This document shows, piece by piece, positions 1 through 41,685 of a stretch of 41,685 nt of DNA. Made by a program: the position numbers and the translations under genes. How positions within the stretch are numbered: position 1 is the first letter of the stretch; the number at the start of each line of letters is the position of its first letter. The stretch is from Betaproteobacteria bacterium (GTDB lineage: Bacteria; Pseudomonadota; Gammaproteobacteria; Burkholderiales; SG8-39), in contig JBQTJF010000261.1 of NCBI GenBank assembly GCA_052387375.1, positions 1-41,685 of the forward strand, read 5' to 3'. The notes beneath the pieces are model-generated. The model was not told the DNA's origin. It searched no databases and saw only the letters and a list, made by a program, of their open reading frames with translations.

Positions 1-66
1 TGGACGCTCGCCGAGGAGCGCGAGGCGCTGCGGCTCCTCTATGGCGCTCGCGCCGCCGGCCTCTAG
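1..66 (+). CDS. 3' end of an upstream gene (partial, WTLAEEREALRLLYGARAAGL*)
   Basis: Open frame from the window edge to TAG at 64-66, 1 bp before the ATG at 68. Confidence 0.5.
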   Translation, partial: WTLAEEREALRLLYGARAAGL

Positions 67-67
67 C

Positions 68-1333
68 ATGAAATCGTTCGACACCCTGTCCTTCTGGAGC
101 GAAGCCGATTTCCGGGGCGGCATGCAGTGGTATCGCGCGGTTGCGGCGAACCGCTGGCCGGCCAAGTTCCGCCTCTGCGCCGGCCTGCCGGCGGGCATTG
201 CGCTCGATGCGCCGGAAGACGAGCTCTGGGGCGCGCTCGACGCGGCGACGCCGGTCTTCCTTTCGCTGCAGCAGGACATCCGTGCCGGCGCGGCGACCCC
301 GCCGCGGGTGATGCCGCGGCCGAGCCTGCTCGAGCTCGTCGCCGAGCTCGCCGGGCGCATGCTCGCGCACTGCAACTTCTGCCGCTGGGACTGCCGCGTC
401 GACCGCACCGGAGGAGGAACTGCGGCCGCCAGGCTCGGCGCCTGCAAGCTCGCCGCCGGCACGCGCGTGTCTTCGCACTTCCACCATCGCGGCGAGGAGC
501 TCGTCTACCGCGGCACGCAGGGCTCGGGCACGATCTTCTTCACCTCGTGCAACATGCGCTGCGCGTTCTGCCAGAACGGCGACATCTCCACCGATCGCCT
601 GAACGGCGAAGAGGTCTCGGCGCGCACGCTCGCCACGATGGCCTGGCTGCTCAGGGTCGAAGGCTGCCACAACATCAACTGGGTGGGCGGCGACCCCACC
701 ATTCACCTGCATACGATTCTCTCGGCAATCGCGCTGCTGCCCGAGCTCAGCCCGACGCGCGAGGACCTCGCGGCCGTGCTGCCGACGAAAGCGGACTGGT
801 TCGCCGCCTTTCCGGCGCGGCGCGAGCGCGCCATGCACGAGGGCGCCTTCAACGCGCCGATGCTGTGGAACTCGAACTTCTTCATGACCGGCGAGGCGAT
901 GAAGCTGCTGCGCCTCACCATGGACGTGTGGCTGCCTGACTTCAAGTTCGGACCCGGGCGCTGCGCCATCGAGCTGGCGCGCACCGGCTGGTACTGGGAG
1001 ACGGTGACCGGCAACCTGCGGCTGCTTGCCGAGTGGGGCGAGGACTTCACCATCCGCCACCTCGTCATGCCGGGCCACGTCGAGTGCTGCACCGTGCCCG
1101 TGCTCGACTGGATCGCCGCGCACATGCCGCAGGCGCCGGTGAACATCATGGACCAGTACCACCCGGACAACTACTGCGACCCGGGCAACGAGAAGTTCAT
1201 GGAGCGCTACCGGCCGCTCGCGCGGGCGCCGCGGCGCGCCGTGATCGTCGGCGCGTACCGCCACGCGCGCGAGCTCGGCCTGCGCTTCGAGTCCCTCTCC
1301 TACGAGCGCAACAAGACCGGCGTTACGCTCTAG
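68..1333 (+). CDS. PflX-like radical SAM protein (PFL-activating-enzyme-like)
   Basis: CNMRCAFC radical SAM motif, N-terminal CxxCxxxC, GSGTIFFT, IRHLVMPGH..CC, VNIMDQYHP; start at 41 or 68. Confidence 0.85.
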   Translation: MKSFDTLSFWSEADFRGGMQWYRAVAANRWPAKFRLCAGLPAGIALDAPEDELWGALDAATPVFLSLQQDIRAGAATPPRVMPRPSLLELVAELAGRMLAHCNFCRWDCRVDRTGGGTAAARLGACKLAAGTRVSSHFHHRGEELVYRGTQGSGTIFFTSCNMRCAFCQNGDISTDRLNGEEVSARTLATMAWLLRVEGCHNINWVGGDPTIHLHTILSAIALLPELSPTREDLAAVLPTKADWFAAFPARRERAMHEGAFNAPMLWNSNFFMTGEAMKLLRLTMDVWLPDFKFGPGRCAIELARTGWYWETVTGNLRLLAEWGEDFTIRHLVMPGHVECCTVPVLDWIAAHMPQAPVNIMDQYHPDNYCDPGNEKFMERYRPLARAPRRAVIVGAYRHARELGLRFESLSYERNKTGVTL

Positions 1334-1334
1334 T

Positions 1335-1357
1335 AGATCGGGGTCAGACCCCGATCT
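1335..1357. repeat. GGGGTCAGACCCC-core inverted repeat (REP-like or terminator) between convergent genes
   Basis: AGATCGGGGTC-A-GACCCCGATCT with perfect 11-bp arms. Confidence 0.7.
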
Positions 1358-1358
1358 T

Positions 1359-4300
1359 CTACATGCTGCGCCGGTATTGTCCCCCGACCTCGAACAGCGC
1401 GTGCGTGATCTGACCGAGCGAGCAGACGCGCACCGCGTCCATCAGCACGGCGAAGACGTTCTCGTCCTTGATCACCGCCTGGCGCAACCGCTCCAACATT
1501 TCAGGGGATTTGTCCTTGTTCCTGACTTGAAAATCTCTTAGCCGCTTGAGCTGCGACTGCTTCTCCTGCTCGGTGGAGCGGATCAGCTCGAGCTTCTGCG
1601 GGGTCGGGTCGCCGTGGGGATTGCGGAAGGTGTTGACGCCGATGATCGGATAGGCGCCGGAATGCTTCAGATGCTCGTAGTGCATGGATTCTTCCTGGAT
1701 CTTGCCGCGCTGGTAGCCGGTCTCCATGGCGCCGAGCACGCCGCCGCGGCTGGAGATCGCCTCGAACTCCTTCAGCACCACCTCCTCGACCAGGTCGGTG
1801 AGCTCCTCGATCAGGAACGAGCCCTGGTTCGGGTTCTCGTTCTTCGCCACGCCCCATTCCTTGTTGATGATGAGCTGGATCGCCATGGCGCGGCGCACCG
1901 ACTCCTCGGTGGGCGTGGTAATGGCCTCGTCGTAGGCGTTGGTGTGCAGCGAGTTGGTGTTGTCGTAGGTGGAGATGAGCGCCTGCAACGTCGTGCGGAT
2001 GTCGTTGAAGGCGACCTCCTGCGCGTGCAGCGAGCGCCCGGAGGTCTGCGAGTGGAACTTGAGCTTCTGGCTGCGCTCGTTGGCGCCGTAGCGGCGCTGC
2101 ATCGCCACTGCCCAGATGCGCCGCGCCACGCGCCCGAGCACCGCGTACTCCGGGTCCATGCCGTAGGAGAAGAAGAACGACAGGTTGGGCGCGAAGTCGT
2201 CGACCTTCATGCCGCGCGCGAGGTAGGCCTCGACGAAGGTGAAGCCGTTGGCGAGCGTGAAGGCGAGCTGCGAGATCGGGTTCGCCCCGGCTTCGGCGAT
2301 GTGGTAGCCCGAGATCGACACCGAGTAGAAGTTGCGCACCTCGTTGTCGATGAAGTACTGCTGGATGTCGCCCATCACCTTGAGCGAGAACTCGGTGGAG
2401 AAGATGCAGGTGTTCTGCCCCTGGTCTTCCTTCAGGATGTCGGCCTGCACGGTGCCCCGGACGGTCGATAAGGTTTTCGAGGCAATTGCTTTTCTCTCCG
2501 CGTCGCTGGGGGGCCGACCCTTTCCCTGCGTGAACTTCTCCACCTGCTGGTCGATCGCGGTGCTGAAGAACATCGCCAGGATGCTCGGCGCCGGGCCGTT
2601 GATGGTCATCGACACCGAGGTCGCCGGGTCGCAGAGGTCGAACCCCGAGTAGAGCACCTTCATGTCGTCGAGCGTGGCGATGGAGACGCCGGAGTTGCCG
2701 ACCTTGCCGTAGATGTCGGGCCGCTCGTCGGGGTCGAAGCCGTACAGCGTCACCGAGTCGAAGGCCGTCGACAGGCGCTTCGCCGGCGTGTCCTTCGAGA
2801 GCAGGTGGAAGCGGCGGTTGGTGCGGAAGGGGTCGCCCTCGCCCGCGAACATGCGCGTCGGGTCCTCGTTCTCGCGCTTGAAGTGGAATACGCCCGCGGT
2901 ATACGGGAACTCGCCCGGCAGGTTCTCGCGCATGCGCCAGCGCAGGAGCTCGCCGTGGTCCTCGAAGCGCGGCAGCGCCACTTTCGGCACCTTGGTGCCC
3001 GAGAGCGAGGTATTGGTGAGGCGCGTCCGCAGCTCCTTGCCGCGCACCCTCACCACCTGCTCGTCGCCGGAATACGCCTTGACGGTCTTGGGCCAGCCGT
3101 CGAGCAGCTTCTGCGCCTCCTTGTCCAGGACTTTGCTCTCCAGGAGCGCGTCGAGCTCCGGCAGGTCCTTTCCCAGCATCGCCTGCGTTGCCGACAACTG
3201 CTGCCGTTCGCGCGCCAGGGTCGATTGCCTTCTCGAGAACTCGTGATAGTCGCGCACGCACTCCGCGATCTCGGCGAGGTAGCGCTGGCGCTGCGCCGGC
3301 ACGACGACGTGGATGGCCGAGGAGACCTTCGACGCCGGCCTGGGCAGCTTGCCGGGCCGCAGCCCGAGGCCCCTCTCCGCGAGCTTGGCGGCGATCGCGT
3401 GGTAGAGCGCCGTGACGCCGTCGTCGTTGAAGCGCGCGGCGATGGTGCCGAACACCGGCATCGCCGCCGGCGCCTCGCCGAACCGCTCGCGGTTCCTCTG
3501 CACCTGCTTGCGCACGTCGCGCAGCGCGTCCTCGGCGCCCTTGCGGTCGAACTTGTTGATGGCGACGAAGTCGGCGAAGTCGAGCATGTCGATCTTCTCG
3601 AGCTGGCTCGCGGCGCCGAACTCCGGCGTCATGACGTAGAGCGAGGCGTCGGCGAGGGGCACGATGGCGGCGTCGCCCTGGCCGATGCCGGCCGTCTCGA
3701 CGATGACGAGGCCGTAGCCCGCGGCCTTGCAGGCGGCGATCGCGCCGCCGATCGCCGCGGAGAGCTCCTTGCCCGCCTCGCGGGTCGCGAGCGAGCGCAT
3801 GAACACGTTCGGCCCGTGGATGGCGTTCATGCGGATGCGGTCGCCGAGCAGCGCGCCGCCGGTCTTGCGCCGCGTCGGGTCGACCGAGAGCACGGCGATC
3901 TTGAGCCGCTCGCCCTGGTCCAGGCGCCAGCGGCGCACCAGCTCGTCGGTGAGCGAGCTCTTGCCGGCGCCGCCAGTGCCCGTGACGCCGAGCACAGGCG
4001 CACTTCCGCTTTGCAGCTGTCCCCTGAATGTTCCCTTTTCCATGGCGGTGATGACCTGGGCCAGCGAGCGAGGATTGCCCGGCGCGAGCGCCTTGGGCGC
4101 GTACGGCGCGAGGTCGAAGTCGCAGCGCGCCAGCATGTCGTTGATCATGCCCTGCAGGCCCATGCGCTGGCCGTCCTCGGGCGAGTAGATGCGCGCCACG
4201 CCGTGGTCCTGCAGCGCCTTGATCTCGGCGGGCACGATGACGCCGCCGCCGCCGCCGAAGACCTGGATGTGCGCGCCGCCCCGCTCGCGCAGCAGGTCGA

Positions 4301-4565
4301 CCATGTACTTGAAGAACTCGATGTGCCCGCCCTGGTAGGAGGACACGGCGATGCCCTGCACGTCCTCCTGCAGCGCCGCGGCGACGATCTCCTCGACCGA
4401 GCGGTTGTGGCCGAGGTGGATGACCTCCGCGCCGGAGGCCTGCAGGATGCGCCGCATGATGTTGATCGACGCGTCGTGGCCGTCGAACAGGCTCGCCGCG
4501 GTGACCAAGCGGATCTTGTACTTCGCCTTGTAGAGGAGCTTCTTCGAGTCCGAGAGGTCGGTCAT
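1359..4565 (-). CDS. icmF: Fused isobutyryl-CoA mutase / G-protein chaperone IcmF
   Basis: N-terminal B12-binding domain ([15 protein letters not shown]), MeaB-like GTPase ([12 protein letters not shown]), C-terminal mutase barrel; 1068 aa. Confidence 0.95.
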
Positions 4566-4584
4566 GCCAGCCCCGCTAGGCTAG

Positions 4585-4606
4585 TTGACGTTTACGTAAA
4601 CGTCAA
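4585..4606. promoter_or_regulatory. LiuR-type operator palindrome upstream of icmF
   Basis: Perfect 22-bp palindrome TTGACGTTTACGTAAACGTCAA, resembling the LiuR (MerR family) ACGTwwACGT motif of branched-chain amino acid catabolism genes. Confidence 0.75.
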
Positions 4607-5373
4607 TCTCGGTAGGACGGGTCCTTGGCGTCGGCGAGCCGCTGCAAGGCGGCGAAGACGTCGTCGCAGGTGCGCTTCTCCGCCGGCCCGCCCTCGCGCA
4701 CGGTCTGCGGGAACACTTCCGGCCGGATCGGATGGATGGCGCCGGCGGCGGCGGCCGCGATCTGCACGTCGCAGGCGCGCTGCAGCGTCCAGAGCATGAG
4801 GAAGGCCTGGGGCACGCTCGGCCCCCAGGCGAGCAGGCCGTGGTTCCTCAGGATCACCGCCTGCCTGGCGCCGATGCTCTTCACCAGCCGCTCTTTCTCG
4901 CCCGGCTCGACGGTGATGCCCTCGAACTCGTGGTAGGCGACCTGCCCGTGCAGCATGGCGCCGTAGAAGTTGTGCGGCGAGAGCCCGTCCTTCAGGCACG
5001 CCACCGCCAGGCCGGTGGTGGTGTGCGTGTGCATGACGCAGTGCGCGTCCTCGATGGCCCCATGGATCGCCGAGTGGATGACGAAGCCGGCGCGGTTCAC
5101 CGGCCACTCGGTCTTGCGCACCGGATTGCCCTCGATGTCGATCAGCACCAGGCTCGAGGCGGTGATCTCGCGGTAGTGCAGCCCGAAGGGATTGATGAGG
5201 AACCGCACCTCCGGTCCGGGCACGCGCACCGTGATGTGGTTGAAGATCATCTCGGTCCAGCCCAGCATGTCGAAGATGCGGTAAGCGGCCGCGAGCTCGA
5301 CCCGTGCGGCGCGCTCGGCTTCGGTGAGCGGCGCTTCGCTTGCGCGCGCCGCGCTCTGCATGTAGATGGTCAT
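4603..5373 (-). CDS. Class II aldolase/adducin family protein
   Basis: NHITVRVPG, FLINPFG, GFVIHSAIH, CVMHTHT, LRNHGLL. Confidence 0.9.
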   Translation of the reverse strand: MTIYMQSAARASEAPLTEAERAARVELAAAYRIFDMLGWTEMIFNHITVRVPGPEVRFLINPFGLHYREITASSLVLIDIEGNPVRKTEWPVNRAGFVIHSAIHGAIEDAHCVMHTHTTTGLAVACLKDGLSPHNFYGAMLHGQVAYHEFEGITVEPGEKERLVKSIGARQAVILRNHGLLAWGPSVPQAFLMLWTLQRACDVQIAAAAAGAIHPIRPEVFPQTVREGGPAEKRTCDDVFAALQRLADAKDPSYRD

Positions 5374-5390
5374 GAATTAGAGTTTACTCC

Positions 5391-6428
5391 GTGAAACGCG
5401 CCATCGGCTTCGCGCTTGCCGCGGCTGCGCTCTTCGGCGCCGCGACGCCGCTCGCCAAGCTGCTGCTGGGCGAAACCTCGCCTCTGATGCTCGCCGGCCT
5501 GCTCTATCTGGGCAGCGGCATCGGCCTGGGCGCGTGGCTGGCGCTGCGGCCGCGCCGCGAGCCGGTTTCCCCGCTGCAGCGCGCGGACTGGCCATGGCTT
5601 GCCGGGGCCATCGCGGCGGGCGGCGTGCTCGGCCCTGCGGCGCTGATGCTCGGGCTGGCGCGGACCGACGCGGCGGCGGCCTCCCTGCTCCTCAACCTCG
5701 AGGCGGTGCTCACCGCCGCCCTCGCCTGGATCGTGTTCCGGGAGAACGTCGACCGGCGGGTACTCGCCGGCATGGTGGCGATCGTCGCCGGCGGCGCGCT
5801 GCTGTCCTGGGACGCGGCGCCACGCGGCAGCGGGCTCGCCGGGCCGCTGCTCATCGCCGCCGCCTGCCTTGCCTGGGCGCTCGACAACAACCTCACGCGC
5901 AAGGTGTCGGCCGGCGACGCGGCGACCATCGCCTGCCTCAAGGGACTGGTTGCCGGCAGCGTCAATCTGGGGCTCGCGCTGGCCGCCGGCGCTTCGCTGC
6001 CTTCGCTCGCGGTGCTCGGCGCCGCCGCCGCCATCGGCTTCGCCGGCTACGGCGTCAGCCTCGCCCTCTTCATCGTCGCGCTACGCCATCTCGGCACGGC
6101 GCGCACCGCCGCTTATTTCTCGGTGGCGCCGTTCTTCGGCGCCGCGCTCGCGCTGCTCGTCCTGGGCGAGCACACCTCGACGGCCTTCTGGATCGCGGCG
6201 TCGCTGCTGGCGGCGGGCGTGTGGCTGCACATCACCGAGCGTCACGAGCACCAGCACATGCACGAGCCGCTGGAGCACACGCACGAGCACGTGCACGACG
6301 CGCACCACCGCCACGAGCACGAGCCCGGCTGGGACGGGCGCGAGCCGCACGTGCATCGGCACCGCCACGGGCGCCTGGTGCACAGCCATCCGCACTATCC
6401 CGACCTTCACCACCGGCACCGGCACTAG
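5391..6428 (+). CDS. EamA/DMT transporter with a His-rich C-terminal tail
   Basis: ~10 hydrophobic segments, LLYLGSG, DNNLTR, tail HEHQHMHEPLEHTHEHVHDAHH...HPHYPDLHHRHRH. Confidence 0.9.
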   Translation: MKRAIGFALAAAALFGAATPLAKLLLGETSPLMLAGLLYLGSGIGLGAWLALRPRREPVSPLQRADWPWLAGAIAAGGVLGPAALMLGLARTDAAAASLLLNLEAVLTAALAWIVFRENVDRRVLAGMVAIVAGGALLSWDAAPRGSGLAGPLLIAAACLAWALDNNLTRKVSAGDAATIACLKGLVAGSVNLGLALAAGASLPSLAVLGAAAAIGFAGYGVSLALFIVALRHLGTARTAAYFSVAPFFGAALALLVLGEHTSTAFWIAASLLAAGVWLHITERHEHQHMHEPLEHTHEHVHDAHHRHEHEPGWDGREPHVHRHRHGRLVHSHPHYPDLHHRHRH

Positions 6429-6476
6429 GAGCACGTCGATGAGCGGCGGCGGGATGCGGTGCTCGAGCCATGTCAC
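6426..6476 (-). pseudogene. N-terminal stub resembling an ICMT/PEMT-family methyltransferase
   Basis: GTG overlaps the arsR stop; VTWLEHRIPPPLI resembles the 'LE.KIPPP' N-terminus of this family; the frame then runs into the convergent gene. Confidence 0.4.
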
Positions 6477-7132
6477 GGCTGCTCGATGGGAAGCCCCGCC
6501 AGCCGCCACTCGGGAAGACCGGCCTGCAGCCGGCGCGCCTTGAGGCCTTTCTTGCGCAGCAGGGCAACCGCGTCGTAGGACATGAGGCAGTAAGGCCCGC
6601 GGCAGTAGGCGACGATCTCCTTGCGCCTGGGCAGCTCCTTCAGGCGCTTTTCCAGCTCGTGCACGGGAATGTTCACCGCGCCGGGCAGATGCCCCGCGGC
6701 GTACTCCTCGGGCGGGCGTACGTCGAGCACCGTCACCAGGCCCTTGCGCGCCCGCGCCAGCAGCTCCTTGCCGGGCACGGGCTCGAGCTCGTCCTTCTGC
6801 GCGAAGTAGAGGCGCACCACGCGCTCCACCTCCGCCAGGTGGGCCTCGCCGGCGCGGCCGAGCGCCGAGAGCAGCGCCACCACCTCCCCGCCGGCCAGGC
6901 GGTAGAAGACGTACAGGCCCTCCCTGCGCCCGGCGACCAGGCCCGCCTGGCGCAGCTTCTGCAGGTGCTGCGAGGTATTCGCGACGCTGACGCCGGTGAG
7001 CCCGGCGAGGCTCTCCACCGTGCGCTCGGACTGCGCCAGCAGCTCGAGGAACTCGATGCGCGTCGGGCTGGACAGCGCCGTGCCGATGCGGGCGAGGCCG
7101 GCGAACACCTCGCGCTTGGGGTTGCTTGACAT
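6473..7132 (-). CDS. ArsR/SmtB-rhodanese fusion regulator
   Basis: ArsR HTH (VANTSQHLQKLRQAGLV) plus rhodanese domain (DVRPPEEYAAGHLPGA, YCRGPYC); GGAGGA RBS before ATG 7132. Confidence 0.9.
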   Translation of the reverse strand: MSSNPKREVFAGLARIGTALSSPTRIEFLELLAQSERTVESLAGLTGVSVANTSQHLQKLRQAGLVAGRREGLYVFYRLAGGEVVALLSALGRAGEAHLAEVERVVRLYFAQKDELEPVPGKELLARARKGLVTVLDVRPPEEYAAGHLPGAVNIPVHELEKRLKELPRRKEIVAYCRGPYCLMSYDAVALLRKKGLKARRLQAGLPEWRLAGLPIEQP

Positions 7133-7152
7133 CGCCCGGTCCTCCGATCTAG

Positions 7153-7174
7153 TATTCAATCGATTACTTGAATA
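7153..7174. promoter_or_regulatory. Probable ArsR operator in a divergent promoter
   Basis: TATTCAA-N8-TTGAATA inverted repeat in a 56-bp AT-rich gap. Confidence 0.7.
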
Positions 7175-7188
7175 GTAGCCGATGCGCC

Positions 7189-8016
7189 ATGGAAAGTGAA
7201 GCCTGGGTCCGCCTCGCCGCCTTCGCCGCCGTGTTCGGCGCGGTGGCGCTGTGGGAGCTCGCCGCGCCGCGGCGCGGCGCCGCGCTCGGGCGCCGCGCCC
7301 GCTGGCCGCACCACCTCGCGCTGCTCGGCCTCGACGTGGCGCTGGTGCGCCTGCTCGCGCCGGGGGCGGTCGTCGCGGTGGCGCTCGCCGCGCAGAGCGC
7401 CGGTTGGGGCCTCTTCAACGCCGTGGCGCTGCCCGCCTGGGCGGCCTTCCTCGCGGCGATCGTGCTGCTCGATCTCCTCGTCTACTTCCAGCACATCATG
7501 TTCCACGCCGTGCCGACGCTGTGGCGCCTGCACCGCGTGCACCACGCCGATCTCGATTTCGACGTCACCACCGGCGTGCGCTTCCACCCGGTGGAGATCC
7601 TCGTCTCGACGCTGCTCAAGTGCGCCGGCGTGGCGGCGCTCGGCGCCCCGGCGCTCGCCGTGCTCGCCTTCGAGGTGCTGCTCAACGCCACGTCGATGTT
7701 CAACCATGCCAACGCTTCGCTGCCGGCCCGGCTCGAGCGCTGGGCGCGCCTGCTCGTCGTCACGCCGGATATGCATCGCGTCCACCATTCCGTCGTCTAC
7801 GACGAATCCTCGAGCAACTTCGGCTTCAGCCTGCCCTGGTGGGACCGCCTGTTCGGCACCTACCGCGCGCAGCCGCGGGCCGGCCACGACGCCATGACGA
7901 TCGGCGTCGACGCCTTCCGCTCGCCCGCGGACACGCGGCTCGACCAGCTGCTCATCCAGCCGCTGCGCGACACGCCCGGCCAGTACCCCATCAACCGCCG
8001 CCAGCCCGCCGCGTGA
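7189..8016 (+). CDS. Sterol desaturase / fatty acid hydroxylase family protein
   Basis: His boxes HIMFH, HRVHH, FNHAN, HRVHHS; RFHPVE; WDRLFGTY. Confidence 0.9.
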   Translation: MESEAWVRLAAFAAVFGAVALWELAAPRRGAALGRRARWPHHLALLGLDVALVRLLAPGAVVAVALAAQSAGWGLFNAVALPAWAAFLAAIVLLDLLVYFQHIMFHAVPTLWRLHRVHHADLDFDVTTGVRFHPVEILVSTLLKCAGVAALGAPALAVLAFEVLLNATSMFNHANASLPARLERWARLLVVTPDMHRVHHSVVYDESSSNFGFSLPWWDRLFGTYRAQPRAGHDAMTIGVDAFRSPADTRLDQLLIQPLRDTPGQYPINRRQPAA

Positions 8017-8020
8017 TGCG

Positions 8021-8102
8021 CTAGCGGGCAAACAGCCTGCGCGGGCGCTCGCGAGACGGCCACCAGGGCGGCGCTGCCGAGAATGAACTGCCGGCGTTTC
8101 AT
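8021..8102 (-). pseudogene. Collapsed Tat-exported protein gene (possibly CopG/DUF411)
   Basis: GGAGG RBS, then MKRRQFILGSAALVAVSRAPAQA; LFAR* follows in a shifted frame. Confidence 0.45.
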
Positions 8103-8113
8103 GGAAACCTCCG

Positions 8114-8725
8114 CTAACGGGCTTGGCCGCAATACGTGTAGGTGAGCGGCCGCGGGCCCTTCAGGTATTCATGTTCGAGCGCGACGATTTCGAACCCTGC
8201 CGCCGCGATCAGCGTATCGATGCGACGCGTGAGATGGCAGCCGCCGGCGAGCGGCTTCCACAAAGGCTCGATGCGCCGCTGCCAAGCAGCCACCCTGGGA
8301 TCGGGCGCGTGGCCATGCTCGACGAAGAGCAGCGACCCGCCCGGCTTCAGCACGCGTCGCGCTTCGCGCAAGGCCCTCGCCACATCCGGAATCGAGCATA
8401 GCGTCCAGGTGCTCACCACGGTGTCGACCGAGCGGTCGGCAAGCGGGATTTCTTCCGCCGATCCCAGCAGCAGCTCCACCGGCACCGCCGCTCGGGAGAG
8501 CTTCTTGCGCGCCATGCGCACCAGCGACTCGGACGGATCGAGCGTGGTGAGCCGCGAGACCGCGCCGCCGTAGTAAGGCAGGTTGAGGCCCGAGCCGCCG
8601 CCGATCTCGAGCACCCTGCCGGCCGCGGCTGGGATCACCTTGCGGCGATAGCGCTTCACTTCCTTGTTGCGCATCGCCAGGTCGGTGAGCCGGGGTAGGA
8701 TCCAGCGCTCGTAAAAGCCGCTCAT
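8114..8725 (-). CDS. Class I SAM-dependent methyltransferase
   Basis: VLEIGGGSGLN, DTVVSTWTLCSI, LKPGG, GGCHLTR; GGAGG RBS. Confidence 0.9.
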   Translation of the reverse strand: MSGFYERWILPRLTDLAMRNKEVKRYRRKVIPAAAGRVLEIGGGSGLNLPYYGGAVSRLTTLDPSESLVRMARKKLSRAAVPVELLLGSAEEIPLADRSVDTVVSTWTLCSIPDVARALREARRVLKPGGSLLFVEHGHAPDPRVAAWQRRIEPLWKPLAGGCHLTRRIDTLIAAAGFEIVALEHEYLKGPRPLTYTYCGQAR

Positions 8726-8773
8726 GGGGATCCCTCCGCCAGCGGCCATGGCGCGGGCCTGCCGCGAAGCCAA

Positions 8774-8795
8774 AATGCTTCCGATCGGAAGCATT
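8774..8795. repeat. 22-bp perfect palindrome, copy 1
   Basis: AATGCTTCCGATCGGAAGCATT. Confidence 0.95.
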
Positions 8796-8801
8796 GCTGT
8801 C

Positions 8802-11800
8802 TCATGCCGCTTCCCGTTTCAGAGTCCTGCGGTGCAGCAGGAAATAGGCGGCGGGAATCACGAACATGGACAGGAGCGGCGCGGTGATCATGCCACCGAT
8901 CATCGGCGCCGCGATGCGCTGCATGACCTCGGCGCCGGTGCCCTCGCTCCACATGATCGGGATCAGACCGGCGATGATCACTGCCACCGTCATTGCGACC
9001 GGCCTTACGCGCAGCACCGCGCCTTCAAGGATCGCGTCCTCGAGGTCGCTGCGCGAGAGGGCGACACCGGCCGCCAGGCGCCGCTCCACCGCCTGCTTGA
9101 GATACAGGATCATGACGACGCCGATCTCGGCCGCCACGCCGGCAAGCGCGATGAATCCCACCACGCCCGCGACCGAGAGGTTGTGGCCAAGGACATAGAT
9201 GTACCAGAAGCCGCCGACGAGGGAGAACGGCAACGACAGCATGATGAGCAGCGCTTCGCCCATGCGCTGGAACGCGAGGTACAGCAGCACGAGGATGATA
9301 AGCAGCACGAACGGCACCACCAGCGCGAGCCGCGCCTTGGCGCGCTCCAGGTACTCGAACTGGCCGGACCAGGCGAGCGAGACCCCCGCGGGCAGCTTCA
9401 CCTGCTCAGCCACCGCGCGCTGGGCGTCGGCGACCACCGAGCCCAGGTCGCGGCCGCGGATGTCGACGTAGATCCAGCCCGAGAGACGAGCGTTTTCGCT
9501 GCGCAGCATCGGCGGCCCGTCGGAAATGCGCACGGTGGCGACGCTCGAAAGCGGGACCTGCGCGCCGCGCTCGGTGACGATGGGCAAGCTCCTCAGCTTG
9601 TCGACCGAGTCGCGCACCTCGCGCGGGTAGCGCACGTTGATGGGGAAGCGGCTGCGGCCTTCGATCGTCTCGCCGATGTTGTCGCCGCCGATCGCCGCCG
9701 CTACCACCGATTGCACGTCCATGATGGAGAGCCCGTAACGCGCCGCGGCGAAGCGATCGATGGTGATGTCGATGTAGCGGCCGCCGCGCACGCGCTCGGC
9801 GAGCACCGACGAGACCCCGGGCACGTCCTTGACCACGCCCTCGATCGCCGCGGCCGCCCGCTCGATTTGCGCCAGGTCGGGCCCGGACACCTTGATGCCG
9901 AGCGGGCTTTTGATGCCGGTGGCGAGCATGTCGATGCGGTTGCGGATCGGCGGGATCCAGATGTTGGACAGTCCCGGCAGGCGCACGACGCGGTCCAGCT
10001 CCTCGACGAGCTTCTCCGGCGTCATGCCCGGGCGCCACTCCGCGCGCGGCTTGAGCTGCACTACCGTCTCGACCATTTCGAGCGGCGCGGGATCGGTCGC
10101 CGTCTCGGCGCGCCCGATCTTGCCGAACACGCTCTTCACCTCGGGAACCGTGGCGATCAGCTTGTCGGTCTGCTGCAGGAGCTGCGCCGCCTTGCCCGGC
10201 GACAAGCCGGGCAGCGCCGAGGGCATGTACAGCAGGTCGCCTTCGTAGAGCGGCGGCAGGAACTCCGTGCCGAGGCGGTGAATCGGCAGCCACATGGAAG
10301 CGGCGAGCAGCGCGGCGATGACGAGCGTCGTCCACGGCGCTCGGACGACCGCGCCCACCAGCGGCCGGTAGGCGGCGATCAGCCAGCGGTTGAGCGGGTT
10401 GCTTCTCTCGGCCGGGATGCGGCCGCGGATGAAGTATCCCATCAGCACCGGGACCAGCGTCACCGAGAGTCCGGCAGCGGCCGCCATGGCGTAGGTCTTG
10501 GTGTAGGCGAGCGGCGAGAACAGCTTGCCCTCCTGCGCCTGCAGAGCGAACACCGGGACGAAGGACAGCGTGATGATGAGCAGCGAGAAGAACAGCGCCG
10601 GCCCCACTTCATGCGCCGCGTCGCCGATGAGCAGCCAGCGCTGCTGGTTGGATATCTCCGCGCCGGGATGACGGTGGTGCCAGGCCTCGAGCTTCTTGTG
10701 GGCGTTCTCGATCATCACGATCGCCGCATCCACCATCGCGCCGATGGCGATGGCGAGTCCTCCTAACGACAGGATGTTGGCGTTCACCCCCTGGTAGTAC
10801 ATGACGATGAACGCGACCAGGATGCCGAGCGGCAGCGTCACGATGGCGACGAAAGCGCTTCTCAGGTGAACGAGAAACACCAGGCACACCAGCGCGACGA
10901 CGAGGAATTCCTCCAGCAGCTTCTCGGCGAGGTGGCGCACCGAGCGCTCGATGAGCCCCGAGCGGTCGTAGGTTTCGACGAGCTCGACGCCCTCGGGGAG
11001 GCTCGCCTTGAGCGCCGCCAGCTTCGCCTTGACCGCATGGATGGCCTCGAGGGCGTTCTTGCCGTGGCGCATGATGACGATGCCGCCCGCCACCTCGCCC
11101 TCGCCGTCGAGCTCGGAGATGCCGCGGCGCATCTCGGGGCCCATCTGGATGTGCGCCACCTCCTTCAGCATCACCGGCGTGCCCGCCTCGGTGGTCATGA
11201 GGGGGATGGCGGCGAAGTCCTCGAGCGTCTTCAGGTAGCCGCTCGCGCGCACCATGTATTCGGCCTCGCCAAGCTCGAGCACCGAGCCGCCGGTCTCGCG
11301 GTTGGCGTTCTGCACCGCCTGGATGACGCGGCCGTGGGGAATGCCGTACGCGCGCAGGCGCTCGGGGATGAGGACGATCTGGTATTGCCGCACCATCCCG
11401 CCCACGGAGGCCACCTCGGCGATGTCGGGCACGGCCTTCAGCTCGTAGCGCAGGAACCAGTCCTGGATCGCGCGCAGCTGCCCGAGATCGTGCCGGCCGC
11501 TGCGGTCGACGAGCGCGTACTGGTAGATCCAGCCCACGCCGGTGGCGTCCGGGCCGAGCGCGGGCTTGGCGGCGGCCGGCAGGCGCGACTGCGCCTGGTT
11601 CATGTATTCGAGCACGCGCGAGCGCGCCCAGTACGGATCGGTGCCGTCCTCGAACAGGATGTAGACGAACGAGTCGCCGAACATCGAGTAGCCGCGCACC
11701 GTCTTGGCGCCGGGAACCGACATCATGGTCGTGGCAAGCGGATAGGTGACCTGGTCCTCGACGATGCGCGGCGCCTGGCCGGGAAACGGCGTGCGGATGA

Positions 11801-11942
11801 TGACCTGGGTATCGGACAGATCGGGAATGGCATCGAGCGGCGTGCGCAGCAGCGAAATCACGCCCCAGGCGGCGACCAGCACTGTCGCCAGCAGCACCAG
11901 GAACCGGTTCGAGATCGACCAGCGGATCAGCGCGGCGATCAT
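8802..11942 (-). CDS. cusA: CusA/SilA heavy-metal RND efflux pump
   Basis: [51 protein letters not shown]. Confidence 0.95.
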
Positions 11943-13426
11943 TTCGCGGCCCCGATCCTCGTGATGACGTAGTTGCCGTCCTTGTCCGGCGCGGCGCGCA
12001 GCTCGAACTCCACCGCATCGCCCGGCTTGAGCGCGGAAAGCTGCGATCGGTCCTCGACGACGAAGCCCATCTGCATCGCCGGCCACTGCAGGGAGGCGAT
12101 CGGCTCGTGCTGCAGCTCGACCTGCCCGCTCTCGCGATCCACCCCGGCGAGCTTGCCGCGCCCCTGGTGACCTGCCTCCTTCGCGGCGTCCTGCAGCCGC
12201 GCGATGGCGCCCGAGAGGCTCGCCTCGGAGTCGATGAGGAACTGGCCGGAGAGGACCACGGTGGCGCCGGGCCCGATGCCCTTGCGGATCTCCGACAGGC
12301 CGCCGTGCTCGACGCCCACCTCGACCTGCTGCGGGCTGAAGCGGCCCTTGCCGAGCGACACGATGACGATGCTGCGCTCCCCGGTGCGAATCACCGCCTC
12401 GGTGGGTGCGAGCAGCATCTCGCGCCCGCTACCGGCGGCGAACGAGAGCGTGGCGAACATGCCCGGCTTGAGCAGCTCGCCCGGATTGGCGAGCTCGATG
12501 CGCGTGCGCACGGTGCGGGTCGCCGCGCTCACCTCGGGGAGGATCGCACCGACGCGGCCCTCGAACTTCATGTCGGGATAGGCGGCGGCGCGCGCTTCGG
12601 CGCGGCTTCCCGGGACCACCGCCGCGGCCTGTGTCTCGGGAATTTCGGCGTTCACCCACACCGTGGAGAGATCCACGATGCGGAACATGGTGTGACCCGG
12701 CATCACCGCCATGCCCTCGCGCAGACCGAGCTCGGCGATGACGCCGGAAATGGGCGCGTAGCGCGTGAAGCGCTGCCGTACGCGGCCCGCGCGCTCGATC
12801 GAGGCGATCTCGCCCTCCGTCATGCCGAGCAGCGCGAGGCGCTGACGCGCCGCCTGCGCGAGCGGCTGCACGTCCGCGGAAGAGCTCCTTCGGAGCAGCA
12901 GGTACTCCTCCTGCGCGCCGGTCCACTCGGGGTACAGCATGTCGACCAGCGGCGCGCCTTTCCTCACTGGGTCGAGCGGCGCGCGCGCATGCAATTTCTC
13001 GACGAAGCCCGCCGCGCGCGCCTGGAGCTGCACGACGCCGCGCTCGTTGTACGCAACCGTGCCGACCGCGTCGAAACGCCGCTCCAGCGTTCCCAGCTTC
13101 ACCACTGCGGTACGCACGCCGAGGTTCTGCACCACCTGCGGGCTGATGGTCACCGCGCCGCCCTCGATTTCGTCCGCGTACTTTGGCACGAGCTGCATGT
13201 CCATGAAAGGCGACTTGCCGGGCTTGTCGAAGCGCTGCTGCGGATACATCGGGTCGTACCAGTACAGGACCCGCTTGCCCGCGCTGCCCTGGTTTTCATT
13301 TCCGGGGGCTTGCTGTGCGAGCGGGGGCACCGCGCTCATCACGCGGTGCTCGGCGTACCGATAGCCGCCATAACCGGCCGCGGCGAGCGCGGCCAGCGCG
13401 AAAAGGCCCAGGATCATCTTTCTCAT
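11939..13426 (-). CDS. cusB: CusB periplasmic adaptor with a C-terminal CusF-like domain
   Basis: [39 protein letters not shown]-terminal [16 protein letters not shown]. Confidence 0.93.
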
Positions 13427-14673
13427 CGCGTGCTCTCTTGCGGGTACAGATAGCTCAGATTGGCCCAGGCCTTGGCGCGCTCGGCGAGCGCCTGGATCAG
13501 GCCCAGCTCGTTCTCGGTCACCATGCGCTCCGACTCGAGAACCGCTCCGAGCTCGCTCCTGCCACCACGGTACGCGGCAAGCGAAGCGGTGACGCGGTCG
13601 CGCGCCAGCGGCAGGAGCGTGCGCTCGAAGCGCTCGATGCGACGCTGCGCGGTATCGAAATCGGCGAGCCAGCCGCGAACCTCGGCCTCCCGCATCCGCC
13701 GGGCGTCCTCGCGCATGGCGCGCGTCTGCTCGAGCTCGGCGAGGCGCGAAGCGACGTCGCGGTCCTGGCGACGCTCCGCCCGCCAGGGCAAATCGAACGC
13801 CACCATGACCGTGAGCATGTTTTCGAAGTAGGGCCGGCGCTGCCCGTAGCCCACTTCCAGCATCCAGTCGGATTTCTTCATGCTGGTGGCAAGGTCCACC
13901 TCGGCACGGGCGAGCGCTTCGCGCCGATCGAAAGTGCGCAGCTCCGGGTGCTCGGCGAGCCGTGCGACAAGCTCGTGGCGAGGCTGCGCGAACGCAGTGG
14001 TATCGGGCGGATCGGCAAGCGGGCGCTTGGCCGCCTCGCCGAGCCAGCTTGCCAGCATGATGCGCGCCTTCTCGACGGCCCGCTCCTGCTCGAGCAGCTT
14101 GTCGTTCGCCTGCTCGAACGCCTGGCGCAGCATGAAAGCGTCGGCCGCGCCCTGCCTGCCGCGGGCAATCGCCGGCGAAAGAGAGTCCAGGTGCAGCCGG
14201 AACTGGCCCGCCAGCCGCTCGAGCGCGGCGCGCGAGCGCTCGGCGTAGTGCAGCTCCAGCCACGAAGTGGCGATGTCGCGCTGGAGGAGCGCCTCCTGCG
14301 CGGCCAGGTTCGCGCCTTCGACGCCGCGCGCACGCTCGGCGCGCAGGTTGCGCGCCTCGCGCTTCGCGCTGTTCGGGAATTCCTGGGTCCAGCCGATGGC
14401 GCGCGCGGTCATGAAGTCGCGGTCGTAGCGCAAGCGGTCCTCTCCCGTGACGGGCAGGTTCTCGATGCCCAGGCGCAGCTTCGGGTCCGGCAGCTCGCCG
14501 GCCCGGCCGACCTGCTCGCGCGCCGCGTCCACCATGTGGCGCTGGGCGGCGAGCCGCGGCGATTGCGCGAGCCCCGAGCGGACCGCCTCCTCAAGCGACA
14601 GCGGTTGTGCCCCGGCACCCAGCGCGAGCACCGCCAGGGAAGCGGCGGCGAACGTCTTCGCAATTACGTGCAT
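13423..14673 (-). CDS. TolC/CusC-type outer-membrane efflux protein
   Basis: Signal peptide, LPDPKLRLGIENLP, helical repeats; directly upstream of cusB. Confidence 0.88.
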   Translation of the reverse strand: MHVIAKTFAAASLAVLALGAGAQPLSLEEAVRSGLAQSPRLAAQRHMVDAAREQVGRAGELPDPKLRLGIENLPVTGEDRLRYDRDFMTARAIGWTQEFPNSAKREARNLRAERARGVEGANLAAQEALLQRDIATSWLELHYAERSRAALERLAGQFRLHLDSLSPAIARGRQGAADAFMLRQAFEQANDKLLEQERAVEKARIMLASWLGEAAKRPLADPPDTTAFAQPRHELVARLAEHPELRTFDRREALARAEVDLATSMKKSDWMLEVGYGQRRPYFENMLTVMVAFDLPWRAERRQDRDVASRLAELEQTRAMREDARRMREAEVRGWLADFDTAQRRIERFERTLLPLARDRVTASLAAYRGGRSELGAVLESERMVTENELGLIQALAERAKAWANLSYLYPQESTR

Positions 14674-14676
14674 GTC

Positions 14677-14758
14677 GATCTCCAAGCGGCGTTAAACGCC
14701 CGCGCGCAGCGCGCGGGCGGCAAGGCGATTTCAGCCGAGCGAGTCGGCCGTGGAGATC
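14677..14758 (-). promoter_or_regulatory. RBS-sequestering stem-loop between leader 1 and tolC
   Basis: GATCTCCA (14677-14684) pairs with TGGAGATC (14751-14758); inner GC-rich hairpin. Confidence 0.7.
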
Positions 14759-15140
14759 AGATCAGGAAGGAGTGCAGCAGGATGCGCGCCGGCGGGGCGC
14801 CCGGCGGCGGCGCCTGGAGGCCCGTGGGCGGCGAACCTCGGTCGTCACGACGCTCCAGCAGCAGCACCGGCAGGTCGGCGGGGCTGCGTACGAGAGCGAC
14901 AGCAAGGCCGGCGAGTTGCAGGTCCGAGGTGCAATGCGCGACGCAACGGTTGCCGTAAAGCGAGTCGAAGCCGGAGACCGATGCCCCACAGCAGCCATCC
15001 TCGCCCGCCGGCGCCATGGCGAGCGCGAGCGCGCCGCGCTCGACCGGGCAGTCGGCAAGCGAGAGGCTCGCCTGGGCGAAGCCCAGCAGCGCGATCAGCG
15101 CTATGGCGATCCGGCGGATGATTCGAGCGCGCATTCTCAT
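14757..15140 (-). CDS. Exported Cys/Pro-rich leader protein 1 (CutF-like)
   Basis: Signal peptide, CC and CVAHC, C-terminal PPPGAPPARILLHSFLI; TAGAAT -10-like box at 15153-15158. Confidence 0.75.
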   Translation of the reverse strand: MRMRARIIRRIAIALIALLGFAQASLSLADCPVERGALALAMAPAGEDGCCGASVSGFDSLYGNRCVAHCTSDLQLAGLAVALVRSPADLPVLLLERRDDRGSPPTGLQAPPPGAPPARILLHSFLI

Positions 15141-15175
15141 TGGCTGGGCAGCATTCTATAGGACTTATGACAGCG

Positions 15176-15913
15176 TCAGCCGATGCGCCCGAAGATCGGG
15201 AAGGTGCGCAGCATCCAGAAGCCGAAGGCGTTGAGCTGGCCGGTCAGCATGGCGATGCCCATCAGCACCACTACCGCACCGGCAATGTATTGCAGCCATG
15301 CCCCGGCGCGCCGCAGCCGGCGCATCGTGCCGAGCATCTCGCGCGTGAAGGCAGCCGTAACCAGAAACGGCACACCGAGTCCGGCGGCATAGACGGCGAG
15401 CAGAGCCACGCCCGTGGAGACCGAGGTCTGCACCGCCGTCACGGTGAGGATGGCGCCCAGCACCGGGCCGATGCACGGCGTCCAGCCGAAGCCGAAGGCG
15501 AGGCCGAGCACGTACGCGGCGAGCGGGTGGCCGCCGTGCAGCGCCGGGTGGAAGCGCAGCTCGCGCTGCGACCACGGCAGCAGGCGGTCGAAGCCGAGCA
15601 TCAGCAGGCCGAAGAGGATGACGATGGCGCCGCCGATGACGTTGGCTTCGGTGCGGTATTGCAGCAGCAGGCGGCCGAGCGCCGTGGCGCTCGCGCCCAG
15701 CGCGATGAAGACGGTCGAGAAGCCGAGCACGAAGAACGCGCTCATCGACAGCGTGGCGAGGCGCGTGCGCGCCGCGGGCGCGGCATCGACACCGGGCGCC
15801 CCGCCGGCGACATAGGAGACGTAGGCCGGCACGAGGGGCAGCACGCAGGGCGAAAGGAAAGAAACCATGCCCGCGAGGAACGCCGCCGTGAGGCCTACGG
15901 AGCTCGCCTCCAT
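15176..15913 (-). CDS. ccdA: Cytochrome c biogenesis protein CcdA
   Basis: SFLSPCVLPLVP and FGWTPCIGPVL. Confidence 0.92.
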   Translation of the reverse strand: MEASSVGLTAAFLAGMVSFLSPCVLPLVPAYVSYVAGGAPGVDAAPAARTRLATLSMSAFFVLGFSTVFIALGASATALGRLLLQYRTEANVIGGAIVILFGLLMLGFDRLLPWSQRELRFHPALHGGHPLAAYVLGLAFGFGWTPCIGPVLGAILTVTAVQTSVSTGVALLAVYAAGLGVPFLVTAAFTREMLGTMRRLRRAGAWLQYIAGAVVVLMGIAMLTGQLNAFGFWMLRTFPIFGRIG

Positions 15914-16500
15914 CAGCCGCTCCCGGGGGCGATGAGCCGCCGTATCGACTCGAGCGCCGGCGCGCTGTCCCACTCTGCCGGCCCGACATGGCGGGCGATC
16001 TCGCGCCCTTCACGGTCGAGGAGCAGCGTGCTCGGTACCCCTACCACGCGAAGCGCGGCGCTGGCCTGCATCGAGCGGTCGACGTAGATGCCGAGCGCGT
16101 CGACGCCGATCTCGCGGTAGAAACGCCGTACCGCTTCCGCGCCACCGGCGTCGATGGCCAGCGCCACAACTTCGAAGCCGGGCCCCCCGAGCTTCTGCTG
16201 CAGGCGGGAGAGCGCCGGCATCTCTTCGCGGCAGGGCGCGCACCATGTCCCCCACACGTTGAGCAACACGTACCGGCCGCGGAAATCGGCGAGCGAGCGC
16301 GGCCGCCCCGCGCCGTCCTCGAAGGCGAGGTCGCGCACCGCGACCGGCGTCGCGTGGACTCGCAACACGCCGGCGGGTTCAGGGGCCAGCGCTGGAGCGG
16401 GCGGCGAGGCAAGGCGCGAGTCGAAGATCCAGATACCCACAGCCACACCGCCAAGGAGAGCGAGGCCGAGGGCCAAGCGCGGATAGATGCCCACGTTCAC
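15913..16500 (-). CDS. TlpA/ResA-like thiol-disulfide oxidoreductase
   Basis: N-terminal membrane anchor, WCAPCREEMP, GVPST. Confidence 0.9.
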   Translation of the reverse strand: MNVGIYPRLALGLALLGGVAVGIWIFDSRLASPPAPALAPEPAGVLRVHATPVAVRDLAFEDGAGRPRSLADFRGRYVLLNVWGTWCAPCREEMPALSRLQQKLGGPGFEVVALAIDAGGAEAVRRFYREIGVDALGIYVDRSMQASAALRVVGVPSTLLLDREGREIARHVGPAEWDSAPALESIRRLIAPGSG

Positions 16501-16539
16501 TGCTCCTCCTTACACGAGATGCTTCGCCATGCGGCTAAT

Positions 16540-17205
16540 TTAAATGGGCTTGAGCAGGGTTTCGATGCGCGCGAGGCTGCGCGCCGAATCGGCGACGATG
16601 GCGGCGGTGCCGCCCGGCAGCGGCATCACGGCCGCTTTCAAGCCCTTCGCCGATGCGCTGGCGCGCGAGCGGCGCGGCTCTCCCGGAAAGAAGAGCAGCG
16701 TCGCCTTGCCGAGCGGCGTCGTGACGAGGAAATGATGCGCCGAGCCTTCGGCAAGCGGGTAGAAGCAGATATAGCGCACGTCGCCGATCTCGGGAGGTAG
16801 CGACACGCTCATCTGGCGTGCCACCCGGGCGATGATGCCCGCCTCGACGGGCTTTGCCTCCGCAATCGTGCGTGCCTCCTCGTATACGACGAAGTCGATG
16901 CCCGCGCGCGCCAACGGATCGTCGGGCGCCAGCATCGCGCTCGCTGCCAGTCCCGCGGCCAGCAGGACTGCCGCGGCGGCCGCGTACCAGCCTGCCGCAC
17001 GCCGGGAGCTCGCCCGGGCCGCCAGCTTTTTCGCCAGCTCGCGCGGAACGCGAACGCGAAGCGCCTTTTCGATGCGCCGCTCGAGCTCCAGAGCGTTCGC
17101 GAGAAAGTCTCGGCAGGGGGCGCATTGCGCGGCGTGGGCAGCGGTAGCTGCATCCAGCTTGCGGGGATTGCTCGCCGCGGCGCGACGAAATTCCAGGCAG
17201 TTCAT
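16540..17205 (-). CDS. DUF3379-like putative zinc-finger membrane protein
   Basis: MNCLEFRR...H...CxxC N-terminus and one TM helix. Confidence 0.6.
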
Positions 17206-17999
17206 GTTCCAGAGACCCGATGGCGAGGGCGATCCTTACTCCACCACAGCAGCGCCGCGCCGGCGGCGATCATGGGCAGCGAAAGCCACTGCCCCATGGT
17301 GAGGCCGAGCGCGAGCAAGCCCAGATGCGCATCGGGCTCGCGGGTAAACTCCACAGCGAAGCGGAATACGCCGTAGCCGACGAGGAACAGGCCCGACACC
17401 TGGCCGCGCGGGCGCGGCTTCGAGGAGAACCACCACAGCAGCGCAAAGAGTGCCAGGCCTTCCAGCGCGGCCTGATAGAGCTGCGAGGGATGGCGCGGCA
17501 GCTCGCCAGCGCCGCGGAACACCATGCCCCAAGGCAGCGCCGTCGGGCGGCCCCACAGCTCGCCGTTGATGAAGTTGGCGATGCGCCCCGCGGCGATGCC
17601 GAGCGGCACCAGCGGAGCAACAAAGTCGGCCAGCCGCAAAAAGCCGATGCCGCGGCGCCACGCGACGAACGCCATGGCAACGATGACGCCGAGCAGCCCG
17701 CCATGGAACGACATGCCCCCATGCCAGATGGCGAGGATCTCCAGCGGATGCGAAGCATAGTAGGCCGGCTTGTAGAAGAGCACGTAGCCGAGCCGCCCGC
17801 CGAGGATCACGCCCAGCACCGCGGCAAATACCAGGCCCTCGAAATGCTCGCGCGTCAGCGGAGCGAGGCCTCCAGCGATCCTTCTCCTTCCCAGCCACCA
17901 GGCCGCCGCAAAGCCGGCGAGATACATCAGGCCGTACCAGCGCACCGCGAGCGGGCCGATGGAGAACGCCACCGGATCGATGTCGGGCTGGAACAGCAT
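17202..17999 (-). CDS. lgt: Prolipoprotein diacylglyceryl transferase (in frame with the upstream Met-rich ORF)
   Basis: [48 protein letters not shown]. Confidence 0.93.
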
Positions 18000-18353
18000 G
18001 GCGTGTACCGCGCGCCGCGATCCGCGCGCGCCCGGCTTGGTGTCCTTTACCTGACCCGCATACTTCGCGAGGATCTCGCCCATCTTCTGCATCATCTCCG
18101 CCTGCATCTGGAGCTGCAGCTTTTCGTTTCCAGGCGGGAGCTGCGGCATCATCGCGCCACCGCTCATCATACGGTGGCATCCCTGCATCATGTGCATCAT
18201 GTCCCCGCCCATCATTCCACCGCCGCTCATCATGCCACCGCCGCCCATCATGCCCGCCGGCGGCTTCTCGTGTTGCTGGGCGAGCACCGTTCCGGAACCG
18301 GCAAAGAGCAGAGCGCTGGCACAAACAATCCCGAGCATCGGTTTTGCATCCAT
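18000..18353 (-). CDS. Met/Gly-rich exported domain with no stop before lgt
   Basis: Signal peptide, then [27 protein letters not shown]; GGAGG RBS. Confidence 0.65.
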
Positions 18354-18375
18354 CTGCGCCTCCTTCGAAGGTCGA

Positions 18376-19401
18376 CTAGAAATGGCCGATCGATGCGGCG
18401 ATGATGCTTCCGGCCATCATCGAAATCGCGATGGCGAGCAGCCGCAAGCCGAGCCGGCGGTTCCGAGCCTGCAAGTCGGCTCGGGCGGCGGCGGACGGCG
18501 CTGGCGCGCGCCCGCGGCGGCTGTCGAGCGCCGATTCGCGCATGCCCCATAAACGGATGACCAGCAGGACGGCGACCGCCAACACGAGGCCGCCGGGAAT
18601 CCACATCACCAGGCCACCGAGCTGCTCATCGTGCAAGGCGCCGAGTTGCGGCCAAAGCCTGCCGTTAGCGCCATACGCCGGATAGAGAACCGAGGACTTG
18701 AGGGCGAGGTAGGCGGCCAGGGGCGTGGTGGCCGCGATGGCGGCGATGACCATGGTGAGCCGGGCGCCGTAACCGGCCCCCGGCGGCACCGGTCGTGGGT
18801 CGAACACCTGCGAGAAAAACAGAAGCCCGGAAAAGAGCATGGTGAAATGCATGAAGTAGTGGGTTGCATCGCCGGCAAGGGCGAGCTCGTGGTAGCGCGG
18901 GACGTGCCAGAAGTAAATCGAGCCCACGAAGAGCAGCGTCGCTGCCGCCGGCCGCGCGGCGATATGGAACATCGCGCGCAGGCCGCCGCTCGAGACAACC
19001 GGCGCCAAGGCGCCTGAGCGCAGAGCCGGCGGCATTCCTGCAACCAGGGTGGCCTGGGGCGCGGCGAGCATGACGAGCATCGGCCCGATCGACTGCAGCA
19101 AGAGGTGCTGAAGCTGGTGCAGGGCAAAGGAGTGCTCGGCGGCGGTATCGAGCGGCGACTGCAGCGACGCGAGCAGGGCTGTCATGCCGGCGAAGAAGCT
19201 CGCGTGCCGCCACGCGGAAACCGGATGCGACGCATTGCGCCGGCGCAGGATGCCGGCCGCGTAACTCCAGCCCAGGAGCAGCGTGAGAGCGAGAATCTCA
19301 GGCGCAAACGGCCATGCGAGCCTATCCGTTTGCGCTTCGCCGCCGTGCGCGAACGCGGCAAGCGGAATCGCAAGCGACAGCGCGCCCGCAAGCGCTCTCA
19401 T
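18376..19401 (-). CDS. Cytochrome c oxidase assembly protein (Caa3_CtaG family)
   Basis: [32 protein letters not shown]. Confidence 0.85.
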
Positions 19402-19715
19402 CGCTCCGGCGAGCGCCATTGCTCGTTGGGCCGGGAGCGACCCATCATCCCGCCGCCCATCATCCCGCCGCCGCCCATCATGCCGCCGTCGCCCATCATG
19501 CCCCGGCCCTCCGAGCGATTCGCTTCCAGGCGCGCGACGGCACGCTCCAGCCGCTCGAGGCTGCGCTCGAGCTGCTCGACCCTGCGTTCGAGCCGCGCCA
19601 CGGCGGCGCTCTGCGCTCCGGGCTGCGGCGTGCGCGCCCGGTCCTCTTGCGCCATGGCGGTGCCGGCCAGGAATACCGCCATGAGGGAAGTCGTGCAGAT
19701 TTTCACCTTGCTCAT
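19398..19715 (-). CDS. Small exported coiled-coil protein with a Met/Gly-rich tail
   Basis: Signal peptide, heptad LERRVEQLERSLERLER, GMMG repeats; overlaps the start/stop codons of both neighbours. Confidence 0.7.
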   Translation of the reverse strand: MSKVKICTTSLMAVFLAGTAMAQEDRARTPQPGAQSAAVARLERRVEQLERSLERLERAVARLEANRSEGRGMMGDGGMMGGGGMMGGGMMGRSRPNEQWRSPER

Positions 19716-20356
19716 AAAGCCTCCTTTTCCGATGCGGCGAGCAGCCGCTCGAGGTCTTCCACGATGCGCTCGACGCTGCGGCCGTTCTGGCTGATGTAGA
19801 GGCGCGGCTCGCCGCGCGCGTCGAACACCAGGATGCCGGTGCTGTGGTCGACCATGTAATGCCCGCCATGGCCGGCGTGCGTCTTGTCGGCGCGGTAATG
19901 GATCTTGAACTCCTTTGCCAAGCGCTCGGTTTCCTCAGGCGTGCCGCGCAGGCCGAGAAAGCCGGGATGGAAAGCCGCAACGTAGCTGGAGAGGACCTTG
20001 GGCGTATCGCGTTCCGGATCGACCGTGGCGAACAGGCCCTGCACCCGCGCGCCGTCCTGACCGAGCCGCCTTACCGCCTCGGCCATCTCCGCCAGGGCGA
20101 GCGGGCAGGCGTCCGGGCAGCTCGTGTACCCGAAAAAGAGCATCACGACCTTGCCGCGAAAATCTGCAAGGCTGCGGCGCCTGCCGTGGTGATCGGTGAG
20201 CTCGAAACCGCGCCCCCAGTCCACCCCGGTGATGTCGGTGGCGTGGAACTTGCGCTCCGGCGCTTGCCTGCCGCATGCGACGAGGAGCGGCGGCGCACTC
20301 GCCGCTGCCGCGAGCGCTGCGAGAAAGCCGCGTCGTGTCAGACTTGCCCTGACCAC
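19712..20356 (-). CDS. SCO1/SenC copper chaperone (Tat lipoprotein)
   Basis: TRRGFL...LVAC, FGYTSCPDACP, VDPERDT, DHS. Confidence 0.92.
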   Translation of the reverse strand: MVRASLTRRGFLAALAAAASAPPLLVACGRQAPERKFHATDITGVDWGRGFELTDHHGRRRSLADFRGKVVMLFFGYTSCPDACPLALAEMAEAVRRLGQDGARVQGLFATVDPERDTPKVLSSYVAAFHPGFLGLRGTPEETERLAKEFKIHYRADKTHAGHGGHYMVDHSTGILVFDARGEPRLYISQNGRSVERIVEDLERLLAASEKEAL

Positions 20357-20832
20357 CGAAGATCCCAACGCCTTCTGGAGAGGTACAGCGCGACCGGCGG
20401 CAACAGCAACCATTGCAGCAGCGGCGTCCAGCCGATCTCGATCTCCGCGAGCTGGAGGGTCGGCATCGCCTTGGCGTAAGCCCAGCTCGCGAGGACCTTC
20501 GTGTTCATCCATTCGCTGAACACGGTGTAGGCAATGCCGAAGAACGCGGTCAGCGCGGCGAGGCGACGCCATCGCCAGCCCTCGAGCGTCCGTTCGCGGC
20601 CCGCAATGAGAGCGAGCGCGAGGGCGGCGGTACCGATCAGGACGTCCCCGAGCGTGCAGTGCACGATCGAGAACGCGATGTAGCCCGGCGACGCCTCGCT
20701 CCACAGCGTGTACAGCGGCACGTGCACCGCCTCCCAGCCGAGGTTCAACGCGGCGAGCCACGGCAGGTAGCGCAGCGCGAGCATGCGCCACGCGGCGCGA
20801 TCGCGGTACCAGAGCATCGCCTCAGCCGCCAT
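20338..20832 (-). CDS. Hypothetical membrane protein
   Basis: ~4 TM helices; WE..HVPLY, HCTLGD, PLLQW; packed into the operon. Confidence 0.7.
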   Translation of the reverse strand: MAAEAMLWYRDRAAWRMLALRYLPWLAALNLGWEAVHVPLYTLWSEASPGYIAFSIVHCTLGDVLIGTAALALALIAGRERTLEGWRWRRLAALTAFFGIAYTVFSEWMNTKVLASWAYAKAMPTLQLAEIEIGWTPLLQWLLLPPVALYLSRRRWDLRWSGQV

Positions 20833-21700
20833 TGCCCCGCAGCGCTATCGGCATCCACGTCTTGCCGCCGTCCCTGGAGAGAAAGACGCTGCGCTCGAAG
20901 GTGGCGATCGCGTATTCGCCGCGCGACGCCGGGTTCTGCGCGATGTAGGCCACCGCATCGCGGCCGAGCGGCGGCAGCGCGACGCCCTGCGCCTGCCCGC
21001 CGCCGAGCGGGGCGCGCGCGAGCTTGGGCTGCCCATCGAAGGTGCCGTACCAGAGCTGCTTGCCGTCGAGATCGAAGAACACCGACAAGCCCTGCGCGCC
21101 GCTGGCGAGGGGCTTGAAGCTGCCCCCGGAGTCGCGCGACAGGAAAACGCCGCTCGACGTGGCGATCGCCACGATGGTGGCGTTCGCGGGATGCACGGCC
21201 AAAGCGATGGGGTCGCCCTGCAGGCCCGCGGCGCGCGAGCGCTTCCAGGCGAAGCCCTCGTTCACCGTGTAGTGCAGGCCGGTCTCGCGCATGCGCGAGC
21301 TCGGCGCCGGGTTCCACACGTAGATCGCGTTCGTGTTCCAGCTCGTGGCAAGCAGGTGGAAGTCCGTTTCGCCTTCCAGGCCGAGCTTCTCCCAGGTCTT
21401 GCCCCCATCCCTGCTGCGGATCAGGCCGAAGGGGTTCACCATGCCCGAGCCCGGCGCCGGATGCCCGCTGCTGTAGAGGCCCTTCGCCGTGGCGGAGAAG
21501 CCCATGTAGTCGTGCTGCGGCCCCGGGGCCTTGGACCACTTGCCGTTCTCGTAGACGGCGAGGCCGTGGTGGCTGGGCAGCATGAGCCGCTTGCCGTCGG
21601 GGCTGTAGGCGAGCCCGTGCACGTGGGTGAGCGTGACGGAAGCAAGGGCCGGCGCCGTGCCGAACATGAGGGCGGCGAGCGCGATTGCCAGTTTGTGCAT
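20822..21700 (-). CDS. F510_1955-like exported BNR/beta-propeller protein, copy A
   Basis: HVHGL, HDYMGF, SGHP, DFH, SRDGGKTW repeats. Confidence 0.85.
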   Translation of the reverse strand: MHKLAIALAALMFGTAPALASVTLTHVHGLAYSPDGKRLMLPSHHGLAVYENGKWSKAPGPQHDYMGFSATAKGLYSSGHPAPGSGMVNPFGLIRSRDGGKTWEKLGLEGETDFHLLATSWNTNAIYVWNPAPSSRMRETGLHYTVNEGFAWKRSRAAGLQGDPIALAVHPANATIVAIATSSGVFLSRDSGGSFKPLASGAQGLSVFFDLDGKQLWYGTFDGQPKLARAPLGGGQAQGVALPPLGRDAVAYIAQNPASRGEYAIATFERSVFLSRDGGKTWMPIALRGNGG

Positions 21701-21720
21701 CTTCTTCTCCAGGTAATGGA

Positions 21721-22452
21721 TCATTTCTTCGCCGGCGAGGCGCGGTCGAGCAGCGCGCGCACCTCTTCGAGCGGGACGGCGCCGCTGTAGCGCTCGCCGT
21801 TCGCGAGGAACCAGGTCGGCGTGGAATTCGCCCCGATGCCGCGTCCGAACTGCGCGAGCCTCTCGATGGGGTTGTCGCAGTCGGGCGAGGCCTGCGGCTC
21901 GATGCGCCGGAACATGAGCTCGTTCCACGCCTTGACGCGGTCCTTGGAGCACCACACCGACTTCGCCTGCTGCTCCGACTTCGGCCCGAGCACGGCATAG
22001 GGCAGGATGTGCACCGTGATGTCGCCGAGCTTGGCCAGGTCCTCCTCGAGCCGCTTGCAGTACGGGCAGTTCGGATCGGAGAGGATGGCGATCTTGCGCC
22101 GCCCGCTGCCGCGCTTGCTCGTGATCGCCCAGTGCAGCGGCAGCGCGCTCCACTCGATCTTGTTCAGCTCGCGGCTGCGCTCCTCGGTGAGATTGCGCCC
22201 GGTCTTCGCGTCGATCGCCTGTCCGGTGATGATCACGCTCGCCGCCTCGTCGACGTAGTAGATCTGCGGCCCGTCGGGCCCGCGCACCACGACCTCGTAC
22301 AGGCCCGCCCACGGCGCCTTGCGCACGCTCTCGAGCTTGGCGGCGCCGCGCAGCTTGTCCTCCACCATGCGCCGCACCGCCGCCTCGTCGGCCGAAGCTG
22401 CGAACGGAAAGCCTAGAAAGGCGCCCGCCAGTACGATACGCGCCGCTCTCAT
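21721..22452 (-). CDS. dsbC: DsbC-family disulfide isomerase
   Basis: Signal peptide, SDPNCPYCK, VWCS, cis-Pro motif STP. Confidence 0.9.
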   Translation of the reverse strand: MRAARIVLAGAFLGFPFAASADEAAVRRMVEDKLRGAAKLESVRKAPWAGLYEVVVRGPDGPQIYYVDEAASVIITGQAIDAKTGRNLTEERSRELNKIEWSALPLHWAITSKRGSGRRKIAILSDPNCPYCKRLEEDLAKLGDITVHILPYAVLGPKSEQQAKSVWCSKDRVKAWNELMFRRIEPQASPDCDNPIERLAQFGRGIGANSTPTWFLANGERYSGAVPLEEVRALLDRASPAKK

Positions 22453-22889
22453 GGCTTCGGCAGAATTACGCGGACCGCCTGCTCGAGCGGCACGTAGCAC
22501 ACGCCCTTGTCCGAGCAGCCCTGCGAGGTCACTTTCAGGACGATGCTCCCCTTCGCGGCATCCTGCGCCGAAACCGGCACGCGGACCTTCACCAGGTCGC
22601 GGAAGGTCTCGCTCTTGCCGAAGAACGCGTCCTCCTTGATCTTGCCGCGCGGAATTTCCACCTCTGCCAGCGGATTGCCGGACTCGGTGGCGAAGCGGAA
22701 GCGGTCGCGGTACATGTAGTAGCCGTCGGCGATACGGAACTGCACCTCGACCGAGCGCGCGTCGAGGGCGCGCGCCGAGATGCGGAAAGCCTGCTCCGGC
22801 TCGAGCAGCTCGTCGGCGCGGCCGAAGAGCTGCGCCGCCGCCGGCGCGGCGGCGGCGAGCAGAAACGCCAGAAAGAGCGCTCTCAGCAT
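22449..22889 (-). CDS. Stand-alone DsbD N-terminal domain
   Basis: LLEPEQAF, IADGYYMYR, QGCSDKGVCYVP. Confidence 0.88.
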   Translation of the reverse strand: MLRALFLAFLLAAAAPAAAQLFGRADELLEPEQAFRISARALDARSVEVQFRIADGYYMYRDRFRFATESGNPLAEVEIPRGKIKEDAFFGKSETFRDLVKVRVPVSAQDAAKGSIVLKVTSQGCSDKGVCYVPLEQAVRVILPKP

Positions 22890-23560
22890 CGTTGCACGAT
22901 GAAGCGCGAGATTTCGGCCGGCGCGGAAAAGACGATCTGCGCGCGGTCGCCCTGCATGCCCTGGCTCACCATCACCGGGCGTCCTGCCGCCGGCCCGGTC
23001 GCGCTCGAGTCCGTCTTGAAGCGCAAGTTGAACTCCCAGTAAGCCTGGGTTTGTCCCTTCGCGTTGGTGACGAAGTACGAGTCTCCGCAGTGACGGATGG
23101 ACGCGATGGTCGACACCGCCGAGGCCTTCTTCAGGTCGGGCAGCGCGGGCGCCTTGGGCGCCTGCGCCAGCTCGCCTTGCGCGGCAGCCTGCAGAAAAGC
23201 AACGAGATCGGCACGCACCCGCTCCTCGCCGATGCCGGGAAACTGCATCGCGTTGCCAGGCACCAGCTCTTGCGGCGCGCGCAGCCACGCGTCGAGCGTG
23301 CGCTCGTCCCAGACGATGCCGGACTTCTGCAACGCCTGCGAATAGCGCCGGAACGTCGGGTCGGAGCCCGCCTTGCGGCCCCACGCATCGGCGAGGCTCG
23401 GGCCGGTCATGTGCCGGCCGGGGTCGACGCTGTGGCAGGCGACGCACGCCCTGAATGCCATGGCGCCTCGCCTTGCGTCCCCGGCGCCGAGCGCTGGCAC
23501 AACGGCCGCGACGCCGATGCCAGCGGCGAGCGCCGCGCTAGCTGCGGTTCGGCGGTTCAT
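22883..23560 (-). CDS. Class I cytochrome c with a C-terminal extension
   Basis: CVACH, GPSL, PGNAM; extra domain WEFNLRFKTDSS. Confidence 0.88.
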   Translation of the reverse strand: MNRRTAASAALAAGIGVAAVVPALGAGDARRGAMAFRACVACHSVDPGRHMTGPSLADAWGRKAGSDPTFRRYSQALQKSGIVWDERTLDAWLRAPQELVPGNAMQFPGIGEERVRADLVAFLQAAAQGELAQAPKAPALPDLKKASAVSTIASIRHCGDSYFVTNAKGQTQAYWEFNLRFKTDSSATGPAAGRPVMVSQGMQGDRAQIVFSAPAEISRFIVQRC

Positions 23561-23792
23561 ACGTTTTCCCGATCTGGGCGAGCGGAGCGGGTTCCTTCTC
23601 CTTGCCGTGGCGCATGCACAGGCCGAGGGCGCACATGGCGACACAGGGCCCGACCGCGACAACGACAGCAGCGAGGCCGGTTGCGACCAGCCAATCCCAG
23701 CCCGCGTACGCCGCCACCGCTGCGGCGACGCCAAAGCCGGCCATCCACCACCAGCGCCCCGAAGTTTGGACCTTGGCTTCGCTTGCTTGCAT
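23538..23792 (-). CDS. Small membrane protein with a PCxxMCxxxxCM motif (DUF2933-like)
   Basis: Two TM helices, GPCVAMCALGLCM. Confidence 0.6.
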   Translation of the reverse strand: MQASEAKVQTSGRWWWMAGFGVAAAVAAYAGWDWLVATGLAAVVVAVGPCVAMCALGLCMRHGKEKEPAPLAQIGKTYEPPNRS

Positions 23793-23804
23793 GAACTGCC
23801 TCCT

Positions 23805-24248
23805 TTATGGGTCCCTGGCGTTGCGCTCGATTTCGGCGCGCGCGGCGAGCACCTCGGCGGACGTCCAGTGGCTCTTGATGTAAGCGAGCACCGCCCAGAT
23901 GTCGTCGTCCGAGAGCTTGCCGCCGAACGCCGGCATGTCGCTCTCGTAGCCCTTGGGCGCATAGGGCGGCACCAGGCCGTTCCTGGTAATGGCGAACAGC
24001 ACGTGATCGGGGTGGTGCCAGGTATGACCGCTCTCGTCGTGCGGCGGCGCCGGCAGGCGGCCGTTGGCGAGACGCTGGCGCCAATCGGGCTGGCCCTCGA
24101 GCTTCAGGCCGTGGCACGCGGCGCACTCCTGAACGTAGGTCTTTGCGCCGCGCGCGACCAACGCCGCATTGCCGGCGTCCGCGCGCGGTTGGTCCTGTTC
24201 GCAGGCGGAAACGATCAGCGCAGCAAGGAGCATGGCAGCCGCTCTCAC
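23805..24248 (-). CDS. Lipoprotein cytochrome c
   Basis: VSAC lipobox, [23 protein letters not shown]. Confidence 0.88.
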
Positions 24249-25642
24249 GCCACCCGGATCACCGCCATCATCCCCGAATGCTGATGCTCGAGGATATGGC
24301 AGTGAATCATCCAGTGGCCGGGGTTGTCGGCGACGAAGGCGATCTCGGCCTTCGTTTGCGCCGGCAGCAGCACGGTGTCGAGCCACTCGCGGCGCGCGGC
24401 CGGGCGGCCCTCGCGCCTGAGCACCCGGAACGCGTGGCCGTGCAGGTGGATCGGGTGGTCCCAGCGCGTATCGTTGACCAGATCGAAGACGTAGGAGCGG
24501 CCGAGCGCGAGCTTCAGGATCGGCTCGTGGCCGTGGCCGTGCTCGGGCATCGGCTCGCCATTCACCGTCCACGCCATGCCGCGCATCATGCCCATGCCCG
24601 GCATGTCGCCCATCATGCCGCCGCCGAAGTCGATGCGGTGTCGCTCGGCGCGCGCGAGGTCGGGCTCGCCGAGCGGGTTGGGCGCGAGCTTCGGCAGCGC
24701 GCTCCCGGCGCGCCCGTGGCGCAGCCTCTCTTTCTCGTAGCGCAGATCGAGCAGGCGGTAGGCGCGCCGGCTGTAGAAGTCGTCCACTACCGGGTAGGCG
24801 CGGCCGGGCTCGCCCGTCGCGTCGAGGAGGACGTCCGCGCGCATCGCCGGGCCGAGCACGACCCGCCCGCCTTCCGGGCGGTGCGGCTCGACCGGATGCC
24901 CGTCGAGCGCGATGACTACGGGGTCGTGGCCGCGGAAATCCAGGCCGAAGATGCGGGCGTTCGCCGCGTTGACGAGGCGCAGGCGAATGCGCTCGCCCGC
25001 GCGCAGCGCGAAGGACTCGCGGATCGCGCCGTTCACCGTGACGGTGTTGCCGATGCGGCCGGCGTGGCTCGCGTCCATGAAATTGCCGAAATCGCCCACC
25101 ACTCGCGCGTTGCGGTCGAGGCGCCAGTCGCCGAGCACCCACACGAGGTCGCGGTCCACCGCCGGCGGGTCCGGCTCCTCGATGATCAGCGCGCCGTAGA
25201 CGCCGCGACCGACCTGATTGGAGCTGTCGAGGTGCGGGTGATACCAGTAAGTACCGGCGTCGGGCAGAGTGAACTCGTACAGGAAGCGCCCGCCACCGGC
25301 CTTGATCGGCGGCTGCGTGAGACCGGGCACGCCGTCCATGGCATTCGGCAACCGGATGCCATGCCAATGCACGGTGGTGTCCTTCGGCAGCAGGTTCTCC
25401 AGCTCGACGCGCAGCCGCTCGCCCTGCTTGAAGCGCAGTTCTGGCCCGGGCACGCTGCCCTCGTAGGTCCACACCGAGGTCTGCGGATAGCCGTCTCCGA
25501 CCAGGGAAGCGAGCGCCTCCCGCTGGCGGATCAAGCGCGGCGCGGCTTGCGCACGAACGGCAGGCAACAGGGCGAGTCCACCCGCCGCCGCGGCGGTACG
25601 CAGAAAATCTCTGCGGCTGAAACTTCGAGCTCTGAGCGTCAT
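24245..25642 (-). CDS. Tat-exported multicopper oxidase, paralog A
   Basis: [36 protein letters not shown]. Confidence 0.95.
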
Positions 25643-25645
25643 CGA

Positions 25646-25737
25646 CTTCCTCTCGGTTGCCGCAGGGGCCTGCGGCGAATGGCGAGCGCAAAGCGCTCGC
25701 CGCGGTCAGCGGGCGCAGTACCGGCTAGAGGAGGAAG
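25646..25737 (-). promoter_or_regulatory. RBS-sequestering stem-loop between leader 2 and MCO A
   Basis: CTTCCTC (25646-25652) pairs with GAGGAAG (25731-25737); inner hairpins at 25659-25676 and 25681-25701. Confidence 0.7.
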
Positions 25738-26075
25738 CGGTGGAGGCGGAGGTAAAGCGGTGGACCGACTTGCGGTGCGGCCGCGAGCGGCGCTGTTGCA
25801 TGCGGAGACGAAGGCGGCTCCGTCGCCTGGCGGCGCTTGTCGGCAACGCCGCCGAAAAGCGGCGTCTGCGCTTGCTCAAGCGCGGAAGGAAAACCGGGTT
25901 GGCAAACCTCCTGCACGGCGCAGGCGGCAGCGGGTCCGTCGCAGGTGGGCGCAGGAGCGCAGCAATCGGAGACAGCCATTGCGCTGTGGCCTGCGAAGGC
26001 AAGCGCCGGCGCCGCCGGCGCGAGTCCGACAAGCAGCGCGAGCGCGAGAAGGACGACCTTCACCCCTTTGTACAT
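25725..26075 (-). CDS. Exported Cys/Pro-rich leader protein 2 (CutF-like)
   Basis: AAGGA RBS, signal peptide, five Cys, C-terminal GPPLYLRLHRFLL; TACAAT box at 26125-26130. Confidence 0.72.
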   Translation of the reverse strand: MYKGVKVVLLALALLVGLAPAAPALAFAGHSAMAVSDCCAPAPTCDGPAAACAVQEVCQPGFPSALEQAQTPLFGGVADKRRQATEPPSSPHATAPLAAAPQVGPPLYLRLHRFLL

Positions 26076-26143
26076 TTTTCCTTGGATGCTTCGTGTCCCG
26101 GCAAGTTCCTTGCCGGTCCTCGACATTGTAGCGCGACCTCGTC

Positions 26144-26752
26144 TTAGATCACTTTGGTCGTCTCGTCGGCCCCTATCGTTACGATGTCCTCGCTCGAGAA
26201 GGTGTGCGGCGGCACGACCAGGTTGGTTGGCGCCGGAGAGCCTTTGAACACCCGGCCTGCGAGATCGAACTTCGAGCCGTGGCAGGGGCAATAGAACCCG
26301 CCGGGCCAGCCCGGCTGCAGCGAGCCGGGCTCGGGGCGGTAGCTCGGCACGCAGCCCAGATGCGTGCACAGTGCGACCGTCACGAAAAGCTCCGGCCGGC
26401 GCGAGCGGGTGAGATTGCGTGCGTATTCCGGCTGCTGTGAAGAAACTTCGGAGCGCGGGTCGCTGAGCTCGCCGAGCACGGAATCGAGCCGTGCCAGCAT
26501 GTCCGGCGTCCGGCGCAGTATCCAAACCGGCTTGCCTCGCCATTCGACCGTTGTCAACTCGCCGGGCGCGATGCCCGACGCGTCGGACTCGACCGGCGCG
26601 CCTTGCGCGCGCGCCCGCTCGCTCGGGGCGAGGCTGGCAACGAAGGGGGCCGAAGCCCCGGCAATCGCCAAACCGCCGGCCGCGCCGGCGGCCTGCGTCA
26701 GGCGCCGGCGCGTGAGGTCCGGCGCGTAAGGATGAACGTCTGCATTACTCAT
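26144..26752 (-). CDS. petA: Rieske Fe-S protein (bc1 PetA type), stand-alone
   Basis: TRRR signal, CTHLGC, CPCHGSKFD, PAPTNL. Confidence 0.9.
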   Translation of the reverse strand: MSNADVHPYAPDLTRRRLTQAAGAAGGLAIAGASAPFVASLAPSERARAQGAPVESDASGIAPGELTTVEWRGKPVWILRRTPDMLARLDSVLGELSDPRSEVSSQQPEYARNLTRSRRPELFVTVALCTHLGCVPSYRPEPGSLQPGWPGGFYCPCHGSKFDLAGRVFKGSPAPTNLVVPPHTFSSEDIVTIGADETTKVI

Positions 26753-26861
26753 GGCGCTAGCTCGGCTGGATCCCTGGTCTAGTTCTAGATTTCGCCCGGC
26801 TGATTTCGTTCCTTCAATGTACGCCTCAACCGGGGCTGGTGGCCGGGGTCCGCGGGCCACA

Positions 26862-26883
26862 AATGCTTCCGATCGGAAGCATT
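26862..26883. repeat. 22-bp perfect palindrome, copy 2
   Basis: AATGCTTCCGATCGGAAGCATT. Confidence 0.95.
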
Positions 26884-26909
26884 ACTTCGGAGCGCCCTTT
26901 TTCATCGCT

Positions 26910-28277
26910 TCACGCCACCCGCACCACCGCCATCATGCCGCTCGCCTGGTGCTCGAGCACGTGGCAGTGGAACATCCAGTCGCCGGGGTTGTCCGCGACG
27001 AAGGCGATCTCGGCGCGGCTGTCCGGGTCGATGAGCACCGTGTCGCCCCAACTGTGGTTCTGCAGCACACGAAAGACGTGACCATGCAGGTGGATCGGGT
27101 GGTGCCACGACGTATCGTTCACCAACTCCAGCACATACGACTTGCCGCGAGCCAGGGTGAGCATCGGGGCGTGATGGTGGCCATTGTCCGGCATCACATC
27201 GCCGTTCACCGTCCAGAACATGCCCCGGTGCTCGCGCTGGCTCGGCATGGCGCCCATCATGCCGCCGCCGAAGACGATGCGATGGCGCTCGGCGCGCGAG
27301 AGATCGGGGACCGCTACGGGGTTTGGGGCGAGCCGTGGAACCGGCGCAAAGCTGCTCCGCAATGCATCCTCGTTGGTGTACTGCAAATCCAGCAGGCGGT
27401 AGGCGCGCCGCTGGTAGAAGTCGTCGATGACGCGATGGCGGCTGCCGGGGGCGCCCGGGCAATCGAGGATGAGGTCCGCGCGCATCGCCGGGCCGAGCAC
27501 CACGCGCTCGGCGCGGCGCGGCTCGACCGGATGGCCGTCGAGCGCAATGACCCACGGCGCGTGGCCCTCGAACCGCAGGCCGTAGATGCGCGCGCTCGAG
27601 GCGTTGATCAGGCGCAGGCGGAGGCGCTCGCCGGCGCGCACGGCAAATGATTCCCGAATGGCGCCGTTCACGGTGACGGTGTTGCCGATGCGGCCGGCGT
27701 GGCTCGCGTCCATGAAGCTCATGAAGTCGCCGGCGATGCGCGCCTCGCGGTCGAGGCGCCAGTCGGAAAGCACCCAGACGAGGTCGCGCTCCACGGCCGG
27801 CGGCTCGCGCTCCTCGACGACGAGCGCGCCGTACAGGCCGCGGCCGACCTGCTCCGGGCTGCCAAGGTGCGGGTGGTACCAGTACGTGCCGGCGTCGGGC
27901 AGGTCGAACTCGTAGACGAAGCGCCCGCCGTGCGCCGCGATCGGCGGCTGGGTGAGCCGCGGCACGCCGTCCATCGCGTTGGGCAGGCGGATGCCGTGGA
28001 AGTGCACCGTGGTGCCGGTGGCGAGCGCGTTCTCGACCTCGACGCGCAGGCGCTCGCCTTGCCGGAAGCGCAGCTCGGGACCCGGCACCGTGCCGCCGTA
28101 GGCCCATACGTCCGTGGCCGGATTGGCCTCGCCGACGAGCCGCTGGCGCGCCGGCGCCGCGCGCAGATTGCGCACGGCTTCGCCGGGAAACGCCAGCCGC
28201 GGCCCCAGCCCGGCGGCTGCGCCGCCGACGGCGAGGCGCAGAAACTGGCGCCTATCCATGCCATGCTCGGCGTTCAT
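26910..28277 (-). CDS. Tat-exported multicopper oxidase, paralog B
   Basis: [30 protein letters not shown]. Confidence 0.95.
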   Translation of the reverse strand: MNAEHGMDRRQFLRLAVGGAAAGLGPRLAFPGEAVRNLRAAPARQRLVGEANPATDVWAYGGTVPGPELRFRQGERLRVEVENALATGTTVHFHGIRLPNAMDGVPRLTQPPIAAHGGRFVYEFDLPDAGTYWYHPHLGSPEQVGRGLYGALVVEEREPPAVERDLVWVLSDWRLDREARIAGDFMSFMDASHAGRIGNTVTVNGAIRESFAVRAGERLRLRLINASSARIYGLRFEGHAPWVIALDGHPVEPRRAERVVLGPAMRADLILDCPGAPGSRHRVIDDFYQRRAYRLLDLQYTNEDALRSSFAPVPRLAPNPVAVPDLSRAERHRIVFGGGMMGAMPSQREHRGMFWTVNGDVMPDNGHHHAPMLTLARGKSYVLELVNDTSWHHPIHLHGHVFRVLQNHSWGDTVLIDPDSRAEIAFVADNPGDWMFHCHVLEHQASGMMAVVRVA

Positions 28278-28331
28278 GAAGCGATCGCGTATTGTCGCAG
28301 GGCTCGTGCTCGTCCTGGCGCTCGTGGACAG

Positions 28332-30629
<2,298 letters not shown>

Positions 30630-30640
30630 GTCCTGAGTCC

Positions 30641-30771
30641 TCACAGTCTTCCTGACTTGAGCGCGATCACGGCCCAGGCGATGCCGAGCAGGCCGGCCAC
30701 GACGAAGCCGATGATGCCGAGCAGCGGCACGCCATCGAGATGCGGCCCGGCCAGCACCATAGCCCGCTCAT
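30641..30771 (-). pseudogene. C-terminal remnant resembling an ABC1/UbiB-family kinase
   Basis: [35 protein letters not shown] resembles AarF/UbiB C-terminal tails; no kinase body; an out-of-frame ATG sits just upstream. Confidence 0.5.
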
Positions 30772-30795
30772 GATGTACGCCGATGCGCGAATCAT

Positions 30796-30811
30796 TTTGA
30801 CACAGGTCAAA
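30796..30811. promoter_or_regulatory. FNR/CRP-family box
   Basis: TTTGAC-ACAG-GTCAAA, a variant of TTGAT-N4-ATCAA, in a divergent intergenic region. Confidence 0.65.
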
Positions 30812-30927
30812 GACCAGGCTGACGCGGGGCTTGCGCACCTCGGCGACGGCCTCGGGCTCATAATCCTCGTGAAGAGGAATAGTCCGCGCGTCCTTCCGTT
30901 TACCAGCGCAGCAGAGGAGAACTCGCC

Positions 30928-31773
30928 ATGCGCAAACCCGTCCGTTCGTTCCAGCACCTGTTGCTCGTTCTCGCGCTCGCCGCGGGCTGCAGCGCGTTCA
31001 GCCCTGGCGCGCTCGCCCAGTCCGGCCCGCTAAAACTCGAGTGGGTCACCTGGTCGTTCTTCCGCTTCACCACGCCGGGCGGAAAGGTCATCCTCACCAA
31101 CCCGTTCATCACCGGCAACCCGGACGCCGCGGCCGGCATCAAGCTCGAGGACATCGCCAAGGCCGACCTGATCCTGTTCACCGACGCCCACCGCGACGAG
31201 CTCGGCGACACGGTGGAGATCGCCAAGAGAACCGGGGCGAGGGTCGTCACGCCGGCCTTCGAGGCGGGCAGCCTGCTCATCGCCTGGGGCGTGCCCGAGG
31301 CGCAGGTGATGCGCCGCAATCCGGGCGCGCGCTTCGCATGGGAAGGGATCACCATCCGCGTCGTCGGCGCGGTGCACGGCTCGGGAGCGCGCGACCCCGC
31401 GGGCGACTACAAGCCGATCTATGGCGGCGTGGCGGCAGGCTTTGTCGTGACCTTCGAGAACGGCTACACGGTGTACTTCATGGGCAGCTCCGCGGCGACG
31501 CAGGACATGGCGTTGTGGGCCGAGGCCTACAAGCCCGACGCGATGATCTTCCTGATGGCGCCGAACAGCGAGCCGCTCGACGCGGCGATGGCGGTGAAGC
31601 TCGTCGCCGGCAAGAGCCCAAAGCTGAAGACCCTGCTGCCGCACCACCACCGTGTGACGCCGCCCCCGGGCGCGCTCAGCGCCGCGGACATGCGCAAGGC
31701 GCTCGACGCCATGGGCGTCAATATCCCGATCACCATGCTCGCGCCCAAGCAGTCGATCGAGCTGTCGAAGTAG
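30928..31773 (+). CDS. Exported MBL-fold protein (UPF0173-like) with a degenerate metal motif
   Basis: GAGGAG RBS, signal peptide, ILTNPFITGNP, DLILFTDAHRDE, AVHGS. Confidence 0.8.
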   Translation: MRKPVRSFQHLLLVLALAAGCSAFSPGALAQSGPLKLEWVTWSFFRFTTPGGKVILTNPFITGNPDAAAGIKLEDIAKADLILFTDAHRDELGDTVEIAKRTGARVVTPAFEAGSLLIAWGVPEAQVMRRNPGARFAWEGITIRVVGAVHGSGARDPAGDYKPIYGGVAAGFVVTFENGYTVYFMGSSAATQDMALWAEAYKPDAMIFLMAPNSEPLDAAMAVKLVAGKSPKLKTLLPHHHRVTPPPGALSAADMRKALDAMGVNIPITMLAPKQSIELSK

Positions 31774-31776
31774 GCG

Positions 31777-32088
31777 TCATTTCCAGACGCAGTCGAGCGC
31801 GTCGAGCGCCATGTGGATGACCAGCCCCAGCGCGGGCAGCCGGGTAGCAGGCGGGACGAGCAGGAGCACATACGCGGCGATCGCCCGATAGCTGTGCAGC
31901 GGATGAAAGCCGATGCCGCAACGGGCCGGATCGTAGATCGGCTCGGCCAGCAGATGATCGAGGTCGACCAGCATGGTGGCGAACATGACGAGCCAGGCCC
32001 GCCTCCAGCGCGGCCGGAAGAAGGGCCACGCCACCGCGCCGGGGACGGCGGCGTGAAGCACCAGGTGAAGCGCGGCGAGCCAGGTCAC
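31777..32088 (-). CDS. DUF6122-like small membrane protein
   Basis: LHAAVP, TMLVDLDHLLAEPIYDPARCGIGFHPLH, HMALD. Confidence 0.75.
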   Translation of the reverse strand: MTWLAALHLVLHAAVPGAVAWPFFRPRWRRAWLVMFATMLVDLDHLLAEPIYDPARCGIGFHPLHSYRAIAAYVLLLVPPATRLPALGLVIHMALDALDCVWK

Positions 32089-32096
32089 TTTCGAAG

Positions 32097-32675
32097 GTGC
32101 TGCGCTATCGCAACCTGCCGCCGCACCGCGTGCGCTTTTCCGCGGCCGGGCTGGAGATCGCGGTGACCGGCTCGGCCATGCCGTTGATCTATCCCCTGCC
32201 GCGCAAGCTGCAGGTCGCGGGCATTCGCGTCCAGGGCAGGGTCGAGGGAACATTGCGCCTTCCCGCCGAGCGCCAAGGCGAGAAGAGGTTCGATGACTAC
32301 GCCTTGCGCATCGGCCTGGTGGAGCCGGGCACGCGCACGCTGGGCTTCGTCGAGCGCCAGACCGCGCCGCGCTGGGTGCGCAAGCTCTACGAGCTGGCGC
32401 CGCCGGGCAGCGGCATCTCGCGCATTCATTTCTTCAATGTCGGCGCCACGGCGGCGCAGATCGGCCGCGCGCGGCAGCATCCGCAAAGCGACCTGATGCT
32501 GGAGAAAGTCGTGGCGTCACCGCGGGCGGACGGGCGCTTCGATTTCGCCTATCCGCTCGAGCGTCCGCTCGACACCGTGGCCATCTGGCTCAGCGCCGAC
32601 GGCGACGACACCGGATCCACGTTCACCGTCTTCGTCGAGCGCATCGAGCTGGCCTTGGCAAAGCGCCCGCGCTGA
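32097..32675 (+). CDS. DUF3047-like protein, probably 5'-truncated
   Basis: DDYALRI, W...DGDDTGS; no signal peptide or RBS. Confidence 0.5.
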   Translation: MLRYRNLPPHRVRFSAAGLEIAVTGSAMPLIYPLPRKLQVAGIRVQGRVEGTLRLPAERQGEKRFDDYALRIGLVEPGTRTLGFVERQTAPRWVRKLYELAPPGSGISRIHFFNVGATAAQIGRARQHPQSDLMLEKVVASPRADGRFDFAYPLERPLDTVAIWLSADGDDTGSTFTVFVERIELALAKRPR

Positions 32676-32680
32676 GGCAA

Positions 32681-32702
32681 AATGCTTCCGATCGGAAGCA
32701 TT
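32681..32702. repeat. 22-bp perfect palindrome, copy 3 (4 bp before the HTH gene)
   Basis: AATGCTTCCGATCGGAAGCATT. Confidence 0.95.
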
Positions 32703-32706
32703 CCTG

Positions 32707-32961
32707 GTGCCCACCCAGAGACCCGACTTCTTCTTCTGGACGAGCAGCGCCGAGCTCGGGCAGGCGGTGCTCGTCGCGCGCGAGGCCGCCGGCCTGACGC
32801 AGATCGAGCTCGCCGCCCAGGCCGGCGTCGGCCGCAAGTTCCTCTGGCAGCTCGAGCGCGGCAAGGGCACGCTGCGCATGGACAAGGTGATCCGCGTGCT
32901 CGACACGCTCGGCCTCATGCCGCTCATCGTGCCCAAGGAGCTGCTCGGCGCGCTGCGCTAG
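32707..32961 (+). CDS. HipB/Y4mF-like XRE HTH regulator (orphan)
   Basis: ELGQAV..AR...GLTQIELAAQAGVGRKFLWQLERGKGTLRMDKVIRVLDTLGL. Confidence 0.85.
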   Translation: MPTQRPDFFFWTSSAELGQAVLVAREAAGLTQIELAAQAGVGRKFLWQLERGKGTLRMDKVIRVLDTLGLMPLIVPKELLGALR

Positions 32962-33028
32962 ATCGACGAAATCCCGACACAAACGAGCGCTCCCAGCAGC
33001 GCGGGAACGGCCTTCACCGGCCGGTTCC

Positions 33029-33742
33029 TCATGCGCGCGCCGCTTTCGCCACGGCGAACGTTTCCGCGGTGCCCGGCGCGCGCAGCAGGATCGTGCCGTC
33101 CGCCGCGCCCGTCAGATAGGGCGCGTCGGCCATCGCCCGCCTGTTCGCGTCCCTGCCCACGAAAGCGAAGCGGAACGCGGGCCGGAAGTGCAACCGGCGG
33201 AAGGAGGCGAGCGACGCGTAGTTGCTCCTGACCACCAGGGTTACCAGCCCCTGGAATCGCGGCGTTGCGGCGAAGCTCTCCACGACGCGGGGGATCTGGC
33301 AGCGGTGCAGGTGCTGGCCGCGCCACTCCGGCAGCGTGAACGCCTTGAAGTGGTAAACCCATCTTTCGGGAAAGCGGAACACGAAGTCCGCATCGATGTG
33401 CGTCGCGAGACGCGAATTGAAGCTGTAGCTGACCAGCTTCGCCCCGGCGAACACGCCGATGCAGCAGTCGCCGCGCGCTTCTGCCTCGTCGGCGAAGCGC
33501 GCGCCGAGCTCGTAGGCGGGATCCGCGGCGCAGGCGCGGAGCTCCTCCGCTCCGAGCTGGCGGCACGAGAGGCCGCTCGGCATCGGCGCGCGCCGCGGCG
33601 CTGCGCTCGCCGGCAGCACGAATCCTTCGTAAGGCACGTAGCCCGAGACGCGTTGTGCCGCCCGCCAGGCGAGGTACTGCGCCGCCGCGCCGGCGCCGAA
33701 GCGCGCCGCCTGCCCGCCGACCTCGCGCAGAAATCCCAGCAT
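33029..33742 (-). CDS. Hypothetical protein, possibly GNAT-like
   Basis: KAFTLPEWRGQHL and NYASLASFRRL resemble GNAT motifs A and B; coupled to the upstream stop. Confidence 0.55.
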   Translation of the reverse strand: MLGFLREVGGQAARFGAGAAAQYLAWRAAQRVSGYVPYEGFVLPASAAPRRAPMPSGLSCRQLGAEELRACAADPAYELGARFADEAEARGDCCIGVFAGAKLVSYSFNSRLATHIDADFVFRFPERWVYHFKAFTLPEWRGQHLHRCQIPRVVESFAATPRFQGLVTLVVRSNYASLASFRRLHFRPAFRFAFVGRDANRRAMADAPYLTGAADGTILLRAPGTAETFAVAKAARA

Positions 33743-34194
33743 CAGTTCGCGCGCTCCATCCTGATCACGGTGAACTTGCCGACGACGACGTCGGCCGTGA
33801 ATCGCACCTTGTCGCCCGGCTGGCGTCGCTCGAGCAACGCGCGATCGACCACCTGGAAGCCCATCGTCATCGGTCCCATGCCGAGATTGCCGAGCGACCC
33901 GTGGCTGATCGTCACCTGCCCGGCGCTGCGGTCCACCGCGACGACCACGCCGTCGGTTAGCGCGCCCGGGTCTCCGCCATGGGCCGCGTGTTCGCCCGAG
34001 CGCTGTTCGGCCGCTGGCGGCGGCTTCGACATCCAGGCGAAGACGACGACGGCGAGGGCGAGCACCACGTCGAGCGGCACGGCGCCGCCCCGCAGCTTCT
34101 CCTCTACCATGCGCCGCACCGCCGCCTCGTCGGCAGATGCGCCGAACGAAGCTGCGGCGAACATCGCCGCCAGGATGACGCGAACTGATGTCAT
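33742..34194 (-). CDS. Chimeric DsbC-remnant / CusF-like copper-binding protein
   Basis: ADEAAVRRMVEEKLRG and GAVPL match the two ends of dsbC; then a TM helix and HGSLGNLGMGPMTMGF. Confidence 0.75.
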   Translation of the reverse strand: MTSVRVILAAMFAAASFGASADEAAVRRMVEEKLRGGAVPLDVVLALAVVVFAWMSKPPPAAEQRSGEHAAHGGDPGALTDGVVVAVDRSAGQVTISHGSLGNLGMGPMTMGFQVVDRALLERRQPGDKVRFTADVVVGKFTVIRMERAN

Positions 34195-34263
34195 GCCTAC
34201 CTCCGCTTCCTGAACGCCGCTCGACTTCCGCGGCATGCTTTCCGTCAAAGCTTCGGCTGGCGG

Positions 34264-34584
34264 CTATTCGCGGAGCTTGCGAAAGAGGATCGACAGAGAA
34301 ACCCGGGCGTGCGCCGACGCGCGATGAACGCCGAGCGCGGCGGGAGAGCTCGCCCGGCGCAAGGCCTGGCGAACCGCGGGGCCGAAGCTTGGCGGGCCGG
34401 CGTACGCGTTCGCAGCCATCGCACCAGACTCGCAGCTGCGCTCGAGGCAGACAGCATGGTGCGGCGCCGGCGCGGGACTGACCGCCGAGACGCCGGAGCC
34501 GGGCGCGGCCGCCGCAGATGCAGCGGCCGCTCCCGCGACGAGGAGCGCGGTCGCGATCAAGACAGAGGCGGCCAGCGAGCGCAT
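34264..34584 (-). CDS. Exported leader protein 3 (CutF-like, divergent)
   Basis: Signal peptide, HHAVCLERSC, C-terminal SLSILFRKLRE; its last codons are complementary to the next RBS. Confidence 0.6.
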   Translation of the reverse strand: MRSLAASVLIATALLVAGAAAASAAAAPGSGVSAVSPAPAPHHAVCLERSCESGAMAANAYAGPPSFGPAVRQALRRASSPAALGVHRASAHARVSLSILFRKLRE

Positions 34585-34619
34585 CAGCGCAGTATCGGAC
34601 ACCGCGATGGCGGCACGGT

Positions 34620-35645
34620 TCAGGGCCCGGGCAGCGTGCCCCGGGGCCGGGCGATCCGCTTCCAGCTCTTGCCTGCGTCGGCGCTCACGTATACGGCGCG
34701 CTCGAAACTGATCAGCGCGAGCTCCGCCCGGCGCACCGGGTTCTGCGCGATGTTCGCCACCGCATCGCGCCCGAACGGCGGCAGGGTAAGCGCGCTGCGG
34801 GCGCCGTTGTCGATGTCGACGCGGTAAAGGCCCGGCCGCATGCCTTCGAGCAGGCCCACCAGCAACGCATCCCCCTCGAGTAGGAAACGGGCGGTGGTGG
34901 CGCGCGTGCCCGCCAGCAATGGCGTGAACTCGTTGCCGCCATCGCGCGACAGGTACAGGCCCTCCGTGGCCGCGGCGGCAACCGTGCCGGATAGCGTCGG
35001 ATGCGCGGTCAGCATGCCGAGCTCGCCGCGCAGTCCGCGTCCCGCGGCGCCGCGCCAGCCGACGAGGCGATCGCCCGTCATGCGGTAAATGCCTGGACGC
35101 GGCATGAGCGGGTTCGGCTCGGCGTTGTACACATAGAGCGAGTTGCTGAAGTAACCCGCCGCGACGAAGTGAAACTCCGCCTGACCCTCGAGGCCGAGCC
35201 TCGTCCACGATCGCCCGCCGTCGGTGCTACGCATCAAGCCGAGGGGATTCGCGGCGCCGCGGCTCCCCGCCGCGTGCCCGCTCGTGAAGATGAAGTCCCG
35301 GGTGACCACGAATCCCATGTAGTCGTTTGCCGGCCCGGGCAGCGTCGACCAGCGCCCGGCGCTGTAAACCGCGATGCCGTGATGGTTCGGTATGAGGATG
35401 TTGCTGCCGTCGGCGCTGTAGCCCAGGCCGTGCGCGTGCCGCAATTCGATGAGGGCGTGCGCCGGCGCGGACAGCAGCAAAGCCAGGCTGGCGGGCAAGG
35501 CGACGGCAGCTCGGCACATCCTGGCCGCCTGGACCGGGCTGGTGCGACTTGTCTCCACGGCGATAGAAGCATACGCCTGCCGCCGAGACATGGCAGCGCT
35601 TGCGACAATCATTCGGAGTACGTGAAGGCTGGCTTGGATCGTCAT
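34620..35645 (-). CDS. F510_1955-like BNR/beta-propeller protein, copy B (start uncertain)
   Basis: HAHGL, DYMGF, SGH, STDGGRSW, SADAGKSW. Confidence 0.8.
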   Translation of the reverse strand: MTIQASLHVLRMIVASAAMSRRQAYASIAVETSRTSPVQAARMCRAAVALPASLALLLSAPAHALIELRHAHGLGYSADGSNILIPNHHGIAVYSAGRWSTLPGPANDYMGFVVTRDFIFTSGHAAGSRGAANPLGLMRSTDGGRSWTRLGLEGQAEFHFVAAGYFSNSLYVYNAEPNPLMPRPGIYRMTGDRLVGWRGAAGRGLRGELGMLTAHPTLSGTVAAAATEGLYLSRDGGNEFTPLLAGTRATTARFLLEGDALLVGLLEGMRPGLYRVDIDNGARSALTLPPFGRDAVANIAQNPVRRAELALISFERAVYVSADAGKSWKRIARPRGTLPGP

Positions 35646-36073
35646 TGCGCCGCCGTCTGAAACGTGAGATTGAGCCGCTCGCCGTTCAGCTCCACTTCGA
35701 GCAGCCAGCGGCCGGCCATGGAGAGCGGCGCGGCACCGTGCCACGAGCCGCTCTCGTCCCTGAGCAGAGCCACCCGCTCGGGCGTCATGGTCATGTCGAG
35801 CATGCGCAGCACCGCGGTCGGCGCGCCCGGCGGCGCGATCGGCCGGCCCTGCAGGTCGTTCGCCGATACGGTGACCGCCACCATGCCCCGCTCGGCGGGC
35901 GCAGCCCGCGCGGCGAGCTTCCAGTCGCCGCCGGCCCGCGCGAAGCGGATCTCGCCCGAGACCGGCAGGGCTTCGGGCGAGGCGGGCGGGCGCAACACGG
36001 CCCAGAGAAATATCGCGATGACGGCAAACGACGCCGCGAAGATCGTCGTTGCTGCCCAGCGCCCGGCGCTCAC
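35642..36073 (-). CDS. FixH/YtkA-like membrane-anchored protein
   Basis: TM helix, MLDMTM, LSMAGRWLLEV. Confidence 0.65.
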   Translation of the reverse strand: MSAGRWAATTIFAASFAVIAIFLWAVLRPPASPEALPVSGEIRFARAGGDWKLAARAAPAERGMVAVTVSANDLQGRPIAPPGAPTAVLRMLDMTMTPERVALLRDESGSWHGAAPLSMAGRWLLEVELNGERLNLTFQTAAQ

Positions 36074-37272
36074 CGGCTGCCTCGCGGAAACGACTCGGGC
36101 AGCGCGACGGCGGCGCCACGTACCGGGCCTTCGTAGGCGATCTTCCAGGTTCCATCCTGCTCGATCCAGTACTGGCGCTTGAGCGTGCGCTGCGAGAGAT
36201 TGCTCGAGCGGTACTCCTGGTCGAACGTGACCGCGACCGGTCCGCCGCGCGCTGCGCTGCGCAGCACGCTCAGGTTCTCGAGCCTGACCTTGATCCATTT
36301 CTTGCCTGCGTTGACGCGCCGCTTGTGCGCGCTCCAAGCCCCGAGATCCATCGGCCCGGAGCGGAAGGAAGGGGCGTAGTGCGCGAGGTATCTTTCCGCG
36401 TCCAGGCTTTCCCAGTCGCTGCGCCACGCCTCGAGCCGCTCGAGGAAACGCGCGCGCTCGCGCCGCCAGGCGTCCTCGTCCAGCCATTCGACCCGCTCGG
36501 CGATGATCACCGGCGTCACGCCGGGACGCACGCGCTTCGCCAGGCGCTCGATATCTGGATTGGCGAGCGCGACGCAGCCATCGCTCGCCCAGGGCGCACG
36601 CGCGTAGGTGTCGGAAGGCACGCCATGCAGCCAGATGCCGTAGCCGGTCCTGCCGGCGATGCGGTCCCACTCGTTCGGATAATCGATCGGCAGCGCGCCC
36701 CAGCCGTACAGGTCGGGCAGCTTCGCCCCCGGGATCATCGAGGTGACGCGGTACACCCCGAGCGGAGTCTTGCGGTCGCCTTCGCGCAGCTTGTCGATGC
36801 CGTTTTTCCCCAGGGTCGTGTAGTAGTCCTCGACCAGGCGCGGCACGCCGTTGGCGTTCTCGAAGAGGAAGACACGCCAGCGGCTTGCGTCCACCACCAC
36901 CGCGTGCGTCTGTGTAGGCGCGAGCTGGAGCACGAACGCGGGTACGCCATCCGCCGGCGGCGGCGCATGGTACGCGCGCAGCCGCGCCGCCGCTTCGGCG
37001 CGCAGCTCCTCGAGGCGCTCGCCGCGTGCATGGCCGGTATCGCCAACCCCGCCGAGCGCTCGCGTGCGGGCGAGCAAGACGTCGCCGCGCACGAGATGGG
37101 CGAGCCTGAAGTTGGGGTGCTGTCCGATGAGGCGATCGACCGCCTCGAGCGCCTGCCCGGTCCGCCCGGCAGCGATCTGCTCGAGCACCTCGCGCAGCTG
37201 GACGTCGGCCTCGGTGGCCGAAGCCGCTGGCGCCAAGGCGGCGATGGCGAGGGCGGCGAGGAGGCGCCTCAT
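36070..37272 (-). CDS. L,D-transpeptidase family protein (YkuD domain plus NTF2-like C-terminus)
   Basis: KLREGDRKTPLGVY, GIWLHG...ASDGCV, FDQEYRS..KRQYW. Confidence 0.9.
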   Translation of the reverse strand: MRRLLAALAIAALAPAASATEADVQLREVLEQIAAGRTGQALEAVDRLIGQHPNFRLAHLVRGDVLLARTRALGGVGDTGHARGERLEELRAEAAARLRAYHAPPPADGVPAFVLQLAPTQTHAVVVDASRWRVFLFENANGVPRLVEDYYTTLGKNGIDKLREGDRKTPLGVYRVTSMIPGAKLPDLYGWGALPIDYPNEWDRIAGRTGYGIWLHGVPSDTYARAPWASDGCVALANPDIERLAKRVRPGVTPVIIAERVEWLDEDAWRRERARFLERLEAWRSDWESLDAERYLAHYAPSFRSGPMDLGAWSAHKRRVNAGKKWIKVRLENLSVLRSAARGGPVAVTFDQEYRSSNLSQRTLKRQYWIEQDGTWKIAYEGPVRGAAVALPESFPRGSR

Positions 37273-37281
37273 CGCGGGCCG

Positions 37282-37569
37282 CTACTTCGCCGGCTCGATC
37301 TTTGTCACAGTGAGGGCGCTCCCGACCTTCTCGGCCTGGAACTTCACCTTGTCGCCAGGCTTGACCTGATCGAGCATCGCCGGGTCCTTGACTCGGAAGA
37401 CCATGGTCATCGGCGGCATGTCCAGGTTGGCGAGCGGCCCGTGCTTGATGGTGATCTTCTTCGCGCTCTTGTCGACCTTGCGGATTTCTCCGTCGCTCAG
37501 GGTGGCCTGCTGCGCGATCGCCGGCGCGGCGAGCGCAAGCGCAAGAACGATCGTAGCGAGCATCTTCAT
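37282..37569 (-). CDS. cusF: CusF-family periplasmic copper chaperone
   Basis: Signal peptide, ITIKHGPLANLDMPPMTMVF, GDKVKF. Confidence 0.9.
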   Translation of the reverse strand: MKMLATIVLALALAAPAIAQQATLSDGEIRKVDKSAKKITIKHGPLANLDMPPMTMVFRVKDPAMLDQVKPGDKVKFQAEKVGSALTVTKIEPAK

Positions 37570-37598
37570 GGCGAGTCTCCTTGGGTCGATGGTTTGGC

Positions 37599-38159
37599 CT
37601 ACTGCACCGTGATCTTGGCGATCATGCCCGCCTCCATGTGGCCCGGGATCAGGCAGGCGTAGTGGAGTTCCCCGGCGCGCGTGAACTGCCAGACGACCTC
37701 GCCTTGCTTGCCCGGCGCGACGTGTGCCATGTAGGCCTCGTCGTGCTCCATGCCGGGAAACTTGCGCATCAGCTCGGCGTGCTGTTTCAGCTGCTCCATG
37801 CTGCCGATCACCATCTCGTGCATGACTTTGCCGTCGTTGCGCACCAGGAAGCGGACCGTTTCGCCCTTCTTCACCACGATGTCGGCGGGCATGGCGTGCG
37901 GAGTATTGCCCGCGCGCACGTCGCTGGTGCGTTCGGCTGCGACTACCGCGAACCGCATGGTGTCCTGCATCCCGACGCGGATGGTGCGATCGATCCTCTT
38001 CGGGTTTCCAGCCTTCCCGAAGGGCATTTCCTCCGTCTTCGAGTAGTCGATAGCCTTAGGTTCCCCGTGCCCGCTGTCGCCATGCCCGAAGGCAGCCGGG
38101 ACGAGCGACAGCAGCGAGACGGCCACCGCGGCGGCCAGGAAGGGTCTTGCGTGGTGCAT
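37599..38159 (-). CDS. Cupredoxin (CopI-like)
   Basis: HEMVIG, M/H-rich loop, CLIPGHMEAGM. Confidence 0.9.
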   Translation of the reverse strand: MHHARPFLAAAVAVSLLSLVPAAFGHGDSGHGEPKAIDYSKTEEMPFGKAGNPKRIDRTIRVGMQDTMRFAVVAAERTSDVRAGNTPHAMPADIVVKKGETVRFLVRNDGKVMHEMVIGSMEQLKQHAELMRKFPGMEHDEAYMAHVAPGKQGEVVWQFTRAGELHYACLIPGHMEAGMIAKITVQ

Positions 38160-38208
38160 TGCACTTGCTCCTTTCGAGAAGAAAACAACAAAGAAACATT
38201 CGAGCCGA

Positions 38209-39579
38209 TCAATGGCCGACATGGCCCGCAGGCTTTTTCGCGCGCAGCGCCGGGGCCTTTTCGCCCGCCGCCGCAGGTTGCTGGCGCGCCGGCGGCGGCG
38301 CCTCGCCCGTCCATTCGTACGCGACGGTGCCGCGCGGGTGTCGATACCAGCCCGGGTCCTTGTAGTCGTTGCGCGCGAGGCCCGCGCGCACCTTGACGAC
38401 CGTGAACATGCCGCCCATCTCCAGCGCGCCGAAGGGGCCCTCGCCGCTCATCATCGGCAGCGTGTTGTCGGGAAGCGGCATCTCGTGCGGCATCGAGCCG
38501 CCGGTATGCCCCATGACCATGTAGTCGGGCACGAGGCGGTTGATCTTCTCCACCAGGCCGCGGTGATCCACCCCGATCATGGTCGGCACGTCGTGGCCCA
38601 TGGCGTTCATCACGTGGTGGGACTTGTGGCAATGGAAGGCCCAGTCGCCCGGGTTGTCGGCGACGAACTCGATGGCGCGGATCGCGCCGACCGGCACGTC
38701 GACCGTAGTTTCGGGCCAGCGCGCGCTCTTCGGCACCCAGCCGCCGTCGGTCAGCGCGACCGCGAAATCGTGGCCGTGGATGTGGATCGGATGGGCGGTC
38801 ATGGTCAGGTTGGCGATGCGAATGCGCACCCGGTCGCCCTTGCGCACCGGCAGGTGGTCGATGCCCGGGAAGACGCGGCTGTTCCACGTCCAGAGGTTGA
38901 ACTCCAGCATTTCAGCCACCTTTGGCGTGTGCGCGCCGGGCGCGATCTCGTAGGCCGCCATGACGAAGGCGAAGTCGCGGTCGACCGGGGCGAACTTCGC
39001 GTCGCGCGGATGCACGACCAGCGAGCCCATCATGCCCATCGCCATCTGCACCATCTCGTCGGCGTGCGGGTGGTACATGAAGGTGCCCGACTTCGGCATC
39101 TGGAACTCGTAGACGAAGGTCTTGCCCGGCGTGATGTGCGGCTGGGTGAGGCCGCCGACGCCGTCCATGCCGTTCGGCACGAGGATGCCGTGCCAGTGGA
39201 TCGTAGTGTGCTCGGGCAGGCGGTTGGTGACGAAGATGCGCACGCGGTCGCCCTCCACGCACTCGATCGTCGGCCCCGGCGACTGGCCGTTGTAGCCCCA
39301 CAGGTTCGCGGTCATGCCGGGCGCGATCTCGCGGCGCACCGGCTCGGCGACGAGGTGGAACTCCTTCCATCCGTTGTTCATGCGCCAGGGCAGCGACCAG
39401 CCGTTCAGCGTGACTACGGGGTTGTACGGCCGCCCGGTAGCGGGAAAAAGGGGCGGGGCGGCCTCGGCCGTCTCGCGCATCGGGGCTTCCGGAAGCGACG
39501 CGGCACCGACTCTGGACACCAGAGCCGCGCCGAAAAATCCTGCCGCCGAGCCCGCCAGGAACTTCCTTCGAGAATTCAT
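38209..39579 (-). CDS. Tat-exported two-domain-type multicopper oxidase
   Basis: SRRKFL, HWHG, MYHPH, HPIHIHGH, HCHKSHHVMNAMGH. Confidence 0.93.
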   Translation of the reverse strand: MNSRRKFLAGSAAGFFGAALVSRVGAASLPEAPMRETAEAAPPLFPATGRPYNPVVTLNGWSLPWRMNNGWKEFHLVAEPVRREIAPGMTANLWGYNGQSPGPTIECVEGDRVRIFVTNRLPEHTTIHWHGILVPNGMDGVGGLTQPHITPGKTFVYEFQMPKSGTFMYHPHADEMVQMAMGMMGSLVVHPRDAKFAPVDRDFAFVMAAYEIAPGAHTPKVAEMLEFNLWTWNSRVFPGIDHLPVRKGDRVRIRIANLTMTAHPIHIHGHDFAVALTDGGWVPKSARWPETTVDVPVGAIRAIEFVADNPGDWAFHCHKSHHVMNAMGHDVPTMIGVDHRGLVEKINRLVPDYMVMGHTGGSMPHEMPLPDNTLPMMSGEGPFGALEMGGMFTVVKVRAGLARNDYKDPGWYRHPRGTVAYEWTGEAPPPARQQPAAAGEKAPALRAKKPAGHVGH

Positions 39580-39580
39580 T

Positions 39581-40978
39581 TCAATGTCCTCCGCCGCCGG
39601 GGGAAGCGGGCGCTTCCGACGCGGCTCTCGTGAGTTGCATCGCCCCGGGCGAGCGCCCGGTGAGCGCCATCTGCAGGTCCGATTCGGCCAGCCAGTAGTC
39701 GCGCAGCGATTCGATGGACGCGTTCACCGCCGCAACCTGCTCGCGCGAGTCGGCGAGCAGCTCGAACACGCTCGCCAGCATGCCGTTGTAGCGCAGCAGC
39801 ATCTCGTCGGATATGCGCCTGCGCAGCGGCACGATCTCGTCGCGGTAGTGCCGCGCCAGGTCGAAAGCGGTGCGGTAGGCGCCGTAGGCCTCGCGCACCT
39901 CGGATCGCGCCTGGACGGCGGCCTGCGCGGCACGGTTCACCGCCTGCATATACTGGCGCTCCGCCCGTGCGTTGCGCGCGGTGCCGAAGTCGAAGATCGG
40001 GATGCCGATCTCCAACTCCCAGCCGCGCTGGCGCGGCCGGTCGGTTTCGCTGTTGCTCAGCGCCCCGAGCTCGAGCAAGCTCACGTAGCGCGTCACCCTG
40101 GTGAGGCCGAGCGAGCGCGCGAGCGCCTCCGCATCGCGCTTCGCCCCTTGCACATCCAGGCGCTGCGCCATCGCCTGCGCTTCCAGGTCGCGCGCCTCGC
40201 GCGGCTCGGCGGGCAGCTCGAGCAGCCGCTCGGGCAGCCGGAACGCCAGATCCTCGCCCCACAACCCCAGCAGCCGGGTGAGGCGCTCGCGCGCCGCGCG
40301 CTCGCCATGCTGCGCGCGCGCGAGCTGCGCGGTGGCCTCGGCGTAGAACGCCTGCTCGCGCGCCTGGTCGAGCTTGGAGAAGTTGCCGACCTCCGCCATA
40401 CGGCGCGCAAGGTCAGCGCTCGCCTCCGCCGCCTCTTTCACCTGCGCGGCGTACTTCGCGCCTTCCTGCGCCGCCACGGCGGCAAACCAGGCCTTGCGCG
40501 CATCGAGCGCCACGCCGAGCGCCTCGGAGGCGGTGCGGCTCCGCACCGCCTCCAGGCGCGCCTCTTCGGCGCGCACCGACAGCGGGATGCTGAGCAGGCC
40601 GAGCACGTCGAAGAAGACGCTGCGCTCGTACTCCGTTTCGTCGCCGCGACGCAGCCGCGCGAAGGAGAAGGTGGGCCCGCGCCAGCGGCTCGCCTGCACG
40701 AGCTCGGCCTCCGCGATGCCGACCTCGGCGTAGCTCGCCTGCAGGCCGGGGTTGTTCAGCAGCGCGGTCTCGACCGCGCTCTGCGGGCTAAGCGGCTGTG
40801 CGAGCAGCTCCTTCACCCGCGCACGCACCGAATCGGCTTCGTTCTCGGAGCGCACCCACTTGGGCTGCGCGCCGATGCGCTCCTGCACCGCCTGCTCGAC
40901 CGGGGAGAACCCGGCATCCGGCGTGAGCGACTTGCAGCCGGCGAGAATAATGACCGCGCCCGCGGCAAAGCGCCTCAT
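39581..40978 (-). CDS. TolC-family outer-membrane lipoprotein
   Basis: LAGC lipobox, ALLNNPGLQA, IPIFDFG, RYNGMLASVFELL. Confidence 0.9.
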   Translation of the reverse strand: MRRFAAGAVIILAGCKSLTPDAGFSPVEQAVQERIGAQPKWVRSENEADSVRARVKELLAQPLSPQSAVETALLNNPGLQASYAEVGIAEAELVQASRWRGPTFSFARLRRGDETEYERSVFFDVLGLLSIPLSVRAEEARLEAVRSRTASEALGVALDARKAWFAAVAAQEGAKYAAQVKEAAEASADLARRMAEVGNFSKLDQAREQAFYAEATAQLARAQHGERAARERLTRLLGLWGEDLAFRLPERLLELPAEPREARDLEAQAMAQRLDVQGAKRDAEALARSLGLTRVTRYVSLLELGALSNSETDRPRQRGWELEIGIPIFDFGTARNARAERQYMQAVNRAAQAAVQARSEVREAYGAYRTAFDLARHYRDEIVPLRRRISDEMLLRYNGMLASVFELLADSREQVAAVNASIESLRDYWLAESDLQMALTGRSPGAMQLTRAASEAPASPGGGGH

Positions 40979-41253
40979 TTGTGGCCCCCATGCGCGCCCG
41001 GCTGGGCCTCGCGCGGTTCGCGCGCGCCGCCCGGCTCGCGCGGGCTTTCCGTCTTGCCGCCGGCGACTCGCTCATTCGCCGCCCGCCACGAAGCGAGCTC
41101 GGGCTCTGCGTAGGGCCGGTAGGCCTCGAAAGCCGAGCGATATTCGACGCGCGGCGCGTCGGCCTTCGGATCCCTCGGATCGGGCCGCTTTTCCTGCGCG
41201 GCCGCGGCGCCCGCGGCAGAAACCGCGAGAAGAAAACAAATGCTTTTTCGCAT
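40975..41253 (-). CDS. Small exported protein of TolC-MCO copper operons
   Basis: Signal peptide, YRSAFEAYRPY...WRAANERV. Confidence 0.75.
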   Translation of the reverse strand: MRKSICFLLAVSAAGAAAAQEKRPDPRDPKADAPRVEYRSAFEAYRPYAEPELASWRAANERVAGGKTESPREPGGAREPREAQPGAHGGHK

Positions 41254-41327
41254 GACTCACTCGACTGCGACGTGCGCGCGAAAGCGCGCGAAACGGCGCG
41301 CACGCGGCGCGCCGGCTCAGTCAGAGG

Positions 41328-41684
41328 TCAGAGAGCGAGAGGCGGGGGATCGAGGTGCTCGGGAACGTGGCCGCTGGCGAAATACGCGGCCATCGGGACG
41401 CGCTCGGTGCCGGGCGCGGTCGCGATCGCCGGCTGCGCCGCGGGCAGAGCCGATGCGCTCGCGCAATGCTCGGCGCAGGCGTTGCAGTCGGCGTTCGAGC
41501 CCGAATCGGGAGCCTGTCCGTGCTCGTGCGCGGCATGATCGTGGTCGGCGTCGGCCGGCGCGGCAGCCGCGGGCGCGAAAGCGCAGAAACCGATCGTCAC
41601 CGCCGCGAGAGCGCGCAGCGGCAGCAGCGCAAGCAGCGTCAGCACGACGAGAAATGTTGCGGCTCTTCTCACAGCGGCGCGCAT
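41328..41684 (-). CDS. Exported leader protein 4 (DUF2946/CopL-like)
   Basis: Signal peptide, His-rich segment, CNACAEHC, C-terminal HLDPPPLAL. Confidence 0.75.
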   Translation of the reverse strand: MRAAVRRAATFLVVLTLLALLPLRALAAVTIGFCAFAPAAAAPADADHDHAAHEHGQAPDSGSNADCNACAEHCASASALPAAQPAIATAPGTERVPMAAYFASGHVPEHLDPPPLAL

Positions 41685-41685
41685 C

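Follow-up and report, generated by a model that had tools for sequence, protein, structure and literature searches.

A perfect 22-bp palindrome, AATGCTTCCGATCGGAAGCATT, recurs in identical form in the stretch of DNA analysed here (41,685 nt, hereafter the window), and the question it raises is whether it is the operator of the small regulatory gene beside one of its copies, a recombination site or a dispersed repeat. A preliminary description had offered two hypotheses, namely that it is the operator of the adjacent HipB-like protein, with this role extended to nearby methyltransferase and Rieske genes, or that it is a recombination or insertion site, or a REP-like element, marking cassette boundaries. 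The answer reached here by sequence comparison, which we consider probable, takes a part from each: the palindrome appears to be the cognate operator of the solo HipB/Y4mF-like repressor encoded at 32707-32961, and the unit that contains it appears to have been amplified without the gene, in the manner of a REP or MITE.

Three copies in the window

When the whole window was searched, three exact matches were found (listed below) with no further sites at up to 3 mismatches, and matches were present in 0/100 dinucleotide shuffles of the window, confirming all three positions and the earlier view that identity of three 22-mers is improbable by chance. All three fall between called genes and near gene 3' ends, as described. 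The CA(A) left flank noted previously is real and is part of a conserved nAnAAT element. The wider flanks, which had been regarded as unrelated, are not: a left unit of ~35 nt, made up of a GGSCYTGG-type box, a spacer of ~17 nt and nAnAAT, is common to 3/3 copies. The relevant features are as follows.

8741-8797, plus strand: orphan unit 1, read from the sequence; degenerate box CGGCCATGG (8743-8751), spacer, CCAAAAT and palindrome
8774-8795, no strand: palindrome copy 1, exact match; an orphan without an HTH gene
26828-26885, plus strand: orphan unit 2, read from the sequence; box CCGGGGCTGG (26830-26839), spacer, CACAAAT and palindrome
26862-26883, no strand: palindrome copy 2, exact match; an orphan
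32649-32704, plus strand: unit preceding the HTH gene; box GGCCTTGGCA, spacer of 17 nt, CAAAAT and palindrome
32681-32702, no strand: palindrome copy 3, exact match; the 'master' copy, a putative operator for the neighbouring HTH gene
32707-32961, plus strand: solo XRE-family HTH gene, HipB/Y4mF-like, 84 aa (Pfam HTH_31/HTH_3)

Site 1 is 6 nt from the stop codon of a cusA-like gene (8802) and 24-48 nt ahead of the start of a methyltransferase gene, and site 2 is 26 nt from the stop codon of a multicopper oxidase gene (26910-28277, stop at 26910) and 109 nt ahead of the start of a Rieske gene (26144-26752, start at 26752), all of these genes being on the minus strand. Site 3 is 5 nt past the stop codon at 32675 and 4 nt ahead of the GTG at 32707. 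In the unit of copy 3, the box GGCCTTGGCA falls within the final codons of the ORF at 32097-32675, and the CAAAAT runs 3 nt into the palindrome.

A sigma-70-like site, TTGGCA-17-CAAAAT, is present at 32655-32683, where it overlaps copy 3 (9/12 matches, 0 in shuffles). Under strict criteria (-35 and -10 hexamers, 16-18 nt spacing, at least 9/12 matches), such sites were called in 6/142 units genome-wide, compared with 0/549 control windows, and none was called at orphan units 1 and 2. The box also differs between species, being GGSCYTGGAA in the genome carrying the window (G000) and GGCCATGG in the related genome G041. Because only 6/142 units satisfy the strict criteria and the box is species-specific, it is doubtful that the box serves as a -35 element.

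A family of HTH genes, most with a palindrome of their own

The best solved relative (PDB) of the 84-aa HTH protein is HipB(Lp) (8ezt, E=1.7e-9), and its match to TIGR03070 (couple_hipB; E=1.1e-18) scores 67 bits, just under the curated cut-off of 71.65. A tblastn search found ten HTH paralogs in the genome, and 9/10 have a perfect or near-perfect palindrome of their own, 20-22 bp long, 4-30 nt ahead of the start codon and different in each case; none was found upstream of the remaining paralog, on C342. The paralogs differ mainly at HTH positions 34-35, 43-44 and 47-49, and recognition-helix residues differ between them. Their neighbours are unrelated genes, and none of the 10 adjoins a HipA gene, matches to PF07804 being confined to C379 and C113.

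Pairing of helix and palindrome extends to the relatives. Close HTH homologs have the cognate palindrome just upstream in 8/8 cases, and orthologs in G041 and a further related genome, G076, retain the same pairs (GRKFLWQ/GRKFLFQ with GCTTC, TRKFVYS with GGGTA, GKRFVLE with TGTACCC and GVRFLRE with TGTGTCC). Where the CGGTA and GTAAC palindromes are absent, in G041, the corresponding HTH genes are absent too. Distant Y4mF/HipB-like HTH genes in other phyla likewise have CGAT-centred inverted repeats upstream.

The distribution was compared across 61 genomes of the genus, all of which are fragmented MAGs. The HTH family is represented by 10 copies in G000, 7 in G041 and 1 in G076, with one weak generic match in G004, and matches to AATN5CGATCGN5ATT number 120, 49 and 3 in G000, G041 and G076, respectively. 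Beyond these, palindromic sites were found only in G047 (2) and G008 (1), both <65% complete; elsewhere there were non-palindromic chance matches in 4 genomes and none in 52/61, and a control pattern gave 0 everywhere. HTH family and palindromes thus occur together in 3/61 congeners, though the co-occurrence may rest on few independent events since the three HTH-bearing genomes may form one clade.

It is on these grounds, namely the pairing in paralogs, the helix/palindrome pairs kept by orthologs, the co-occurrence, the upstream repeats of distant family members and the full conservation of the palindrome at shared orthologous sites (see below), that we assign the palindrome as the probable operator of 32707-32961. 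That part of the first hypothesis is therefore supported. Some observations do count against an account that combines operator and repeat: the TIGR03070 score below the cut-off, the palindrome-less paralog on C342, a mismatch at C180, where the palindrome of the HTH gene itself is GGGAC-AAATTT and the 7 AAATTT-centred orphans are of the type GGGTC-AAATTT, and the GTTCC and GGGTC orphans, for which G000 has no exactly matching HTH gene.

Genome-wide copies and their turnover

The 22-mer occurs in the genome 35 times at up to 1 mismatch and is one sub-family of ~140-150 near-perfect palindromes of the form AAT-N5-CGATCG-N5'-ATT, the arms of which are fully compensated. The window sub-family includes ~34 orphans (units without the gene), among them the copies at 8774 and 26862. 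The preliminary description had reserved the label of generic REP for hundreds of copies; the 35 copies of the sub-family, and ~150 of the superfamily, are below that figure, yet are dispersed as REPs are.

Comparison with G041, the closest relative, revealed insertion polymorphism. The palindrome is absent from G041 at both the orthologous methyltransferase junction (site 1) and the orthologous oxidase 3' end (site 2), and relatives have empty sites where the other genome carries a unit. When the G041 sites were assigned to scripted classes according to their state in G000, the 25 that could be mapped comprised 7 with the same palindrome, 11 with another palindrome and 7 empty sites, two-sided mapping of the other 22/47 having failed, which is uninformative because contigs break at repeats. 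The G041 copies have a consensus in common over the whole unit, spacer included.

Selected operators or dispersed repeats

The strongest alternative, though an unlikely one, is that the orphans form a true regulon, each HTH protein controlling the neighbouring genes (here copper-resistance genes, the methyltransferase and the Rieske protein) through operators retained by selection rather than through selfish copies. Consistent with this, the palindrome is 22/22 identical at 7/7 orthologous G000/G041 sites of the same sub-family even though the flanks are only 0.30-0.78 identical, and in tandem intergenic regions it lies a median of 72.5 nt ahead of the next start codon. Three GCTTC copies, including that of the HTH gene itself, lie together in a 24-kb section of a copper island, and a CCGTC orphan is ~1 kb from its HTH gene on C20. 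In two cases the box lies within native codons bearing clustered substitutions, as if selected.

The gene context of the sites argues against a regulon. The 117 classified intergenic sites among 142 comprise 75 in tandem, 36 in convergent and 6 in divergent regions, where 67.8, 20.6 and 28.6 were expected (chi-square p=2.8e-7), so that orphans are depleted from divergent promoter regions; none of the superfamily sites (~142) is deep within a gene. Orientation relative to transcription is random (35 co-oriented, 31 anti), and 61/142 sites are nested beside or inside repeats R2 or R3, with orphans found in the loops of other repeats. Moreover, 21/35 copies are exact over all 22 bp, far beyond what binding specificity would need, and orthologous places in G041 have the palindrome, lack it or have one of another sub-family. 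In their placement at gene ends, random orientation, nesting and turnover at orthologous sites the orphans are thus REP/MITE-like; a REP-like element had been allowed for in the second of the earlier hypotheses. In the window, units 1 and 2 point away from the proposed targets and into the 3' ends of the cusA-like and oxidase genes, and, since 36 orphans are in convergent regions with no promoter to control, the proposed extension of the operator role to the methyltransferase and Rieske genes is unsupported. A symmetric operator could, however, act on a nearby methyltransferase or Rieske promoter.

That the palindrome is a site-specific recombination site or cassette boundary, with modules exchanged, inverted or deleted between copies at a 6-bp crossover core (CGATCG) that has a protein-binding arm on either side, is appreciably less likely again. 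The arm-core-arm layout is suggestive, as are a chimeric site (C310:6085) that joins the arms of two sub-families at the core, a unit at L224 whose orientation within one and the same pair of R3 arms is reversed between G000 and G041, and the exchange of palindrome interiors at orthologous sites (L221 and others). Synteny with G041, which was to break at the motif if the palindrome marks boundaries, is indeed broken at each of the three window copies, on one side or both, and beside site 1 G000 has ~12 kb (cusCBA-like and other genes) missing from G041; however, many other junctions of the copper island are mosaic as well. Only 1 chimera and 0 half sites were seen among ~150 sites, and no link to a recombinase was apparent from the comparisons made. 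The REP-like part of the second hypothesis is retained, and the recombination part is considered unlikely.

It is very unlikely that the palindrome is an ordinary REP/REPIN moved by the RAYT (Y1) transposases of the genome and functionally independent of the HTH. The genome does have three PF01797 genes, one palindrome unit adjoins the RAYT-like gene on C11, 12 units are inside R2 inverted pairs, and PMC3116915, PMC3337134 and PMC3733652 describe REPs as typically extragenic and at gene ends, a distribution also seen here. However, it is inverted R2 copies rather than the palindrome that flank the C11 gene, no palindrome lies closer than 2 kb to either of the other Y1 genes, R2 is present in 46/61 genus genomes and palindromic sites in 5, the palindrome has no GTAG or CGTC tag, and the co-variation of HTH and palindrome would be left unexplained. 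That the palindrome acts at the RNA level, as a terminator or as an mRNA-stabilising hairpin where genes end, is scarcely credible: the RNA does fold as a 9-bp stem with a 4-nt GAUC loop (MFE -14.7 to -17 kcal/mol, z -2.0 to -3.2 for 42-nt pieces), so the earlier statement that there is no loop was incorrect, the sites are enriched past gene 3' ends and between convergent genes, and UUUUGG follows the hairpin in the site 1 orientation, but there were 0 terminator-like calls at the three sites, in line with the earlier judgement of a poor terminator, no Rfam family was found in the window, the asymmetric unit is randomly oriented to transcription, and neither HTH pairing nor sub-family structure is explained.

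Proposed amplification of an operator as a repeat

We therefore return to the palindrome as an operator amplified as a repeat. We infer that an HTH dimer would read two 8-bp arms with the conserved CGATCG between them. Beside its own gene the palindrome overlaps the promoter-like element (GGSCYTGG(AA) box, ~17 nt and nAnAAT), and the HTH protein would therefore repress itself. The ~60-bp unit of box, spacer and palindrome would have been copied without the HTH gene to give orphans such as those at 8774 and 26862, and ten HTH paralogs, each with its own sub-family, would account for ~150 sites in all. The orphans would then be a dispersed repeat of the REP/MITE type carrying a high-affinity repressor site. 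Its copies have settled, whichever way round, at the ends of genes and inside the loops of other repeats, and on the time scale of divergence between related species they are gained or lost or pass from one sub-family to another. The two boxes in natively coding codons with clustered substitutions are left unexplained by a simple cut-and-paste model.

A bolder reading, which we put forward as conceivable but not probable, is that the HTH gene and the ~60-bp unit are a self-propagating pair of a new kind, analogous to RAYT-REPIN but centred on a DNA-binding protein of antitoxin descent that has no catalytic activity. Copying of the binding site would be protected, targeted or templated by the protein that recognises it, paralogs and site families would diversify jointly, and sites would be overwritten in place between sub-families, a concerted 'writing' of perfect palindromes and the nearby box into intergenic DNA.

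If amplification of the operator is confirmed, this would be a natural bacterial case of a repressor operator amplified like a mobile repeat, with paralogous repressors and site families diversifying in step, and a bacterial parallel to the spread of eukaryotic transcription-factor sites by transposable elements. Solo HipB-like 'antitoxins' could then live independently of toxins. The ten helices and ten palindromes, with few differing positions, would offer ready-made orthogonal repressor/operator pairs and a readable recognition code, and the palindromes a test case for sequences kept identical across dozens of loci amid drifting surroundings.

Comparison with known systems

In REP/REPIN-RAYT systems, too, the repeats are short, palindromic and extragenic, lie at the ends of genes, form several families in a genome with tens of copies each, have one copy of each family beside a single-copy 'cognate' gene, and are restricted to certain lineages. 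However, the cognate gene here encodes an 84-aa HTH protein without a catalytic domain, and the palindrome is on one side of the gene only, within an asymmetric unit of box, spacer and palindrome. A REP is an imperfect palindrome, one end of which bears a conserved tag, GTAG or CGTC (PMC3733652), whereas this palindrome is perfect and untagged and ends in AAT...ATT. The genome also has a classical REP/RAYT-type system, consisting of R2 repeats flanking a RAYT-like gene.

Like the HipB/Y4mF antitoxin repressors of hipBA modules, the protein is a small XRE-type HTH, with TIGR03070 as its best family match and a HipB as its best solved relative; an inverted repeat just upstream of its gene overlaps a promoter-like element (here judged from sequence alone), and distant family members carry upstream CGAT-centred repeats. 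The differences are that no HipA-type toxin gene is beside any of the ten paralogs, that the putative operator has multiplied to dozens of copies unaccompanied by the gene, and that the HTH has diversified into a set of paralogs whose operators differ.

A chromosomal array of near-perfect palindromes read by a single HTH-type protein is familiar from parS/ParB, Noc or SlmA sites and the RDRM/DdrO regulon, and here too there are tens of highly similar palindromes per genome for a (predicted) dimeric DNA-binding protein. To our knowledge, those sites are not restricted to gene ends or nested in repeats, have no paralog-specific sub-families and are conserved across genera, whereas the present palindromes are absent from 52/61 congeners.

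Finally, the Correia elements of Neisseria are bacterial MITEs that carry regulatory sites. The unit resembles them in being short, non-coding and dispersed, in supplying new intergenic places with promoter-like and putative protein-binding sequence, and in showing insertion polymorphism between relatives. It differs in that no terminal inverted repeats, clear target duplication or related transposase were found: the 47 aligned G041 units, with ends (gCA)TACCGG... and ...ATT-TC, have neither terminal inverted repeats nor a recurrent flanking duplication, a possible TGAGC target duplication being seen at one site. It differs also in that the full-length form of the unit itself carries the gene for the putative binding protein.

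The palindrome in the window

The 22-mer AATGCTTCCGATCGGAAGCATT matches exactly at 8774, 26862 and 32681 in the window (contig C261, 69 % G+C), which belongs to a 3.82-Mb genome (G000) of 389 contigs that is 91.5 % complete. No extra sites were found in the window at up to 3 mismatches, nor were there any in 100 shuffles, and the three identical copies recorded in the preliminary description were thus borne out, as was their intergenic position near the 3' end of a gene, which holds for all three according to the gene calls.

8774: palindrome copy 1, an orphan (a repeat unit without an HTH gene) aimed into the 3' end of the cusA-like gene
26862: palindrome copy 2, an orphan aimed into the 3' end of the oxidase gene
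32681: palindrome copy 3, the own site of the HTH gene at 32707–32961 (+)

Pfam matches show the window to be a copper-resistance island, with genes for a CusCBA-type pump, a P-type ATPase, three multicopper oxidases, CusF and Dsb/SCO1.

A superfamily of palindromes in the genome

The window 22-mer, here called the GCTTC type after the 5-mer in its arm, is found at 35 sites in G000 (21 exact and 14 with one mismatch). A search around every CGATCG in this genome placed it as one sub-family of a superfamily, AAT-N5-CGATCG-N5'-ATT, in which the arms vary among sub-families yet are always compensated. This superfamily has 142 sites when no more than one arm mismatch is allowed, made up of GGGTA (40), GCTTC (33), CGGTA (29), GTAAC (9), GGGTC (8), GTTCC (8), CCTCC (4) and minor types. 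An unbiased census of the genome counted 324 perfect palindromes (arms of 9 nt or longer) where about 48 were expected. Each of the nine commonest cores is a member of the superfamily, and a variant centred on AAATTT is among them.

The AAATTT-centred sub-family has the core TGGGTCAAATTTGACCCA and is found at C180:405–470 and seven other sites. The own site of the C180 HTH gene is GGGAC and the seven orphans are GGGTC, as is the own site of the orthologous gene in a congener, G041. At one chimeric site (C310:6085–6106), a GTAAC arm and a GGGTA arm meet at the CGATCG centre; the orthologous site in G041 is a normal GGGTA palindrome.

Structure of the repeat unit

The palindrome is part of an asymmetric unit of approximately 60 bp. 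The motif nAnAAT lies on one side, its final three bases being the first three of the palindrome, and a box, GGSCYTGGAA, lies about 17 nt outward of it and is confined to exactly one side at 115 of the 142 sites; in the window it is on the left of all three copies. In pairwise comparisons of 25 oriented GCTTC units, identity was 0.85 over nAnAAT and the palindrome, 0.56 over the box, 0.35 over the spacer and 0.27 further out. In G041, the consensus spans the whole unit, spacer included, and the weaker consensus of G000 has the same sequence; hence, the entire box-spacer-palindrome unit is the ancestral repeat. An initial reading of the 17-nt spacer as native DNA in every unit was abandoned given the spacer consensus common to the G041 units. 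The box reads GGCCATGG in 39 of 47 G041 units compared with GGCC(C/T)TGG in 100 of 115 G000 units. On these comparisons the G000 copies look older, and within each genome the copies evolve in concert.

A consensus scan identified TTGGCA-17-CAAAAT at 32655–32683, upstream of the window HTH gene. A strict sigma-70 promoter for every unit was rejected, as only 6 of the 142 passed, and a promoter-like element is therefore proposed for the HTH genes only.

In two orphan units (C381:11477–11510 and C103:28550–28584), the box falls within the final codons of a native gene, with a cluster of substitutions in the direction of the consensus (PRIEDH* to PRLEDH* and VSLARALFA to VSLFQALFA, respectively) and native sequence persisting on both sides. 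The degenerate box of the first orphan in the window (CCATGG, 8743–8751) overlaps an alternative ATG (8749) of the methyltransferase gene, for which 8726, preceded by GGAGG at a distance of 8 nt, looks the likelier start.

Association with a family of HTH genes

A DNA search with positions 32000–33100 of the window matched paralogs of the HTH gene elsewhere in G000, and ten were found using tblastn. The paralogs are 38–70 % identical to the 84-aa window protein. In nine of the ten, a perfect or near-perfect palindrome lies 4–30 nt upstream of the start, each one different, namely GCTTC (window), CCGT(T/C), CCTCC, GTAAC, CGGTA, GGGTA, GGGAC (AAATTT centre), TTGTACCC and TGTGTCC, and the box and nAnAAT precede each of these palindromes. 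The tenth paralog, on C342, has no palindrome upstream. Variation among the paralogs clusters at positions 34–35, 43–44 and 47–49, which fall in helix 2 and at the beginning of the recognition helix. Homology between the loci stops at the HTH stop codon, and the neighbouring genes are unrelated (e.g. GreA, an ABC transporter, pilins and DUF520).

The window protein matches HTH_31/HTH_3 in Pfam, scores 67 bits against TIGR03070 (Y4mF/HipB antitoxin), slightly below the cut-off, and has HipB as its best solved relative. A hipBA module was dropped because no HipA gene is adjacent; G000 includes only two HipA genes and neither adjoins an HTH paralog.

The palindrome is probably the operator to which the solo HipB-like repressor encoded beside it would bind, as one of two proposals in the preliminary description had it. 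The other copies are most likely gene-less copies of the unit upstream of the HTH gene that have spread in the manner of REP or MITE elements.

Distribution in the genus

Among 61 genomes of the genus, the HTH family (E ≤1e-10) is represented by ten genes in G000, seven in G041 (one a pseudogene), one in G076 and a single weak generic match in G004 that has no palindrome upstream. Matches to AATN5CGATCGN5ATT number 120 in G000, 49 in G041 and 3 in G076. Two palindromic sites were also found in G047 and one in G008, both genomes being less than 65 % complete, four other genomes include five non-palindromic chance matches, and the remaining 52 have none; a control pattern gave 0 matches in every genome. 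The GCTTC core had 0 copies in a first sample of 24 congeners. The CGATCG-centred sites of G041 are only of the GGGTA, GCTTC and GTTCC types, and HTH genes of the CGGTA and GTAAC types are likewise missing from this genome, paralleling the absence of CGGTA and GTAAC sites.

For the HTH genes of G041 and G076, the upstream palindromes and helix residues match those of the G000 orthologs, with one pair excepted. In this orthologous pair (G000 C351 and the G041 pseudogene on C308), both have GHRFVYD and the operators are unlike at the outer bases of the arms. The G041 gene (C308:5103–5253) is decaying, with an internal TAA and the N-terminal part missing, and is still preceded by a palindrome; the C351 ortholog is intact. 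As related genomes are not independent, the association between HTH genes and palindromes may be based on few independent events.

Placement and turnover of copies

Gene calls from our own codon model (4151 genes, 91 % coding in G000) put the intergenic sites among the 142 in 75 tandem, 36 convergent and 6 divergent gaps, with a further 15 that touch a called gene at its end and 10 at contig edges. Intergenic lengths predict 67.8, 20.6 and 28.6, respectively (chi-square p=2.8e-7). The 34 GCTTC-type sites listed comprise 21 tandem, 9 convergent and no divergent ones, plus 4 that touch the end of a gene. Relative to transcription, 35 units are co-oriented and 31 are anti-oriented.

At two G000 orphans, the orthologous sites in relatives are empty. 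For the second, stop and start codons overlap in two outgroups, leaving zero intergenic DNA; G000 has an insert of approximately 49 nt carrying a CGGTA palindrome, and the G041 insert differs, comprising an arm of a repeat designated R3 and an AAATTT-type unit. The flanks of 47 G041 orphan sites were mapped onto G000, with two-sided mapping for 25, the 22 unmapped sites being uninformative because contigs break at repeats. A script classed the 25 as carrying the same palindrome (7), another palindrome (11) or none (7). On reading the alignments, two of the sites classed as other were of the same sub-family with one mismatch, and three classed as empty were occupied (by a GTAAC-type site, a GGGTA-type unit that is decayed and oppositely oriented, and a GGGTA/GTAAC-arm chimera). 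At least two sites are truly empty. At the seven shared sites, palindrome identity is 22/22. At several orthologous sites (e.g. L221), the flanks, spacer and box are homologous and the palindrome interior is wholly different; others show a single symmetric change (GGGTA/CGGTA or GGGTA/GGGTC), and one unit, flanked by the same R3 arms in both genomes, has opposite orientations in G000 and G041. The 22 bp are kept identical across dozens of loci, and palindrome interiors are swapped in place.

The second proposal in the preliminary description was that the palindrome marks cassette boundaries. In the collinear island of G041, the palindrome and HTH gene are present, and at the places orthologous to copies 1 and 2 the palindrome is absent and the gene neighbours also differ. 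These differences are treated as weak evidence for a boundary role, because the island is mosaic at many junctions.

Throughout the copper island, blocks shared with G041 are interspersed with others that are not. Compared with G041 (C113), window positions 8750–20860 include approximately 12 kb extra, next to copy 1, between the methyltransferase and BNR-repeat genes, which are adjacent in G041; this extra block carries CusCBA-type pump, DsbD, redoxin, Lgt, CtaG and SCO1 genes.

Reading the palindrome as a terminator was dropped, since terminator-like sites are absent at all three places in the window, in agreement with its earlier characterization as a poor terminator, and an Rfam scan of the window returned zero families at gathering score.

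Relationship to other repeats and to known systems

Two further dispersed repeats, R2 and R3, are found in G000, and of the 142 units, 81 stand alone, 26 lie next to R2 repeats or between them and 35 have the same relation to R3 repeats. Inverted repeats of 8 nt or more enclose 30 of 114 oriented units compared with 6 of 112 controls. R3 is rich in G/C hairpins (CCCCCCTGACAAGGGGGG, CCCCCGATCCAGTCGGGGGG and GAGCGGGGGGTT; e.g. C310:4020–4150 and C166:5030–5160), and its core has 92 copies on many contigs, with inverted arms around 18 palindrome units and an arm on one side of 17 more.

The titles and abstract openings returned by a full-text literature search included no account of dispersed palindromes associated with a family of HTH genes. 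A cross-collection scan with the HTH alignment, using one peptide pattern, returned mostly distant relatives, the nearest being in records named 'uncultured bacterium' and 'Betaproteobacteria bacterium'. In other phyla, too, more distant Y4mF/HipB-like genes are directly preceded by inverted repeats centred on CGAT, often in two or three copies (e.g. TATACCCGATAGGGTATA-like repeats in Bacteroidota), which suggests that reading CGAT-centred sites may be a habit of the HipB/Y4mF-like family. These upstream repeats could help to define the operator grammar of the family.

With up to 3 mismatches allowed, the 19-mer R2 (AAAACGTGGTCTGTCCCTG) is present 121 times in G000. It forms 30 inverted pairs with gaps of 7–109 nt, and 12 of the pairs enclose a palindrome unit. 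Inverted R2 copies also lie on either side (C11:1639–2467) of a gene for a 232-aa RAYT-like Y1 transposase (C11:1714–2412, minus strand), and R2 is found in 46 of the 61 genus genomes. The RAYT was considered as the cognate gene of the palindrome and was ruled out, as the gene is flanked by R2, which is genus-wide. R2 and the RAYT-like gene are a classical REPIN-type system that is independent of the palindromes.

Follow-up and report, generated by a model that had tools for sequence, protein, structure and literature searches.

CutF of Rhodobacter capsulatus, encoded in cutFOG (Ozturk et al. 2021/2023), is a protein of <150 aa with a signal-like N-terminus, a central Cys motif and a Pro motif near its C-terminus (PEPEGPPPRL). 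Its gene precedes cutO, and a stem in the short spacer between them shields the Shine-Dalgarno (SD) sequence of the next gene. CutF-like proteins are described in the available text of PMC9973294 as occurring widely ahead of genes for OEP, CusA/B/F and multicopper oxidases. CruR of Bordetella pertussis (Bp2923, DUF2946/PF11162) is likewise a copper-sensing leader ORF at the head of a copper operon; it controls an uptake receptor via Rho-dependent termination, with a long unstructured spacer, and copper relieves its arrest.

The small genes for CusD/SilD (cusDCBAF, silDCBA) and CzcI/CzcI2 of Cupriavidus metallidurans immediately precede the outer-membrane gene of copper/silver RND pumps. As far as the accessible parts of PMC10304878 and PMC7563307 go, expression of C. 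metallidurans cusD does not need metal, and copper induces all cusDCBAF genes but this one; the mRNA of czcI2 is leaderless (PMC7563307), and CusD is presented as a copper-binding lipoprotein exported by Tat and not as a leader. CopL (NF033807, Xanthomonas/Stenotrophomonas) is encoded by a Cys/His-rich small gene that must be present in cis for copper to induce the oxidase behind it, according to work cited in the available text of PMC9973294.

The window, i.e., the whole stretch of 41,685 nt that was analyzed, contains four small genes on the minus strand that resemble CutF in length, signal-like N-terminus, Cys motif, short spacer and SD-shielding stem (Table 1). We consider it fairly probable that they are cis-acting CutF-like leader ORFs, each of which gates the translation of downstream copper-handling genes. 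A Tat-signal multicopper oxidase gene follows leader 2, just as cutO follows cutF; the C-terminus of leader 4 reads HLDPPPLAL, and 44-45 residues follow the Cys motif in leaders of its type, compared with 45 after C73 in CutF. In contrast to CutF, leaders 1-3 have ten further residues of hydrophobic/basic character after PP (leader 3 has lost the PP itself), type 1 has its anti-SD just after the stop codon, and the RNA folds as a three-helix junction instead of a single stem-loop. Because the concept of CutF-like leaders is already in print, the present ones would represent a variant and no new principle.

Table 1. Leader genes, junctions and downstream genes in the window
Feature	Position	Strand	Details
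Leader 1	14757..15140	-	127 aa; signal-like N-terminus
Leader 1 Cys/His			C31, C50-C51, C66-x-x-H-C70
Leader 1 tail			APPPGAPPARILLHSFLI-stop
-10-like TAGAAT	15153..15158	-	12 nt upstream of leader-1 ATG
Junction 1	14674..14756	-	83-nt spacer; two GC-rich hairpins between anti-SD and SD; cusC-like ATG at 14673-14671
Junction 1 anti-SD	14751-14758		GATCTCCA; overlaps TGA stop
Junction 1 SD region	14677-14684		TGGAGATC; pairs with the anti-SD
Genes behind leader 1	8802..14673	-	Pfam matches
cusC-like OEP	13423-14673	-	behind leader 1
CusB with fused CusF domain	11939 to about 13420	-	behind leader 1
CusA	8802-12086	-	behind leader 1
Leader 2	25725..26075	-	116 aa; signal-like N-terminus
Leader 2 Cys/His			C39, C40, C45, C52, C58-Q-P
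Leader 2 tail			GPPLYLRLHRFLL-stop; PP then 10 residues
Junction 2	25643..25724	-	82-nt spacer; anti-SD CTTCCTC (25731-25737, tail codons F-L) pairs SD GAGGAAG (25646-25652); two hairpins between the strands; oxidase ATG at 25642-25640
Genes behind leader 2	23805..25642	-
Multicopper oxidase	24245-25642	-	TAT_signal and Cu-oxidase domains; behind leader 2
Cytochrome c	23805-24248	-	behind leader 2
Leader 3	34264..34584	-	106 aa; signal-like N-terminus
Leader 3 Cys/His			H43-H44-x-C46, C51
Leader 3 tail			VSLSILFRKLRE-stop; without PP
Junction 3	34195..34263	-	69-nt spacer; CTCCGC (34270-34275) or CCTCTTTCGC may pair with SD GCGGAGG (34200-34206); cusF-like ATG at 34194-34192
CusF-like gene	33742..34194	-	CusF_Ec, E 8e-21; behind leader 3
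Leader 4	41328..41684	-	118 aa from ATG 41684, or 114 aa from GTG 41672; signal-like N-terminus
Leader 4 Cys/His			C34; DHDH..H.H run; C67-x-x-C70-x-E-H-C74
Leader 4 tail			HLDPPPLAL-stop; CutF-like
Junction 4	41254..41327	-	74-nt spacer; anti-SD CTCGCTC (41333-41339) and stop region pair GAGTGAG (41256-41262); two hairpins between the strands; 92-aa ORF ATG at 41253-41251
Genes behind leader 4	37599..41253	-
92-aa secreted-looking ORF	40975-41253	-	directly behind leader 4
OEP	39581-40978	-	behind leader 4
Multicopper oxidase	38209-39579	-	behind leader 4
Cupredoxin	37599-38222	-	behind leader 4

Leader genes and the copper genes behind them

The four ORFs pointed out in an earlier note on this DNA were borne out, and each has homologues. 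Their Cys/His clusters and C-termini are as described there, and so are the signal peptides, which were judged by eye as hydrophobic signal-like N-terminal segments; a Pro-rich tail is absent from leader 3. Leader 1 yielded 307 matches, and an alignment of 22 sequences showed no variation at C31, C66, H69, C70, P117, R119, I120, L121 and I127. Its conservation spans the full length (mean column identity 57%), a pattern that a functional copper protein of the periplasm could show as well. Leader 4 yielded 60 matches. Leader 2 has two close matches, and its profile matched in 7 of 317 family genomes, its own included. For leader 3, a single match was found among 1.84 billion representatives (44% identity overall, but 10 of the last 11 residues identical), and three further homologues inspected in relatives end in ILFRNFR[EK].

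The sequences had been called unrelated. For leaders 1 and 4 this does not hold: they are distantly homologous (hhalign probability 94%, E 1.4e-7). The tails of leaders 2 and 3 give weak alignments to the broader superfamily of leader 1 (E 5.5e-4 and 3.9e-3). HMM searches with DUF2946, CopL and CzcI models matched none of the four leaders; the CopL model (NF033807) reached only E 0.32 for leader 4 and gave no match for leaders 1-3. Unlike CruR, the leaders also lack a RAPP motif. The motifs reported for CusD, CMxHC and HxDH, are similar to those of leaders 1 and 4 (PMC10304878 and PMC7563307, available text). A tblastn search with these two leaders against a plasmid collection gave no match.

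The OEP/CusCBA, Tat-signal multicopper oxidase and CusF genes downstream are the neighbors reported for CutF-like proteins (PMC9973294, available text). Directly after leader 4, where an outer-membrane protein gene had been placed, lies instead a 92-aa ORF of a type that is conserved downstream of type-4 leaders. The reported absence of CueR, CsoR and CopRS genes was corroborated: none of the genome's 5 MerR_1, 84 Response_reg and 15 Sigma70_r2 matches lies on the contig, and CsoR has no match in the genome.

A -10-like element lies 6-12 nt before the starts of leaders 1, 3 and 4. As no SD is visible before leader 1, its transcript is probably leaderless or nearly so; TAnnAT adjoins the start in 11 of 18 loci homologous to leader 1 (0.022 expected per stretch searched). 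Leader 4 may start at GTG 41672 instead of ATG 41684, since the family profile match starts there and the contig ends within the upstream -10-like element.

Pairing between leader ends and the next SD

Spacers of 83, 82, 69 and 74 nt follow leaders 1-4, in agreement with the layout claimed before. In the minimum-energy folds of all four junctions, the last codons or stop of the leader paired with the following gene's SD region. Compared with 200 dinucleotide shuffles per junction, the fold stood out at junction 1 (z -3.28, 1/200 shuffles as good; the leader end takes up 10 of the 12 SD-window nt) and junction 2 (z -3.89, 0/200), was marginal at junction 4 (z -2.03, 8/200) and at chance at junction 3 (z +0.24, 101/200).

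We compared 24 homologous junctions of type 1 and 37 of type 4. At least 5 of the 12 SD-window nt were paired with the leader end in 22/24 and 34/37 minimum-energy folds, respectively, with a mean of 8.3 paired nt in type 1 (3.5 with the leader end shuffled) and 9.4 in type 4 (3.8). Duplexes with the own partner were more stable than those with swapped partners in type 1 (-18.08 vs. -14.49 kcal/mol) and type 4 (-20.06 vs. -18.32 kcal/mol), with 0/5000 permutations as good in either case, a significance that is overstated because related sequences are counted as independent. In an alignment that had not been adjusted to it, the three-helix structure of type 4 was 87.2% paired, compared with 25-57% when the partners were slid; 13 of its 27 pairs changed on both sides, and its covariation score was 0.234 vs. 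0.181 +/- 0.007 (0/500 shuffles as good). Matched changes include TGATCCTCCG/CGGAGGAT, TAGCCTCCGC/GCGGAGGC and ATTCTCCGTG/CACGGAGAAT. The type-4 covariance model scored 85 bits on junction 4, whose sequence was part of the training set. In homologues of types 1 and 4, the stem is conserved and co-varies, and we accept the combination of a leader ORF with an anti-SD/SD stem as genuine.

For the other two types the outcome was mixed. The type-2 stem recurs in four of five junctions at z <= -3.4 (relatives L040, z -5.60; L103, z -4.54; L106, z -3.45; L038, z -1.46), and the partner-swap test was not significant at n=5 (23/120 permutations as good). Only one of four type-3 junctions was above chance, the three relatives having z -3.80, +0.16 and -0.88. 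The chance-level fold in the window and in two of three relatives counts against gating by leader 3, whose tail moreover lacks PP. It is a distinct possibility that this stem reflects fortuitous complementarity in GC-rich DNA and that the gene does not gate cusF, although the SD is paired with tail codons in all four type-3 minimum-energy folds, one relative is well above chance, and the tail is near-invariant across proteins that are otherwise about 44% identical.

Conserved C-terminal tails

The final 9-12 residues are the most conserved part of the leaders. Among the type-1 matches listed, 101 of 120 end in RILLHSFLI and 107 of 120 have 57 aa between C..HC and the C-terminus, while 48 of 58 type-4 proteins have 45 aa between CxxCxEHC and the C-terminus. 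The distance is constant to about one residue; the spacing between the Cys motif and the C-terminal arrest motif of CruR is likewise fixed, according to the available text of PMC9426467. Among leader 4 homologues, 57 of 60 end in PP[LV]xx. Exactly ten residues follow PP in leaders 1 and 2 and in all ten distant type-1 proteins aligned, and the last ten residues of leader 3, LSILFRKLRE, have seven in common with the tail of a type-1-like protein. The suggestion that the 'ILxxxFL'-type tails form a class of their own holds up at the sequence level, as a hydrophobic/basic "PP-X10-stop" class in which leader 3 lacks the PP.

TnaC and SecM are arrest peptides in which a conserved C-terminal peptide adjoins a regulatory RNA element. 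The leaders share this arrangement with them and with ApdA/ApdP (at/near the stop, or RAPP/RGPP), and RAPP/RGPP leader ORFs are reported upstream of metal genes in the accessible text of PMC12992588. However, RILLHSFLI, YLRLHRFLL and SILFRKLRE match no motif found in print, and a string search gave no relevant paper; the conserved tail of these three leaders has not yet been described as a stalling signal.

The small genes could encode periplasmic copper chaperones or sequestering proteins (like CusD, CopL and CzcI), with the stem providing constitutive translational coupling, in which upstream translation opens the next SD and no regulated stalling occurs. The signal-like N-termini of all four leaders, the full-length conservation of leader 1 with its invariant Cys/His residues, the automatic name 'Copper resistance protein' of a homologue's nearest Atlas clusters and the reading of C. 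metallidurans CusD (CMxHC, HxDH) as a copper-sequestering lipoprotein (PMC10304878, available text) would all agree with this. We nevertheless regard it as unlikely, since conservation in the fast-evolving types 2 and 3 is highest in the tail, and the fixed distance from Cys motif to C-terminus and the exact ten residues after PP are hard to square with a folded chaperone. Moreover, CutF and CruR, the two tested relatives of the layout, are described in the available texts as acting in cis, with barely detectable proteins (PMC9973294, PMC9426467).

Quite improbable, in our view, is that the tails are C-terminal degradation or sorting signals, or by-products of a pyrimidine-rich anti-SD, and not arrest peptides. 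Three tails end in non-polar residues (FLI, FLL, LAL), and types 2 and 3 have their anti-SD within the codons of the tail. Leu, Phe, Ser and Pro, which have pyrimidine-rich codons, abound in the tails, so part of the tail conservation could serve the RNA. However, leader 3 ends in the polar LRE, and type-1 residues are kept through three-base codon changes (Arg CGC/AGA; Ser TCC/AGC, with TCT and TCG also used). In type 4, the PPP is invariant although it is located outside the helix, and its third codon positions are free; all four Pro codons are used, and P is found at -5 and -4 in 37/37 sequences. Residues that are fixed while synonymous codons vary indicate that the tails are selected at the peptide level.

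Proposed mechanism of gating

By analogy with CutF, we infer copper dependence, export coupling and ribosome arrest for the CutF-like leaders. In the computed folds, the leader's 3' end (final codons, stop and first nt after it) and the next SD form a long-range helix that closes over two GC-rich hairpins. Each leader would have its own promoter, represented by the -10-like element before leaders 1, 3 and 4, whose transcripts would have little or no 5' untranslated region. Export of the nascent leader would be co-translational, and copper could bind the Cys/His motif on emergence from the translocon, when the conserved tail would be in the ribosome tunnel. Binding would prolong the stay of the ribosome at the last codons or stop, where it would cover the anti-SD strand, which lies about 20 nt or less from the stop in all four types (median positions +6, -5, -16 and +1 nt for types 1-4). 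The freed SD would then allow translation of the efflux, oxidase or chaperone genes. Without copper, the leader would terminate fast and the stem would re-form. Leader 4 would rely on a canonical PPP tail, and the 'PP-X10-stop' tail of leaders 1-3 would probably act at or near termination. In type 1, the PP is 10 codons upstream of the stop, a distance at which a proline stall could not expose the anti-SD; arrest would therefore require another, candidate motif.

It is very unlikely that stalling acts on transcription termination in the spacer (Rho-dependent or other) and not on access to the SD: while CruR is the other characterized copper-sensing leader (PMC9426467) and downstream cus genes of C. 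metallidurans change at the mRNA level (PMC7563307), the spacers here are 69-83 nt and highly structured, in contrast to the unstructured 162-nt region of CruR (PMC9426467, PMC9973294; all as given in the available texts), no intrinsic-terminator-like site was found within the four spacers, and the co-varying pairing involves the SD itself.

The window also differs in leader number, with four leaders in one 27-kb array compared with about two CutF-like proteins reported per genome.

Small leader genes in a copper island

The window, one entire contig of 41,685 bp with a G+C content of about 69%, comes from a fragmented source genome of 3.8 Mb in 389 contigs, with a completeness of 91.5%. From position 41684 down to about 8800, nearly all genes lie on the minus strand and are copper-related according to Pfam. 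Four small ORFs, leaders 1 to 4, are located among them (Table). Their third-position GC of 0.73 to 0.84 in the proposed frames, together with homologues for each of the four, demonstrates that these small genes are real.

Table. Leaders, junctions and other features of the contig (OEP, outer-membrane protein; MCO, multicopper oxidase; SD, Shine-Dalgarno sequence).
Feature	Position	Strand	Content or remark
Leader 4	41328-41684	-	Block, in transcription order: leader 4, 92-aa secreted-looking ORF, OEP, MCO, cupredoxin, YkuD-type transpeptidase, BNR protein
Small ORF, 92 aa	40975-41253	-	Secreted-looking; between leader 4 and OEP; without Pfam family; stop overlaps OEP start (ATGA)
MCO	38209-39579	-	Not directly preceded by a leader
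Leader 3	34264-34584	-	Block: leader 3, CusF-like gene, unknown gene; two plus-strand genes after the block
XRE-type HTH protein, 84 aa	32707-32961	+	HTH_31/HTH_3, faint antitoxin-like match; inside the island
Genes between leader-3 and leader-2 blocks			CopA-type ATPase, MCO, Rieske protein
Putative ORF, 65 aa	30641-30838	-	C-terminal hydrophobic segment; without Pfam family; ends 3 nt before the GTG of the CopA-type ATPase
MCO	26910-28277	-	Not directly preceded by a leader
Leader 2	25725-26075	-	Block: leader 2, Tat-signal MCO, cytochrome c, DsbD_N, DsbC, BNR, SCO1, CtaG-like gene, Lgt, DUF3379, thioredoxin, DsbD_TM
MCO	24245-25642	-	Directly preceded by a leader
DUF3379 protein and Lgt	16540-18353	-	Lgt, prolipoprotein diacylglyceryl transferase; among the island genes for copper chaperones and thiol-disulfide functions; longest Lgt ORF has an N-terminal extension of about 126 aa
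Leader 1	14757-15140	-	Block: leader 1, CusC, CusB(-CusF), CusA
ArsR-type HTH fused to rhodanese domain	6473-7159	-	Just outside the copper island
-10-like element of leader 1	15153-15158		TAGAAT
-10-like element of leader 2	26125-26130		TACAAT
-10-like element of leader 3	34591-34596		GATACT
Junction J1			GATCTCCA (overlaps TGA stop) pairs with TGGAGATC
Junction J2			CTTCCTC pairs with GAGGAAG
Junction J3			CTCCGC or CCTCTTTCGC pairs with GCGGAGG
Junction J4			CTCGCTC and stop region pair with GAGTGAG

Leader 1 has at least 307 matches (clusters, word-index search), with whole-length alignment across the 120 listed; this large family is unannotated by Pfam and NCBIfam. In 22 aligned sequences, C31, C66-x-x-H69-C70, P117, R119, I120, L121 and I127 are invariant. 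For leader 4, 60 homologues were found, in which E-H-C is invariant and a CxxC motif nearly so; the tail HLDPPPLAL occurs in 38 of them and an ending of the form PP[LV]xx in 57. Leader 2 has two close homologues, and a profile of five sequences detected it in seven of 317 family genomes, its own genome counted. Leader 3 yielded one match among 1.84 billion representatives, and three more were inspected in relatives; of 10 matches other than leader 3 itself, these are the ones that extend into the tail free of stop codons. Among the matches listed, a Woeseiaceae MAG carries the named homologues that are closest to leaders 1 and 2. We refer to the homologue families of leaders 1 to 4 as types 1 to 4. 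Types 2 and 3 evolve fast, and their conservation is highest in the C-terminal tail; leader 3 is 44% identical to its homologue overall, with 10 of the last 11 residues identical.

The N-termini of all four leaders have a basic N-region, a hydrophobic core and Ala-rich ends, as judged by eye. Their Cys/His motifs are kept in homologues (leader 1, CxxHC; leader 2, CC..C..C..CQP; leader 3, HHxC..C; leader 4, CxxCxEHC and a His run). Neither Pfam nor NCBIfam assigned a family to any of the four leaders or to 10 distant relatives of type 1. Most type-4 leaders in metagenome loci are followed by a small ORF similar to that after leader 4, of about 80 to 96 aa and with an N-terminus like MHKSICF…AAAQEKRPDP. 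A fifth leader was sought upstream of copA (30645-30927), and none was seen. Megablast of positions 13000-27000 against plasmids returned short matches in conserved genes only.

Pairing of leader ends with the downstream Shine-Dalgarno sequence

The leaders are separated from the next gene on the same strand by spacers of 83, 82, 69 and 74 nt (leaders 1 to 4), followed by an OEP gene, an MCO gene, a CusF gene, and a small ORF and then an OEP gene, respectively. In the minimum-energy fold of every junction (leader end, spacer and SD of the next gene), the leader end pairs with the SD around two GC-rich hairpins. Compared to dinucleotide shuffles, the folds of J1 (z = -3.28) and J2 (z = -3.89) stood out, that of J4 was marginal (z = -2.03) and that of J3 was at chance (z = +0.24). 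Rfam gave no match at gathering score over the whole window. A terminator and promoter scan resulted in chance-level counts, with no intrinsic-terminator-like site in any spacer.

For type 4, a metagenome scan gave 53 loci, and 36 distinct junctions were used in addition to the window's own. The 17 loci left out were duplicates with a junction identical to another (L054, L059, L062, L064, L068, L079, L082, L091 and L100), loci cut by a contig end (L050, L069, L081, L090, L096 and L099), L072 (no start by the rule used) and L092 (122-nt spacer). A hand-drawn three-helix structure was scored on a MAFFT alignment that was unfitted to any structure; from this alignment RNAalifold recovered only the two inner hairpins, and the outer helix was then added by hand. 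The structure was 87.2% paired, in comparison to 25-57% with partners slid by 1-3 columns. Changes on both sides were found in 13 of 27 pairs (as many in seven of 500 shuffles), and the covariation score was 0.234 against 0.181 +/- 0.007 in shuffles, none of the 500 being as high. The helix between the SD and its complementary leader-end strand (anti-SD) was by itself 91% paired, with five of its eight pairs changed on both sides.

The type-1 set comprised 24 junctions (14 from MAGs, nine from other genomes and that of the window); left out were L004 and L029 (contig end), L011 (159-nt spacer), L028 (108-nt spacer, uncertain start), L014, L021 and L025 (no start by the rule used) and L013 (partial match). 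Here, the sequence just past the stop changes in step with the SD region, as in the matched pairs TGATCTCC/GGAGATCA, TGATCCTCCG/CGGAGGAT, TAGCCTCCGC/GCGGAGGC, ATTCTCCGTG/CACGGAGAAT and GTCTTCTTGTA/TACAAGGAGAC. Several distinct anti-SD/SD solutions of this kind argue for repeated compensation. Since the type-1 MAFFT alignment (A6) loses the helix register, an alignment-free duplex swap test was used for this type. The duplex energy was -18.08 kcal/mol with the own SD and -14.49 kcal/mol with the SD of other loci, and for type 4 the respective values were -20.06 and -18.32 kcal/mol; none of 5000 permutations was as good in either type, a significance that is overstated because related sequences are not independent. 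In unconstrained folds, at least five of the 12 nt of the SD window were paired to the leader end in 22 of 24 type-1 and 34 of 37 type-4 junctions.

The earlier note had proposed folding and covariation of the spacers as a check, and the outcome was favorable for types 1 and 4, which covary, and for four of five type-2 junctions (z of -3.4 or lower, the same three-way shape, spacers of 82-87 nt). In type 3, the SD is paired to tail codons in all four folds, but only one of them was better than shuffles. An SD-shielding stem-loop, as in CutF-like leaders, is found with covariation in types 1 and 4 and also in the four type-2 junctions. For type 2, the swap test did not reach significance (n = 5, 23 of 120 permutations as good). 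Judged from these sequence comparisons, we consider the comparative RNA support solid for three of the four proposed switches.

A covariance model of type 4 (R1) matched only the window's own J4 and one further copy in the homologous locus L005. The other three junctions of the window all scored below 19 bits with R1; the elements are therefore alike in architecture and differ in sequence. The further copy (L005:555-668, minus strand, genome G162, 66 bits) lies about 0.8 kb from, and divergent to, a type-1-like leader (L005:1501-1860, plus strand); types 1 and 4 therefore co-occur elsewhere too. The type-4 protein P0168 and the type-1 locus L024 are probably on the same contig, given as 600,506 bp for both.

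Kinship of the leaders and comparison with known copper leaders

The four leaders had been described in the earlier note as unrelated in sequence, a description that does not hold. Profile-profile comparison linked types 1 and 4 (110 columns, probability 94%, E = 1.4e-7); the alignment takes in the signal region and first Cys as well as the N-x-C-x-x-H-C motif and proline stretch, and type 1 runs on for about 12 residues past the type-4 alignment. In distant type-1-like proteins of other genomes, PP is followed by exactly ten residues in all cases (tails include DPPKTIRCCSFLI, PPQTILFCCFLN, DPPLSILFRNFRN and PPPRILFRSLLI). The tail of leader 2, PP followed by LYLRLHRFLL, obeys the same ten-residue rule and matches the type-1 superfamily at E = 5.5e-4, in the tail region only. 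Leader 3 has VS where PP would be expected, and its last ten residues, LSILFRKLRE, share seven of ten with LSILFRNFRN. This match and the common ten-residue tail show that the previous grouping of the hydrophobic/basic endings was sound. The profile comparisons of A1 with A2 and of A3 with A4 were not significant.

The codons of the tails vary. All four Pro codons are used for the two invariant prolines of type 4, at positions outside the helix, and in the type-1 tail the Arg codon is CGC or AGA and the Ser codon TCC, TCT, TCG or AGC. Because tail residues persist through synonymous change, the tails are, as far as codon usage can tell, more than a translation of the pyrimidine-rich anti-SD. 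The Cys motif also keeps a constrained distance to the C-terminus: 107 of 120 listed type-1 proteins have 57 residues (range 55-58), and 48 of 58 type-4 proteins have 45 (range 44-49). We propose the type-1 tail, near-invariant and strictly ten residues long after PP, as a concrete candidate for a new arrest motif.

CutF-like proteins, of which 5,334 in 29 clusters are reported, were defined by a length below 150 aa, a signal peptide, a Cys/His motif, PP in the last 15 residues and a same-strand neighbor (PMC9973294). As described there, their spacers are mostly shorter than 100 nt, and OEP is the commonest downstream neighbor, followed by TonB-like proteins and PCuAC, with CusA, CusB and CusF also occurring. 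With 127, 116, 106 and 118 aa, all four leaders are below this length. Leaders 1, 2 and 4 have the remaining features too, the signal peptide being putative (by eye), with PP at -12/-11 in leaders 1 and 2 and PPP at -6 to -4 in leader 4; leader 3 lacks PP within the last 15 residues. CutF of R. capsulatus has 45 residues after C73 (PMC8456105). In CruR of B. pertussis, the number of residues that separate the Cys motif from the C-terminal motif is described as conserved and functionally important (PMC9426467), to which the fixed spacing in types 1 and 4 is analogous. The RAPP motif of CruR, three residues from the end, is absent from the leaders, whose tails are DPPPLAL, GAPPARILLHSFLI, GPPLYLRLHRFLL and VSLSILFRKLRE. 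Membership in DUF2946 (PF11162), which the earlier note had suggested checking, did not hold for any leader: neither the four leaders nor 10 distant type-1 proteins gave a match at E <= 1, and a six-frame search of the genome gave nothing over the cut-off and nothing on the window contig. With the CopL (NF033807) and CzcI (NF045614) models, leader 4 reached E values of 0.32 and 0.34 (11.6 and 11.5 bits; cut-offs 40 and 100), and leaders 1-3 gave no match.

CusD and SilD of C. metallidurans are named among the CutF-like proteins in the published network (PMC9973294). The gene cusD is reported to be expressed without metal and to be the sole gene of cusDCBAF not induced by copper; these accounts place no two-component system near cusDCBAF and describe the czcI2 mRNA as leaderless (PMC10304878, PMC7563307). 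These published observations would fit a leader function. Searching plasmids by tblastn with leaders 1 and 4 gave no match, for leader 4 even at E 10. In the literature searched, we did not find the PP-X10 tail or covariation in these spacers described; the supplements of PMC9973294 may bear on this point.

Promoters, ribosome geometry and regulators

Leader 1 has a -10-like element 12 nt before its ATG and no visible SD, that of leader 3 lies 6 nt before the ATG, and the contig end falls inside the equivalent element of leader 4. Leader 2 is unlike the others, with its element 49 nt upstream and an SD present. In homologous loci (type 1 in L017-L030, type 4 in L048-L094), at least 19 of 32 distinct type-4 loci have an extended -10 of the form TGnTAnnnT beside the start (0.008 expected per search window). 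TAnnAT was found in 11 of 18 type-1 loci (0.022 expected), as TAGAAT, TACAAT or TAAAAT and without visible SD. With -10-like elements abutting the leader starts, each leader probably stands at the head of a separate transcript that is leaderless or almost so, with leader 2 differing. The proposal that the leaders head blocks of the island is thereby supported, despite upstream gaps of only 35-68 nt.

Counted from the first base of the stop, the median position of the SD partner is +6, -5, -16 and +1 nt in types 1, 2, 3 and 4, respectively. A ribosome whose P site is at one of the final codons would reach all four positions. If it were held on PPP in type 4, the 5' strand of the helix would be covered, as has been suggested for CutF. 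The PP of type 1, ten codons upstream, is too far away, so any arrest would occur at or near termination, and the conserved R-I-L-L-H-S-F-L-I would sit in the upper tunnel during the putative arrest. Tentatively, and with more doubt than confidence, we propose that the PP-X10-stop tail represents a new class of ribosome arrest peptide within a self-contained, regulator-free copper switch, parallel copies of which would control the whole island post-transcriptionally. Its tail consensus would be P-P-x-R-I-L-L-H-S-F-L-I, with the variants YLRLHRFLL and SILFR[KN][FL]RE, acting at the last codons or at termination and not at the prolines. In this switch, a promoter abutting the start codon would give a leaderless transcript, the anti-SD would lie in the mRNA channel of the ribosome at termination, and a Cys/His sensor would be fixed 57 residues upstream. 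The observation made in the earlier note was largely right and its interpretation is plausible, ribosome stalling and copper sensing being what we infer.

To our knowledge, copper-sensing leader peptides are a recent discovery, and CutF and CruR are the only two studied at the bench. The locus adds comparative RNA evidence: covariation and the tests of own against swapped partners indicate that dozens of loci have kept the masking of the SD by the 3' end of the leader itself. It also offers a natural test bed, in which four putative switches of three tail types precede modules for efflux, oxidase and chaperone functions and the contig has no copper regulator. If the tail stalls ribosomes, it would widen the known repertoire of arrest sequences and explain how copper islands move between hosts without their regulators.

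It is also possible that control is exerted by a regulator encoded off the contig. A six-frame HMM search of the whole genome gave five MerR_1, 84 Response_reg and 15 Sigma70_r2 matches, none of them on the window contig, and no CsoR anywhere in the genome. The HTH proteins found on the contig are the ArsR-rhodanese fusion and the small XRE-type protein only, the latter being the only DNA-binding protein found between 8.8 and 41.7 kb. Three homologous loci (L015, L023 and L026) share a motif like TTGAGGCAKATCAA, located about 45-60 nt before the start of the type-1 leader, which could represent a -35 region or the operator of a regulator whose gene lies elsewhere.
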